Shown here: positions 1 to 64,000 of the stretch, piece by piece | How the letters are laid out: the number at the start of each line of letters is the position of its first letter | Position numbering within the stretch: position 1 is the stretch's first letter | Assembly: GCA_030390025.1 (NCBI GenBank) | Contig: CM059432.1 | Span: 54,128,001-54,192,000, forward strand | DNA: 64,000 nt | Direction: 5' to 3' | Source of the DNA: Squalus acanthias | Taxonomy: Eukaryota | Program-made: the position numbers and the translations under genes | Notes under the pieces: model-generated | What the model was told of the DNA's origin: nothing | Databases searched by the model: none | What the model saw: only the letters and a program-made list of their open reading frames with translations

Positions 1-1385
1 CATTTCTTGACCACGTGGAGTGAATCGAATTGGCTCAAGACTGGCTTCTGTGATGGTGGGGACGTCAAGAGGAGGCCAATATGATCATCCACTCGGCACT
101 TCTGGCTGAAGATGGGTGCAAACGCTTTAACCTTGTCTTTTGCACTCACGTGCTGGGCTCCGCCATCATTGAGGATGGGGATATTCATGGAGCCTCCTCC
201 TCCCGTTAGTTGTTTAATGGTCCACCAGCATTCACGACTGGATGTGGCAGAGCTGCAGAGCTTGATCTGATCCGTTGATTGTGGGATCGCTTAGCTCTGT
301 CCATAGCATGCTGCTTTCGCTGTTTAGCGTTCATGTAGTCCTGTGTTGCAGCCTCCCCAGGTTGGCACCTCATTTTTAGGTACGCCTGGTGCTGCTCCTG
401 GCATGCTCTTCTGCACTCCCCATTGAACCAGCGTTGGTCGCCTAGCTTGGTGGTAATGGTAGAGTGAGGGATATGCCAGGTGATGAGGTTACAGATTGTG
501 GACAGTACAATTCTGCTGCTGCTGATGTCTGACAGTGCCTCATGGATGCCCAGTTTTGCGCTGCTAGATCTGTTCTGAATCTATCCCATTTAGCACAGTG
601 GTAGTGCCACACCACACGATGGAGGGTGTCTTCAGTGTAAAGACGGCTCTTCATCTCCACAAGGACTGTGTGGTGGTCACTGCCTCCAATGCTGTCATGG
701 ACAGATGCATCTGCGACAGGTAGATTGGTGAGCATGAGGTCAGGTAGGTTTTTCTCTCGTGTTGGTTCTCTCACCCCTTGCCGCAGGCCCAGTCTGGCAG
801 CTACGTCCTTCAGGACTCAACCAACTTGGTCAGTCATGGGGCTACCGAGCCACTCTGGTGATGGACATTGAAGTCCCCCCACCCAGAGTACATTCTGTGC
901 CCTTGCTACCCTCAGTGCTTCTTCCAAGTGGTCTTCGACATGGAGGAGTACTGATTCATCAGCTGAGGGAGGGCGGTAGGTGGTAATCAGCAGGAGGTTT
1001 CCATGCTTGATCTGAAGTCATGAGACTTCATGGGGTCCGGAGTCAATGTTGAGAACTCCCAGGGCCACTCCCTCCCGACTGTATACCACTGTGCCGCCAC
1101 CTCTGGTGGGACAGGACCTACCCAGGGATAGTGACGGAGGAGTTTGGGACATTGGCTGAAAGGTATGATTCTGTGAGTATAACTATGTCAGACTGTTGCT
1201 TGACTAGACTGTGTGACCGCACTCCCAATTTTGGCACAAGTCCCCAGGAGGACTTTGCAGGGTCGACTGGGCTGGGTGTGCCGTTGTCATGTCTGAAGCC
1301 GGTTTTATTCTTATTATTGTTTTCTGTAGCAGTTTGTTACAACTGAATGGCTTGCTCGGCCTTTTCAGAGGGCAGTTAAGAGTCA
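1..1385 (-). mobile_element. LINE-B (CR1-superclade non-LTR retrotransposon), 5' part: UTR, APE endonuclease and linker, degenerate; runs off the window
   Basis: Minus ORF 442-774 EPTREKNLPDLMLTN...SDHHTVLV is the APE C-terminal SDH motif; colinear with 47850-49800. Confidence 0.9.
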
Positions 1386-1640
1386 CCACCGCACTCAACT
1401 TCTTCACCTCAGGCTCCATCCAGAGATCTGCAGCAGACATTTGAAGGATCTTGCAGTCGGCTGCCCACAGATGCATGACCGATGTATGACTGATGCCATG
1501 TTTGACAAGTCAGCCAATTATGTCAATTTTGCCACTGATGAAGCCAGTTTGCAGCTCTGGCTGGCTTTCCACAGGTGCAGGGTGTCATCGACTGCACACG
1601 TGTAGCCATGAAAGCACCCCATCATAACCCAGGGCTGTCC
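1382..1640 (+). pseudogene. Harbinger (HARBI1-like) DDE transposase fragment
   Basis: Manual translation VTTALNFFTSGSIQRSAADI*RILQSAAHRCMTDV...AGFPQVQGVIDCTRVAMKAP matches the GFP-x-V-x-G-x-IDCTH motif with the first catalytic Asp. Confidence 0.85.
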
Positions 1641-1649
1641 CCTAAAGAT

Positions 1650-1815
1650 GGGAATGGTAGCATAGTGGTTATGTTACCTGGGCTAGTAAATCAGAGGCCT
1701 GAAACTAATGATCTGGAAATGTGAGGTCAAATCCCACCACCATGGCAGCTGGGGAATTATAAATTCAGTTCATTAAATAAACCTGGAATAAAAAGTTAGC
1801 ATCAGTAATGGTGCT
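1650..1815 (+). mobile_element. tRNA-like 5' head of LINE-B or of a cognate SINE
   Basis: A box TAGCATAGTGG at 1658-1668, B-box-like GGTCAAATC at 1725-1733; homologous to the minus strand of 49915-50021. Confidence 0.8.
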
Positions 1816-3930
1816 GGAAACTAAGTCATCAATGATATCATCAGACCCACACTATTTAATAGGGCTGGAAAACACTCATGACTCTTTCAATTCGGGTCAT
1901 TAAGTGAAAGTTCCTCTCAGTAGTACATTGTGTTTTGGGCCCACACACACCCGCCTGAACACAAAGGTGAAAATTTCGGCCTAAATGTCTGTGATAAGAT
2001 TCATTTGTATTTATAGCGCAAATCCAGCAATTTCTTGATATTCATGGAGAGGTTGGCGATGAGTTCCTGTTTTTGTGAGGTTAACGGCGAAGCAATGCAA
2101 ACCATCCAGCAATTTGTGTCGATTCACAACTCAAGGTGTATCTCTTCCTCATCACAAATTGCTGTTTCTTATGCACTAATAATGACATGCGCCGTGAACT
2201 CGCCATTATTTTTCCTGCAATTTCTTAGCCATTATTTTCGATTTTATCTCAAAGCTGAGAATGTGTACAACATTCTCAGTAATGGAACACTAACCTAAAT
2301 AAAATTAAGAGAAATTACTTTGTCAGTTGTTGCAAATTTACATTCATTTTCCATAAGTCACAGAGATTCGATCTGTGAGAAGTGAGTTCTAGATGAATTT
2401 AGATTGCATCTATCCAGTTGTTGCTGTGTTTTTTTATAGTTTTAGATGTGATGCTTGTATCAGTTTCAGTGTCAGTGACAATTCTGCATTGACACACCAG
2501 GGTGATAAACTAAGCCTCACAACTCTGTTCCTACTCTCACTCGATTACTCTCACTTGCAAAACAGATAGTTATACAGAAAGATTACTTTTTTTACAGAGT
2601 ATTTATTTTGTATGATTAAAGAGAAGCACAAAAATCGGTTTCATGCTTTTCTCCTATAGTGATGTGGAAAACTTGGATGAAACTATCTCTGGTAACAATA
2701 CAAGCAGTTTATTTATTATTGTTTTATAATAATTAATTGCCCAAAACAGCTGACTTTGTCATAGTTCTTAAATTGTTCTTTATGGATATTTGCTGAAAAG
2801 GCATCTGAAATTAAGTTTAAAAAAAAATAGATCATTAGAATTGCAACCCAATCCTCTGAATCGGGATCTGACACAACAAAGTTAAACATCTTCATAAGCT
2901 TAATACGAGTGACATAACAGATTCTTGGATTATCAAGGCCCTAACTGAGGAATAGATACCCTCCTAGCTCAGTTATGTCAATTGATAAATGTTGTTTAAG
3001 TATCTGAGTGGATAACATTAAAATGTCTTTTCACAAGAAAGGATCAAAATCAAACTCCAATTACAAAACAATATTCCTAAGACAAAGTGTATCAAACCTC
3101 TGAGAAACCACAGTGAATGATAAACTGTTGCAAGGTATCAGTCACAATGATCCTCTATCAATTTAGGCTTTCACGTTAGAGCAAGTTGGTTGACCTGTAT
3201 TGTTTTGCATCTCCTGGTCTGGAATTAGAACAATCCTCTTGATGTTCACCATGAACTTGCTGCAGTGCCACTTGAGATTTCCAGAGTCTTCAAAAAGGAT
3301 ATGGCATTCCAGCAAGTTAGAAGCTGGCCTCTTGTGTTGGCACAGTGGGTTGCTTGCCTAAATATACAATTTCCTTAGTTATGCAAAGAATGGGCTGTGA
3401 TAATAAGATGTTCAGTTTTGTTGTCACAATGAATACACAGTAGTCACTCAGGGAAGTGATCTTGGCCTAACTCTACTTTTCACATTCCTCAATGACCGAC
3501 TATTGGAGCCCCATTTAGCAGGCTCAAACTCATTCTTTCCTTGTATCTCAAAACTGTTTACCTCTCTCAGTCTTTCTTTCCTTCTACTACCTGCAGGTTT
3601 TTAAAGCTTCAGCTTGGTGTCACCCAACCACCAGTTTTTGATATATGTTATCTTCTCTCCTGCTTTTTCATCCTATTGGTGTCTGCACTATGAGTCTTAT
3701 GCTTCATTTCGTTTTTTAATAAACAAGTCTGAAATTTTAAATGGTGGATCTTCAAAATCAAATGATCTTTGATATTAGTGCCTCTAATCGGAATGTTGAT
3801 GTTACCCATTTGGTTTGTATTTAGCATCTACAGACCTCCATGTATAAGAAGTATGTCTGTGCACTGAACTGTGCCCAATTCATTTTGATTTGGTTGGTGT
3901 CATGGAAATCAACTCGGATCTAAAGGTATA

Positions 3931-4030
3931 TCTGAAATAAAAACAGAAAATGCTGGAAACGCCCAGCAGGTCAGGCAGCATTTATGGAGAGAAGAACAGA
4001 AAGTTTCAGGTCAATGAACTTCCATCAGAA
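3931..4030 (-). mobile_element. Penelope-like element terminal (pLTR) fragment with degenerate hammerhead core
   Basis: Reverse complement of 13723-13826; minus strand reads CTGATGG...GAAAC. Confidence 0.6.
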
Positions 4031-4626
4031 AGGTATATCTATTTGGGCTAAGAAAGTTCTTCCAACTTATAACTGTCCTAATTAGAACTGAATACAAAAG
4101 AATTATTTAAGACTGGCACTCATTACTTTTGTGACAATATTCACAAGTTCAGCACACCCATCTTTAATCATGTTAATGATTTTTTCTGACCAGATTTTCT
4201 TCTTGCCTCAGTTTATTTTGTGCTGTGGAGTATTGTCCATTGGGAACTCAATTGAGACTATCCCAACATATTTAATTTAGGATTCTTAATGGTTGCCAAA
4301 ATCAGAACAAAGCCATCCCATCTGTTTGGGTTGGATGCTAGCCCAGTCTTCTATCACAATCTACAACCCAACCCTCTTGATAAAAGGAAACAAATTGTCA
4401 TATTTGGCAAAATAAAGGGCTTTTTTCAGACTGATTATTGTGATTCCTATGCTCATAATACAATCAACACTTGCATTTTTAAAGCTATTGGTTGGTATTA
4501 ATTTTTAATTTACTGTGCTGTAGTATATAACAATTATTTACTGCTTAAGATCATAACATTTCTTTGAATATGTTCTTTGAATTGAATGGTGTACACATTA
4601 AAAGCATTTGGGGTGAAATTATTTGT

Positions 4627-5424
4627 GGCCTGGAATTTCCTGGAACTTTTTAGTGTAACTATGGCATAAGAGCAGCGCTGTACCATTTTTTTCTGAGGAA
4701 ATATACATGTAACTGATTAACACTGACTTTACACTGAAACATCGCTACGCACAAATTTCCTGGATCGTTTGCGCTGCTTCCAAGATACTTCTGCCAAAGC
4801 CCTTTGCTGCTCATTTGTAAAGCTCCACTCCAATTCAAAAGACCAGGTCACGCAAGATTCCTGGATTAACACGAATATTACGCTTCCATTGATTTTTACC
4901 CCCAAATTTAGGCGCAACACAGCCCAAAGCCACTTGGTATTGACGGCATAACTAAGATTTCTGGAGTTTGATAGCTACTTCCTTCACTTTTTAAAAAGTA
5001 TTTTCTTCCTGAGACTTGCACTATACTTAACCAAAGTACCGTCAGTGCCAGTGCACCCGAAATCTTTGGCTGTCCGCCCACCCGCCCCCAACACGTTCAG
5101 CAGGAATAAGCAGCTGGAATGGCTTTCCCATTGAGCATACCAATGTTCTACACAATAATGGAAGAGGAAAAGGAGCAGCAAAGGCAAGAGGCTGTGAGAA
5201 TTAGGTGACATGGCAAAAGACATCAGCTCACTCTCTATTACCTGTATTGGTTGCACTGCACTTGCGCTTGTTTCTATGCCAGTTTTTATGTCCGGTGTAG
5301 CCAAATTAACTCTCAAGGAAATTTCAGTTTAGGTTCCCACGCATAAACCAATGTAAATTTTGGCATAATTTCTGCGTAAGTGCGATCCAGTAGTATCGGG
5401 GTTACTGTGTGAGATTTTCATGGC
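4627..5424. mobile_element. Old Harbinger-like non-autonomous element
   Basis: Degenerate termini GGCCTGGAATTTCC ... GAGATTTTCATGGC resemble the TIR class seen elsewhere; CpG-containing interior. Confidence 0.35.
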
Positions 5425-6397
5425 TTTGTTGAAGTTTTTTTGCTATTTAAATTTAGGCATTAATTTAAATGAGCTAATGCATTAACTAAAATAGTAAACA
5501 GAGGAATTTCATAGAAGCATATTAGTATATTAATATCACACAGCATGATTTCACCTCAATAATAATTTATAGAGATTAAAGACTTGAAATGATTTTAGGT
5601 CATTTTGACCTGAATAAATTGATGTAAAGTAAATCAAAAGGCCCAGGAAAATCAAAGTGATGCTCATTTAACTAAGTTTCCAGTCACATCTTGGATTCTT
5701 TGAACCCGAAGTTTTTAAACTGAAAGGTCAGCTATTTAAAATGAATGTTTTAACGGGATGTTGAAGTGGATGCTGTTTTTACCCTTTGTGATGGATTTAC
5801 TTGATGTGATCCAGGTCCTTCCTATTCTTTCAAATCAAATATTCATTTTTAATTAGGCATCATCTTTATCTTAGCTTTAATTCAATTCTGCTTATGTAAG
5901 ATCCATGCTGCAGAAAAATTCAGTCTTACTTCCATCATAACTCTTTCCTGTTGAATGTCTTATATTGGTGCATTCAAAAATGTATATTAATTAATCTTTT
6001 TGACATCGCAACCAGCATGAGAAACAATTATCAAAGTTTTTGTGAATGCTCAGCTGAAATATTATTGCTTTAGTATATACTTATTGATGTAGTGTATGCT
6101 TTCTTATAACTTGGAAAGAAAATACCCATTTAATTCAGGGGTAATATCAGGATAAGTGAAAGTACTGAGTGTACGAAGTACTGAATTTTTTCACAAGGTG
6201 ATTTAGTCAGTCAAGGTTATACACTTTGCTTTCCCTTGTGCAGTACGAGTATGCAATAAAGTGTCAGCTTGACAATCTTCAATGTTTATTTTTGTTTAAT
6301 AAATTCAGTAAGGGACTAATTTTTTCTACACATCAACATTTTTGCCTGTGGTATGCAATATAATGCAAACTTCTTGATTGGTTCAGTAGATTCATTA

Positions 6398-6684
6398 AAA
6401 GAAAGAAAGAAAGAAAGAAAGAAATATATATTATCTATGTAGCACGTTTCACATCCTCAGGACGTCCAATGAATTACTTGTTGAAGTGTATTAACTGTTA
6501 TTTTGTATGCAGATGCAGCAGCTAATTTGCACATAACAAGGTCCCACAAACAGCAATGGGATAAATAACCAGTTAATCTGTTTGTTTTGGTGGTGTTGGT
6601 TGAGGGATAAATGTTGTCCAGGAAAGTGGGAGCAATCCTCTGCCCGTCTTTGAATAGTGCTATTCGATCTTTTACATCCGCCTG
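6398..6684 (-). mobile_element. Deu-domain SINE (SacSINE1/AmnSINE1-like), 3' half with (CTTT)n tail
   Basis: Minus strand has GATGTAAAAGATC...ATTTATCCCTCAACCAAC...TTGCTGTTTGTGGGACCTTG...GTGCAAATT; homologous to 10481-10802 and 57750-58150. Confidence 0.85.
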
Positions 6685-7490
6685 AAACTCCATCCCTCAT
6701 TCTCAAAGGCGCACTGCTGCAATATCGCCCTTCTCTGCCCCGTGTCTCAGCAGAAACCCTCATCTATGCATTTGTTACCTCCAGACTCGACTATTCCAAT
6801 GCTCTCTTGGCCAGCCTCCCACCTTCCATCCTCCAAAAATTTCAGCTCATCCAAAACTCTGCTACCTGTATCCTAATTCGCACCAAGTCCCGTTCACCCA
6901 GCACCAATGTTCCCACTAAGCTGTGCGGCCACGAGGGCGCGCAATGGCCTGGAGGTCCTGCGCAGACCGGCTTTTCAATGCAAGAAACTGCGCATGCACG
7001 AAAATTTGAATGGGCCGTGAAAGGGAACATTTCCCATCACCCCTTTGCTTGCTGACCTATGATGGCTCCCAGTCCAGTAATGCCTTGTATTTAAACTCTC
7101 ATCCTTGTGTTCAAATCCTTCAATGATCTCGCCCCTCCCTATCTCTGTAACCTCATTCAGCCCAATAACCCTCCAAGATCTCTGTACACCTCCAATACTG
7201 GCCTCTTGCGCATTCCCGTTTTCTATCTCCCCACCATTGGTGGCTGTGCTTTCAGCTGCCTAGGCCCTAAGTTCTGGAATTCCCTCCCTAAACCTCTCTG
7301 CCTCTCTACCTCTTTCTCCTCCTTTAAGATGCTCCTTAAAACCTACCTCTTTGACCAAGCCTTTGGTCACCTGTCCTCATATATCTCTTTATGTGGTTTG
7401 GAGTTAATTTTTTTGGTAACGCTCCTGTGAAACCCCTTGGGATATTTTACTACATTATATGTGCTATATAAATGCAAGTTGTTCTTGTTG
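6685..7490 (+). mobile_element. L2 LINE 3' end (RT C-terminus and 3' UTR)
   Basis: AETLIYAFVTSRLDYSNALL, LAPPYL, FSCLGPKFWNSLP and LLKTYLF are L2 ORF2 C-terminal motifs; tail GCTATATAAATGCAAGTTGTT. Confidence 0.9.
6905..7032. mobile_element. 128-bp hAT-type MITE inserted in the L2
   Basis: TIR CAATGTTCCC...GGGAACATTT; 8-bp TSD CCCAGCAC/CCCATCAC (6897-6904, 7033-7040). Confidence 0.85.
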
Positions 7491-7921
7491 TCCTTGATTT
7501 GTGGCATGTGTACAAATTATGTGTATGCAATCCCTCCATCATTATAACGGGACCACAAAATTTAGCACATAAGATTTTCTTTTAATTTATTTTCGATTTC
7601 TTTTTCACAGCTCTCTCTTTCGACTAACCTTCCTCAAGATTTACCCATTGTATCCACACTAACCTCCTCACTCAGAAGAACAGGATTGAACTGCCTGCTG
7701 CTATCTCCATAGAGGCTGCTACTACTGCTGTCTGGCTGACCTATCAAGAGCAGAAGATTAGCAAGATATGGTGAGGATTCCCTCCTCAGTTGTTCTCCTC
7801 TTCCCCAGGTCACCCAGATGACTTTTATCATTCTCTTGGGGAAACCCTAATGCAAGTACCATCCCTAGCTGATATATTTCTTCTTTCAGATAAGCCTCTA
7901 GCTCCAAAAGTTTTGAGTCAT

Positions 7922-8729
7922 GGGCAGAATTTTCATTGACCCGTGGAGGCGGATTTGGAGGCGTGTGGGGTGGGAAAATAGCAGATTCGGGGGTCCCGAA
8001 CCCATCCCGCCCCCAACCCACCTCCATGCCAGTTTCACAGGAGGCGCGTACCCGACCTGTGCTGGGACCCGCCTCCCCGAGGCGGGAAGGGGATTAGTGC
8101 CAATAAACTGCCTGTTAACAGGTAGTTAACAGGCAGTTTTTTGCCTAATCCCTATTTTTGGCCCTGAAGTGTGGGCTTCCCAATAGGTCCGAACCATGCC
8201 GATTTAGCGAGGCGGACCGTGGGTCTGGAGGGCTTGGAGGGGTCGAGATGTCCGGTGTGCAGGTGAGTGATGGGTGCATGAGTGCAGAGGTAAGTGTGTT
8301 TGGTGTGTGTAAAGTGTCTTAAGAACTTGTACTTACCTTAACTTTGTCCTGCAGGCTAAGTGTCGGGAGTCCCTCACATCCACAGCACAGAAAGCAGAAT
8401 GGCCTGCGGAGCTGTCAAAAGCTGCAGTCTCTGCTTTCTGTGCTGGATTGATTTCTAACTGAGTCTAAGTACAGGGACTCATGTTAGAAATCATATTGTC
8501 AGTGTTTCACAGAGCTGTCAAATGCTGAAATTTTATCTGTCAAAAGCTCTTGACAGATGAAATTTCAATGGCTGACGTCACCTGTATCCAAGGGACCCTT
8601 GATTGGCCTGCTAAGCCCGCTGGGCGGGCTTAACAAGGTCAATCAAGGGACAATACAGTGGGTTGGCCACAAGTCGATGGAGGCGGGACTACAACCCTCC
8701 ATCACGTCCCCATTGACAAAATCCAGCTG
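7922..8729 (+). mobile_element. Harbinger-like non-autonomous element (same family as 55640-56484, opposite orientation)
   Basis: Left end GGGCAGAATTTT; body is the reverse complement homolog of 55640-56484; GGAGGCGG subterminal motifs. Confidence 0.8.
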
Positions 8730-9285
8730 TCAATATTAAATATTTGTTATAACACCAGTTGTAAAAAGGCACATACAATTATTATAACATTCTTAGTACA
8801 ACCTCTAGTTTTCTTTTACATTAAATCTTTGTATTCTTTTTATGGTTTGATCAATGATCATTAAACAAGTGTCTTTTTTTAATTTGCGATGTTCAATATT
8901 GAATACTGGGGTTGTTCCTGAGCACAAACATCCAATACAGTTTCTAATACATGAACTGTGGCCTGATTCTAATCAGTGTGCAGTTGCCTTAGCTTGGCAT
9001 ATATCCCATTAGAACTTAATGAGGCATGCTGACTGCAGACGGCTGCATGCTGATTACAGTCACAGCCCTTGACACATAACATCAAACTAACAATCACAAC
9101 ATTTGAAAGAAAAAAATGTCAACTAAAGAACTCATATATTGGGATTGATTTTATCTGCTCAGGTGCATTTATTTTTTAATTCTTCCTGCATTTTATAAAA
9201 TAAAAGTATCTTCTTATAATCAGTATGTTCTCTTAGTTTTGGGGCTGAGTTTTTTCAGATTTCAGATCAAATGTCTTCATGCTTT

Positions 9286-10201
9286 GGGCAGAGATTTCCA
9301 TTTGGGACTTCACTGGTAATGTAATCGTGAGGCATCTCTCAGATTGAAGACGCAGGGGCGATGGCCAGACTGAAGAGCTAAGCGCCCTGATATTTATGGC
9401 GAAGCTCCCAGGAGGCAGTGGGGAAGGCTGAAAGTGGCCGAAAAACCTGGCAAAGCCGGAGATGCGGAAGTCCTGCGGAATTTAACAGCAGGACCTCGTT
9501 ATCATTTTCTTATTCATTTTCCCACCTGGCAGCTGACCAAATTGACAGACTGGCTGGCTGCCGGGTGGGAAAACCAGAAGCAGAATGTCGCAGCTGCGGA
9601 CCCTTGGGAATGGTGCTCGACAATCGAGAGGAGGGTAGGCTGGAGATCGGGGATTTGGTGGGGGGGGGGTGTCAGCTGTGATCGCAGAAATTGGGCAGGC
9701 TGCAGTTCGGGAGGAGGAGGTCAGCCATGATTGCGGGAGGGGGGAGTAAGATAGGCTATTGGGGATTGTAGGGAAGGTCAGCGATCGTGGCAGGGGCTAG
9801 AGAGAGGCCACGATCGGCGAAAGGGAAGCTGAAGGCTTTCTTCAGAGGCCGGGGGAGCACTCCTGCTCCTCCTGGCCCACAAGGAGTGCTATAACAGGCA
9901 CTTATCTTCTGGAGCAGGCAGCTCCCACCTCCCTTTTATTGCCAGGTTTCCCGAGCCCTGGGAAACGCGCATCGCAGCTGTTAAATTTAGATCAGGCTCC
10001 CAATTGCACTGTGGGAGCCCGATTTAAATATGTTAATGAAGTGTCCCACATCTCTAAGACAGGACACCTGCACACCTCGCTAACCGCCACTGTAAAAATG
10101 GCAGACAGTGTGTATGCATTGGGCTGTGGTCGTGATTCACGTTTTTTAGGATTTAACCCCCCACCCCCAACCGCATGTCATGGGGGATTAATATTGAGGC
10201 C
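9286..10201. mobile_element. Harbinger-like non-autonomous element
   Basis: Termini GGGCAGAGATTT...AATATTGAGGCC; GC-rich body with the GAGCACTCCTGCTCCTCCTGGCCCAC motif also seen near 11745-11770. Confidence 0.55.
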
Positions 10202-10480
10202 AAAGTGTTCATGTTCACCTCTATACAGACACTATAGAAACTTCTTACCCACCAGTGAAGGTCCAAGCGCTGAAGAAAACAGCGAACCCATTTAATTTCA
10301 GAACAATAGCACATGCTCGATGGCAGCCATCTATGTACAATATAAATTGCGCAGTGTCAGCAACAGGAAAACTGATAGCCAGCTCATAAGAACCAGGTCA
10401 GAGAGCAGTTCTCCAAGATAAATGGCCAATATATCTCTGACAATGACCAGTTATGTTGTGTCTCACTATAGCAACATGAT

Positions 10481-10802
10481 GAAAAAAAATGAAAGACTTG
10501 CATTTCTGTAGCGCCTTTCACGACCACCGGACGTCCCAAAGCGCTTTACAGCCAATGCAGTAATTTTTGAAGTGTAGTCACTGTTGTGATGTAGGAAACA
10601 CGGCAGCCAATTTGTGCATGGCAAGCTCTCACAAACAGCAATGTGATAATGACCAGGTAAGCTGTTTTTAGTGATGTTGATTGAGGGATAAATATTGGCG
10701 AGGACACCGGGGATAACTCCCCTGCTCTTCAAAATATTGCCACTGGATCTTTTACATCCACCTGAGTGGGCAGATGTAGCCTTGGTTTAACATCTCATCC
10801 AA
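10481..10802 (-). mobile_element. Deu-domain SINE
   Basis: Well preserved Deu core and L2-like tail (minus strand GCGCTTTGGGACGTCC...GAAAGGCGCTACAGAAATGCAAGTCTTTC). Confidence 0.9.
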
Positions 10803-11204
10803 TGAGATGAAAATCTGCTTTCCCTGATGCCTGTGAAGCTCTTAAGTGAAATGAGATTGGACAGCCAGTGTCAACTTAATTCCTTGTGGGTGTGCATTCA
10901 CAGCACTAAACTGTGCATTATTAAATCCTAATTAGTAAGAATGAGGTTTCTAGTTTTAGCCCCAGAGTTCCAAAATTGACGTAGCCAAACCTGAAAGTTT
11001 CAGCTAAGACTGAAGGTCTGAGCAGAAAAAAACCACCTCTCCTAAGAGAAGGAAGAGAAACCTGAGAATGAATCAGTACAGTTGATCTCATTAGAAGGGC
11101 GACGTGAGGTATGTCAGAATTAACAGAAAACTGTGGGAGGCATCATTTTAAATAATGTATTTATGAACCCATAAAATCTGTTAGTGTAAATCAACACAAA
11201 AGGA

Positions 11205-12200
11205 TACTGCAGCTGGGGAGATTTAATAGAAGTATGAATTTAGGATTAGTGCTCAAAGCATGAAAGGGAGGTTAAAATAGATTGTTTCATGCAAAGGATT
11301 ATTAGAATATGTCACCACAGTTGCTTTAATGCCAATTTAATCAAAGTTTAAGAGGGAGTTAGATAAATACATGAAAAACAGATATTAAACATTGCAGGGA
11401 AAATTGCAGGAAAGTGGGATTAATGTAGACAGGTTAGAAATTGGTTTGGGCCAGTTCTCGAATGCCAAATGTGTACAGTGAACGATCCCTTTGCCCGAAG
11501 ACTGAGGCTCAAGGATCCCAAGAAATTGGTCCTTGGCCCTCATTGTAATAATAGCGGCGATCTACGTGTGCCAATCGGGTGCCTGCCAAGCAGCTCACCA
11601 ATCCAGGCCTTCCCAATTTTGGCCAGCTCAGATGCCAAACCGACCCAGGGGTAAGCCCAGGAAAGGGGGGGCGAGTGAGGCAAACAGAAGTGGGGGGCAA
11701 ATATGGGCCCACAGCGGCCTGCAGATTTGCTGCGGAGCTGTGAGGAGCATTTCTGCTCCTCCAGGCTCTACATCAAGGTAAATAAAAACTAAAAAAACTA
11801 CCTTTTTTTCCGTGGCCTCCTTTAAAACTGAAATACTGTAGAACTGGAAAAATCAGTCAGAGCATGCTCCACTTAGCTTTTCACAAATATTGCAGAAGAG
11901 TCCTGAAACAGGTGCAGGACCCTTCTTAGCATATTTACAGTGGGCCAACACTGTTTTTCAGGTGGCCTCCAGGGGCGCATAAAAGCAGCGAGGACCAATG
12001 TAATGACTGCCATGCCATGCACAGATCAAGCTTGGACCTTACACCCAGAAACTGGCATACATTGTGTCCAGTTTATGCCCAAAAATGGGCACAATGCATA
12101 TCAATTTATCTCCCATAAATCCAGTTTGGAGTTAGAAGTGGCACAGGTATGATAAGCTGTAATGATTTCCTTCTATGCTTAAACTTCTAATATTCTAATT
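11205..12200 (+). mobile_element. Old CR1 3' fragment split by the 11431-12114 element
   Basis: GGAGATTTAATAGAAGTA (GDLIEV), TTTAAGAGGGAGTTAGATAAATACATG, tail TTCTAATATTCTAAT. Confidence 0.55.
11431..12114. mobile_element. Harbinger-like non-autonomous element
   Basis: Imperfect TIR AGGTTAGAAATTGG ... TCAATTTATCTCCC; interrupts a CR1 3' end. Confidence 0.6.
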
Positions 12201-12705
12201 GTAGAAACTAAGAGAATAGTAAAATCTCACTCTACATCCATATTTTCTCAACATCGTTGTTAACATGATAAATCTACAACAATAAAGGACACTTTCTATA
12301 ATTTAACCCAACATTTCTACCAAGGCTTGTTCTTATTTAATGTCCTCTGAATTCACTTTTTATAGATTTGGCTAAAGATAGTCTTGGATTAAAGTGGTGT
12401 GAAATCCAGAGAAACTAGATTGAACATCCAATTTAAGTGTTCAGCTCAGCAAAATCGAACATGGCAGGGCATTTCCGTGAAGTGCATAAACTGTTGTAGA
12501 GGTTTGTAGAAATTACTTAAGTGGGAATGGCATAATACAAATTCGAACTGACATTATGTGCATCACAAATGGCCAAATGTACTTTGGGTTAGTAAAAGTC
12601 TAACCAAACCAAACTGTTTTTTCAATCTTCAACTACAGTCCAGCAAGTTGCTCGTTAAGAGTGAGCACTCGGGAAATATAGGAATTGTTAGCTATATAGC
12701 CTTTC

Positions 12706-12873
12706 AGTGTCAGCCTTGCTCAGTGGTAGCACTCTTGCCCCATAGTCAAAAAATTGTGGGACCAAGACCCAGTCCAGAGACTTGACCATATAATCTCGGT
12801 TGAAACTCCAGTGCACTAGTGAGGGGTGCTGCACTGTTGGCACTGCTACCTTATGGAGGAGATGTTAAACCGA
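12706..12873 (+). mobile_element. Deu-SINE 5' tRNA-derived head fragment
   Basis: GCTCAGTGGTAGCACTCTTGCC A-box region; homologous to the reverse complement of 58020-58150. Confidence 0.7.
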
Positions 12874-12914
12874 GAAAGAATACTCAGATGAGACAGAGGA
12901 AGCTGACTAGAAAA

Positions 12915-13700
12915 GGCCCTAGAAATTCAGGTTTATGGCCTGAATGTTGAGGCAGGAGATAGTGAAGCAGGAGGCATGTTCCTAACTCAGGGTTGATTCA
13001 AAAATTAATGCCGGCACTAAGCCCATAGTTTGCACTTACCAGCAGCTTGATGTCAGCACTTAGGCAAAGGCTTTTTTGGCCACAAATTTGTGATGGAAAC
13101 CTGTGGGTAACACTGTTTCTCCTTTTCACTCTCCTAGTGTGGAAGAAGATGCAGAGTTGGGGCCCACTTGTTTAGCGTCACCAGGCATCTCACAGGGCAC
13201 CCCGTCACTCAATCTCACTCTGGCAAGCAACAGCCCAGGTACATCATCCCCAGGGATTTCGCTAGTGACTTTAAGGGCAGCACAATGGGCAGGGTGTAGA
13301 GCACTTGTGAACAGGAACTACGTAAAGATAGTGCAGGAGGAGCAGGAAGCAGGTGTCAGAGGTTCATGCAGCAACCATCCATAGCTAATGAGGACAGGGA
13401 TTGTGACTTCCAACTTTTAAATAAAGAAGATTTTCTGTGCATTACCGGTTGTTGAAGTCATTGGGAGATCTGCCAACAAGCTTCCATCACATGGCGACTA
13501 GTATGGAGGAGTCCACAATATGCACGTGTGGTGTTCGAATGCAGTGAATAGAAACTATGCAGTTAGTCTTGAAACGTATGGCACCTTCACAGCCATCTGC
13601 AGCACAGCCCCTGATGCAAAAGCCACAATGCTAGTCTTTCTATTTCTCGTGGTTGCTTGGACATCTGCCGTAAAGGCCTTGTGCTTACTTATAAACTCTA
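12915..13700 (+). mobile_element. Degenerate Harbinger remnant with possible Myb-gene 3' exon
   Basis: Left TIR-like GGCCCTAGAAATTC; acceptor-like TCTCCTAG followed by S/T/P-rich TPSLNLTLAS segment resembling Harbinger Myb C-terminal exons. Confidence 0.4.
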
Positions 13701-13722
13701 ACTTAAATCTCTAACTTCTTGC

Positions 13723-13826
13723 AGTTCTGATGAAAGGTCATCGAGCTGAAACATTAACTTTGTTTCTCTCTCCACAGGTGCTGCCTGACCTGCTGAGTAT
13801 TTCCAGCATTTTCTGTTTTTATTTCA
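13723..13826 (+). mobile_element. Penelope-like element terminal (pLTR) fragment containing a minimal hammerhead ribozyme motif
   Basis: AGTT-CTGATGA-AAGGTCATCGAGCT-GAAA-CATT-AACT followed by GCTGCCTGACCTGCTGAGTATTTCCAGCATTTTCTG; related copies at 3931, 42060 and 54310. Confidence 0.7.
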
Positions 13827-15245
13827 TACTCTTAACAACTCTTTCTAATTTCCTAACAAGGTTTTCCATGGGGAGAAATTTCATGCTGTGGTATTGCAAT
13901 TGCAGTTTCTGATTAAATAACTGAATATGTATTATTTAATTAAGAGAATTATCTACAAGTAAGTATTTGTGGCCAAGTAAATAAAGGCTCACTGCAGCAC
14001 AGACTTCAGATTGCAGCAATGACATATGGGAAATAATGTGATGTTCTATCCCAGTTTTTGTGCGCTGTTTAGGTGTGTACTATGGTGCTTCACAGGCCAC
14101 ATATATAATCATGGAATCTTACAGCATAGAAGGAGGCCATTCGGCCCAACTTGCTTGTCCAGCTCTTTGAAAAATAACCCTGCAAATTAGTCCTCTTCAA
14201 GTACATGTCCAATTGCCTTTTGAAAGTTCCTATGGAATATACTTCCACCAGCCTTTCAGGTAGTGCACTTCAGATCTTAACAAACCTCTGTGTGAAAAAA
14301 ATTCTTCTAATTTCCCCTTTAGTTCCTTTGCCAATTATTTTAAATCTGTGACCTTTGGTTACTGACCCACTTGCCAGAAGAAACAGTTTCCCCCGACTTG
14401 CTCTATCAAAACCCCTCATAATCTTGAATGCCTCTATTAGGTCTCCCCTTAACCTTCTCTGCTTTAAGGAGAACAATTCCAGCTTCTCCAGTCTCTCCAC
14501 ATAACTGAAGACCCTCATCCCTGGTATCATCCTGGTAAACCTTCTCTGTACCCTCTCCAAGGCCTTAACATCTTTCCTAAAGTGTATTGCCCAGAATTGT
14601 ACACAATACTCCTGAGGCCTAACCAGTGGCTTGTAAAGGTTTAGCATGATTTTCATGTGTTTTGTATTCAATGCCCCTATTTACAAAGCCAAGTATCCCA
14701 TACGGTTTCTTAACCGCCTTATCAACTTGCCCTGCCACCTTCAAACATTTGTGAATATGTACCCACCAGGTCCCTCTGCTCTTGCACCCCCTCAAAATAC
14801 TACCATTTAGATTATACTGCCTCTCCATGTTGTTCCTCCCCAAATGCATCACTTCACACTTATCCACATTAAATTGCATCTGCCATGTGTCTGCCCATTT
14901 CACGAGTCTGTCTATATGCTCCTGAAGTCTGCTACTATCTTGCACGCTATTTACTATATTACCAAGTTTTGTATCATCTGCAAACTTTGAAATTATACTT
15001 CCTGGACAAAGTCCAGGTCATTTATATATCACAAGAAAAGCAATGATGCTAATAACGACCCCTGAGGGACTCCCACTGCATACTTCTCTCCAGTCAGAAA
15101 AACATCCGTTCACCACGACTCTCTGCCTCTTATCCCTTAGCCAATTCCATACCCAAGTTACCACCATCCCTTTAATACCATGTGCTTCTATTTTCTGAAT
15201 AAATCTGTTATGTGGCACTTTATTAAATGCCTTTTGAAAGTCAAT

Positions 15246-16004
15246 GGGCTATATTTTCTGATCAGAGGCTTCCTGTGTGCGGAAACATCTGATCTGGAAA
15301 AATCTACGCACTTACCTGAGGGCTCCCGAGGTGCGTACTACTTCCACTCCTGGGCCTCTCCAAACTCAAAATGCGCAGGGCCCACGTATCCCAGAGGCGC
15401 ATGCAGTTCGCAAGCGTCCCTGGGATCACATGGGCCATGGGGAGCCAATAGGAGAAAGGAATCTCCCTTCATACACTTGACAGATAGAACTGACAAATAT
15501 ATGAATGGAGATCACCCCAAAAATACAGTAAAACATTAAATAAATTTTTTAAAAAGCATCCCTTTTTTAAAATGAGTTCAAATTACATTAAATTAAATGT
15601 TTTAAACAAAAATTTAATTTTTTGAAAAAAAGAATTAAAGTTTTTTACAGGGCTAAAAATAAACTTACCTTTTTTAAAAGTATTTTTAAATGATAAATGA
15701 GTGAAAACATTTTTTTTACTTTTTTCAACTCTTATGCTAGTAAAAGCAGGCCTTATGCCTGCTTTTACCAGGCGTAAGATTTCTAAGGGTTTTCTGTGGG
15801 CGGAGGTTCTCCAGAAAGCGGAACTATCCGCCCGCAGAGGCCTTTCTCTTGGGCAGGCGTCCGATCTGTCAAGAGCATTCTTGACAGATCGGAAATGCTG
15901 GTTTTCAGCGCATGCGCTTAGCATGCCTGAAACCAGCTTTTCCGATGTCCATACGGGTGTGTACACAGCGCGTACACACCCGTAGGCATCGGAATATATG
16001 ACCC
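15246..16004. mobile_element. Harbinger-like MITE inserted in CR1 (family of 37685-38226)
   Basis: TIR GGGCTATATTTTCTGAT / ATCGGAATATATGACCC; 3-bp TSD AAT/CAT; removing it restores the CR1 sequence. Confidence 0.85.
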
Positions 16005-16195
16005 CATATATACAACATCTCTTCGACTAACTTTATCAACCCTCTCTGTCACTTCATCAAACAACAATCAGGTTAGTCAGACACAATTGGCTGTAAACAA
16101 ATCTGTGCTGGCTGTCCTTTATTAACCCATGCTTCACTAAGTGAGAATTAATTTTGTCCTTGACACTGGTCTCTAGTAGTTTCCCCACCACTGAC

Positions 16196-19100
16196 CAATG
16201 ACATGGGTAGAAAGAGGGATGAGGTCCTGCAACAAGAATTTAGGGAGCAAGGTAGCAGATTAAAAAGCAGGACCTCAAAGGTTGTAATCTCTGGATTACT
16301 CCCGGTGCCACGTATAGGAATAGGAGTATAGGGCAGATGAATGCGTGCCTAAAGAGTTGGTGCAGGAGGGAGGGCTTTAGTTTCCTGGATCACTGGGTCT
16401 GCTTCTGGGGAAGGTGGGACCTGTACAAATCGGACGGGTTGCACCTGAACCAGAACGGGACCAACATCCTTGCGGGGAGGTTTGCTAGTACTGTTGGGGG
16501 GGGGTTTAAACTAACTTGGCAGGGGGATGGGATACGGAGTGGAGCTATAGAAGGGGGTAATGCAGAGCCGAATATAGAGGAAAAAACAAGTCAGCCTGGA
16601 AGGCAGAGCAAATATGTAATGGCACAAGGGAGTATGGCAAGGCTGGATGGCATTTATTTTAATGCAAGGAGTCTTGCGAGTAAGGCAGATGAATTGAAGG
16701 TGTTGATGAGCACATGGGAGTATGATATTGTTGCTATCACAGAGACATGGTTGAGGGAGGGGCAGGACTGGCAGCTCAATATTCCGGGGTATGGAATCTT
16801 CAGGTGAGACAGAGGGGGGTGTAAAAGAGTGGGGGTGTTGCAATATTAATCAAGGAGTCAATTACTGCTGTAAGGAAGGATGATATCTTAGTAGGTTCCT
16901 CTAATGAGGCCATATGGGTAGAACTTAAAAACAAAAAGGGGCAAGCACTTTGCTGATAGTGTACTATAGGCCCCCAAACAGTCAGGGGGAGATAGAGGAA
17001 CACATATGTAGGTAAATCTCAGAGAGGTGTAGAAATAATAGGGTAATAATAGTAGGGGATTTCAACTTCCCCAATATTAACTGGGATAGTCAGAGTGTGA
17101 AAGGCTTAGAGGGTGAGGAATTCTTAAAGTGCATCCAGGAGAGCTTTTTGAGCCAGCATGTAGAAAGTCCTACAAGAGAGGGGGCGGTACTGGACCTAAT
17201 TCTAGGGAATGTAGCCAGGCAAGTAGTAGAAGTGTTAGTAGGAGAGCATTTTGGTGACAGTGACCATAATTCGGTGAGATTTAAGGTAGTCATGGAAAAG
17301 GACAAAGATGGACCGGAAATAAAGGTTCTAAATTGGGGGAAGGCCGATTTTAATATGATAAGGCAGGATCTGGCCAAAGTGGACTGGGATCAACTACTTG
17401 TAGGAAAATCCACATCAGAGCAGTGGGAGTCTTTCAGAAAGGAAATAGAGAGAGTACAATGGCAACATGTTCCCGTAAAGGTCAAGGGTGGGACCAACAA
17501 GCCCAGGGAACCCTGGATGTCAAGGGATATACGAGAATGGATTAGGAAAAAAAGGGAGGCTTTTGGCAGATACAAAGGACCAAAAACAGTGGAAGCCCTA
17601 GAGAAGTATAGAAAGTGCAGGGTGGTACTTAAAAAATAAATTAGGAGAGCAAAGAGGGGGCATGAAATAACACTGGCGGGCAAAATAAAGGAAAATCCCA
17701 AGGTGTTTTATAAGTATATTAAGGGCAAGAGGATAACCAGGGAAAGAGTAGGGCCCATTAGGGACCAAAGTGGCAATCTGTGTGTAGAGCCAGAAGATGT
17801 AGGTGGGGTTTTAAATGAATATTTTGCATCTGTGTTCACGATGGAGAAGGACGATATAGGCATAGAAATCAGTCAGGGGGATTGTGATATACTTGAACAA
17901 ATTAGTATTGAGAGGGAGGAGGTACAACAGTTTTAGCGGGCTTAAAAGTGGATAAATCCCCAGGCCCAGACGAGATGTATCCCAGGCTGCTGTGTGAGGC
18001 AAGGGAGGAGATTGCAGGGGCTCTGACACAAATTTTCAGAACCTCTCTGGCCACAGGGGAGGTGCCAGAGGACTGGAGAACAGCTAACGTAGTACCATTA
18101 TTCAAGAAGAGTAGTAGGGATAAACCAGGGAATTACAGGCCAGTGAGCCTAACATCAGTGGTAGGGAAATTATTGGAAAAAATTCTGAGGGACAGAATTA
18201 GTCTCCACTTGGAGAGGCAACGATTAATCAAGAATAGTCAGCATGGCTTTGTCAGGGGGAGATAATGTCTGACCAATTTGATTGAATTTTTTGAGGGGGT
18301 GACTAGGTGTGTGGATGAGGGTAGTGCAGTTGAAGTGGTCTACATGGACTTCAGTAAGGCTTTTGACAAAGTCCCACATGGGAGACTGGTCAAGAAGGTA
18401 AGAGCCCATGGGATCCAGGGCAACTTGGCACATTGGATCCAAAATTGGCTTAGTGGCAGGAGGCAGAGGGTGATGGTCGAAGGTTGTTTTTGTGACTGGA
18501 AGCCTGTGTCCAGTGGTGTACCGCAGGGATCGGTGCTGGGTCCTTTGCTGTTTGTAGTGTACATTAATGATTTAGATATGAATGTAGGAGGTATGATCAG
18601 TAAGTTCGCAGATGACACAAAAATTGGTGGAGTGGTAAATAGTGAGGAGGGAAGTCTCAGGCTACAGGACGATATAGACAGGGTTGGTCAGATGGGCAGA
18701 ACAGTGGCAAATGGAATTTAATCCTGAAAAGTGTGAGGTGATGCATTTTGGGAGGACTAACAAGGCAAGGGAATACACAATGAATGGTAGGACACTAGGA
18801 AGGACAGAGGATCAGAGGGACCTTGGTGTGCATCTACATAGATCCCTGAAGGCAGCAGGACAGGTAGATAAGGTGTTTAAAAAGGCATATGGGATACTTG
18901 CCTTCATTAGCCGAGGCTTAGAATAAAAGAGCAGGGAGGTTATGATGGAGCTGTACAAAACGCTAGTTAGGCCACAGCTGGAATACTGTGTGCAGTTCTG
19001 GTCACCACACTATAGGAAGGATGTGATTGCATTGGAGAGGGTGCAGAGGAGATTCACCAGGATGTTACCTGGGCTGCAGCGCTTCAGCTATGAAGAGAGA

Positions 19101-19517
19101 CTAGACAGGCTGGGGTTGTTTTCCTTAGAGCAGAGAAGGCTGAGGGGGGACCTGATTGAGGTGTACAAAATTATGAGGGGCATAGATAGAAAGGAACTTT
19201 TCCCCTTAGTAGAGGGGTCAATAACCAGGGGGCATACTTTCAAGGTAAGGGGCAGGAGGTTTAGAGGGGATTTGAGGAAAAACTTTTTCACCCAGAGGGT
19301 GGTTGGAATCTGCAACTCACTGCCTGAAAGGGTGGTAGAGGCAGAAACCCTCACAACATTCAAGAAGCATTTAGATGAGCACTTGAAACGCCATAGCATA
19401 CAAGGCTATGGGCCAAGTGCTGGAAAATGGGATTAGAATAGACAGGGCTTGATGGCCGGCGCGGACACGATGGGCCGAAGGGCCTCTTTCTGTGCTGTAT
19501 AACTCTATGACTCTATG
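16196..19517 (+). mobile_element. CR1 LINE, 5'-truncated: ORF1 SGNH-esterase tail plus nearly complete ORF2 (APE and RT) with stops and frameshifts
   Basis: DGLHLN esterase motif; YFNARS, ETWL, SDH, PQGSVLGP and FADD motifs; (CTCTATGA)n tail; TSD ACTGAC (16190-16195, 19518-19523). Confidence 0.97.
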
Positions 19518-20242
19518 ACTGACGTTAGACTGACTGGCCTGTAGTTACCAGTTTATCCCTTTCCCATTTTTTGAACAGGGGTGTAACATTTGCAATCCTC
19601 CAGTCCTCTGGCAACATTCCTATATCCAAGGAGGATTGAAAGATTGTGGTCAGAGCTCCTGCTATCACCACCCCAGCTTCCCTCAGCAACCTTTGATGCA
19701 TCCCATCTGAACCGGGTGACTTGTTAACTTTGAGTGATGCCAACCTATTTAGCACCTTCTTTCTATCTATTTTTATCCTGTCCAATATTTCTACTCCCTC
19801 CTCCTCTATTGTGACATTAACTTCATCCTCTTCTTCTGTGAAGACAGGTGTGAAGTACTCATTCAGTACCTCAGTCATACCCTCTGCCTCCACAAGAAGA
19901 TTCCTTTTATTGTCCCTAATCAGCCCCACCATTCCCTTAACTCTCCTTTTACTTTTTATATGTTTATGAAAGATTTTTCGGTTCCCTTTTAAGTTACCCG
20001 CTAATCTTTTCTCATACTCTCTTTTTGCCCTTCTTATATCCTTTTTCAATTTCCCCCTGCACTCTCTGTCTTCTGCCTTGTTTTCAACTGTATTCTGTAC
20101 CTGAGATTTGTCATAAACCTCCTTTTACTGTTTTAGTGCTACTTAAAGGCAGCCTGCACCTCTTAAAGCGGAGGTGCATTGTAGCTGCAAAAAGTGATGG
20201 GAGTCATTTCAAAAGTGAATCTGTGCTGTGATACTTTGAGGA

Positions 20243-20856
20243 ATGGCTGAACATGTGAGAGAGCGAGCACCAAGGTTTTCAGATGCTGCAATGGAGGTCT
20301 TGGTACAAGACATGGAGAGAAGGAGAGACATCCTGTATCTGCAGGGGGCGGGGGGAGGGGGCAGGAGGTCCTCCAGACATATGTTCAGGAGGTAGTGGGA
20401 AGAAGTAACGGCAGAGGTCAATGCCAGGAGTGTAGTTCCAAGAACATGGAGGCAGTAGAGGAAAAAGTTTAATGATCTCACACGAGGTGAGTGAGTTTAT
20501 CTTCAAATGGCATATTCTCCCAACTACACCACTAGCCTCATCCACTGCTCAATTCTCTACACCACCATCACCCACCTACCTCTATCAATCAGTACTTAAC
20601 CCTTCAAATCATATGCTTTATCTTATCCTCACACTCTTAGCACTGTTGCAAGCCGTGCACCCACAACCTACAGCTTGCATACACTGGCAGCAGTTCACCA
20701 TGAGAGCCACATCACTCAAACATGTTGCAGGACACTCATTGACACACTTCCCTCTTCCTTGCAGGAGAAGATGGGGAATAACAGGAGGCAGCAGGAAAGA
20801 ACTGGAGAAGATCAAATGCGCCTGCATGTTTTAACCACTATGGAGGAGACAGTGCA
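20243..20856 (+). pseudogene. Harbinger Myb/SANT-like DNA-binding gene, exon 1 (20243-20486), intron, exon 2 (from 20765)
   Basis: MAEHVRERAPRFSDAAMEVLV...WEEVTAEVNARSVVPRTWRQ*RKKFNDLTR, donor GTGAGT, acceptor TTCCTTGCAG, then EKMGNNRRQQERTG; frameshift and stops. Confidence 0.85.
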
Positions 20857-20879
20857 AGCCATGCACGAAGCATTCGCAA

Positions 20880-23605
20880 CCGTGGCTAACAAGAGAAATT
20901 AAAGATAGAATTAGATTAAAGGAAAAGGCTTATAAAGTTGGCAAAAAGAGTAGTAAGCCTAAGGATTGGGAGGATTTTAGAAGTCAGCAAAGGAGGACCA
21001 AGAAATTGATAAAGAAATGGAAAATAAAATGAGAGTAAACTAGCGAGAGACATAAAAACAGACTGTAAAAGCTTCTATCGGTATGTAAAAAGGAAAAGAG
21101 TTGCAAAAGTAAACATGGGTCCCTTACAGGCTGAGATAGGAGAAATTATAATGGGGAATAAGGAATTGGCAGTGAAATTAAACAAATACTTTTTGTCTGT
21201 CTTCACTGTAAGACATTTAAGTTCACCCTTGTCCTTTAACCCGTCCAACAGTTTCCAAATTTCAGACCCATGGAACAGACAACACCAAACACAGGGATTC
21301 GAGAATAACTTTCTTTTTACTTAAATTCAGCAAGAGGTTACAAGTAAGCTCACACAAAACTGTTGCATATAATACTCCTGATTATATCTAAGCATTCACA
21401 GGTATATTCCCTAACTTTAATCTCAAATGATTACAAGCCAACACTACATACATACTAAAACCAGTGAGTGGTCAGTTCGGCGATGGCTAGACGTACAACT
21501 TTAACTGGCAACTGACCAAGTTGCCTTCCCCGACTGCAGCAGCCCCGAGTGTCTTAAAACAACATCTCTTATACCCTAAAAACCTGGGCAGGCTCTTCAA
21601 TGCGTATGTGTCCCAAACTGTGTGATGAATGGTCGGCGGTTGTTTTCCTCTTCTTATCAGTGGACCCTAAAGCCCTTCACACCTTTTGCCTGAAGATGTT
21701 CCTGTCTTTGTAACGCCCAACCGTTTGTTCCTGCTCAGGGTCTGTCGCTTCCTTATCTGATTAACAGCTTTCGTACAAAGTTCCCACAGGAACCAATCGC
21801 TCAGCCTCCCGAAGCATCTGGGATATTAAATTTGGTCAACTTTTTAAGTTTGGTCAAGTTATAGCAAATTCTTACAGCAAATGGCTTATTCTTACATCAC
21901 AGAAGAAGAAGCAAAACCCTCCCGGAAATAGTGGAGAACCAAGGATCTAGCGAGAATGAGGGACTGAAAGAAATTAGTATTAGTAAAAAAATAGTACTGG
22001 AGAAATTAATGGGACTAAAAGCCGATAAAACCCATGGACCTGATGGCCGACATCCTTGGGTTTTAAAAGAGGTGGCTATAGAGATAATGGATGCACTGGT
22101 TGTCATCTTCCATAGATTCTAGAATGGTTCCCGCGGATTGGAAGGTAGCAAATGTAACCCCACTATTGAAGAAAGTTGGGAGAGAGAAAATGAGGAAATA
22201 CAGACTAGTTAGCCTGACATCAGTAGTAGGGAAAATGCTAGAATCTATTATTAAGGACATGTGAACAGGGCACTTAGAAAATAATAATAGGATTGGGTAG
22301 AGTCAACATGGATTTATGAAAGGGAAATCATGTTTGATGATCCTGTTAGAGTTTTTTGAGGTTGTAACTAGCAGAATAGATAAGGGGGAACCAGTGGATG
22401 TAGTGTATTTGGATTTTCAGAAGGCATTCGATAAGGTGCCACACAAAAGGTTATTAAACAAAATTAGGGCTCATGGTATTGGGGGTAATATATTAGCATG
22501 GTTTGAGGATTGGTTAATGGACAGAAAACAGAGAGTAAGAATAAACGGGTCATTTTCGATTTGGCAGGCTGTAACTAGTGGGGTACCGCAAGGATCAGTG
22601 CTTGGGCCTCAGCTATTCACAATCTATATCAATGATTTGGATGAGGGGACTAAAGTTAATATATCCAAGTTTGCTGATGATACAAAGCTAGGCGGGAATG
22701 TAAGTTGTGAGGAGGTTGCAAAGAGGCTGCAAGGGGATATAGGCAGGTTAGGCGAGTGGGCAAGAATATGGCAAATGGAATATAAAGTGGAGAAATGTGA
22801 AGTTATCCTTTTTGGTAGGAAAAATAGAAAAGCAGAGTATTTTTTAAATGGTGAGAGATTGGGAAATGTTGGTGTTCAAAGGGACCTGGGTGTCCTTGTA
22901 CACGAATCACTGAAAGTTGACATGCAAGTACAGCAAGCAATTAGGAAAACAAATGGTATGTTGGCCTTTATTACAAGAGGATTTGAATATAAGAGTAAAG
23001 ACATCTTACTGCAATTATATGGGGCCCTGGTGAGACCACACCTAGTATTGTGTACAGTTTTGGTCTCCTTACCTAAGGAAGGATATACTTGCCATAGAAG
23101 GAGTGCAACGAAGGTTCACCAGACTGATTCCTGGGGTGGGAGGATTGTCCTATGAGGAGAGATTGAGTAGACTAGGCCTATATTCTCTAGAGTTTAAAAG
23201 AATGAGGGGTGATCTCATTGAAACATACAAAATTCTTACAGGGCTTGACAGGGTAGATGCAGGGAGGATGTTTCCCCTGGCTGGGGAGTCTAGAACCAGG
23301 GGTCACAATCTCAGAATAAGGGGCCGGTCATTTAGGACTGAGATGAGGAGAAATTTCTTCACTCAGAGGGTGGTGAATCTTTGGAATTCTCTACCCCAGA
23401 GAGCTGTGGATGCTCAGTCGTTGAGTATATTCAAGACAGAGATCGATAGATTGTTGTATATTAAGGGAATCAAAGGATATGGGGATAGTGTAGGAAAGTG
23501 GAGTTGAGGTCGATGATCAGCCATGATCTTACTGAATGGCAGAGCATACTCGAGCGGCCGAATGGCCTGCTCCTGCTTCTATTTCTTATGTTCTTATGTT
23601 CTTAT
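20880..23605 (+). mobile_element. CR1 LINE (RT domain to 3' tail)
   Basis: ORFs 22316-23155 and 23103-23507 (YLDFQKAFDKV, PQGSVLGP, FADD, RMRGDLIETYKI); (TTCTTATG)n tail. Confidence 0.97.
21207..21896 (-). mobile_element. Solo LTR (690 bp, ERV or Gypsy type) inserted in CR1
   Basis: Ends TGTAAGA...TCTTACA; 4-bp TSD TCAC (21203-21206, 21897-21900); minus-strand TATA-like GGTATAAGAG; orientation inferred. Confidence 0.85.
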
Positions 23606-25796
23606 CATGAAGAAATAATCCAGCAAATAACCTGTAAGTAGGTCATGATCCCTTTAAATAGCGCTGGCGGGGGCGGGTGGGGGGCCTTCATTCTGTTTAA
23701 CATCGTGTTCAGCTGCGCAAGATTAAGACAGGGCATTGGCTGGAGTGGGGATTTGGAAAATGGCAGCAGTGTCTTCAAATCAGCATTACGTACTGATTCG
23801 TGTTATCATCTACCTGCTCTGCATTTGGCCAGCGGTCGTTAGGCATGCGCGTGCAAACCCTTTTACCAAGATGGCATCCTGCGCATTTCCCATCAGAAGT
23901 GTGCGCATGCATTTCTGACCCCATTTTCAAGTTGTATGTGGCCGCGTAGCACCTAAACACGGGCACTACACGGCCCAATTTAGCTCCCAACAACCACAGC
24001 AAATAAACCCACTAACCTCGAAAGACATTAACCACTAAAAATACAAGCCAATAAAAACACTGACCACTAAAATCACTGACCAATAAACTAAATACTTGTG
24101 ATGTAACTTTTTGATTTTCTGTCTGGCTAGGCTCACCGCTTCTCTCTCGACTGCTCCTATATACTGTTGCCGCTGGGGGCGGGGGGCGGTGGTGGGTTCC
24201 CGTGGTTGTGGTGTCCCAGGGAATGTGCAATATCTAGGTGCAAAACAGAGGAAAACAGGACGGAGACCTGTGTTGTTGGCTCTCTGGCCCCTTTGTGTTG
24301 CCTCAGGATTCCAGTGGTTTCCCTCTTGGGTGGACAGAGTGTTTGCACAGGAGGCATTTAAGTGAGGTGAGAATGGTGCGAGGGCTCCTTCTGCTGACTT
24401 TTCCTGTCTCTGAGCAGGGGTCTGAACAGGTCCTGGGTACCAACTGGCGGAGCTAAAACAGAGATAAGTTACTTCCTTTTCAGCAGCACTAAGGAAAGGA
24501 TGGGGCGGAAAGACGTCTGGCTGTTGTTTCTGGACATTAGACAGAAAAATCCACAGCCAGCAGCCATTACCCATGCCTCAGGCCTGCAGCACACACACAT
24601 ACTTTCAGACACTAGTCCCTGCCAGGGGATCGACCAAATAATTTTTAGGACTGATCCTGGAAAGCAGGACATGTTCAAGTCACATCAGGCAGAGTGCACT
24701 TCAGGTGTATTCCACCTGACTAGCACCCAGACAAAGGAGGGGAAGAAAATCTGCCTCACTCAGTAGGACGCAACTACTCAAAAGTATGCTTGATCTCTGT
24801 CAATAAATATTTTTTAATTAACTGATAATTTGCAAAAGACTCCTTTTGATGGTGGAGATCAAAAGGATCTCAATTACCTCAGATATCCGTAAGAAGCAGT
24901 ATGCCCCATAGTGAGATAGTTACATTTCATTTGAGCCGGCACATTAATATTGGTACCATTATATCCTAGAATGCCATTATAATTTCACAGCTGTTTAACT
25001 AATATGAATGCTTCTGGTTATCAGCATGTCAGAGCCATGTTTATTGCACAGTTACAGCAATTTACAGCGACACTGCAGGATGTGTAGCTTGGAGATGACC
25101 ACACGCAGAGTTGCAGTAATTTTTTTTTACCACTTAATGCCACTTCGTCTGATGCGGTCGCGATTCCCTTTTCAGCAGGGATGTGAGTGGGGAAGCTGGA
25201 TCTCAATGTTCACTCATATTGCTGTGCAGTTAAGGAAGGCTGCGTTCCACACATGTACTCAAACATGTACACCGAATGCTGCTTGCTTGGCTAGGGAGAC
25301 ATTTTTAATACCAGGTCAGGCAAGGTAAGAGAAGTCAGCAGCACCTTGGAAAAATGCATGTTAGTCATTTTCAGTGATCGTCCCTCACTCTTTGTTAAAG
25401 TGAGTGAATTGCTTGGCACGAAAGCCCTGAAAACAATACAGTGCCTTTTATACCCCCAGTCTTCACACAGGAGTGTTTCTTTCCCCACAACTTTACATTT
25501 AATCACCCCAACTAAAGCCCTACATGGACTCTTATTGCACGATGCATACATTTTTTTTATCACATTCATTATGGGCTGCTTGCTGACACCTTGCTGCTTG
25601 CAGACGCCAATGGTACCTAAAGTTAATTCCAGCTCTTTCCATTATTTTTATAGGAAAAGACAGCCCATAATAACAAGGTGGAAGAAGTCAAAGTGGCAAA
25701 CTCCCTGCCCTTTCCCCCTCTACAAGCAGGAAGTCCTTGCAATCCTGGAAAAGGAGATTATAGAGGAGTCAGAGACGGGGAAGTAAGAGTGTGGGT

Positions 25797-27412
25797 GAGG
25801 GTGACCGTACGTTCCCGTTTTCCGGGGACAGTCCCTGGATGAGGGACTGTGTTCCCGGGCAAACAATGTCCCCAGAAGAGTCCCCGGTTTGCAAAACTCA
25901 TCCCCGAAGTGTACCCCTGGGCAGTGAGTTTACCCCACCCACCCCCGAGCTGTCAGTTTGTGGCTCTAAGGCTAAATGAAACAACTTGTACAATGGCCAG
26001 AGTGACTCACAGCGCATGCGCAACTGGGCGGTCTTTCTGCGTATGTGCCACTTGTTGTTTCTGAATTACCGGACGGGTTTGTGCTGCTGGATTGTCGCCG
26101 CCGGAAGTGCCTGGAAGCATGGCAACCGGAGTGGATGAGGGAGAGGCTGCGGGAGAGGGCCCTGTCACCTTCACTGGGTGAAGGGGGCTAATCCTGGACA
26201 CTGTGGGGGTGTGGGGGTGGGTGGCAGGTGTGACCTCAGACACTGTGGCGGGGGGGGGGGTGCAGTGTGACCTCCATCACTTGGGGGGAGGGTTCATGTG
26301 TGACCTCAGTCACTGTGTGCAGGGGGGTCAGGTGTGACCTCAGTCACTTTGGGGGGGCGGGGGTGCAGGTGTGACCTCAGTCACTGGGGGGTGAGCAGTC
26401 AGATGTGACTTCAGTCACTTGGGGGAGGGGTCAGATGTGACCTCAGTCCCTGGGGTGGGGTCAGATGCGACCTCAGTCACTGGGGAGGGATCAGATGTGA
26501 CCTCAGTCACTGGGGAGGGATCAGATGTGACCTCAGTCACTGGGGTGGGGTCAGATGTGACCTCAATCACTGTGGGGGGGGGGGGGGGGCAGTGTGACCT
26601 CAGTCACTTTGGGGGGGGGGGGGTGCAGGTGTGACCTCAGTCACTGGGGGGTGAGCAGTCAGATGTGACCTCAGTCACTGGGGTGGGGTCAGATGTGACC
26701 TCAGTCACTTGGGAGGGGTCAGATGTGACCTCAGTCACTGGGGAGGGGTCAGATGTGACCTCAGTCACTTGGGAGGGGTCAGATGTGACCACAGTCACTT
26801 GGGAGGGGTCAGATGTGACCTCAGTCACTGGGGAGGGGTCAGATGTGACCTCAGTCACTTGGGTGGGTTCAGATGTGACCTCAGTCACTGGGGTGGGGTC
26901 AGATGTGACCTCAGTCACTTGGGAGGGGTCAGATGTGACCACAGTCACTTGGGAGGGGTCAGATGTGACCTCAGTCACTGGGGAGGGGTCAGATGTGACC
27001 TCAGTCACTTGGGAGGGGTCAGATGTGACCTCAGTCACTTGGGAGGGGTCAGATGTGACCTCAGTCACTGGGGAGGGGTCAGATGTGACCTCAGTCACTT
27101 GGGTGGGTTCAGATGTGACCTCAGTCACTGGGGTGGGGTCAGATGTGACCTCAGTAACTGGGGAGGGGCCAGGTGTGACCTCAGTCACTGTGTGGAGGAG
27201 GGTCATCACCTCAGTCACTTGGGAGGAGGGGTCAGGTGTGACTTTAGTCATTGTGGTGGGGGGGTGTAGGTGTGACCTCAGTCACTGGTGGGGGAAGGGT
27301 CAGGTGTGACCTCAGTCACTGTTGGGGGGGGGCAGGTAACCTCAGTCACTAGAGGAGAGGGGTCGGGTGTCTGAATGTGCTTCAATAGTGTGTTTCAACA
27401 TTTATTTTGCTA

Positions 27413-27445
<33 letters not shown>

Positions 27446-27553
27446 ACTGCTAAAAAAAATTGCCTCGCTACACTGCGCAACCTACATTTTCCGTCCTGGC
27501 TGTGCTCCCACCCTGTGTGTCCCGGATTCGATTTAGAAAATATGGCCACCCTA
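25797..27553. mobile_element. hAT (Blackjack-like) non-autonomous element carrying a minisatellite
   Basis: TIR (G)AGGGTGACCGTA ... TATGGCCACCCTA; subterminal TCCCG/GGGACA motifs; 8-bp TSD GTGTGGGT/GGGTAGGT (6 of 8 match). Confidence 0.8.
26225..27350. repeat. 30-bp minisatellite, consensus GGGAGGGGTCAGATGTGACCTCAGTCACT(T/G)
   Basis: About 17 near-perfect 30-bp units in 26660-27170 with degenerate units on both sides. Confidence 0.97.
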
Positions 27554-28638
27554 GGGTAGGTACCAGCTGCAGATTGATCAGGATATTCTGTTTCTCATGC
27601 ATCTCATTCTATTGTAGTCTCCATTACCAGTGAACAAAGTAAATCATGAAACACTTTTGTCACTCCTTTTGACTATGACATGTGAACATGATTCCTCGGC
27701 AATGCATTCTGACCTCTCTTCCTGTTTTTTCTCCGTCGGATGTGCCTGATGAGTAAGAAGAAGCAGAAGAATAACAAGTAGCGGGTCTGTCTGCATGCAG
27801 CCCTGCCAGCACATCAGAACACATGCGCCGCCAATCATTCTATCCCTTGTAAGCATCATCTTGGAGGCAACGACCTGGGGGAACTAGAAAGTGAGCCAGA
27901 GAGATAGCACAAAGTGAAACACACAGCATGAGTGAGCAGGGACAGCTGGGGATGGAAGTTAAAGAAGAAGAGATAGCTAGCAGGAAGATTAGGAAATGTC
28001 ATCCCTCAGCTGAAGAGCCTTGGGGCCCTGATCTCATAGGTACTGCTTTTAAAAATATGATGCCTCAGAGCATTAAACACACATGCAGAACAGACATCTC
28101 GGATACTATGACACAGATGGCAGGTGAATTGGAAGAGTTCAGTACCCCCACTGCAGTCCACCTTGGGGCATACTGCATATCTGCCGCAGAGGTCCCATGA
28201 TAGAGGCCCGAAGCACTGTCTGTAGTTATAATCGTGACTTCTCAGACTACTGCTGTAGCTGGCTAGGGAGCAGATTGGAGAGGACTGTCTTTACCGACCT
28301 GCAAGCTATTGGAGCTGGAACACAAACAAGTATCTCTCATGGTTTTATTATCTAATTGGTACCATTAAGTATGATTTCCAACATTAGTGACCATGCAGAG
28401 CCAATTCCCAGTATTGGTGACATAGAAGGAATGTGTTCATTTGATGATACTGTCTCTCAGGATAGTGGCACATGTGTGTCTTCCCACCAGCGTTTTAGAT
28501 GCCTGCACATCAGGCACAAAGGGTGCAGGACCAGGATGGCCATGCCCCAGCACAAAAGGTGCTGTGAGATAAGAGGTTCATCTAGACACGCAGCAATGAG
28601 CCATCTCATGCACTTCTACTGCTCAGCAAGCACCTATA

Positions 28639-28836
28639 GGGGGAAAAATTTGGTTGATTTGCGCCTCCCGTTAGAGCTCCAAGAGGGAGGCGGGGCGATG
28701 CCAGTTGCGCCCCACCTCCCTCTTGGATCGCTACCAGTGAATTTCGGGCGCAGGGGGGCTAATTTTTTCAGGGCGCTAAAAGTAGCTCCCCAACGAAGTT
28801 AGCGCCCCAAAGGGGGCGCGACCCAATTTTGCCCCC
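28639..28836. mobile_element. 198-bp Harbinger MITE (TAGCGCC family)
   Basis: TIR GGGGGAAAAATTTGGT / ACCCAATTTTGCCCCC; TSD ATA; internal-deletion derivative of 29720-30291. Confidence 0.85.
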
Positions 28837-29570
28837 ATAGAATCATAGAATGATACAGCACAGAAGGAAGCCATTCAGCCCATCGTGCCTGTGCCAGCTC
28901 TTTGAAAGAGCTATCCAATTAGTCCCACTCCCCTGCTCTTTCCCCATAGCCATGTAAATTGTTCCCCTTCAAGTATTTATCCAATTTCCTTTTCAAAATT
29001 TATTATTAAATCTGCTTCCACCACCCTTTCAGGCAGGGCATTCCAGATCACAACAACTCGCTGTGTAATCTTTTTTTCCTCCTGTTGCCTCTGGTTCTTT
29101 TGCCAATCACCTAAAATCTGTGCCCTGTGGTTACCGACCCTTCTGCCACTGGAAACAGTTTCTGTTTATTTGCTCTATCAAAGCCCTACATGTTTTTGAA
29201 CACTTCTATTAAATTTCCCCTGAATCTTCCCTGCTCTAAGGAAAACAACACCAGTTTCTCTAGTCTCTCCACATAACTGAAGACTTTCATCCCTGGTACC
29301 ATCTAGTAAATCTGCTCTGCACCCTTTCTAAGGCCTTGTCATCCTTCCTAAAATGTGGTGCCCAGAATTGGCCACAGTATTCCAGCTGGGGCCTAACAAG
29401 TGTTTTATAAAGATTCAGCATAACTTCTTTGCTTTTGTACTCTCTGCCCCTATTTTTCAAGCCAAGGATCCCGCATGCCTTTTTAACAGCCTTCTCAACT
29501 TGTCCAGTCACCTTAAAGTCTTGTGTGCGTACACCCCCAGGTATCTCTGTTTCTGCACCCCTTTATAAAA
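28837..29570 (-). mobile_element. CR1 3' fragment
   Basis: ATAGAATCATAGAAT tail; ORF 29287-29511 LYKTLVRPQLEYC. Confidence 0.92.
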
Positions 29571-29719
29571 CATTTTATCAGCCTTCTCAACTATGAGGAG
29601 AGCTAGATTAGGGTTTGGACTTCACAAAAAACACCAAGGGAAATCACAGTAGTAAGAAGCACTAAGCGCAATTGCACACTATGGGCTGTAAATAGAATTG
29701 GGGTAGCACTAAAGATGCT

Positions 29720-30291
29720 GGGGGCTAAATTCAGTTGATTTGCACCTCCTGTTAGTGCCCTAAGCTAATGGGGTGCAAATCAACTAGCGCCTGGGCGCGG
29801 CACCAGTAATGCCTCCCGCAAAATTCAGCAGGAGGTTAGTGGTGGCGCTAACCGTCATTGCCGTGCGCAGCGCCCCGCTCGCGCCCCGGCTGTAATATTG
29901 GGACGCTATGTCTGCTGGGGTCGGGGGGGCCTACCTGCGGCTGGGGCGGCGCTAGTTAAAGGGGAGGTGGTGGCCGGCCATTTTTGTTGCTGGCCGCCTG
30001 CCAGCACCTGCCCCGTTGCTGTCCCCGGCCCCCATGAAGCCCCCCGCGGGGTGCCGGCTGCGCTCCATGAGCCCGGCACTCCTCTTGAGTGCCAGGCTCG
30101 TTTGCCAGCACTCCCGATCCTTGGTGGCCCAGCTGGGCGCTGGGACGCGCTGCGCCAGGCAGCCCCCCTCCTCCCTCTCGGGGCGCTACCTGGGAAAATC
30201 GGCCATGGGGGCGCTAACTTTTTCGGGGCGCTAAAATTAGTGCCCGGTGAAGGTAGCGCCCCAAAGGGGGCGCTACCCAATTTTTACCCCA
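29720..30291. mobile_element. Harbinger non-autonomous element (TAGCGCC family)
   Basis: TIR GGGGGCTAAATT / AATTTTTACCCC; many TAGCGCC/GGCGCTA motifs; CpG-rich. Confidence 0.8.
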
Positions 30292-30308
30292 CTGTATTTA
30301 CAGACATT

Positions 30309-31045
30309 TGCCCAGATTTTGCGGTCAGTGGTGAAGAAATGGCGCTCGCTGTTTATTGCACTTACAACTGCTCACAGACTTTTTGCAGGCTTTTTAGCAG
30401 CAACTTGCTGTCATCAGGTGTCTGATACAACATAGGAGGGAATCTGCAGTGTGTGTGAGCAGGGCAAGCAACAGCGTGTCTCTTCAACCAATCAGAATGA
30501 AGAATAACCAGGAAGTATAAATTAGAATATTTAATTCAATGTAAAATCATGTACAGAAAGCAAAATAAAGAAAGGGAAAGAAAGATGGGATTGAGAGAGA
30601 GAGAGAGATGAAAGAGACATAAAGAAAAGTAAATAAAAAAATGCTATTTTAATTTTTTTTTTTAATCTAGCAATAATTAAGTTCAGAAGGAATGAGACTC
30701 CACACTTGTAAAACTAAATTTCCAAGGCCAGAGAAGTTGGTTGGTAGTAATTAAGACTTATCAGACCATTAAAATTTTACTTACACCTAACTGCACCAGC
30801 CCTAACTTTTTCTGACGTGTTTAGTGGGTATCAGCAACTTCGCGCCCTTTCATGTATTTTAATGCTGAATCTCTTGGTGAGGTGCTGGTGTAGAGAAACT
30901 TGTGGAGGAGCAGGGCAAACTGGACAGCAACTTCCAGATTTGCGCGTTTAACTTGTGCAGACACCAGAATTTGCTGTCCAATATATTCCATAATAACGGT
31001 GAGCGCTGATATCCTTACCATTATTTCTAGCGCAAATTCCGGGCC
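30309..31045. mobile_element. Harbinger-like non-autonomous element
   Basis: TIR TGCCCAGATTTTGCG / CGCAAATTCCGGGCC; flanks ATT/AAT. Confidence 0.7.
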
Positions 31046-31189
31046 AATATTGTTCCTACAAAGGTTGAACAGTAGTTTTTAATGAGAGAGCATGAATAGG
31101 AGTCACGTGATTGGAAGTATATGATAGCATACCTGTGGTGGGAAGGAGTAAACTGCAGATAGGACTGTTCCTGCAGTCAGATATGATAA

Positions 31190-31450
31190 TCAAAAGAAAG
31201 TCTCCCATAAAAGATTGGCATGAACGTATCTTGTAGCTGGTAAAAAGTTGTCCTCTGCATTCTCTTCAGGCTGATTCTTCTGCTGCTCATGAGTGCTTTG
31301 TCCTCCAGGCATCCATAATGAGACCTCATTGTAAGGCAATGTTGGGCAGCAGAAAGCACACAGCCACTTTTCTTGAAATACTTGCTGGACTATGTTGCAC
31401 AGCACCCCCAGAACTGAAGTGTGCCTTCAGAATTTGAACACAATAGGTAT
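31190..31450 (-). pseudogene. Harbinger transposase C-terminal remnant
   Basis: Minus translation QILKAHFSSGGAVQHSPASISRKVAVCFLLPNIALQ*GL resembles HARBI1 LKxRFRCL...GGALQYSP...VCCxLHNIA. Confidence 0.7.
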
Positions 31451-32607
31451 CATCAACTGACTTTTATGCCAATGTTGATTTTGCACCACAAGATGATTTT
31501 TAGAAGTTAACTAATCCATTGGCATACAAGGATAATAATACAATAGGAAGACAAACACTAGCAGCGCAGGTCTTAAGGGATTACTTATACACGTTCAATT
31601 ATAAATAAGAGAATTGGATTCTGTATTTTTTGACTTACAAAGTAATCCACTTCTTGGCAGAAAAGCTGAATGGTTTAGACTGCCGCCTTTCATCCTTGAG
31701 ATCCCTAGCTCAATCAAAAAGGAAAGGCAGCATCTAGAGAAATGTGATGGTTGTTAACTTGTCATTTTGTGATAATCTTCTAAAAGCTGAGTCTTGAATC
31801 CACTGTAGAATAAGATAATTTCAGATAACTTCAAATAATGTTCACTTGCTGAAACAAGAGTCCTGGGAATACACTTTTTTGTATTACCTTGGCCAGATTA
31901 TGGTTCTATCAAGAAGCATTTTTCACCATGAGAGGAATAATATTGTATGGTTTAACAAAAAGAAACAGAAGAGAAAACATCATTGTAAGCCTGCCAGTAA
32001 TGGAAGAAGAAAAGTTATAAACATTTTTAAAATCTGGAGATAGTTTTCTTTTTATTACATATGCAATTTAAGCATGATTTTGATGTAAAGTCTGAAAATA
32101 TCGGTCTCTGTAATATCCAGTGCTGAAATGATATTGGTGCCTGGCGAGGGAATTAGAAAATGTCTGTGCTGGCTGACCTCGCACACACCTATCCATCAAC
32201 AATTATCTGTGCTCCCAAAGAATGAGACTGCAGAGTGATGCCTTAACCCAGAACCACTGAACTGTCAATGCAGAAATAGGTGAGTTTAAACTACTTTCAT
32301 TCCTTGCTGCTGTTTAATATCTTCCAATAAATAATCCAAATTCACAAGCATACGATACAGGTCACAATGTCACTTGCATGAAAGTGAATGTCATTTTGCT
32401 TCAAAATAGAGAATAAATGCCTCCTGTGCTCATTCAAACCAGAAGTAAAGTCCGGTTGTTTATTATTTGCACAGAATAAGGTAACATTTTATTGGTTCTT
32501 ATGATATAAATTGCCTTGAAGCTTCATAACATTTACTCATCTGTAACCAGGGTCTGGTAAAGTTAGAGAATGAACACTCAACATACAAATTAGTTTTTAC
32601 ATCCCTT

Positions 32608-33500
32608 GGGGGGAAAATTCAGTTGGTTGCGTCTCCCGTTAGCGCCTTAAGAGGGCGCTAATGGGGCGCAAAGCATCTAGCGCCCGGGCGCGGCGAAGTT
32701 TGCGCCGCTCGCGAAATTAACTAGACATTTTGCAGCGGCGCTAAACACTACTGCCACGATCTCCTGCGCCGGCAGATCGTGACGTCAGTCGAGTGCGCAA
32801 CGCCCCGGTATCGCCCCGGAGCGGATATTGAGTAGCGCCCCCTGCCTTACCGCCTGACGCTAGCAACGACAGGTTGAGGGGAGCGTTCTGCAGTCATGAA
32901 GGGAAAGGGGGAGCGCTATTTAAAGGTGACCGCTTCCTGCCTTTTATTGTTGGTGCCATTTTTGAACTACGCATTCTGAGAGAGAGAGAGAAAGACTTCT
33001 GGAGAGATTCAACGTTGTGTGAAGGAGTTTTGGGTACTGAGCAGCACTATGCAGGTTCATTTTGATTTGCCATTCCTTGTATCGATTTAGAAGAGACTGT
33101 GGGGGCTGCACTCTGAGCTCTTTGCCTGGTACTCTCCATTGTTCTTTCCAGCAGATTTGATGTGCAGGTCTCTCCAGGCCGAGATTCAAGGCTGCAATGA
33201 GCAGGATGTGGATGGAAAGCAAGATTAACCATCCCCTTTAAGAACTGGCCCGTGCCATTGTGTGTGTGTTCCATTGCTGACTGACATTACATGAGCTTCG
33301 CCAGCGCTCTGAGGTAGCGGCTCGCTCCTCGGCCTTTTCGCTTTAAGACAGGTGTGAAGCGCCTGATTTAGTGCTCCAATCACCTCCAGGGGCGATAAAA
33401 GTCAAGTTTGCAGTCAGTGGCGATAATTAGCGCTAGGCGCTAATCTTTGCGCCCGGCCGATAATTGCGCCCCAAATGGGGCAATACTGAATTTCTCCCCT
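32608..33500. mobile_element. Harbinger internal-deletion derivative (TAGCGCC family)
   Basis: TIR GGGGGGAAAATTCAGT / ACTGAATTTCTCCCCT; TSD CTT; minus-strand Myb-like start MESTRQRA. Confidence 0.88.
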
Positions 33501-33534
33501 CTTGAGTTTTAGCTGGTTGATTCAGTTGATTAAA

Positions 33535-33878
33535 TCAAGTGATAGGGTAGATAGAGAGAAACTATTTCTGCTGGTTGGGGATTCTAGAACTAGGGGACAT
33601 AGCCTAAAAATTAGAGCCAGGCCTTTCAGGAGTGAAGTTAGGAAACACTTCTACACGCAAAGGGTAGTAGAAGTTTGGAACTCTCTTCCGCAAATGGCAG
33701 TTGATGCTAGGTCAACTGTTAATTTTAAATCTGAGATTGATAGATTTTGACAACCAAATGTATTGAGGAATATGGGACAAAGATGGGTATATGGAGTTAG
33801 GTCACAGATCAGCCACAATCTCATTGAATGGCAAAATGGGCTCGAGGGGCTGGATGGCCTGCTCCTGTTCCTACGTTC
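33535..33878 (+). mobile_element. CR1 3' fragment
   Basis: DRVDREKLF...SRTRGHSLKI...FYTQRVVEVWNSLP; 3' UTR hairpin GGCTGGATGGCC. Confidence 0.92.
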
Positions 33879-34678
33879 CCAGAAGTGAAATTCAACTTTA
33901 GAGGTTATCAATTTAAGTATGTTAAATTGCTACATTTTAGCTCCATAATTATAATTGTTCTTTGTTGTATTCACTATAGTTCATTAAATCTTTATTTATA
34001 TGCTTTTACATAATGACTGTATGTGATAATGTTTGTTAGTTTTCCATCCTGCCACATCTTAAGAATAGTAATTGGCCTAGCTTGTCTTTGTTTTGTTTGA
34101 GAGTGACAGGAATCAACATATACAAACATATCATAAGGTTTCAAGACACGTCTGTAGGATGGGTCTTTTTTTAACTGATAATATAGCATGGGCTTACTAA
34201 AATTAATAACTAGGAGCTTGGGCCATGAAAATGTCAAACAAAGGAAAGGAAATAGTCAAGGGCATGTCATGTAGGATGTAAGACTAGATAGAGTTTTACA
34301 GAATTTGCCCAATGGGGCAGGAAGAAACTTTGCAGAACCTATCCTCAGGAGAGTTACTGGATTGGGTAGAGTCTATGGGGGTGTCTATTGGTCTATGCCC
34401 GATCAGGTGGGGTGTAAAATGGGGCACGGACAATCTGATCCTGTCAGTTTTGCCCCAGGTGGGATAGGTTAAGATTACCTCTGATGATGCAGCAGACTGT
34501 ACAAGTTCCTGGAGGGAAATACAACCCTGAGGGGCTAATATCTTTTTTCTTTTCCATGCTTTCTTATGTTCTTTTGTTGAGTTATGATTCATTTATGAAG
34601 CAATGAAAAATCTGTATATAGCTAGGAAAATAGTGAATATGCTATAATGAATTGTCACGACTGACTTACAGAATGTAA

Positions 34679-35478
34679 GGGGGAGAAATTCAGTACCTTA
34701 GCACCTCCAGTTAGCATTTGGCAGGGGCGCTAATGGGGTGCTGAGGCAGTAGCGCCGCGGTGAGGCGAATTCATCAATGCATGCCAAATCCGGCCCCCCT
34801 GTAGTGCCGCCGCTACGAGTTAGCGCCGGGGACGTCACCGCCAGGCAGATCGTGACATCAGTGAGCGTGCTCACTGGGCACCCAATCTGCAAAATTGATT
34901 ATCAGCCCCTGCCTTAGTGCCTCGCCCCGACAGCGACAGGGAGAGGAGGTGTGAAGCAGTCGGTAGCTGGCTCCAGGGGTGCTACTTAAAGGAATCATGA
35001 GTAATGAGTCGCAACTCTCAGGTTAGTGCTGTTTCACTGCTTCCTTGTTAGTTTGACATTGTGTAACAGTTTAATTCAGTCATTTAAAAGTTGTTTAGTC
35101 TCCAGAGTGTTGTGGCTACTAAGAATTAGTTACATTTATTCTCATAATATATCAAAGTGCCACACCTCGTTACATTCATGGGGGCTGTACTGGCAGCAAT
35201 GATGAGAATGAGGTTCTGCAGCATCAATGAACCTCCTCTTTAAGAACTGGAAAGGGCCTGTGGCAATGATGACTTGCGATTAGACTGCACCTGATATTGG
35301 TTAGCGCTTTGAGTGTAGCATCACTGAGCTAGGCCATTAGCGCATGATTTAGTGCTCCAATCCTTTCTTTGAGCGATGAGACTTAATTTTGCATGCAGCA
35401 TGGTTCATTAGCGCCTAGCGCTAAATCTCAAACTTTCCTAAAGTTACTCCTTCCTGGGCTATAATGAATTTCTCCCCT
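34679..35478. mobile_element. Harbinger non-autonomous element (TAGCGCC family)
   Basis: TIR GGGGGAGAAATTCA / TGAATTTCTCCCCT; both arms homologous to 32608-33500. Confidence 0.82.
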
Positions 35479-35715
35479 ATAGAAAATAAATAGTCATGAT
35501 TCAACATAGGAACATAAGCAAGAAATGAGAAAATACCATTCAGCCCATCAAGGTCACAACTTGATCAAATTATAAGATTTGAGGTCAAAGACTTTAATAA
35601 AGTACACAACTATATGTTGTGATTATTCATATGTCAAATACTTACAATATATATTTATATAAGCCTAGAAATTCCTGGGGATGGAGAGAGTGGAAATACT
35701 AAGTTATGCCAGAAT

Positions 35716-36280
35716 GGGCCAGAAATTTGGGCCGGAACCCAGTTACGCAGGAATTCCGCCCCATTTACACTGGCCCTTAAAACTCTGGTGGGAGGGGATG
35801 CCATGGGTGGATCTTCTGCCTGTCCATGTCCGCTCATGAAGAGGGCGTGTCTGGAGGAGTTTCTGGGCTTCCCTAAGAATCTCGCCCATTACGCCTTCAG
35901 TATGTTTCAGTGCAATTCACACCACTGAGACCTGTCGTAAATTCCGCTAAGGCCTCTTAAAAGGCCCGAGACCGTGCCCAGACTTAATGTTGCATGGTTC
36001 CCTTTGTAATGGAAGATCTTTTTACCTTTTTTTTCTGTGGCCCCAGAGTGGGTCTTGGGGACCCTCTAGTGGTTCCTCGGGCTGCCTCACCTTCCAGCTG
36101 ATGAATCGGGATAGGCACTGCTGAAGCACGTTTGTAGGCTCAATGTGCTCATCCCAGTAATGTAAATGACCCCATCCTCAGGATTTGGGCTGGGGTCTTC
36201 GGCTTCAGGTTGGGGCAGATGGCGGTTTCACTCCACTGCACTTGTGCCTGTGGAGTAATTCCCTGGGAATTTTGGGGAGA
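35716..36280. mobile_element. Harbinger-like element, degenerate
   Basis: Left end GGGCCAGAAATT; right end GGGAATTTTGGGG uncertain. Confidence 0.4.
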
Positions 36281-36324
36281 TTGCATCAGTTTGTAATACT
36301 CTGCCTCTGAGTTTTCATTAAGTA

Positions 36325-36470
36325 ACCATTCATCTAATTACTTATTTGTGGGATCTTGCTATGTACAAAATGCTACTTTTTGACTACTCAAGTCTCTGCA
36401 TTTCAAAATATTAATTCTGTGTGGAAATGCTTTGAGAGATTTGTTGAGGTGCTAATAGATGTCTTTTCAT
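36325..36470 (+). mobile_element. Degenerate Deu-SINE 3' part
   Basis: TATTTGTGGGATCTTGCTATGTACAAAATG...ATGCTTTGAGAGATT. Confidence 0.5.
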
Positions 36471-36689
36471 ATGCATCAAAAATGATGTTGTGATATCCCA
36501 AAGTTTCTGACACTGTTTGGGCATGGGAGGTTGGCCCACGAAATTGTCCCTCGTTGCGCCTGTTTTATGTTCGTACAAGGTCCAATTTCTCGGTCTATAT
36601 ACTTAAACGAGGTCCTTCCCACTACAAACATCTTCTCACTAAGCTTTTTTTTCATTCTTCCCCATATGTCATCTGCCTTACATCTAGAA

Positions 36690-37330
36690 TCATTCATGTT
36701 GCACTTCTCTACACATTATCCAATGCTTGCACATCTTTTATTGTAGTGTAACGACCAAAACAGTAAACAACATCCAAGTGTGGTCTGACTACTGCCCCAA
36801 GATAGGCTCAGGAGCCTTGCACCGCACCGTTATGGTTAAACATCCAGCATTTTGTTAGCTTTTTTAATTACCTCACCAAACTGTCTAGATATTGACAGTG
36901 ACAAATCCATTACTACTCTCAAGCTTCGTTCTGAGTCACCCTGTTCTAATTCTGTTCTATTTGTTTTGCACTTATGTCACTGATTATTTCATCCAATAGG
37001 CAACATTTTGCATTTGTCATTTTTAAATTTCATCTGACATCTGTCTGCCAATTTGCATAAATTATCCAAATCTCCCTCAAATCCCTAACTACTCAGTTTT
37101 TACTGCACTGCCTCTTTCAGTATCATCTGCAAATTTTACAATTGATTTCAAAATCCAGGTCATTAATGTCAATAAAAAATGACAGGGATCCAGGCACCAA
37201 CCCCTGTGGAACTACACTCAACATTTCCCACCCAGTCTGACAAAATACATCTCACTAGTACTTGGGAATCTCAAGCTTTCAGTTTAACTAGAAGGTTTTG
37301 CATTAAGAACCTTACTAAAAGTCACCCAAA
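36690..37330 (-). mobile_element. Old CR1 RT fragment
   Basis: TCCAAGTGTGGTCT (RPHL), TATCATCTGCAAA (FADD) and CCCCTGTGGAACT (VPQG) on the minus strand. Confidence 0.75.
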
Positions 37331-37684
37331 CATCCAACTAAACTATATTATAGGGAATTCCACTGTCTTTATCTGTAACTTCCTTAGTTACAGGAAGAGA
37401 GACACACAATTCTTTTAGCTTTGACAGCATGCCACAGGAGATTGACTAACTTACTTATAAGTTTTATATCAGTATGTATGCATATCAGTGAATGTTGAGT
37501 GTATCCTGGTTATCTGATTGCTCCCTGCTAATCATGTGCTTAGCAGAGACCAATCAGACTAGATCACAAGAAAGAATGTGGAGTCAACCCTCTCACCACG
37601 CTGAGCAATGCACAGAAATTCTGCTGGTTATGTATTAGTTCCAAGATATTTCCCATTGGCGCTCAAATTGCTATCACTATTATT

Positions 37685-38226
37685 GGCCCAGATATTCCGA
37701 TCCCTACAGGTGTGTACGCGCTGTGTACCCACCCACAGGGACATCGGAAATGCGCTGAAAACCGGCATTTCCGATCTGTCAAGAATGGTCTTGACAGATC
37801 CCCCGGCTGCCCTAGAGAAGGGCCTCTGCGGGCAGATAGTTCCGCTTTTTGGAGACCCTCCGCCCGCAGAAAACCCTTACAATTCTTACGCCTGGTAAAA
37901 GCAGGGGTAAGGCCTGCTTTTACCAGGATAAGAGTTGAAAAAAGTAAAAAAAAAATTCACTGATTTATCATTTAAAAACACTTTTAAAAAAGGTAAGTTT
38001 ATTTTTAGCCTCGTAAAAAACTTTAATTATTTTTTTCAAAAAATAAATTTTTTATTTAAAATACTTAATTTATTGTAATTTCAAGTCATTTTAAAAATAT
38101 GATACTTTTTTTTATTTATTTAAAGTTTTAGTATGTTTTTTCATTGATCTCCATTCATATATTTGACAGGTCTTCCTGTCAAATGTATGAAGGGAGATTC
38201 CCTTCTGTGATTGGAAAATACGGGCC
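37685..38226. mobile_element. Harbinger-like MITE, inverted and shorter homolog of 15246-16004
   Basis: TIR GGCCCAGATATTCCGATC / GATTGGAAAATACGGGCC; shared AENRHFRSVKN pseudo-ORF sequence. Confidence 0.85.
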
Positions 38227-38364
38227 AATATGTTCAAAGCTTACTGAGAAATTGCTATGTATGAAGATAAACTTGACAATTCACACTCCCAATGCAGATC
38301 TTTGTCCATGGATGGAAAATCCAGTGGGTCCCACTAACCTCAGCACCCAAATTTCAGATGTGTG

Positions 38365-41170
38365 TTTTTTTTTATTCGCTTATGGGATCTGGGTGTCGCT
38401 GGCAAGGCCAGCATTTATTGTCCATCCCTAGTTGCCCTTGAGAAGGTGGTGGTGAGCCACCTTCTTGAACCGTTGCAGTCTGTAGACTTCGCAAAATACC
38501 CCAGAAACTCGAATAGAACCCTAAAGGAGGTGATTTTTGGATCTTAACACGAATTTGGAATGGTGGGACTGAAATGAAGGAATTTGAGGTCAAAACCTCA
38601 GTTTTGAAGTACATTTTGACAGGATCAAGGAAGAAAAAAAAGCCCTGAGGAAAATGACTTTGGATGATAAGATACCCTTTAAAAAGGGCCATTGGGTAAA
38701 CCTGCAGTCACAGAAACACAGGCTGCGGGAAGGGGTGTGGTGAGGCAGTGGACAGCTTTTGAGAATTGGGACCAAATCAAGCTGTCTGGGAGATGTTTGC
38801 ACTGCAATCCAACCAAGGAGGAAGAGCCTCATCCAAAACATCACAAACACATTCAAAAATGAATAAACCAAGACCCCTTTTGAAATCCCCAGGTCCAGAC
38901 AGGATACTGGAAGTCTGAAAACAATTCCTAACAATAAAACTTCCAGTACACCGTTTCATAGCCCATCATCCCATCAAAAACCGATTAGCCAAGTATCGAC
39001 AGGAACAGTTTAACAAGCCCACCAAAACCTAAGACAAAAGAAGCGAGATTTGGCGCATAGATAGAGGCCCTGTCTCAATGAAAGACATCGATAGCCATCA
39101 GGACAAGTTAACACTAAGTTAAAATCATCAGACTTAACGAGCCCGCCAAAACCTAAGACAAAAGAAGCGAGATTTGGCGCGAAGATAAACAGGCCTCAAC
39201 TGAAACCTAAATCACTTTAACGCGAAATCGATTAGTAAAACGGTTTTGGCGCGAAGAACACAATAGACCTGAACAGTATAATTGAGGGCCTAATCCCCCA
39301 AGAAAGTTAAGCCACACCCGTTCAACACACACGACACGAGGGCGACACCAGAGCCAAGCAACAAGGAACGAGTCACAAGAAGAACCTTCAGCAGGCAGGC
39401 CTAAAGCCACGGGCAAGAAGACACGAGGAACCCGAGAGACACTGTGGTGGTGTCTGTTCAAGCCGTGCAGTTTGTTACAACACTATACTTAAAGTTAGTT
39501 CAAGGCTGTCCAGAGAGGCAGTTTAAAGTTAGTAACAGTACCGAGGCACGCAAGGACAACACGCCACAGTAAGGGGGGTCATCGACGGACCCGACTGGGA
39601 AAAAGGTTCCCAACGCCTCGCAGCAACCAAGGCCCCACGAACCAACCAACAGAACGCCACCGACCAACCAGGTGCGAACCAGGCCGTCGTGACCACCGAA
39701 AGACCAACACCAGGAAAAACCGAAGACACGCAAGTTTCCACGCTACAAACTATTCCTGACTTACCCCTGGGTAAGATTTTCCCTTAAAAAATCCTCTAAA
39801 CCCTACCTCTAACGAAGAAAATTGGGTACTCACCTGATATAATCCAATACGCACCTTACCGCATCAGCGGACAGACCCAAACTGACCTGGAGTGCAGCTG
39901 AAGTCTTCTACCACGTCTGGGGTACGGCAGGTCCCAACAACCAAAAACCCCAGTGAACCCCGAAATCGCGAAATACCTCAACTGTCAAGAACTGTCAAGG
40001 AGTGCTGAGCATTATCCCTGGTCCTCTGGAATCAAACCTAGCTAGGCAGTGGGATCGGGAGGGATAAGGGGTTTTGTATACTGTAATTCTCCCTCGCCTG
40101 TACCGTGTGTTCCCTAACCTGTGTTTAAGTATTAAGTATGTTTTAAGATTGTTTGTGTTGTATTTACCTTTTCTTGAATAAAAGTCAAAGTTCTTTCATC
40201 AAAACCTGTTGTCTACTGCACCTTTGTTCACGACCCCCAAATAAGTCCAAGGTCTAGAATCAAGGGAGTGGTAGCGATTCGAACCGCTCACTGAAGTCAG
40301 AGGCGAAGCTGACCCCACCACACCACCCCCTACAAGTCCGTGTGGTGAAGGTACTCCCACAGTGCTGTTAGGGAGGGCGTTCTAGGATTTTGACCCAGCG
40401 ATGCTGAAGGATCAGCAATATACTTCTAAGTCAGGATGGTGTGTGACTTGGAGGGGAACTTGGAGGTGATGGTGTTCCCATGCGCCTGCTGCCCTTGTCC
40501 TTCTAGGTGGAAGAGGTCGTGGGTTTGGGAGGTGCTGCCGAAGAAGCCTTGGCGACTTGCTGCTGTGCATCTTGTGGTGGAGGGTGTGAACATTTAAGGT
40601 GGTGGATGGGGTGCCAATCAAGCGAGCTGCTTTGTCCTGGATGGTGTCGAGCTTCTTGAGTGCAGTTGGAGCTGCACTAACCAGGCAAGTGGAGCGTATT
40701 CCATCACACTCCATACTTGTGCCTTGTAGATGGTGGAGAGGCTTTGGGGAGTCAGGATGTGAGACACTCGCCGCAGAATACTTCGCCTCTGACCTGCTCT
40801 TGTTGCCACAGTATTTATGTGGCTGGTCCAGTTAAGTTTCTGGTTAATGGTGACCCCCAGGATGTTGATAGTGGGGGATTCGGCGATGCTAATGCCATTG
40901 AATGTCAAGGGGAGGTGGTTAGACTCTCGCTTGTTGGAGATAGTCATTGCCTGGCACTTCTGTGGCACGAATGTTACCTGCCACTTTTCATCCCAAGCCT
41001 GAACGTCGTCCAGGTCTTGTTGCATGCGGGCATGGACTGATTCATTATCTGAGGAGTTGTGAATGGCGCTGAACACTGTGCAGTCATCAGTGAACATCCC
41101 CACTTTTGACCTTATGTTGGAGGGAAGATCATTGATGAAGCAGCTGAAGATGGTTGGGCCTAGTACACTG
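38365..41170 (-). mobile_element. LINE-B 3' portion (RT C-terminus and tail) split by a solo LTR
   Basis: ORF 40618-41103 FTDDCTVF...LGVTINQKLNWTSHI...IYKAQV; 3' tail at 38365-38480 resumes at 40335. Confidence 0.93.
38481..40334 (+). mobile_element. Long solo LTR (1854 bp), Gypsy or ERV type
   Basis: Ends TGTAG...CTACA; TSD AGTC (38477-38480, 40335-40338); AATAAA at 40177; no credible ORF. Confidence 0.85.
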
Positions 41171-41570
41171 CGTTCCTAGTGGTAGAAGCTCACTGGAAGT
41201 GTGGGACTGCAATGGATCAGTCATCCTCTATAACTGCAGGACATGTCATCTCACTAACGTCAACATATGTTGAGTGTGCCTTCACATGGCCAAGTTGCTA
41301 GCCATACAGTGGTAGCCACAATAAATACTATAGAGGATCTTGGGAACGCAGGAATGTATATGACCAGAAAAGATCATTGTGATCCATTTGGCCAACCCAG
41401 TGCCCAGCAAATATCATGTGGGAAAGTTTTTGCTAAGTTGCGCTGGTTTATTCGGCTCAATTCACCTGAAATCGGCGTAACCCATGCAAAAGATCATGGA
41501 ATTATAAGCGCCAATTGCATTCAGCGCAAATTGAGTTACCGTGATCTTTTGCGCGAGTTTAAAAAATATC

Positions 41571-41996
41571 GGGCTAGAAATTTGGTGCATTTGTGCCTCT
41601 TGTTAGCGCCCCCTGGGGGCGCAAATGACTTTTCGCCCGGGTGCAGCGCCGCTAATGACTCCTGCTAAATTCAGCGGGAGTTTAGCGGTGGCGGTAACCA
41701 GTAGCACCCTGCTCCGCTGCACAGGCGATGACAACGTCATCACCGTGCGCAGCACCCCGTTTTCACCCCGCCTGCAAAATTGGCCCGCGCCCCCTGAATC
41801 TGCGCCGGGCGATGACAGCGACTGATTCGGGGGCGGGAACTGAGCGGCAAGAGGCTCGCTTGAATTAGTGCACCACCTCCCTCTTGGGGCGCTAAGACTG
41901 AAGTGAGCATTCGCCGGCGCTTTTTTCCGCCGGGCGCTAAATTTAGTAGCAGGCAATGTTAGCGACCCAAAATGGTCGCTAACTAATTTTTCCCCC
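41571..41996. mobile_element. Harbinger MITE (TAGCGCC family), apparently nested in another CpG-rich repeat starting near 41420
   Basis: TIR GGGCTAGAAATT / AATTTTTCCCCC; TSD ATC. Confidence 0.85.
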
Positions 41997-42134
41997 ATCG
42001 TGCTAGAAGCTGACCCCATCCACAAAACTGGTCACACCCCCAGGATGAATTAATCAATAAAAGAAAAATAGAAAATACTAGGAAGAGAAAGCAGGTCAAC
42101 CATCACCAGAGAGACAAAGATAGTTAAAGATCTA

Positions 42135-42381
42135 GACGGGAGATGAGGAGAAATGTTTTCACTCAGAGAGTTGTCGGGATTTGGAATGCTCTACCTGAAA
42201 AGGTGATGGAAGCTGATTCCATAAATAATTTTAAAAGGGAGTTGGACAGTTACTGGAGGATGAGGAACTTACAGGGTTACGGACAAAAAATGGAGGTGTG
42301 GGACTAAGAAAGAGCCAGCACAGGCACAACGGGCCGAATGGCCTCCTTCTGTGCTATATGTTTCTATGATTCTATGATTCT
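42135..42381 (+). mobile_element. CR1 3' end inserted in a Penelope-type terminus
   Basis: TTCACTCAGAGAGTTGTC, GGCCGAATGGCC hairpin, (TTCTATGA)n tail. Confidence 0.88.
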
Positions 42382-42607
42382 TTTATCTGGGGTGGGACCT
42401 TTCATTTTAGCATTGCTCTTAGGCTGCAGTAGAGGATGGTTCTAAGTTTGGTAAACTGATTGGCAAAATCATTTCTGCACAATATAGTTAGAAGCTATTG
42501 CCAATTTACTCAGCCTTTTCAACATTGAGAGAAAGCACCAAAAGATTCACTGACAGTTACTCCTCAATAAATCTACTTTAATTTGGATGAGTGAAAGTGG
42601 GGAGTAG

Positions 42608-43050
42608 CGGGGTGATTTTCCCCGGATACTTTAGGCGCTAAAGAGCCTCCAAGGTGGCCAAGTTGAGGTCTTAAGCTGAAACGCTGGGTTAGCCCGCGTT
42701 TGTGCAAGACGACATCTTGGTAAAGGAATTGAAGCTTGCGCTAGGAACGGCCACCCTGAGGATGGTTAAGGGGCTGATTGCCACATAAATTGCCTGCTAA
42801 TGCTCATTAACGAGGATGTCCGGCATTTTGGTGGATAGCGCTTGGCCTAACACACTAACATTGCTTCTAATCAACGCTTGAGTGCTAAACCTGCAGGTGT
42901 CTATTTAAGTGCCGCTAGGCAAGTTTAAATCATGGTAATGTTCAATTAGCCCCAAAATAGTGTGCAAAAACCAGACTTTCAAACCGACATGTCTTATTAG
43001 TACATCACCCATTTAGCGCCTCTTTTCACCCTTTCACCAAAATAACCCCG
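42608..43050. mobile_element. Harbinger-like MITE
   Basis: TIR CGGGGTGATTTT / AAAATAACCCCG; TSD TAG/TAA; GGCGCTA motifs. Confidence 0.8.
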
Positions 43051-43922
43051 TAAGTCTTGACTCTGAGAAGCAAAAGCTTGACTAGGATCTTAAGATCACA
43101 AATGAGGAGGTAAATTGGCTAATAGGCTACACAACTGCTGGTCCTTACCATATTTCAGACTGCGAAAAATAGTAGTGTAATGTATTGAAGAAAGTGCCAG
43201 ACACCCAAATCTACATGCATAATCGTATGGGCCTTGAATCGACTGCGTTAACATATTTTTTAATAATATTTTGTGGGGACTTCATTCCTTTAATTATTGT
43301 GACCTTCTCTAGAGACACTGGGGCGTGCTGACATGACAGTTCTGCATTACGGAGCTCTGGGAGATTCAAATGGCCTATGTCACCTGGCAAATGAAGGGCT
43401 GAAATGAAGAAAAGGTCTTTGTACAATTGGGGAAAAGCCAAATTACTGTCTTTGATGCTGCAATGAAATAAGACCATATATACTTTGATTGATGGGCTAT
43501 AGCATGCCTGCTGTTGCCTTTTCCGTGGTCTGCTAGAACATTGTCTGCTTTATTCCTGTGTGCTTCGTGTTTCTGTTTTTGAGTGATGTAGTTGGCCATC
43601 TGCCCAGCTGCAAAACAAGGCACAAAACTTACCTCTGATGCTTGATTCGCTGCCTCCTGTTCTTACTCATGTCGAGTAATTTTTACTCTGTCTTAAAGAC
43701 CATTTATTACTAATTGTTGCAGAAATGCTGCTACACTTTTCAACAGGTTAAATTAATCTAACTAATTCAGCTATTACTTAATGTCAGTCATTTAATTTTT
43801 ATTCATTCACGGGATGTGGGCGTCACTGGCAAGGCCAGCATTTATTGCCCATCCCTAATTGCCCTTGAGAAGGTGGTGGTGAGCCACCTTCTTGAACCGC
43901 TGCAGTCCGTGTGGTGAAGGTA

Positions 43923-46482
43923 TATTACATAGGATTATATAGGACATGGCTGCAGGAATTCCTCAGGGCAGTGTCCTAGGCCCAACCATCTTCAGCCTGC
44001 TTCATCAATGACCTTCCCTCCATCATAAGGTCAGAAGTGGGGATGTTCGTTGATGACTGCACAGTGTTCAGTGCCATTCGCAACTCCTCAGATAATTAAG
44101 CAGTCCATACCCACATGCAGCAAGACCTGGATGACATTCAGGCTTGGGCTGATAAGTGGCAGGTAACATTCGTGCCACACAAGTGCCAGGCAATGAGTAT
44201 CTCCAATAAGCGAGAGTCTAACCACCGCCCCTTGACATTCAATGGCATTACCATTGCCGAATTCCCCACCATCAATATCCTGGGGGTCACCATTGACCAG
44301 AAACTTAACTGGACCAGCCACATAAATACTGTGGCAACAAGAGCAGGTCAGAGGCTGAGTATTTTGCGGCGAGTGTCTCACCTCCTGACTCCCCAAAGCC
44401 TTTCCACCATCTACAAGACTCAAGTCAGGAGTGTGATGGAATACTCTCCACTTGCCTGGATTAGTGCAGCTCCAACAACACTCAAGAAGCTCAAAACCAT
44501 CCAAGACAAAGCAGCCCACTTGATTGGCACCCCATCCACCACCTTAAACATTCACTCCCTCCACCACCGGCGTACCGTGGCTGCAGTGTGTACCATCTAC
44601 AAGATGCACTGCAGCAACTCACCGAGGCTTCTTCGGTAGCACCTCCCAAACCCGTGACCTCTACCACCTAGAAGGACAAGGGCAGCAGGCGCATGGGAAC
44701 AATACCACCTGCAGGTTCCCCTCCAAGTCACACATCATCCTGAGTTGCAAGTATATCGCCGATCCTTCATCGTCGCTGGGTCAAAATCCTGGAACTCCCT
44801 CCCTAACAGCACTGTGGGAGTACCTTCACCACACGAAATGCAGCGGTTCAGGAAGGCGGCTCACCACCACCTTCTCAAGGGCAACTAGGGATGGGCAATA
44901 AATGCTGGCCTTGCCAGCAACGCCCACATCCCATGAACGAATTAAAAAAAAACACAGCACAGAAACAGGCCATTCGGCCCAACCAGTCCATGCCAGCGTT
45001 TATGCTCCACTCGAGCCTCCTCTTGTCTTTCCTCATCTAACTCTATCAGCATAACCCTCTATTCCCTTCTCCCTCATATGCTTATCTAGCCTCCCCTTAC
45101 ATGCATTTATACTATTCGCTTCAACCACTCCCTGTGGAAGCGAGTTCCACATTCTCACCACCCTCTGGGTAAAGAAGCTTCTTCTGAATTCCCTATTTGA
45201 TTTCTTGGTGACTATCTTATATTGATGGCCTCTAGCTTTGCTTTTCCCCACAAGTGGAAACACTCTCTCTGTATCCACTCTATCAAAACCTTTCATAATT
45301 TTAAAGACCTCTATTAGGTCACTCTTTAGCCTTCTCTTTCCAACAGAAAAGAGACCCAGCCTGTTGATCCTTTCCTGATAGATATACCATTGCATTTCTG
45401 GTATCACCCTTTGTAAATCTTTTTTGTACCCTCTCCAGTGCCGCTATATTCTTTTTATAACATGGCGACCAGAATTGTACACAATACTCCAAGTGTGGTC
45501 TAACCAAGGTTCGATACAAGTTTAGCATAACTTCACTACTTTTAAATTCTATCCCTCTAGAAATAAACCCCAGTGCTTGCTTTGCTTTTTTATGGCCTTA
45601 TTAACCTGCATTACTACTTCTAGTGATTTGTTTATTGCTACTTTGAGATCCTTTGCTCTTCTACCCCATTTAGATTCTTATTTTCCAAGTAATATGTGAC
45701 TTCCTTATTTTTCTTACCAAAATGTAATATCTCACATTTATCTGTGTTGAAATTCATTTGCCAATTATATGTCCATTCTGCAAGTTTATTAATGTCTTCT
45801 TGTAATTTGTTGCAGGTCTTACTCAGTATTGACCATCTCCCCAATTTTGTGTCATCCGCAAATTTAGAAATAGTGCTTTTGATTCCATAGTCTAAATCGT
45901 TAATATAAATTGTGAACAACACTGGTCCCAGATCTGATCCTTGTGGGACCCCACTTTCCACCTTCTGCCACTCTCAATAGCTACCCTTTACCCCTAATCT
46001 CTGCTTTCTATCTTGACGCCAGCCAGCTATCCATTCTGCTACTTGTCTTCTGACTTTGCATTCTCTGACCTTATTCATTAGTCTATTATGTTGCACCTTA
46101 TCGAAGGCTTTTTGGAAATCTAGATAAATTACATCTACTACATTACCCTTGTCTACTCTCTCTGTTACCTCATCAAAGAATACAATGAGTTTGGTCAAGC
46201 AAGACTTTCCCTTTTGAAATCCATGCTGACTATTCTTTACTATGTTTATGGTTTCTAGATGTTCTTCTATTTTTTCCTCTGGTAGGGATTCCATTATTTT
46301 TCCTACCACCGATGTTAAGCTGACTGGTCTATAGTTCCCTGGACATGTTCTATCTCCCTTCTTAAACATATATATGTTAGCTAACTGCCAGTCCTCTGGC
46401 ACTACACCTTTTTCTAACAAATTATTAAATATGTGTAATAGTGAATCTGCAATCTCTTCCCTAGATTCTTTTAAAATGCGCG
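43923..46482 (-). mobile_element. CR1 LINE (RT to tail) inserted in LINE-B and itself split in its tail
   Basis: ORFs 45033-46492; tail TACATAGGATTATATAGGA at 43927 continues as CACAGCACAGAAAC at 44953; TSD GGTA. Confidence 0.9.
43947..44952 (+). mobile_element. LINE-B 5'-truncated copy inserted in the CR1 tail
   Basis: ORF 44115-44639 RT C-terminus; ends AATAAATGCTGGCC...CATGAACGAATTAAAAAAAAA. Confidence 0.95.
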
Positions 46483-48378
46483 GTACTCCCACAATGCTGT
46501 TATGTAGAGAGTTCTAGGATTTTGACCCAGCGACAATGAAGGAACGGCAATATATTTCCAAGTCAGGATGATGTGTGACTTGGAGAGGAACGTGGAGGTA
46601 GTGGTGATCCCATATGCCTGCGGCCCTTGTCCTTCTAGATGGTAAAGGTCGCGGGTTTGGGAAATGCTGTCGCAGAAGCTTTGGCAAGTTGCTGCAGTGC
46701 ATCTTGTAGATGGTACACACTGCAGCCATGGCGTGCCAATGGTGAAGGGAGTGAATGTTTAAGGTGGTGGATGGGGGGCCGATCAAATGGGCTGCTTTTT
46801 CCTGGATGGTATCGAGCTTCTTGGAGCTGCACTCATCCAGGCAAGTGAAGAGTATTCCATCACACTCCTGACTTGTGCCAAGTAGATGGTGGAAAGGCTT
46901 TGGGGAGTCAGAATACCCAGCTTCTGACCTGCTCTTGTAGCCACAGTGTTTTTGTGGCTAGCCCAGTTACGTTTATGGTCAATAGTGACCCTCAAGATGT
47001 TGATGGTGGGGGATTCGGTGATGGTAATGCCATTGAATGTCAAGGGGCAGTGGTTAGACGCTTGCTTGTTGGAGATAGTCATTGCCTGGCACTTGTGTGG
47101 CACAAATGTTACCTGCCACTTATCAGCCCAAGCCTGAACGTTATCCAGGTCTTGCTGAGGAGTTGCGAATGGAACTGAACACTGTGTAATCATCAGCAAA
47201 CATCCCTACTTCTGACCTTATGATGGACAGAAGGTCATTGATGAAGCAGCTGAAGATGATTTGGCCTAGGACACTGCACTGAGGAACTCCTGCAGCAATG
47301 TCCTGGGCTGAGATGATTGGCCTCCAACAACCATAACTATCTTCCTTTGTGCTAGGTATGACTCCAGCCAGTGGAGAGTTTTCTCCCTGATTCCCATTGA
47401 CTTCAATTTTACTATGGCTCCTTGAGTCAAATGCTGCCTTAATGTCAAGGACAGTCATTCTCGACTTACCTCTGGAATTCAGCTCTTTTGTCCATGTTTG
47501 GACCAAGGCTTTAGTGAGGTCTGGAGCCGAGTGGTCCTGGTGAAACCCAAACTGAGCATCAGTGAGCAGGTTATTGGTGAGTAAGTGTCACTTGGTAGCA
47601 CTGTCAATGACCCCTTCCATCACTTTGCTGATGATTGAGAGTAAACTGATGCGGCAGTAATTGGCCGGATTGGAGTTGTCCTGCTTTTTGTGGACTGGGC
47701 AATTTTCCACTTTGTTAGGCAGATGCCAGTGTTGTAGCTGTACTAGAATAGTTTAGCTAGATGCACGGCTAGTTCTGGTGCACACGTCTTCAGCACTGCA
47801 GCCGGGATGTTGTCAGGGCCCATAGCCTTTGCTGTATCCAGTGTGCTCAGCCGTTTCTTGATATCATGTGGAGTGAATCGAATTGGCTGAAGACTGGATT
47901 CTGTGATAGTGGGGACCTCAGGAGTAGGCCGAGATGGATCATCAACTCTTGTCTTTTGCACTCACCTACCGGGGTCCGCCATCTTTGAGGATAGGGATGT
48001 TCATGGAGCCTCCTCCTCCCGTTAGTTATTTAATTGTCCACCACCATTCATGACTGGATGTGGCAGGACTGCAGAGCTTTGATTTGATCCGTTAGCTGTG
48101 GGATCGCTCAGCTCTGTCTATAGTATGCTACTTCCACTGTTTAGCATACATGTGTGTATCTTCACCTGGTTGGCACCTCATTTTTAGGTATGCCTGATGC
48201 TGCTCCTGGAAGGCTCTTCGACACTCCTCATCGAACCAGGCTTGGTCAACTGGTTTAATGGTAATGGTAGAGTGAGAGATATGACAGGCCATGAGGTTAC
48301 AGACTGTGGTGGAATATAATTCTTCTGCTGCTGATGGCCCACAACGCATCATGGATGCCCAGTTTTGAGCTGCTAGAT

Positions 48379-48931
48379 TTTTAAAAATTCATTCCTGGGA
48401 TGTGGCGTCTCTGGCAAGGCCAGCATTTATTGTATATCCCTAATTGGAATAGAGGGTTAAGCTGATAGAGTTAGATGAGGAAAGATGGTAGGAGGCTCGA
48501 GTGGAGCATAAACGCCAGCATGGACTGGTTGGGCCGAATGGCCTGTTTCTGTGCTGTATATTTTTTTTATTCGTTCATGAGATGTGGGTGTCGCTGGCAA
48601 GGCCAGCATTTATTGCCCATCCCTAGTTGCCCTTGAGAAGGTGGCGGTGAGCCGCCTTCCTGAACCGCTGCAGTCGCGTGGTGAAGGTACTCCTATAGTG
48701 CTGTTAAGAAGGGAGCTCCAGGATTTTGACCCAGTGACGATGAAGGAACAGTAATATATTTCCAAGTCAGGATGTTGTGTGACTTGGAGGGGAAATTGGA
48801 AGTGATGGTGTTCCCATGTGCCTGCTGCCCTTGTTCTTCTAGGTGGTAGCGGTCGCAGGTTTGGGAGGTGCTGCCAAAGAAGCCTAGGAGTGTTGCTGCA
48901 GTGCATCTTGTAGATGGTACACACTGCAGCC
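48379..48931 (-). mobile_element. Chimeric insert: LINE-B 3' end, then antisense CR1 tail, then a second LINE-B tail
   Basis: Interrupts GCTAGAT/CTGTTCTGAATC of the host; 48445-48931 is an inverted homolog of 44580-45065. Confidence 0.85.
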
Positions 48932-50035
48932 ATCTGTTCTGAATCTATCCCATTTAACACGGTGGTAGTGCCGCACAACATGATGGAGGGTGTCTTCAGT
49001 GTGAAGACTGGACCTTGTCTCCACAAGGACTGTGCTGTGGTCACTCCTACCAATGCATCTGCGACAGGTTGATTGGTGAGGGCGAGTCAAGTAGTTTTTT
49101 CCCTCATGTTGGTTCTCTCAACACCTGCCCCAAGCCCAGTCTGGCAGTTATGTCCTTCAGTACTCGTCCAGCTTGGTACGTAGTGGTGCTACCGATCCAC
49201 TCTTGGTGATGGACACTGAAGTCCCCCATCCAGAGTAAATTCTGTTCTCTTGCTACCCTCAGTGCTTCTTCCAAGTGGTGTTCAGCACGGAGGAGTACTG
49301 ATTCATCAGCTGAGGGAAGGCGATAGGTGGTAATCAGCAGGAGGTGTCCTTTCCCATGTTTGACCTGATGCCTTCAGACTTCATTGGTCCAGAGTCAATG
49401 TTGAGGACTCCCAGGGCCACTCCATCCCAACTGTATACCACTGTCCCGCCACCTCTGGTGGGTCTGTCCTGCGATGAGACAGGACATACCCAGGGATGGT
49501 GATGGAGGAGTCTGGAACGTTGGCTGAAAGGTATGATTCTGTGAATATGACTATGTCAGGCTGTTGCTTGACTAGTCTGTGGGACAGCGCTCCAAATTTT
49601 GGCACAAGTCCTCAGATGTTAGTGAGGAGGACTTTGCAGGGTCGACTGGGCTGGGTGTGCCTTTGTCGTGTCCAAATCCGATGCCTAGGTCGATGCCGGG
49701 TGGTCCGTCTGCTTTTTTTATTATTATACTTTGTCATTGCAGTTTGATACAAATGAGTGTCTTGCTAGGTGACTTCAGAGGGCAGTTAAGAGTCAACAAC
49801 ATTGCTTTTGGTCTGGAGTCACATATACAGGTCAGGATGGCAGATCTGCTTCCCAAAAGGACATTAGTGAACCAGATGGGTTTTTATGACAAACCGGTAG
49901 TTACATAGTCACCTTTATTCCAGATTTATTTAATTAACTGAATTGAAGTTCGTCAGCTGCCATGGTGGCATTTTAACTCATCCAGATCATTTGTCCAGGC
50001 CTCTGGATTACTAGTCCAGTATGAGGCCTGACTCA

Positions 50036-52943
50036 TACATAAGAACATAAGGAATAGGAGCAGGAGTAGGCCATTTGGCCCCTCGAGCCTGCTCTGCCAT
50101 TCAATAAGATCATGGCTGATCTGGTCTTGGCCCCAATTCCAATTTCCTGCTCACTCCCCATAACCCTTGACTCCCTTATCGTTCAAAAATCTGTCTATCT
50201 CCACCTTAACTATATTCACTGACCCAGCCTCCACTGCTCTCTGGGGTAGAGAATTCCAAAGATTCACGACCCTCTGAGAGAAGAAATTCCTCCTCATCTC
50301 CGTTTTAAATGGTCGACCCCTTATTCTGAAACTATGCCCCCTAGTTCTATATTCCCCCACGAGGGGAAACATCCTCTCTGCATCTACCCTGTCAAGCCCT
50401 CTCAGAATCTTATACGTTTCAATAAGATCCCCTCTCATTCTTCTAAACGAAACTCCAATGAGTATAGGCCCAACCTGCTCAACCTTTCTTCATAATACAA
50501 CCCCTTCATCTCAGGAATCAACCTAGTGAACCTTCTCTGAACTGCCTCCAATGCAAGTATATCCCTCCTTAAATAAGGAGACCAAAACTGTACGCAGTAC
50601 TCCAGGTTTGGTCTCACCAATACCCTGTACAGTTGTAGCAAGACTTAATACTTTTATACTCCATCCCCCTTGCAATAAAGGCCAACATTCCATTTGCCTT
50701 CCTAATTACTTGCTGTACCTGCATGCTAACTTTTTGTGTTTCATGTACAAGGACCCCTAGATCCCTCTGTACCACAGCATTTTGTAGTCTCCCTGCATTT
50801 AAATAATAATTTGCTTTTTTATTTTTCCTGCCAAAGTGAATAGCCTCACATTTTCCCACATTATACTCCATCTGCAAAATTTTTGCCAACTCACTGAACC
50901 TATCTATATCCCTTTGCAGATTCTTTATGCTCGATTTTGCCAGGCCCGAGGAGGTGGGAATGGAGGCGTGTGGGGTGTTAAAATTGCAAAAAATGGCGGC
51001 CGGCCCCAACCCCGCCTCCATCCCGCCTCCGAGCAATTTTCCCAAATGCGTGGTTTCTGATCCCGTCTCCGTCCCGCCTCCAAGAGGCGGGATAGACCCT
51101 TAAGGCCCTTAACAACCACTTAATTGCCTCTATAATCCCATTTTGAGAGGCCTTTCTGATTTTAAAACTTTTCCGACGTGATGCACGCCTCCTCTGAAAC
51201 ACAACGGTGAAACCTGGCGGTAGCACACTTGGATTGCTGACTATCAGCTGCAGGTCCACCATTAAGAAGGAGATTTGATCAATCATCATTCTGGGGGAAC
51301 TTTTAGCAGTCATAACCATTGTTGTGGAAGTTTGGAGCCTGGAGGAGGAGGGTGGTGGTGGTGGTACACAAAAATTCTGGGAGCAGACTTAGGTCTCCTG
51401 CTGCTCATTTTGCCTCCAGGTCCCTCTCACAGCAAAGGCCAAAAGCTTCCCAGTCTTTGCAGACTTTAAATGCAGCAGCAATGATGACATCATCAGAGGC
51501 GACTTTCAGACTGAAAACACTAATTGGGTCATGGGTTCCCATATGCTGGAACTCAATTGCCCAATTAGGGGAAAATCGAATAATTCTCCCACATCCAATT
51601 GGAATCGGGTGGCTAACACGAAAAGTGGATGACACGACCCCAGCCCGCCCCATGACAAAATCGAGCCCTTTGTGTCCTCTTCACAACTTGCTTTCCCACC
51701 TATCTTTGTATCATCAGTAAATTTGGCTACATTACACTCGGTCCCTTTATCCAAGTCATTAATATAGATTGTAAACAGCTAAGGCCCCAGCACTGATCCC
51801 TGTGGCACCCCACTAGTTACAGTTTGCCAACTTGAAAATGACCCATTTATCCCAACTCTCTGTTTCCTGTTAGTTAGCCAATCCTCTATCCATGCTAATA
51901 TATTACCCCCAACCCCATGAGCTCTTATCTTGTGCAGTAACCTTTTATATGGCACCTTATCGAATGCCTTCTGGAAATCCAAATACACTACATCTACTAG
52001 TTCCCCATTATCCACCCTGCTCGTTACATCCTCAAAGAACTCTAGCAAATTTGTCAAACATGATTTCCCTTTCATAAAGCCATGCTGACTCTGCTTGACT
52101 GTATTATGATTTTCTAAATGTCCTGCTACTACTTCCTTAATAATGGACTCCAGCATTTTCCCAATGACAGATGTTAGGCTAACTGGTCTATAGTTTCCTG
52201 CTTTCTGTCTCCCTCCTTTCTTAAATAGGGGTGTTACATTTGCGGTTTTCCAATCTGCTAGGACCTCTCCAGAATCCAGGGAATTTTGGTAGATTACAAC
52301 CACTATCTCTGTGGCCACTTCTTTTAAGGCCCTAGGATGCAGGCCATCAGGTCCAGGGGACTTGTCCACCTTTAGTCCCATTAGTTTGCCTAGTACTTTT
52401 TCTCTAGTGATGGTGATTGTTTCAAGTTCCCCCCTCCCTATAGCCCCTTGATTATTATTACTGGGATGCTTTTAGTGTCTTCGACCGTGAAGACCGATAC
52501 AAAATATTTGTTCATAGTCTCTGCCATTTCCCTGTTTCCCATTATTAATTCCCCAGTCTCACCCTCTAAGGGGCCAACGTTTACTTTAGTTACTCTCTTC
52601 CTTTTTATATACCTGTAGAAGCTCTTACTGTCCATTTTTATATTTCTTGCTAGTTTACTCTCATAATCTATCTTCTCTCTCTTTATTATTTTTTTAGTCG
52701 TCCTTTGCTGGTTTCTAAAAATTTCCCAATCCTCTGGCCTACCACTAATCTTCGCATCATTGTATGCCTTTGTTTTCAATTTGATACCATCCTTACCTTC
52801 CTTAGTTAGCCACAGATGATTCATTCTTCTCTTAGAGTCTTTCTCACTGGAATATATCTTTGCTGAGCGTTATCAACTATCTCCTTAAATGTCTGCCACT
52901 GCTTATCTACTGTCTTACCCTTTAACCTATTTTCCCAGTCCAC
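50036..52943 (-). mobile_element. CR1 LINE (linker, RT, tail)
   Basis: ORFs 50151-50641, 51779-52381 and 52438-52824; (CATAAGAA)n tail. Confidence 0.97.
50927..51668. mobile_element. Harbinger non-autonomous element in CR1 (inverted relative of 61488-62910)
   Basis: TIR ATGCTCGATTTTGCCA / TGACAAAATCGAGCCC; TSD TTT; 51470-51600 is the reverse complement homolog of 61560-61700. Confidence 0.88.
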
Positions 52944-53082
52944 GTATGCGTAAAACCAAATCCTCCAGTCGCCAACGAAAATTATTATACTTTACCAGTT
53001 ACTTTCCTGTTGTATTGCTCAAAAACATAAATAAATAGGTCTATCTTGCTGTAACTGTCTTTTTGTTTATGTCCCACTCTTT

Positions 53083-54290
53083 GGGGGAAATTTTAAATCC
53101 CCTTACCTGGCGGAAATCAGGCGGGGGGTGGCAGTTAGAATGGAGCGGGTTACCGGCCCCATTCCCAATCAATTGTGATTTTTAAATGCCTGATTATTCA
53201 GGCGTATGAGTCAGGTCTGTGCAAATTGAGGTCCTATTCCCTGATGCTACCTTAACCAGAAAGTCCACAACAACCGGGACAACAAGAAAACCCTGGTCAG
53301 ACCAGTGAAGAGGCCCTGACGGTAAATTTAAAACTTCTTTTTGTGGGGCCAGGAGCTAGAGCTATTAGAACATGTAAGCTAGAATTAGCTAATAAACTTT
53401 AACCTGTTTTCCTGGGTTGGGAGTCATTTGGTATTCAGGGTGGGTCCAGGCGAGATCGCCATTACCAAGAGGGAATCTGCTGCTGCAGCACCAGAAGAGG
53501 CAGAAGCAGCATTAAAAGAGCAGGAGCACCCAAATGATTGGAAGAAATATCCCACTGAGGGTCTCAGCCAGACTGGTGCCTTCAGCACATAATTGCTGAG
53601 GGCAAAATGAAGAGATAGAAAGCCATTATAAGGTTACTGCCAAGAACTTCCATATGGTGGCCCCAGGAAGCCGCTAACAGGAACAGATGTCAGGAAAATC
53701 CATTGGGGACCTGGGCCCTGTTTCCTCCCATGCTCCTACTCCATACCACCATTTGCACGTGCCAGATAGAGAATGATCTGTTAGTGGCGTTCCCGGCGAG
53801 ATTGGGGGGAAACGTAGGTTGGCTGGTAAGTAGGTAGTAGGTCTCATCGCCAGTATTTTCCATCATTCTCCGCCACTATCCCACTTGATTTCAGGCAGAA
53901 CTGTGAAGGAAAATCCAGCTGGGGATGTCCAGAAAACAGTGGTGGAAGCAGAATCCATGGGCTGACTTTTCCGTGGTGGTAGCGGGTGCGATCGGTGGCG
54001 GCTTGGGTGGGAAAGTTGTTTTTTTTGACAGCGGATCAGGAACCCGCTGTAAACTCACTCTCACGCGCCATTCCCACAGGCGCATCTGTCAGCTTGGAGC
54101 CGACTCGACCTGCAGCGGCGGGGGACCTAATTGAAATCATTATGAGATAATTTACAGGCACTTAAGAGCCTTTTCCCCCCTACTTTTTAAATTTCCCTGC
54201 ATGGCCACGGGATTCATACAGCTCGGGAATCACGTCTGTTAATCTTAGGCATCAGTTCCGTGGCCATGGCTCCAGCTGATTACTTGACAG
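53083..54290. mobile_element. Two adjacent degenerate Harbinger-like elements (about 53083-53921 and 53958-54290)
   Basis: Ends GGGGGAAATTTT, GGAAAATCCAGC and GGGCTGACTTTTCC; GGCGGG-rich subtermini. Confidence 0.5.
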
Positions 54291-54309
54291 CATGGAAAAC
54301 AAACCAAAA

Positions 54310-54388
54310 TCTCCACGGATGCTGCCTGACCTGTTGAGTGTTTCCAGCATTTTCTGTTGTTATTTCAGATTTCCAGCATCCGCAGTTG
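54310..54388 (+). mobile_element. Penelope-type terminal fragment without the ribozyme core
   Basis: GATGCTGCCTGACCTGTTGAGTGTTTCCAGCATTTTCTG matches 13777-13826. Confidence 0.65.
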
Positions 54389-54723
54389 TTGATTACATCA
54401 GCTAACAGATTGATGGAGCTTCTGTACTACTTGAAAAGCTACTGGTAAATGTTAATTTTTCACTGGCGATTCTCGGCTGTTGCCTTCCAACTGAACATTA
54501 ATTGCAGTGAATTGATCTGCACTATAAAAAATGTCATATACCATTTAAATAAATTTTTGTGTTGTTTCTGGTCAGGTTTTTCACACAGTATACTGTGATT
54601 GTTCAGTTACACTTTAAATCAAGTCATCAACTGTAACAATTTCATTCTCATCTCTCATTAAACTGGTTCAATTTGCTTTCAGTCCCTGAATATGGCTAAT
54701 TTAATTTTTCAGTCTGAGACTTT

Positions 54724-54881
54724 AGGGTGACTTTCTGCGGAGGTTCTCTCATTTGTCCAGTGTTAACTTCAATGGAAGAGCTGCAGAAATCCCAGAAACA
54801 CATTGTAAGCACCACTTACACTGTTTGTCTGGGATTCTGCAGCTGTTTCGCTGAACTTGCATAAGATTGTAAATCCACCCC
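54724..54881. mobile_element. 158-bp hairpin Harbinger-like MITE
   Basis: TIR AGGGTGACTTT / AAATCCACCCC; TSD TTT; inner inverted repeat GCTGCAGAAATCCCAGA / TCTGGGATTCTGCAGC. Confidence 0.7.
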
Positions 54882-55368
54882 TTTACATTGACATTTAAAA
54901 TCTGCTTAATTTTATGTATTACCTATACACACACATCTTTTAGTTGTACCAGTTACTGATACAAAAGTCTATAGATTTGTGACTAAAGCACCAATAACTT
55001 CACACATTTTTGGTTGTGTTCTTGATCATATTTGCAGATGAAGTCATATTACTTAATGATAATTTTATTTAATTATTTCTTTGTCACTCATATATAACTT
55101 TTATTATATGATTGTACAGTAAAGATTCAACACATGTTAGATTGAACTTAAAATTTAATGTGGCCAGTATCCCGGCTTAAAACATGTCATGAATGACATC
55201 ACCAGGCCCGCTCCATCTCATTGGGCCGGGTAACGCGCTGGGCGGGCTTAATAGGCCCCATTAAGGTAAGTTGATTCTGTACAGCGGGATGGAACCAGCA
55301 GCGGGGTTGCGACCCGCCACGGACACCGGCTGCACCGGACCCGCTAAGGTAAGGAAAATTCCAGTCCA

Positions 55369-55505
55369 TGGTACCTTTTATGGGGAAGTAGATAAATATC
55401 TGGAAAAGTAAAATTTTAAAGGGTATGGGGAAATGACAGTGGAATAGGACTAAGGCTAAAGAGCTAGCACAGGCATGCTGGGCCAAATGACCTCATCTGT
55501 ACTAA
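55369..55505 (+). mobile_element. CR1 3' end fragment
   Basis: TAGATAAATATCTG...GGGTATGGGG...GGGCCAAATGACCTCATCTGT. Confidence 0.65.
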
Positions 55506-55639
55506 GAAGAATTAATTTAATTCAAAATTCAAAATGGTTATATTTGCATACTCAGTCCTGTTTGAAAAGACAATAGGCTATGACGAAGTGCAATGTACTA
55601 ACCAGGAAGTTGTTCACAGGACATATCCTTTAACTCAAA

Positions 55640-56484
55640 GGGGGTGATTTTGCCAATGGGGACATGATGGAGGCGGGACTGCTGCTTGTCGGGCTTTAGT
55701 CCCGCCTCCATTGACGTCCGGCCAACCCTCGCTATTTTCCCTTGATTGACCTTGTTAAGCCTGCCCAGCGGGTTTAGCAGGCCAATAAGGGAAAGCCGGT
55801 GACAGAGAACATCAGCGTATGACGTTTCATCTGTCAAAAATTTTTGACAGATGAATTGTCATCGTTCGACAGCTTTGAGAAGCTGTCAAACACTGACATT
55901 CTCTGTTGTTTGGTGAGTTCTTGTACTCAATGTTCACCAAACCTATTTCCTGAGCAGAAAGCAGATGGCTGTTGCATCGGAGAATGCAGCAGCCATTCTG
56001 TCATCTCTGCCGTGGAGATGCCGGAGCCTCCGGATCCCCAACGATTGAAGCCTGCAGGAAGAAACAAAGGGAAGTAAACTTTTTCTAACACTTCTCACTC
56101 ACCTCACATACTTACTTCTCCACACTTGCACCCATCACTCACCTCTACAGCGGACTTTTCGACCCCTCTCACCCCCGCAGACCCACTGCTCGCCTCGCTG
56201 ACCCTGGCGGGGTTTTCCGACGTCAGGAAGCCCGCACTTCTATTGGAAAAATGGGGATAATCCTCTTAACTGCCTGTTAACTACCTGTTAACAGACAGTT
56301 AAGTGGCTGTAATCCCCTTCCCGCCTCAAGGAGACGGGACCCGGTGCGGGTTGGGTACCCACCTTTGGGGAAGATGGCATGGAGGTGGGTTGGGGGCGGG
56401 ATGGGTACCCGCTCCCGGTTTCTGCCAATTTTCCGGCAGTCCCGCCTCCAAACCCGCCTCCCCAGGGCTGGCAAAATCACCCCC
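55640..56484 (-). mobile_element. Harbinger non-autonomous element with perfect TIRs
   Basis: Perfect 16-bp TIR GGGGGTGATTTTGCCA; TSD AAA. Confidence 0.92.
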
Positions 56485-57749
56485 AAAGCATCTATATCTC
56501 CAAAGATGTTTTTATTAAATAGATTTAGAATAAGATTAAGAGATAGCTATTTTAATTGCACAAATATCTGGTGCTTTTAATCTAATTAGTATTGCTTCAA
56601 CCTGTTTTTCAAAGCTTGTCTCTATTACATGGAAATGAGAATTTAGTTTGCCTTTAATTCAACCTTGGGTTCAGTTAGTGCACTATTTGCTTATTCATTG
56701 CTCTATTTTAAGTTTATACTGCTTTTTAATTATTTGAGAGGAAATTAGATAAGAAAACAACAATTTTCACAGTTGGATTTTAATGAAGAATCATAACTGG
56801 AGTTTTATTAAAATGAACATTTTAAAAACTAACATTTGCAGAAACAAATAATAACCCCATTACATGCTGTTGAGTAAGTTTTACAATACTTATTTATAAT
56901 TAAGGCATTGATTTAATCAAAAAAAATGCTGACAAAGTGGATTTGTTGCTTTATATTTCTGGTGCTTTGATCTCATTTAAACAATATACCCATGTTAGCT
57001 TGTATCCTGATTAAATGAGAAAGTGTACAATTATCAGCAGAGCGCTAATCTGGCACTTATTTGCTTTGCTCCTGCTAAATGTTCAAAAGCAAAGATTTGA
57101 TTAACATCAGTTAATTACTTATAATTATTGTTTAGTTTTGATGTATTCTGTCAAGTAACATTTCAGAGAAATTGATCATGTCCGAAGATGTAAACGTTTT
57201 AGTCTGTCGAAGGTGGTTGGGCAAGGCAAGGGGGAGAATGGATGGAAGTGAAAGGGTTAAAGAGTGGATGGCAATGAATGAGGAGGTGGAAGAATGGATG
57301 GGGTGGAACCCCATTAGAAATAAACCACCTTCAAGATTTGGATTTTGCTTTCAGGTTTTCATGTACCGAGATTATTTTTCCTCCAGGACAAGTGAAGAAA
57401 CATTATGTATATATACAGTTTATGTTACAAAGCCCATGTAACTATTTTGTTTTCTCATGTCTGATAACTTTAGGAGTTACGTTAAAGATTCTGTTCCAGT
57501 ACTGAAAGAATTATTAATTTGATTCAAACAGAATTGAGCCAACAAACTGAACCTATTCGCTCACACCCAGAATGAGGAACAGGAGACTAGAAATTCATTT
57601 GTGCAATATTAGTACAGGACTGCTTAATATTTAACATGTTCATACTCTATTATTACACACAGTAATTTCAAGGCAGTATTCACCCTCACACAACCCGGTA
57701 TTATGTTTTTTTAAAGAAGTGCAGTCAGATTACTGCACAAGTTCAAATA

Positions 57750-58150
57750 AAAGAAAGAAAACAGAGAAAAAGAACTTGCATTTCATGACCTCAGGCTGTC
57801 TCAAAGCGCTTTACAGCCAATTAAGTACTTTTGAAGTGTAGCCACGGTTGTAATGTAGGAAATGCAGCAACCAATTTGCACATAGCAAGCTCCCACAAAC
57901 AGCAATTAAATAAATCATTTGTTTTTATGTGTTGGTTGAGGGTTAGATATTAGCCAGGACATGGAGAGAAGTCCCTGATCTTCTTTGAATGGTGCCGTGG
58001 GATCTTTTACGTCTACCTGAAAGGCCTTGGTTTAACATCTCATCCGGAAGATGGCACCTCCGACAGTGCAGCACTTCCTCAGTACTGCATAGAAGTGTCA
58101 GCCTAGATTATGTGCTCAAGTCTCTGGAGTGGAACTTGAACCCACAACCT
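57750..58150 (-). mobile_element. Deu-domain SINE, nearly full length
   Basis: Minus-strand B box GGTTCAAGTTCC near 58140, Deu core, L2-like tail. Confidence 0.9.
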
Positions 58151-58489
58151 GAAAAGATTACAGTTGCTTTATTAATGTAATATTGCAATTCAATATTCAA
58201 TAAACTGCTTGAATTATCACAAAGGGTTTCTGTCACATGGTGCTGGCAATGTTAATTTTTCTTAAATGTTTTTGGTGAATGCTTGTGTTCATGAAGATGA
58301 ACAGATGCTCAGTCTACTGTCAGCCAGGAACAGTTTGTCTATAATACCTGGGATGAAGGGGAGCATTCTATTAATCCCTCAACATCTGCTCTGCAAGGAT
58401 TTCTTGGGCAATAGCCACTTGTCACCAAGCCTGTTTTCACCTCTTTGATGGTTTGAGAGGGAGTGCCTGGACCTAAACAATAAGCAGGT

Positions 58490-59098
58490 TAGGGTTGCCA
58501 ACTTTGGTTGGACACATTCCAGGTGGTTACATCATTTAACTTCTCACATTTCAAGCAATTATACTTCGGAATGTTTGTGCCTTTAAAATTAATAATTGAG
58601 TATAAAATAATTTTATGAAAGCAGCCGATTAATAAAATGTAAACAAGCACTGCTATTGAAAAAATAACAAACAAGTCCTCATTTTAAAAAGCTACAACAC
58701 CCCTTGAATGAATAATTCAAGAGCAGTCACCCACCACGCTTTTTGTTGAGTACAGCATGGAACACTACCATTGGATGAGTAGTCCCTGGATTTATTGTAG
58801 CAACAACTCTCCACTCCATAATCAACCTCTCGCCAAATAGGCATCACACACTCTGACTGGGCCACAGCAGGTGTGCGCTGCATGTTTCTGACTCGGTCCG
58901 GTCACAGTTGCTGTACTATCACTTCCACTCAAAGAGCATTACTGGGAGAAGGCGGCCAAGCGAGTGAGAGCTAAGGTTGCCAACTCTACTGCCAACTCTG
59001 TATGATCTTTCTCTCCCGGGTTGCTCGCAGCAGTGCTCGGGAGATCAATCTTAAATTCCTGGAGACTCCAGGATAGTTCACGAGGATTGGCAACCTTG
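58490..59098. mobile_element. hAT (Blackjack-like) non-autonomous element
   Basis: TIR TAGGGTTGCCAA / TTGGCAACCTTG; an extra internal TIR-like TAAGGTTGCCAAC at 58972; TSD degraded. Confidence 0.7.
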
Positions 59099-59350
59099 AT
59101 CAAGTAAGAGTGGGACATTTATATGACAAAGCTAATTTTGTGCTAATATTTTTCTATTAATACCATATTGTATTTTATGTTATAAATAAGCACAATTTTA
59201 GTTAAATGGAAGTACATTAATTTATATCAAAAGGAACATGTGTTAGTGTGTAGGTAATGTCTTATCTTTTCCTCATATCAATCCTTGAATGGCTGGTTTC
59301 TTTCTTTGCAGTTATCTTCTCAAACATCAAAATACAAAATCCACTCTCTG

Positions 59351-60105
59351 TGTAAGAAATAGTGGTCCTATAGAATCATGAGAAATAGGCTTCTCTAGTT
59401 AAGGGAAACTCTTCAGCTGTCTGCCTGAGCTGACACAGTACAATGTTAATCATGTTAGATAAGGGTTTTCACAAGGGCTCGATATGAGGCCAAGGACATA
59501 ATGTAGAAACAGGCCTTTGTGTAGGTATGACTGGGCCTGATAAGAGGGTAGGGAAGGAGCCTCATGATCCGCGTATCTAAAACAAACTCGCTGGGAGAAG
59601 GTAATAAGATGTCCATACAAGAGATAAGCAAAGGAATGATCTCATTGGACTGGAGCCTAGGTTAGGAGGGGTCTGCCTTGGGTATCTATTCCCCTGTAAT
59701 TGAACATTGGACTGAGTAAATGTAATTAAACGAATGATTGACGGGAGGTATCCACCTGCCTCTAAAATAAGGTATATAAACGGGCAGTCGAGAAGGGAAA
59801 AAAGGACAGATGGAGGAGGGCTCCCCGAGGTGGATCCATGCTAGCTTCGACTTAACACCTCAGCCAGCTTGAGAGACGACCAAAGAAGAAGAGATCGTTA
59901 CCGTAGGCTGCAAAGATTAAGTTGTCCTGCCTCATCCATTTGTCCGTCCGATCCGGGCCCAATAAACGTTTCTCACCTGTTACGGGTCGTATGTCTACTG
60001 TGTCTATCCTGATTATGTGTTGTATTTGAACTGTCGCTCCTCAATAAACCGCTTGTGACTCCTCGAATCTTTTGGGTAATCTGTGACCCTTGATCAAATC
60101 TTACA
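59351..60105 (+). mobile_element. Solo LTR (755 bp)
   Basis: Ends TGTAAGA...TCTTACA; TSD TCTG (59347-59350, 60106-60109); TATATAAA at 59773; AATAAA at 59961 and 60043. Confidence 0.92.
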
Positions 60106-60439
60106 TCTGGAAGTGATATTCCTCTGTACATTTGAGCTAATATGTGTGTTAAAGTAATGCTAATATGTAACAATTTAATGCTTTAATATTAAATAGGGAG
60201 CATTAGTGCTCCCAAAATTCTTTAAGGGCAAAACTGAATTAATAAACATTAACACACAGACCACGTGTGTCAAAGTTCTTATGACTTGTTAAGGGCTTAC
60301 TAAGTACCAATTAAAGGTGAATGTCAAAATTTGCTCATGCTTGCATACCAACAGACATCATGATAATGCAAAATGTCAGGAGTAAGGCAGTGAGAAGACT
60401 CAGTAGAGGCCAAGCACGAAGTAAAATGGAAGGCCGATA

Positions 60440-60660
60440 AAGTATGTACATTGCCAGCAACAGAGCTACCTAAACTTCACTGAAGGGTTATCTATCAGTA
60501 AGGACGCCATAGATGACACATACAATCTCCTGGAACCAAACCTGCAGTTGAAATGCAACATAAGCACTGAGTTGCCAGTAGTGGTAAAAGTGATGATGGC
60601 ACTCAAATTTTTCACCACAGGCAACAGGAGACTTGCCAAGGATCCATCACTCTTATCCAT
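60440..60660 (+). pseudogene. Harbinger transposase N-terminal remnant
   Basis: QSYLNFTE...YNLLEPNLQLKCNISTELPVVVKVMMALKFFTTG resembles HARBI1 ALPVAVKVxxALNFxxSG. Confidence 0.75.
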
Positions 60661-61487
60661 TACACCTATAGCTTATTCACCTAGGCTTATGAGACCGTTG
60701 GGCCCAAAATGATTATCATGGTGATGTTATATATGAGCCTGGCAGCCACATGATCCATGTTTCAGCTTATTAGTTTCAACCTGTCACCACAAGACTGTTA
60801 ATTGTAGTCTTCTAACAGGTTGGTAATAATGCCATGCAGTGTTACTATGTTCTACAAGGTGCAACAAGAAACAAAAGATTCACAGACCGTCTTGGCAGTG
60901 ATAAAAAGAGTTTTCTAAGCTACCAGGGAAACTGGCATTCATAACTGTGATAACAGTCCTAGAATCGCAGACTGTCTGCTAATAGAATGGAGCAATGCCT
61001 TTTTTGTTAAGGAAGTTGTTTGCATTATTAGCAAGTGCACATCAGTAACACCAAGGATATTAGCGAATGGAGCAATAATAATGATTGCTTCACTCATCCT
61101 TTTTTTGGTGCTAAAATGATGTTAGGAAACTGATACAGTAATATTTTCTTTAAAGTAAATCAGTGGTGACTTTAGAAATGATGTTGGTGAGAGGACAGAA
61201 TGGCACACTGGGTTAGCACATTATCCTTCGTAGCACGTGCTCAGGTGTTAGAAGATAGCTAAGCTAATTTTTAAACTTCAATAGTGTACTCACAAACACA
61301 AGTCTCTGACAAGTGTTTTGAATCACATACTGTGGACCTATCCAGTTTGTAACATTGCATCTTTTCCCAGTGAGGAAGAAGAATTTACATTATTTTGGCT
61401 ATTTTGTGCTCACCAGCTTCCTTTATAACTCTCATAACATTTTAACTCAGATGTATTGTATTACACAGCCAAAGACTCAGAATTATA

Positions 61488-62910
61488 GGGCACGATTTTC
61501 CCATTGGAGGCGGGTTGGAGGCGGGTTTCGGTTTGGGTGGGTTCCAAACCCGCCTCCACTGAGAGGTGGGAAAAATTTGCGATTTTCCCCTAATTGGCCA
61601 GTTGATTTCAGAAGTGTGGGTTCCCCTGGGCCAATTAATGTTTTGAGACTGAAACTCGCCTCTGCTAATGTCACTTATCCAGCTTCATTGAAGGGCTGCT
61701 TGCTGCCTTGGTTCATTCCACTGGTTTTTGGTCGATGCTGCACCACCTCCAAGCTGTTATCTCCTTGAAGAATGGCCAGCTCCAAGGCAAGGGCCTCCCC
61801 AAGGTTCTCAGATGAGGCGCTGGGTATCCTGGTTGAGGGGGTGAGAACTAGCAGCGAGTTGCTCTTCCCCTCATCTGGGAGGAAGAGGCCACCCAAAGAA
61901 ACCAAGGCTGTGTGGGTCCAGCTGGCAAGGGATCTAATCTGTTTATTGATGAAATGCCATCCCTGTAGGAATGTATTAAAATGAGGTGATGGCAAACTGT
62001 TAGCATGCTGGCATCTGTTATTTCGGCTTAGGCAGCTCCACATTGCGGGCTCCGCGACACTTGCGTGGTCAGGTTGGTGGTCAGAGTGAAAGGAGGCCAG
62101 AGAGTTATGTCCATTGTCTATCATGTGTTAAGAAGGAGCCAAGCACATGTGCCACAATGGGCAACCTATGCAAATCTGGCCAGGATGAGTGCATTCCTTG
62201 CACGATGTGCTTCCATGCGCTGGCGCCTTCTGCCCTGTGCAGCATCAGGTGGCTGAGCAGGAGGTTGGGTCTCCTGCTGCTGTTGCTGCTGAGTTGCCTG
62301 GTTCTGCTGCTGCCGTGGCTGCTCCTCATCCGAATCTGAGCTCCATGGTGAAAGGAAATAAATGGTTCCCATGGTGCTGGCAGATACCTCCGTTGGGAAA
62401 GCGCTCAGTCCAAGCGGGGAGAGGGTCTTTCAAGGAGGTCCCACATTTGAGAGATAGAATCTGCAGCACCTCCGACTTCGGTAGGCCTGCTAAAAGTACT
62501 GAAAGACCTTTGGAACAAAAGTTCTGCCACCTGCAACTGCTCCCTGATAAAAGCTCTATTTTAATGGTGGAGCTGCAGCTGTGAGGAGGCCACCCACTTG
62601 TCAACCCACCAGGATTAGCTGGCGTGGTTTAGGAGGGTTGTGCAACACGCTGAAAATAAGATAAAATAACGAAGGCCTGTCAAAATAGGATAATAGAGGC
62701 CCTTAACTAATATTTAAGCGTCTTAACTACCTCTCCCGACTGATGGAAGAGGGACCGAATCGCACCCATCAAACCCGCCTCCGGCAAAATTGCGCGGAGG
62801 CGGGTTGGAGGCGGGTTGGAGGCGGGTTCCGAACCCGCCCTCAGTTTTCGCCATTTTGCCAACTGTCCCGCCTCCAAACCCGCCTCTTCGAGGCTGGGAA
62901 AATCGCCCCC
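61488..62910. mobile_element. Harbinger internal-deletion derivative with Myb start (+) and collapsed transposase (-)
   Basis: TIR GGGCACGATTTTCCCA / TGGGAAAATCGCCCCC; TSD ATA; ORF 61772 MASSKARASPRFSDEALGILVEGV...W is a Myb/SANT N-terminus. Confidence 0.92.
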
Positions 62911-62932
62911 ATAATTATAATAAAAAGAACAA

Positions 62933-63670
62933 TTTACATCGAGTCTACAGCACAGAAACAGGTCATTTGACCCAACTGGTTTATGCTGGTATTTATGCTC
63001 CACACGAGCCTCCTCCCACCCCTCTTCATCTAACCCCATCAGCATATCCTTCTAGTCTTTTCTCCTTCATGTGCTTATCTAGCTTTCCCTTAAATGCATC
63101 TATGTTATTTGCCTCAACTACGTCTTGTGGTAGCGCATTCCACATTCTTACCACTCTTTGGGCAAATAACTTTGTGCTGAATTCTCTATTGGATTTATTA
63201 GTGACTATCTTATATTTTTGATCTCTATATTTGGACTCCTCCACAAGTGGAAACATTTTCTCTGTGTCTACCCTATCAAACCCTTTCATTATCTTAAAGA
63301 CCTCTATCAAATCACCCCTCAGCCTTCTCTTTTCTAAAGAAAAGAGCCTCAGCCTAATCAACCTTTCCTGATAAGTATATCCTCTCAGTCTGTTATCATT
63401 CTTGTGAACTTTTTCTGCACCTTCTCAAATGTCTCTATATCTTTTTAATAATATGGAGACCAGAATTATGCACAGTACTCCAAGTGTGGTCTAACCAAGG
63501 TTCAATACAAGTTTAACATAACTTCTCTACTTTTCAATTCTATCCCTCTAGAAATTAATCCCAGTGCTTTGTTTGCTTTTTTATGGCCTTATTAACCTGT
63601 GTTGCTACTATTAATGATTTGTATATTTGTACTCCTAGATCCCTTTGCTCCTCAACCCCATTCAGACTCT
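62933..63670 (-). mobile_element. CR1 3' fragment (same subfamily as 43923-46482)
   Basis: ORF 63026-63361 RRLRGDLIEVFKIMKGFDRVD. Confidence 0.93.
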
Positions 63671-63846
63671 GAGGGTGGAATTTTAACCTCCAAAAATGGG
63701 TTGGTTGGGGTTGGGTGAGATGTAAAAATTTTTAACATCTCAAACCCGACCCCAACACACCCACTTCCGGGTTTAACGGAGGCAGGACAATGGACAAGCA
63801 GTCAACCCACTCCCAGGATGTAGGTTGGCTATTTAAATATTATATT
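63671..63846. mobile_element. Left end of a Harbinger-like element
   Basis: GAGGGTGGAATTTTAACC terminus, then interrupted by a CR1 tail. Confidence 0.5.
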
Positions 63847-64000
63847 GAACATAAGAACATAAGAAATAGGAGCAGGAGTAGGCCATTCGGCCCTTCGAGT
63901 CTGCTCCACCATTCAATGAGATCATGGCTGATCTTCTGCCTCAACTCCATTCACCGGCCCTATCGCCATATCCCTTGATGCCTTTACTAGTCAGAAATCT
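63847..64000 (-). mobile_element. CR1 3' tail; runs off the window
   Basis: (AACATAAG)n then AGGAGCAGGAGTAGGCCATTCGGCC. Confidence 0.92.

Follow-up and report, generated by a model that had tools for sequence, protein, structure and literature searches.

The window analysed here, a 64-kb stretch of the Squalus acanthias genome, contains pieces of LINE-B, an abundant 3.3-kb LINE with a single endonuclease-reverse transcriptase (RT) ORF and a tRNA-derived head bearing A and B boxes. Four consecutive T residues (T4) are the canonical signal at which RNA polymerase III (Pol III) terminates, and the sense strand of these pieces has very few of them. Does this scarcity reflect transcription of a coding LINE by Pol III?

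LINE-B pieces and TTTT runs in the window

The pieces of LINE-B, and the CR1-like LINE used as a control, lie as follows.

3..1389, − strand: LINE-B piece, element nt 254-1687, extending past the window start; no sense T4
1649..1805, + strand: head-only LINE-B fragment; A box TAGCATAGTGG at 1658-1668, B box at 1723-1735 with one change
16196..19517, + strand: CR1-like LINE, control; 17 sense runs of four or more T, 26 terminator-type sites
38366..38483, − strand: LINE-B 3′ tail fragment
40335..41171, − strand: LINE-B fragment covering the RT and C-terminus (element nt 2286-3147), without a sense T4
43801..43922, − strand: LINE-B 3′ tail fragment
43942..44951, + strand: 5′-truncated LINE-B with A tail, element nt 2260-3262; T4 at 44362
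46482..48378, − strand: rest of the long LINE-B copy, element nt 1116-3132 (linker, RT, C-terminus); degraded; no sense T4
48378..48446, − strand: another short piece of LINE-B tail, whose T5, on the T/A border, is the 48383 run of the 'inserted tail'
48560..48932, − strand: nested LINE-B 3′ piece with A tail, element nt 2886-3263; an insertion within the long copy
48933..50020, − strand: LINE-B 5′ part, element nt 28-1117 (partial head, 5′ UTR, APE endonuclease region)

Recounting bore out the tallies of a prior sequence-only reading of this DNA. Sense runs of four or more T were absent from LINE-B at 1-1385 (−) and 40335-41170 (−), and occurred once in 43947-44952 (+), at 44362, and once outside the inserted tail in 46483-50021 (−), at 49855; the run at 48383 lies inside the tail piece. 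In the control, whose CR1-like name we assume from its motifs, all four positions quoted in that reading were among the 17 runs. The 44362 run had also been rightly taken for a C-to-T change, as this copy reads TATTTTGC where TATTCTG stands in the copies near 40775 and 46910 and in the majority of the family. The T4 at 49855 (GTCCTTTTGG in the copy versus GTCCTTTAGG in the LINE-B majority) is likewise absent from the majority. Pooling all six LINE-B pieces of the window gave two runs in 6,553 nt, where base composition predicts 10.2, and the nine CR1 pieces gave 44 in 11,659 nt (30.2 predicted). The choice of CR1 exaggerates this contrast, since that element has an excess of T4 of its own: its 17 runs compare with 6.6 expected from composition, and in a young copy from the same family 17 T4 stand against 10.7 in synonymous shuffles.

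Architecture and relatives of LINE-B

The LINE-B head carries an A box at nt 9-19 and a B box (GTTCAAATC) spaced in tRNA register, both without mismatch to what we take to be the consensus. Its match to the Rfam tRNA model is weak and scores below the cut-off (14.5 bits, E 4.1), and ARAGORN found no tRNA in the window. When copies were chosen by RT protein alone, 5 of 20 reached the head, upstream of which no sequence is common to LINE-B copies. The window copy at 48933..50020 is without the first ∼27 nt of its head, so that the A box is gone, and its B box is degraded (∼49979-49967).

The column majority of 96 LINE-B pieces has a single frame of 973 codons, and natural copies retain uninterrupted frames of 815-874 codons. 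An RT domain (Pfam RVT_1, E 5e-37) is preceded in the same frame by an APE domain; homologues have PF03372/PF14529, and what we presume to be the APE catalytic motifs are visible in the translation. The frame starts ∼330 nt from the 5′ end, with no in-frame AUG at its opening, and ORF1 is absent. Of the changes that subfamilies have in common, 44 are synonymous and 28 non-synonymous, compared with 457 and 1480 of the private ones (p 4e-11), showing that the APE-RT frame is under purifying selection. Copies are dispersed, with 5′ truncations, a fixed 3′ end and a tail, and one of seven copies inspected has a target-site duplication. By these features LINE-B is an autonomous APE-type non-LTR retrotransposon. 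It shares a tRNA-derived head with SINE2 elements but, at 3.3 kb and with a 973-codon frame, is neither short nor non-coding.

LINE-B does not belong to the vertebrate CR1 clade: it has no ORF1 and lies outside a supported clade (98/93) that holds the CR1s of the same genome, in a tree with an unresolved backbone. Its identity to any full-length library protein is at most 41%, the nearest named protein being amphioxus Hypp5830; a word-index protein search returned six matches only, and no relatives were found among viral contigs. Searching the genome with a distant relative revealed no second family of the LINE-B clade; the top matches were LINE-B-like by place and frame length, ten new loci being likened to LINE-B without alignment.

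At the 3′ end, an AATAAA lies at nt 3260. The tail T-run of 46 copies consists of one T in 27, two or three in 10 and four or more in nine; a templated 'terminal T8' terminator is unsupported, the modal run being one T. Consensuses of loose ends from four other sequencing runs read GAAT(T)AAAAAA. Growth of the T-run with copy age was not supported either, as the correlation had the opposite sign (rho −0.30, p 0.04), although BLAST against a T5 copy had set where the copies ended. Internally deleted LINE-B copies are short, non-coding and SINE-like, with varied junctions and the same head. In-frame LINE-B/CR1 chimeras were dismissed as a mobile unit, since their shared satellite flanks indicate one duplicated event.

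TTTT scarcity and the full terminator set

The LINE-B master has zero internal sense T4, and T4 per kb climbs with copy divergence (0.057, 0.11, 0.28). Over the whole element, base composition predicts 3.9 (p 0.022). The prediction that this scarcity would exceed that of shuffled controls failed: dinucleotide shuffles yield 1.5 (p 0.21) and synonymous-codon shuffles 1.8 (p 0.11), so that zero is within expectation, and the T4-only statistic was non-significant under a trinucleotide control too. A proposed bias for TTC over TTT proved unspecific (3 TTT:15 TTC versus 68:125 for other two-fold codons ending in T/C, p 0.09); a Tx1-like family has 11:46. Nor is depletion confined to elements with a tRNA head, as had been expected, because an RTE-like family of the same genome, with no detectable tRNA head, is equally empty of T4 (ORF, 0 versus 3.8 in synonymous shuffles, p 0.008; one T4 in 11 copies totalling 26.7 kb). 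Therefore, a cause other than the tRNA head can strip a LINE of T4 and, because this unrelated headless LINE is also without it, lack of TTTT by itself proves little about Pol III. A pooled figure of 28 T4 versus 91 in dinucleotide shuffles, obtained from 55 copies after four of the 59 loci had been dropped for pieces shorter than 1500 nt, was discarded as independent evidence since the copies share one master.

Orioli 2011 (PMC3141230) defined canonical and non-canonical Pol III terminator classes, with efficiencies from human assays. We picked this set after low T3 had been seen, as one of four statistics tried (T4, T3+, 4-in-5 and the Orioli set). The 3,300 nt of LINE-B contain one such site versus 11.7 in base shuffles (0/1000 as low; p < 0.001) and 6.6 in dinucleotide shuffles (4/1000; p 0.004), while 5.6 are expected for the ORF in synonymous shuffles (9/1000 as low; p 0.009). 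Against trinucleotide-preserving shuffles the depletion held weakly (4.2 expected, p 0.044), and the strong classes alone were not significantly depleted with trinucleotides fixed (0 versus 1.6, p 0.13). One natural copy (L070) taken alone has two sites versus 7.0 (p 0.006).

The sense strand is free of T4 and of TVT3, T3VT, T2VT3 and T3VT2, and has one weak T2CT2. Its seven TTT are all of the isolated, inactive type, which is undepleted (7 versus 5.8; ORF, 5 versus 6.9). Motifs of the same shape made of A or C are undepleted, and those made of G are mildly depleted relative to dinucleotide shuffles (p 0.017). The antisense strand carries 38 terminator-type sites. Where a synonymous site allows T or C, the frequency of T is 0.29 if it gives a run of one and 0.23 for a run of two, but T occurs at 2 of 37 sites for runs of three or more (OR 0.16, p 0.002); mild avoidance at synonymous sites extends to runs of C and of G (OR 0.49 each, p ∼0.01). 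Changes shared within subfamilies, which have little power, gave no significant T3+ avoidance (1/22 versus 71/703, p 0.71).

In the control families, terminator sites are as frequent as expected or nearly so: observed/expected ratios are 0.82-1.10 in CR1-, L2-, Tx1- and RTE-like ORFs (RTE-like, 10 versus 10.7) and at least 0.77 in 76 distant metagenomic relatives, which have at least 3.3 sites per kb. The lowest single RTE copies reach ∼0.67; LINE-B stands at 0.18 and 0.3 per kb. A distant relative (L200) has an A/B-like match, of a kind that the scan finds in ∼5% of shuffled stretches, yet 13.6 sites per kb. The full terminator set thus separates the tested LINE families, whereas TTTT counts are not diagnostic. 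Accordingly, the claim that TTTT scarcity independently supports Pol III has to be given up, and what stands in its place, in favour of the same idea, is a wider depletion of terminator classes that LINE-B shows and the controls do not; it comes from one family and hence one evolutionary sample.

Possible Pol III transcription of LINE-B

From these sequence features, we put at about even the chance that LINE-B is transcribed by Pol III from its tRNA head and that selection on source copies has removed T-rich terminators from the 3.3 kb. TFIIIC would bind the A and B boxes, and Pol III would run through the element until a T-run, in either the tail or the flank, halted it. The RNA might be polyadenylated under the direction of AATAAA, like that of T+ SINEs. 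Because the ORF opens with no in-frame AUG, its start would be unconventional, and the uncapped RNA would have to be translated from it. The protein may then reverse-transcribe RNAs sharing the 3′ tail, including internally deleted head-plus-tail SINEs. With TTTT taken out, a type-2 promoter can drive the synthesis by Pol III of RNA that is translatable (PMC8223928). Marginally less confident is our view that all of this amounts to a natural Pol III protein-coding gene in an autonomous vertebrate LINE, with a tRNA promoter, 3.3 kb recoded to exclude canonical and non-canonical terminators alike, uncapped non-AUG translation and SINEs arising by internal deletion.

A serious though clearly less probable alternative is that the T- and TT-poor strand is unrelated to Pol III. 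It would reflect general avoidance of U-runs in some LINE RNAs (proposed causes are T-tracts at which Pol II pauses or terminates, slippage of RT and sensing of the RNA) and a Phe-poor protein, the head being a captured SINE part carried on Pol II or read-through transcripts. The T4-free headless RTE-like ORF fits this explanation, as do the under-representation of TT throughout LINE-B (z −3.1), the mild avoidance of C- and G-runs and the low Phe content (2.2% versus 4.1 ± 1.0% in 143 relatives, with 1.5-2.6% in several close ones). In addition, T-tracts bring about termination by purified yeast Pol II (PMC7615648), and Kojima 2018 (PMC5786205) treats autonomous LINEs as Pol II transcripts. 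On the other hand, the depletion survives fixing of protein, codon usage, dinucleotides and even trinucleotides, and spares isolated T3, while the RTE-like family retains shared strong non-canonical sites (two T2CT3, one TGT3). Moreover, the eight upstream AUGs and the AATAAA/ATTAAA motifs found at nt 117, 132 and 357 would be awkward in a capped Pol II mRNA. As to splicing, pyrimidine runs of 8+ are not reduced (8 versus 4.8 expected), and none of splice sites, poly(A) signals and ATTTA is significantly depleted in LINE-B.

Chance combined with a post hoc statistic, LINE-B being one extreme among many families of T-poor 3-kb elements, is improbable. Expected counts are small (1.5-6.7) and four statistics were applied to a single family; however, the motif classes were set by an outside biochemical study, no relative or control comes near the LINE-B ratio, and the outlier is the very family that bears a Pol III head. 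More improbable still is that LINE-B and the RTE-like family are both accessible to Pol III, the latter via upstream SINE or tRNA promoters, with T4 avoidance marking LINEs that are at times Pol III-transcribed: the RTE-like threshold is sharp at exactly four T, in keeping with the canonical rule for Pol III (T at 8/39 synonymous sites giving a run of three, 0/16 giving four or more), but the RTE 5′ region gave no A/B box and no Rfam match, the two longest copies have T4/T5 within the first 150 nt, and non-canonical sites are at expectation.

Several known elements resemble LINE-B in part. As described in PMC6740152, lepidopteran CR1/Zenon also has APE and RT in one frame, no ORF1, a short 3′ UTR, an A tail and internally deleted derivatives; unlike LINE-B, its derivative Persaeus is described there as having no tRNA homology and no Pol III promoter. 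PMC5786205 describes Bov-tA and AfroSINE as tRNA head, LINE 5′ UTR and LINE 3′ end, the make-up of LINE-B-derived SINEs, and RTE-1_DAn as a LINE with tRNA-like sequence, a precedent for such a segment within a LINE. In the bipartite SINEs treated there, the head was added after internal deletion of a parent taken to be Pol II-transcribed, whereas in LINE-B the coding LINE itself bears it. Like LINE-B, T+ SINEs combine a 5′ tRNA-like head with A and B boxes, a terminator-free body, an AATAAA ∼45 nt before the A tail and a variable T-run at the border; LINE-B is ten times longer, has its own APE-RT under purifying selection and mostly ends in a single T. Literature searches, with Repbase, Dfam, subscription journals and supplements outside their scope, returned no Pol III-transcribed autonomous LINE and no description of LINE-B.

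The general view, to our knowledge, is that Pol III transcribes nothing but short non-coding RNAs and that autonomous LINEs are products of Pol II or of co-transcription. If the Pol III reading of LINE-B is true, a self-sufficient 3.3-kb LINE would break both rules, and it would open a route to new SINEs along which the head is present from the start and deletion of the ORF follows. With thousands of LINE-B copies carrying private T4 sites, the idea is directly testable on RNA data.

Sense-strand T4 in LINE-B and in a headless family

The sequence-only reading had taken the near absence of sense-strand TTTT (T4, the canonical Pol III terminator) from LINE-B as a sign of selection against terminators and independent support for Pol III transcription. 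Its T4 counts for the window pieces were all reproduced on recount: six LINE-B pieces hold two runs of at least four T in 6,553 nt (10.2 expected from base composition), and nine CR1-like pieces hold 44 in 11,659 nt (30.2 expected). The CR1, L2, Tx1 and RTE labels are ours and rest on protein motifs, not on database matches. The run at 44362 is indeed a private change (family majority ATTCTG, here ATTTTG), and that at 49855 also departs from the majority (CCTTTAG to CCTTTTG). However, the CR1 picked for comparison carries 17 T4 versus 6.6 expected from its own composition, so the contrast with LINE-B was exaggerated.

Majority T runs in LINE-B number 473 of length one, 78 of two, seven of three and none of four or more. 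Each internal T4 site is carried by just one or two copies, and from the least to the most diverged copies T4 numbers 5 in 87 kb, 8 in 72 kb and 21 in 74 kb, so the LINE-B master had no internal T4. Zero T4 is low against base composition (3.9 expected, p = 0.022) and within expectation for dinucleotide shuffles (1.5, p = 0.21) and synonymous-codon shuffles (1.8, p = 0.11). The preference for TTC over TTT was not specific: the TTT:TTC ratio of 3:15 could not be told apart from that of the remaining T/C-ending codons (p = 0.09), and the Tx1-like family has a similar one (11:46). Nor does scarce T4 mark a tRNA head, because this genome also has a nearly T4-free RTE-like LINE in whose 5′ region neither an A/B box nor an Rfam match was found:

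L266, contig C17 of genome G000, 32977000-32982500: RTE-like locus
L268-L276: further loci of this abundant family, outside the window

Eleven copies hold one T4 in 26.7 kb of ORF; the ORF has none versus 3.8 in synonymous shuffles (p = 0.008). Where a synonymous T would complete a T4 it is used at 0 of 16 sites, whereas T use at T3 sites is normal. Such an abrupt cut-off at four T would be expected of Pol III; the copies keep two T2CT3 and one TGT3. Although this control is not a CR1-group relative of LINE-B, it shows that a 3-kb LINE can be T4-free without a tRNA head. Scarce TTTT by itself is no evidence for Pol III transcription of LINE-B; the counts stood, the argument from T4 alone did not, and what supports the idea is the lack of the full terminator set.

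The wider set of Pol III terminators

In the experiments of Orioli et al. (2011; PMC3141230), T2VT3, T3VT2, TVT3, T3VT and T2VT2 (V, non-T) also stopped human Pol III, and isolated T3 did not. LINE-B holds one such site, a T2CT2, for which that assay gave 15% termination (a human efficiency, as are all in this set), and its seven T3 are all isolated. With this metric chosen among four after low T3 had been seen, and for one family, the single site compares with 11.7 expected under base shuffles (0 of 1000 as low), 6.6 under dinucleotide shuffles (4 of 1000), 5.6 under synonymous shuffles (9 of 1000) and 4.2 under shuffles that preserve trinucleotides (p = 0.044). Isolated T3 was at its expected level, and one natural copy analysed alone showed the same depletion. 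A and C analogues of the motifs were not depleted in LINE-B; G analogues were, in one of three controls. At synonymous sites where TTT or longer would form, LINE-B has T at 2 of 37 (OR 0.16, p = 0.002), compared with ORs of 0.42-1.20 in control ORFs (the lowest a CR1-like ORF, p = 0.055) and 0.49 each for C and G runs in LINE-B.

Observed/expected terminator ratios of control ORFs were 0.82-1.10, and no significant depletion was seen in any of eleven RTE-like ORFs or of five additional CR1-like ones. Among metagenomic relatives (usable ORF in 76 of 80), which are mostly AT-rich, 23-48% identical to LINE-B and hence distant controls, ratios went no lower than 0.77 and densities no lower than 3.3 per kb, versus 0.18 and 0.3 for LINE-B. 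L164, the closest relative for which a 5′ region is present, gave no Rfam tRNA match, and its ORF contains 20 T4. A loose A/B-box scan matched L164, L169 and L200 (3 of 23, versus 6 of 115 shuffled stretches); in L200, a distant metagenomic LINE, a perfect B-box match and an A-like box lie at 371-428, directly upstream of the ORF, possibly by chance, and the element is T4-rich despite them. That the full terminator set is missing in the one family with a Pol III-type head is real but indirect support for Pol III.

LINE-B structure, relatives and derivatives

When the 5′ part was searched against the 3.7-Gb genome, 11,601 candidates came up and 40 of them were scored. Fetched copies share a unit of 3.3 kb whose ends are sharp and upstream of which they have no sequence in common. 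It starts GGGAA(C/T)GGTAGC, its A box lies at nt 9-19 and its B box reads GTTCAAATC; the Rfam tRNA match of the head is weak (E 4.1). When 20 copies were chosen by RT protein alone, five reached the head and the other 15 were truncated or interrupted. The column majority of 96 pieces gives a single APE-RT frame of 973 codons from ~330 nt, a 3′ UTR of ~50 nt, AATAAA and an A tail; ORF1 is absent from the unit. Codon 286 is the first in-frame Met, and the nearest in-frame upstream AUG soon runs into stops in the majority of copies. No in-frame AUG opens the frame (element nt 274-470; copies L042, L070 and L077); most copies have Met-Ala-stop and another stop six codons on, and six of eight upstream AUGs are in frame with the ORF. 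Subfamily-shared changes are 44 synonymous to 28 non-synonymous versus 457:1480 for private ones, so the protein was under selection while the family amplified.

A protein annotated in a shark is 90% identical across part of the ORF, and on that basis the host is placed among the cartilaginous fishes. No full-length library protein exceeds 41% identity; several of the closest have 935-990 aa and sit on contigs of 3.3-4.1 kb, and one of ten relatives looked up is a named protein, from amphioxus. Four close relatives including it (P0009, P0012, P0015, P0024) have 1.5-2.6% Phe (mean 4.1%) and may share the T-poor strand. LINE-B falls outside the clade holding this genome's CR1s in an RT tree whose backbone is unresolved, and all 30 bins of the element are represented in contigs that come from four studies and four other organisms.

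Genome-wide, 250 exact pattern matches join the LINE-B 5′ UTR to its 3′ end at varied junctions. Such SINE-like copies (L244-L255 among them) carry head and 5′ UTR with many different junctions, which suggests that internal deletions arose repeatedly and independently, alongside one common form. In L146, L148 and L161 (contigs C53, C3445, C29), a LINE-B 5′ part continues in frame into a CR1-like 3′ part, with open frames up to 971 codons inside a shared short-period satellite; these chimeras are one event, duplicated with the array. LINE-B tails adjoin a reverse-complemented CR1-like 3′ end in window 44951-45065 and 48446-48560 and in locus L085; the point of contact is almost identical in all three, through either target preference or local duplication. 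The window also holds a tandem array (26215-27370; ~23 copies of a 30-nt G-rich unit, several frames open). A young Tx1-like family (L144, L147, L149, L150, L155 and further matches) has intact 1306-codon frames, some copies being paired ~7.2 kb apart.

Rival readings and a proposed mechanism

Polymerase-independent avoidance of U-runs is a possible, if tentative, account of the LINE-B depletion; Pol II also stops at T-tracts (described in PMC7615648), and C and G runs are mildly avoided too at LINE-B synonymous sites. Chance is improbable, and Pol III access for LINE-B and the RTE-like family alike, which the four-T threshold would fit and the headless 5′ region would not, is more doubtful still. 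Splice-tract avoidance was ruled out (8 pyrimidine runs in LINE-B versus 4.8 expected).

Our literature searches found neither the LINE-B family nor a Pol III-transcribed LINE, and Repbase, Dfam or supplements may hold the family; related work includes PMC7245038, PMC4824008, PMC6740152, PMC10294476, PMC5381603 and PMC11185800. T+ SINEs, as described in PMC8466645, often bear rudimentary terminators that are lengthened later; of 46 LINE-B tails, 27 have one T and 9 have four or more.

With a tRNA-type head, a selected ORF, a strand-specific lack of terminators and deletion SINEs in hand, we consider Pol III transcription of LINE-B about an even prospect. TFIIIC would bring Pol III to the head, and RNA would reach the 3′ recognition tail only from terminator-free source copies; as RNA from terminator-containing sources would stop short of the tail, terminator-free lineages would win. 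Translation would need a putative non-canonical start, consistent with uncapped RNA, and in the reporters of PMC8223928 Pol III RNA from type-2 promoters was translatable.

Follow-up and report, generated by a model that had tools for sequence, protein, structure and literature searches.

Can RNA polymerase III (Pol III) transcribe a protein-coding LINE? The working rule places LINEs on Pol II and SINEs on Pol III, with Pol III considered unfit for long coding elements (PMC10886601). The question is raised by a locus on the minus strand (43795..50021) of a 64,000-nucleotide stretch of the Squalus acanthias genome, hereafter the window. An initial annotation read this locus as a LINE with a tRNA-like head, no ORF1 and a single APE-RT ORF, driven by a SINE-type Pol III promoter. 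We find that the structural claims hold; the polymerase and the start codon we infer.

This locus holds a nested and decayed copy of a LINE of 3.3 kb. Its outer bounds had been placed correctly, as family mapping reaches 50021 and 43796. Between these limits the element is split into three segments, corresponding to family positions c26-1161 (50021-48932), c1160-3185 (48378-46482) and c3182-3308 (43922-43796). It starts with a tRNA-derived head (49956..50021), assigned through a match of Rfam model RF00005 to the family head in one genomic copy (L246); the first 25 nt are missing, so that the window copy has no A box. Inside this head lie an anticodon-arm stem-loop (50019-50003), a second hairpin (about 49998-49982) and a decayed B box, or B-box-like word (49979-49970), all on the minus strand. 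In the rest of the leader (49636..49955), an AT-rich spacer precedes a body of some 150 nt, which is followed by an A-rich linker and by an in-frame, Arg-rich extension without ATG. As annotated, the stem-loop is present and the distance from head to APE is short: APE starts (KVLLTN) at 49635, 386 nt below 50021.

The first part of the ORF (48932..49635, to c1161) encodes the APE endonuclease and is disrupted by stops and frameshifts; PF14529 was found on the corresponding part of another genomic copy (L031). A nested insertion follows (48379..48931), made of a 3′ fragment of the same family, Zenon (c2939-3311), an antisense CR1 tail and a short Zenon tail (c3243-3303). The second part (46482..48378, c1160-3185) covers the linker, the RT (PF00078 on L031) and the C-terminal region. 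Beyond it are a canonical CR1-type 3′ fragment of a different family (44951..46481, minus strand), which has four T4 runs in 1.5 kb, and a 5′-truncated Zenon copy mapped in the opposite orientation (43941..44950, plus strand, c2303-3311). The main element closes with the ORF end, a 65-nt 3′ UTR with AATAAA and an A-rich tail (43796..43922, minus strand). Nesting of same-family copies is common.

Other members of the family map to the same window. A second copy (3..1389, minus strand, c274-1731) has the same UTR joined to APE, as the annotation had noticed, and extends outside the window to c3273 with an internal deletion. A 5′-truncated fragment (40335..41171, c2330-3200) and an isolated tail (38366..38483, c3194-3311) also lie on the minus strand. 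The complete head at 1650..1807 (plus strand, c1-152) does supply the A box for which it had been cited, but it is probably not a free copy. It has no tail and, because Harbinger-like sequence borders both ends, it probably represents the second copy's 5′ end in inverted orientation. The 260 nt beside it, considered as a 5′ transduction, turned out to be host sequence of Harbinger-like type, which is also found next to the 3′ end of the second copy.

The family is already catalogued as Zenon, of the CR1 group. It has a single 973-codon APE-RT frame, 327 nt upstream of that frame and no ORF1, and its full-length copies carry A-rich tails. The elasmobranch Zenon of Stuart et al. (2026, PMC13343379) is the same family, with the same length (~3.3 kb), no ORF1, APE and RT, and poly-A. 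Over the first 400 nt, our 5′ end agrees with the published elasmobranch consensuses, and SquAca_Zenon-1 equals the family except at subfamily sites that vary among copies. The name rests on this 5′ match; the RT tree, built without a named Zenon protein, groups the family with proteins of moth, beetle, crab and lancelet in a 19-row clade (100/99), separate from the canonical CR1 of the window. The lack of ORF1 is universal in Zenon and so not unusual here, and a poly-A tail belongs to the definition (PMC13343379). The words tRNA, Pol III, polymerase III and promoter are absent from the main text of that paper, and tRNA is absent from the available part of its supplement text; the parts available describe no tRNA head, T-run depletion, missing start codon or SINE-like derivatives. 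A first metagenome scan found no relative. The element has small shares in one metatranscriptome and one coral metagenome, and is present in possible RNA runs, whose contigs are of guessed type and show no start, strand or cap.

The head is not a chance resemblance, as 14,323 sites in the genome match its pattern at one mismatch or fewer, compared to 0 for a reversed control. The family carries A and B boxes at its 5′ end and starts 8 nt before the A box. The B box had been called degenerate, which is true of the window copy only; that of the family is canonical, in a form also found in Squalus acanthias tRNA-Gln and tRNA-Thr genes. RF00005 matched one of the three genomic copies scanned (L246; 26.3 bits, under the gathering score of 29, E = 0.067), and neither this model nor ARAGORN found a tRNA in the decayed window copy. 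At a lowered threshold ARAGORN calls the family head, yet control contigs then yield many false tRNAs as well, and this result was not counted.

The annotation had traced the anticodon arm to tRNA-Ser(AGA). Compared with host tRNAs of five isotypes, the summed alignment scores (Ser(AGA) 31.1-31.6, Gln 20.7-32.7, Thr(AGT) 28.5-30.0, Lys 24.5-27.0, Cys 19.9-24.4) do not single out Ser(AGA). Judged by eye, two features favour a putative Ser origin: the variable arm, which is long and paired, and the published 5′ end of the RhiTyp consensus. The second hairpin is identical to the anticodon arm at 18 of 21 positions. A simple duplication of that arm is not established: in the published 5′ stretches other sharks differ there, and the hairpin is still paired. 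MetaSINEs are recognised by a 66-bp Meta domain following a tRNA(Thr)-like head (PMC4824008); four short body words compared with the accessible part of that supplement gave few matches, in V- and CORE-SINE rows and none in Meta rows.

Is the head a part of the LINE, or a neighbour of it? Position 1 is G or A in 29 of 30 heads while the bases upstream are mixed, and of the leader matches taken in position order, 22 of 30 run up to the start of the head. Among 24 distinct copies picked by APE alone, 10 reach the head start, 12 are truncated within the same UTR and 2 start later, and none shows an alternative 5′ end, an ORF1 or a common upstream sequence. Headless copies, or an ORF1 further 5′, had been named as grounds for refutation; in these APE-picked copies the absence of ORF1 and the other structural claims stand. 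The annotation had also expected target-site duplications outside the head. The common start is there, but a direct search in 30 head-to-tail copies gave scores hardly above those of mismatched pairs. We used host-repeat resumption in its place: in 8 of 14 long copies lying in recognisable host repeat, that repeat picks up again past the tail, at an offset of -14 to +8 nt. Head and ORF were therefore inserted as one unit, by LINE-type retrotransposition with short variable duplications.

Of 30 sampled heads, 18 belong to short head-plus-tail forms with SINE-like internal deletions and 11 to long copies. The family thus repeatedly gives short derivatives through internal deletion. This excess of short forms, together with the frequent same-family nesting, could instead speak for chance adjacency, or for chimeras of an independent SINE with an ordinary 5′-truncated LINE, formed repeatedly by template switching. 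We regard that explanation as largely refuted and very improbable: the leader-to-APE junction is identical in all aligned copies, truncations are staggered along the leader, host repeats continue on the far side of the entire unit, and the breakpoints of the short forms vary, some lying inside the ORF start, as expected of deletions. The joined structure also recurs in the published 5′ ends from five species.

These species are represented by SquAca_Zenon-1, CarCar_Zenon-1, RhiTyp_Zenon-1, ScyCan_Zenon-1 and HypSab_Zenon-1 (PMC13343379), of which the first 400 nt were compared by eye. Over that stretch A and B boxes are found in 5/5 shark and ray consensuses, with a perfect B box in three and spacers that vary; the leader body is near-identical, and pairing of the second hairpin is maintained. 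The tRNA head is absent from the first 400 nt of the hagfish and coelacanth Zenons.

The sense strand adds a second line of evidence. Over 3.3 kb it contains no T4 run, compared to 15 A4, 11 C4 and 8 G4 runs. On its own the absence of T4 is weak and not significant (P = 0.12 by codon shuffle; 0.17 by a dinucleotide model, 0.24 by third-position resampling and 0.017 by base shuffle). Under codon shuffling, however, T3 runs number 5 against 11.6 expected (P = 0.006) and T-rich 5-mers 2 against 9.6 (P = 0.016), and both observed/expected ratios lie below those of all 37 intact relatives. Every one of 80 metagenomic CR1-group relatives has at least two T4 runs. Within the same genome, CR1 segments inside the genomic loci retrieved for the family have 3.75 T4 per kb compared to 0.25 for the Zenon family; an L2 control is also low, in a sample too small to weigh (1 run in 722 bp). 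L144, a headless Zenon-like relative, has 17 T4 runs against 15.9 expected. The depletion does not extend to pyrimidine tracts or C-rich words. No shared variant creates a T4 at 40 one-step sites, in a test without power, and the T-run counts rest on one consensus and so represent one evolutionary sample. Selective T-run depletion on the sense strand and the retention of both boxes in five species support a predicted use of Pol III.

Accepting the captured head, one could still suppose that the full-length LINE is transcribed from an internal Pol II promoter at the same edge, and that the boxes serve the short derivatives only, or have a role in RNA structure or chromatin. Descriptions of LINEs treat them as Pol II units, and bipartite LINE derivatives that lack a head are likewise described as Pol II transcripts. 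The AATAAA and A-run in the tail fit Pol II equally well, the pairing kept in the second hairpin across the published 5′ ends suggests a role at the RNA level, and the absence of T4 does not by itself reach significance. We nevertheless consider this alternative rather unlikely. It leaves unexplained both the T-specific depletion in the ORF, which is missing in same-genome CR1 and in the 80 relatives, and the start exactly at the tRNA edge; moreover, eight upstream ATGs and three AATAAA make the leader a poor candidate for that of a capped, scanned mRNA.

The coding capacity poses its own problem. The initial annotation saw no in-frame ATG just upstream of APE; the first in the family is codon 287, and initiation must therefore be non-canonical. 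The headless relative L144 has an in-frame Met. The published stretches of the Zenon consensuses have an ATG about 80 nt above APE, shifted by one base from the frame; of 90 genomic copies, 49 read ATA at this site and 19 ATG. A frameshifted mini-ORF from this ATG is not supported, as the main frame has no smaller share of silent changes among the shared non-CpG variants below it. In folding, none of the leader segments outdoes its shuffles (z = -0.27, -1.59, -0.85), which leaves an IRES without support. Shared non-CpG variants in the ORF (49 synonymous versus 32 non-synonymous) show that it was under selection in the copying lineage.

This last ratio bears on a division of labour, in which Pol III RNA is copied while the protein is supplied in trans by Pol II read-through transcripts of some copies. 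The element would then be a very long SINE, with no need to translate uncapped RNA. Most sampled heads (18/30) are non-coding and some long copies are internally deleted, so that trans-mobilisation must be efficient. Mostly synonymous variants are, however, easiest to understand if the copied RNA codes for itself, and a Pol II transcript would equally have no in-frame ATG. We consider such a division improbable.

We therefore favour, with a probability of roughly 0.6, a reading of elasmobranch Zenon as a LINE whose ancestral promoter was exchanged for a SINE-type tRNA head and which is probably transcribed by Pol III. Sequence features of a type-2 Pol III unit are present: A box, B box, purine start and no internal T4 in 3.3 kb. 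TFIIIC would bind the internal boxes, and Pol III would transcribe from position 1 through the whole element to the first T-run in the 3′ flanking DNA; selection for full read-through would have removed T-runs from the sense strand. On the uncapped RNA, internal, non-AUG (or recoded) initiation may occur just past the A-rich linker, and the protein would copy its own RNA back through target-primed reverse transcription. The full chain, an autonomous coding retrotransposon that depends on Pol III from end to end, is translated uncapped and without AUG, has been kept in sharks and rays, avoids terminators and spawns SINEs, falls just on the probable side. If true, a successful 3.3-kb Pol III LINE contradicts the LINE/Pol II rule, provides a natural case in which a Pol III transcript gives rise to a vertebrate protein, and opens a direct route to SINE birth, by ORF deletion from a head-bearing parent. 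Against this reading stands Kojima's argument that, owing to the limited processivity of Pol III, elements of this kind do not exceed about 1.3 kb (PMC10886601).

Known systems share parts of this design. RTE-1_DAn and related elements (Repbase) are, as here, LINEs reported with a tRNA-like sequence, in one sentence (PMC5786205) that leaves its position, promoter function and polymerase unstated; they belong to the RTE clade, and RTE-1_DAn is named in no other paper of the literature searched. TRIMp3 elements (Cassandra, Helenus, Ajax; PMC10886601) resemble Zenon as non-SINEs with small-RNA-derived Pol III promoters, but are of LTR type, non-coding and at most 1,263 bp long. R2 (PMC12203849) is likewise a single-ORF LINE, with translation thought to be cap-independent; unlike Zenon it is co-transcribed with rRNA, released by an HDV-like ribozyme, site-specific and without a tRNA head. 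The closest match to the short derivatives is found among tRNA-derived SINEs (SINE2) and bipartite LINE-derived SINEs (Kojima 2018, PMC5786205), which exactly like them join a LINE tail to a tRNA head carrying A/B boxes; the bipartite derivatives listed there come from RTE, Ingi, Vingi and R2 only. SINE2 elements are short and non-coding, so that only the deleted derivatives fit, whereas the full Zenon element is 3.3 kb long and coding. Kojima's model (PMC5786205) has the LINE deleted first and the head acquired afterwards; in Zenon the head is present from the outset on the coding parent.

The main element belongs to the Zenon family. Mapped to the family consensus (3,311 nt, script-built from 22 full-length copies), it forms a single minus-strand unit split into three pieces, at 50021-48932 (consensus positions c26-1161), 48378-46482 (c1160-3185) and 43922-43796 (c3182-3308). 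The gaps are filled by nested Zenon and CR1 fragments, across which the pieces rejoin to within a few bases, and the copy is missing its 5′-most 25 nt and with them the A box. The stem-loop, the B-box-like word and the APE start all lie where the initial annotation had placed them. Two inverted copies of a composite in which an antisense CR1 tail adjoins a Zenon tail lie at 44578-45065 (+) and 48446-48932 (-), 90% identical and 3.4 kb apart; they may have arisen either by local duplication or by insertion of a read-through copy into the main element. Elsewhere, the window holds a tandem array (26215-27370, period 30 nt, about 30 copies) with long open frames on both strands, and copies of a different short repeat (6513-6594, 10466-10786, 57862-57943), which we take to resemble a shark Deu-type SINE.

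Phylogenetic placement of the RT, proposed in the initial annotation, groups the element with proteins of moth, beetle, crab and lancelet in a clade that has good support and excludes canonical CR1. The closest locus in this clade, L144, a Zenon-like relative, lacks the head and has an in-frame Met. Its GC-rich leader (L144:100-560) contains a repeated block reminiscent, we assume, of the 5′ modules in which RTE elements carry ribozymes; an Rfam search of this leader gave no match. Adjoining a Zenon copy at another locus is an open frame of 281 codons (L057:1713-2558) that looks similar to a Penelope-type reverse transcriptase.

Four samples agree that the head belongs to the LINE. The best 40 of 7,259 candidates matching head plus APE, a sample biased to full coverage, all start at the head, and flanks are unrelated in the 29 other loci inspected, one duplicated pair excepted. 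Among 29 other copies chosen by APE alone (24 once six with a common flank are merged), 10 of 24 extend to the head start, 12 break off at differing positions within this shared leader and 2 begin further downstream; one pair only has a flank common up to both junctions, which looks like a CR1 host. When the 2,675 exact matches to a leader word are taken in order along the chromosomes, 22 of the first 30 extend to the head start (alignment showing this for 21 and inspection by eye for 1), and 27 continue into the ORF. The TSDs proposed in the initial annotation were not found by direct search on head-to-tail copies. Of 28 long head-to-tail copies, 14 interrupt a host repeat known from other loci; for 8 of the 14, host sequence picks up again past the tail with an offset of -14 to +8 nt. 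Insertion was therefore of the whole unit, accompanied by variable short duplications. The whole element is covered by contigs from four runs with four organism labels, and in three of the runs 50, 591 and 719 contigs leave it for unrelated sequence at one common 5′ edge. The second Zenon copy is flanked at both ends by its host, an abundant repeat (5,329 candidates; piece at 1390-1633) whose motifs resemble a PIF/Harbinger transposase. Two independent insertions (L096 and L097) occupy nearly the same site, at a T-rich stretch, in separate copies of a CR1-like host, which may reflect a target preference.

The genome (3.7 Gb) contains 14,323 head-pattern matches at ≤1 mismatch. Of the first 30 exact matches, 9 run directly into APE, 2 retain a portion of the ORF, in 18 the leader is joined to the tail and 1 consists of the head alone. 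The breakpoints differ among copies (c240-384 to c3168-3253), three of which have one in common; SINE-like families thus form repeatedly through deletion, and some amplify. In 29 of 30 copies the first base of the head is G or A, and the A box follows 8 nt further on. The Rfam tRNA model fits positions 7-64 of one head (L246), with a single insertion at the variable arm, at 26.3 bits (below the cut-off of 29) and in one of three copies scanned. In form, the B box of the family matches that of the genome's own tRNA-Gln and tRNA-Thr genes, and comparison of five isotypes does not separate Ser, Gln and Thr. The head may derive either from an older SINE or directly from a tRNA. The genome also carries long tandem tRNA-gene arrays (C21:3336225-3402767, C26:41657435-41694604, C889, C2208 and C29), with alternating Gln(CTG)/Gln(TTG) about 600 nt apart, Thr(AGT) about 2.06 kb, Ser(AGA) about 1.7 kb and Lys(TTT) about 1.78 kb.

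Vertebrate Pol III terminates at four or more T. The sense strand of the 3.3-kb consensus has no T4 run, versus 15 A4, 11 C4 and 8 G4 (P=0.017 by base shuffle, P=0.12-0.24 under stricter nulls); taken alone, this is weak evidence for Pol III. Stronger are the deficits under codon shuffling of T3 runs (5 observed, 11.6 expected, P=0.006) and of 5-mers with at least four T (2 observed, 9.6 expected, P=0.016). None of the 37 relatives whose frames are long and intact has observed/expected ratios as low as these, 0.43 and 0.21 (lowest values 0.72 and 0.62). The copies derive from few masters, so such statistics amount to about one evolutionary sample. At least two T4 runs occur in each of the 80 metagenomic relatives, and L144 has 17 (15.9 expected). 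At the same loci, T4 density is 0.25 per kb in 148 Zenon segments (observed/expected 0.18) and 3.75 per kb in 105 CR1 segments (1.37); L2 segments, at 722 bp too small a sample for a judgement, give an observed/expected ratio of 0.42. Splice-acceptor avoidance does not account for the depletion, since pyrimidine tracts and C-rich words are undepleted in the family. We consider Pol III transcription of the coding element the best explanation, with a probability of roughly 0.6.

The feature is real, and the polymerase question is directly testable. In the accessible part of Stuart et al. 2026 (PMC13343379), elasmobranch Zenon elements have poly-A tails and no ORF1. Judged by eye on the first 400 characters, its consensuses for five shark and ray species (2.9-3.3 kb, seven rows) all begin with the head; the B box is perfect in three species and one base short in the stingray row, and the hagfish and coelacanth rows have T4 runs and no head. 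The main text of the paper mentions neither tRNA, Pol III nor promoters, and a SINE-type promoter on Zenon is apparently undescribed so far. The literature searched yielded no Pol III-driven autonomous LINE and no tRNA head on Zenon; such a description may exist in Repbase, Dfam, subscription journals or bioRxiv supplements. The head is absent from the available text of PMC5499810, PMC11481361 and 10.1101/443036, and from that of PMC4824008 with one of its two supplements.

The family frame is open for 973 codons, its first ATG being codon 287, beyond the APE domain, and the leader contains eight upstream ATGs. Shared non-CpG variants in the ORF are more often synonymous (49) than non-synonymous (32), so the ORF was in use. 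Its protein is Phe-poor: Phe makes up 1.8% of the whole and 2.4% of the last 509 aa, against a median of 3.4% for 120 homologues of varying extent. The Phe codons are 15 TTC and 3 TTT. Since linker length shifts the frame between subfamilies and between species, we place initiation downstream of the linker, in the Arg-rich extension. Folding tests of the leader gave no supported structure. Kojima 2024 (PMC10886601) describes, in the part available, a split between Pol II for LINEs and Pol III for SINEs, plus a length limit for Pol III elements. For cap-independent translation of a LINE, R2 provides a precedent (PMC12203849, available part).
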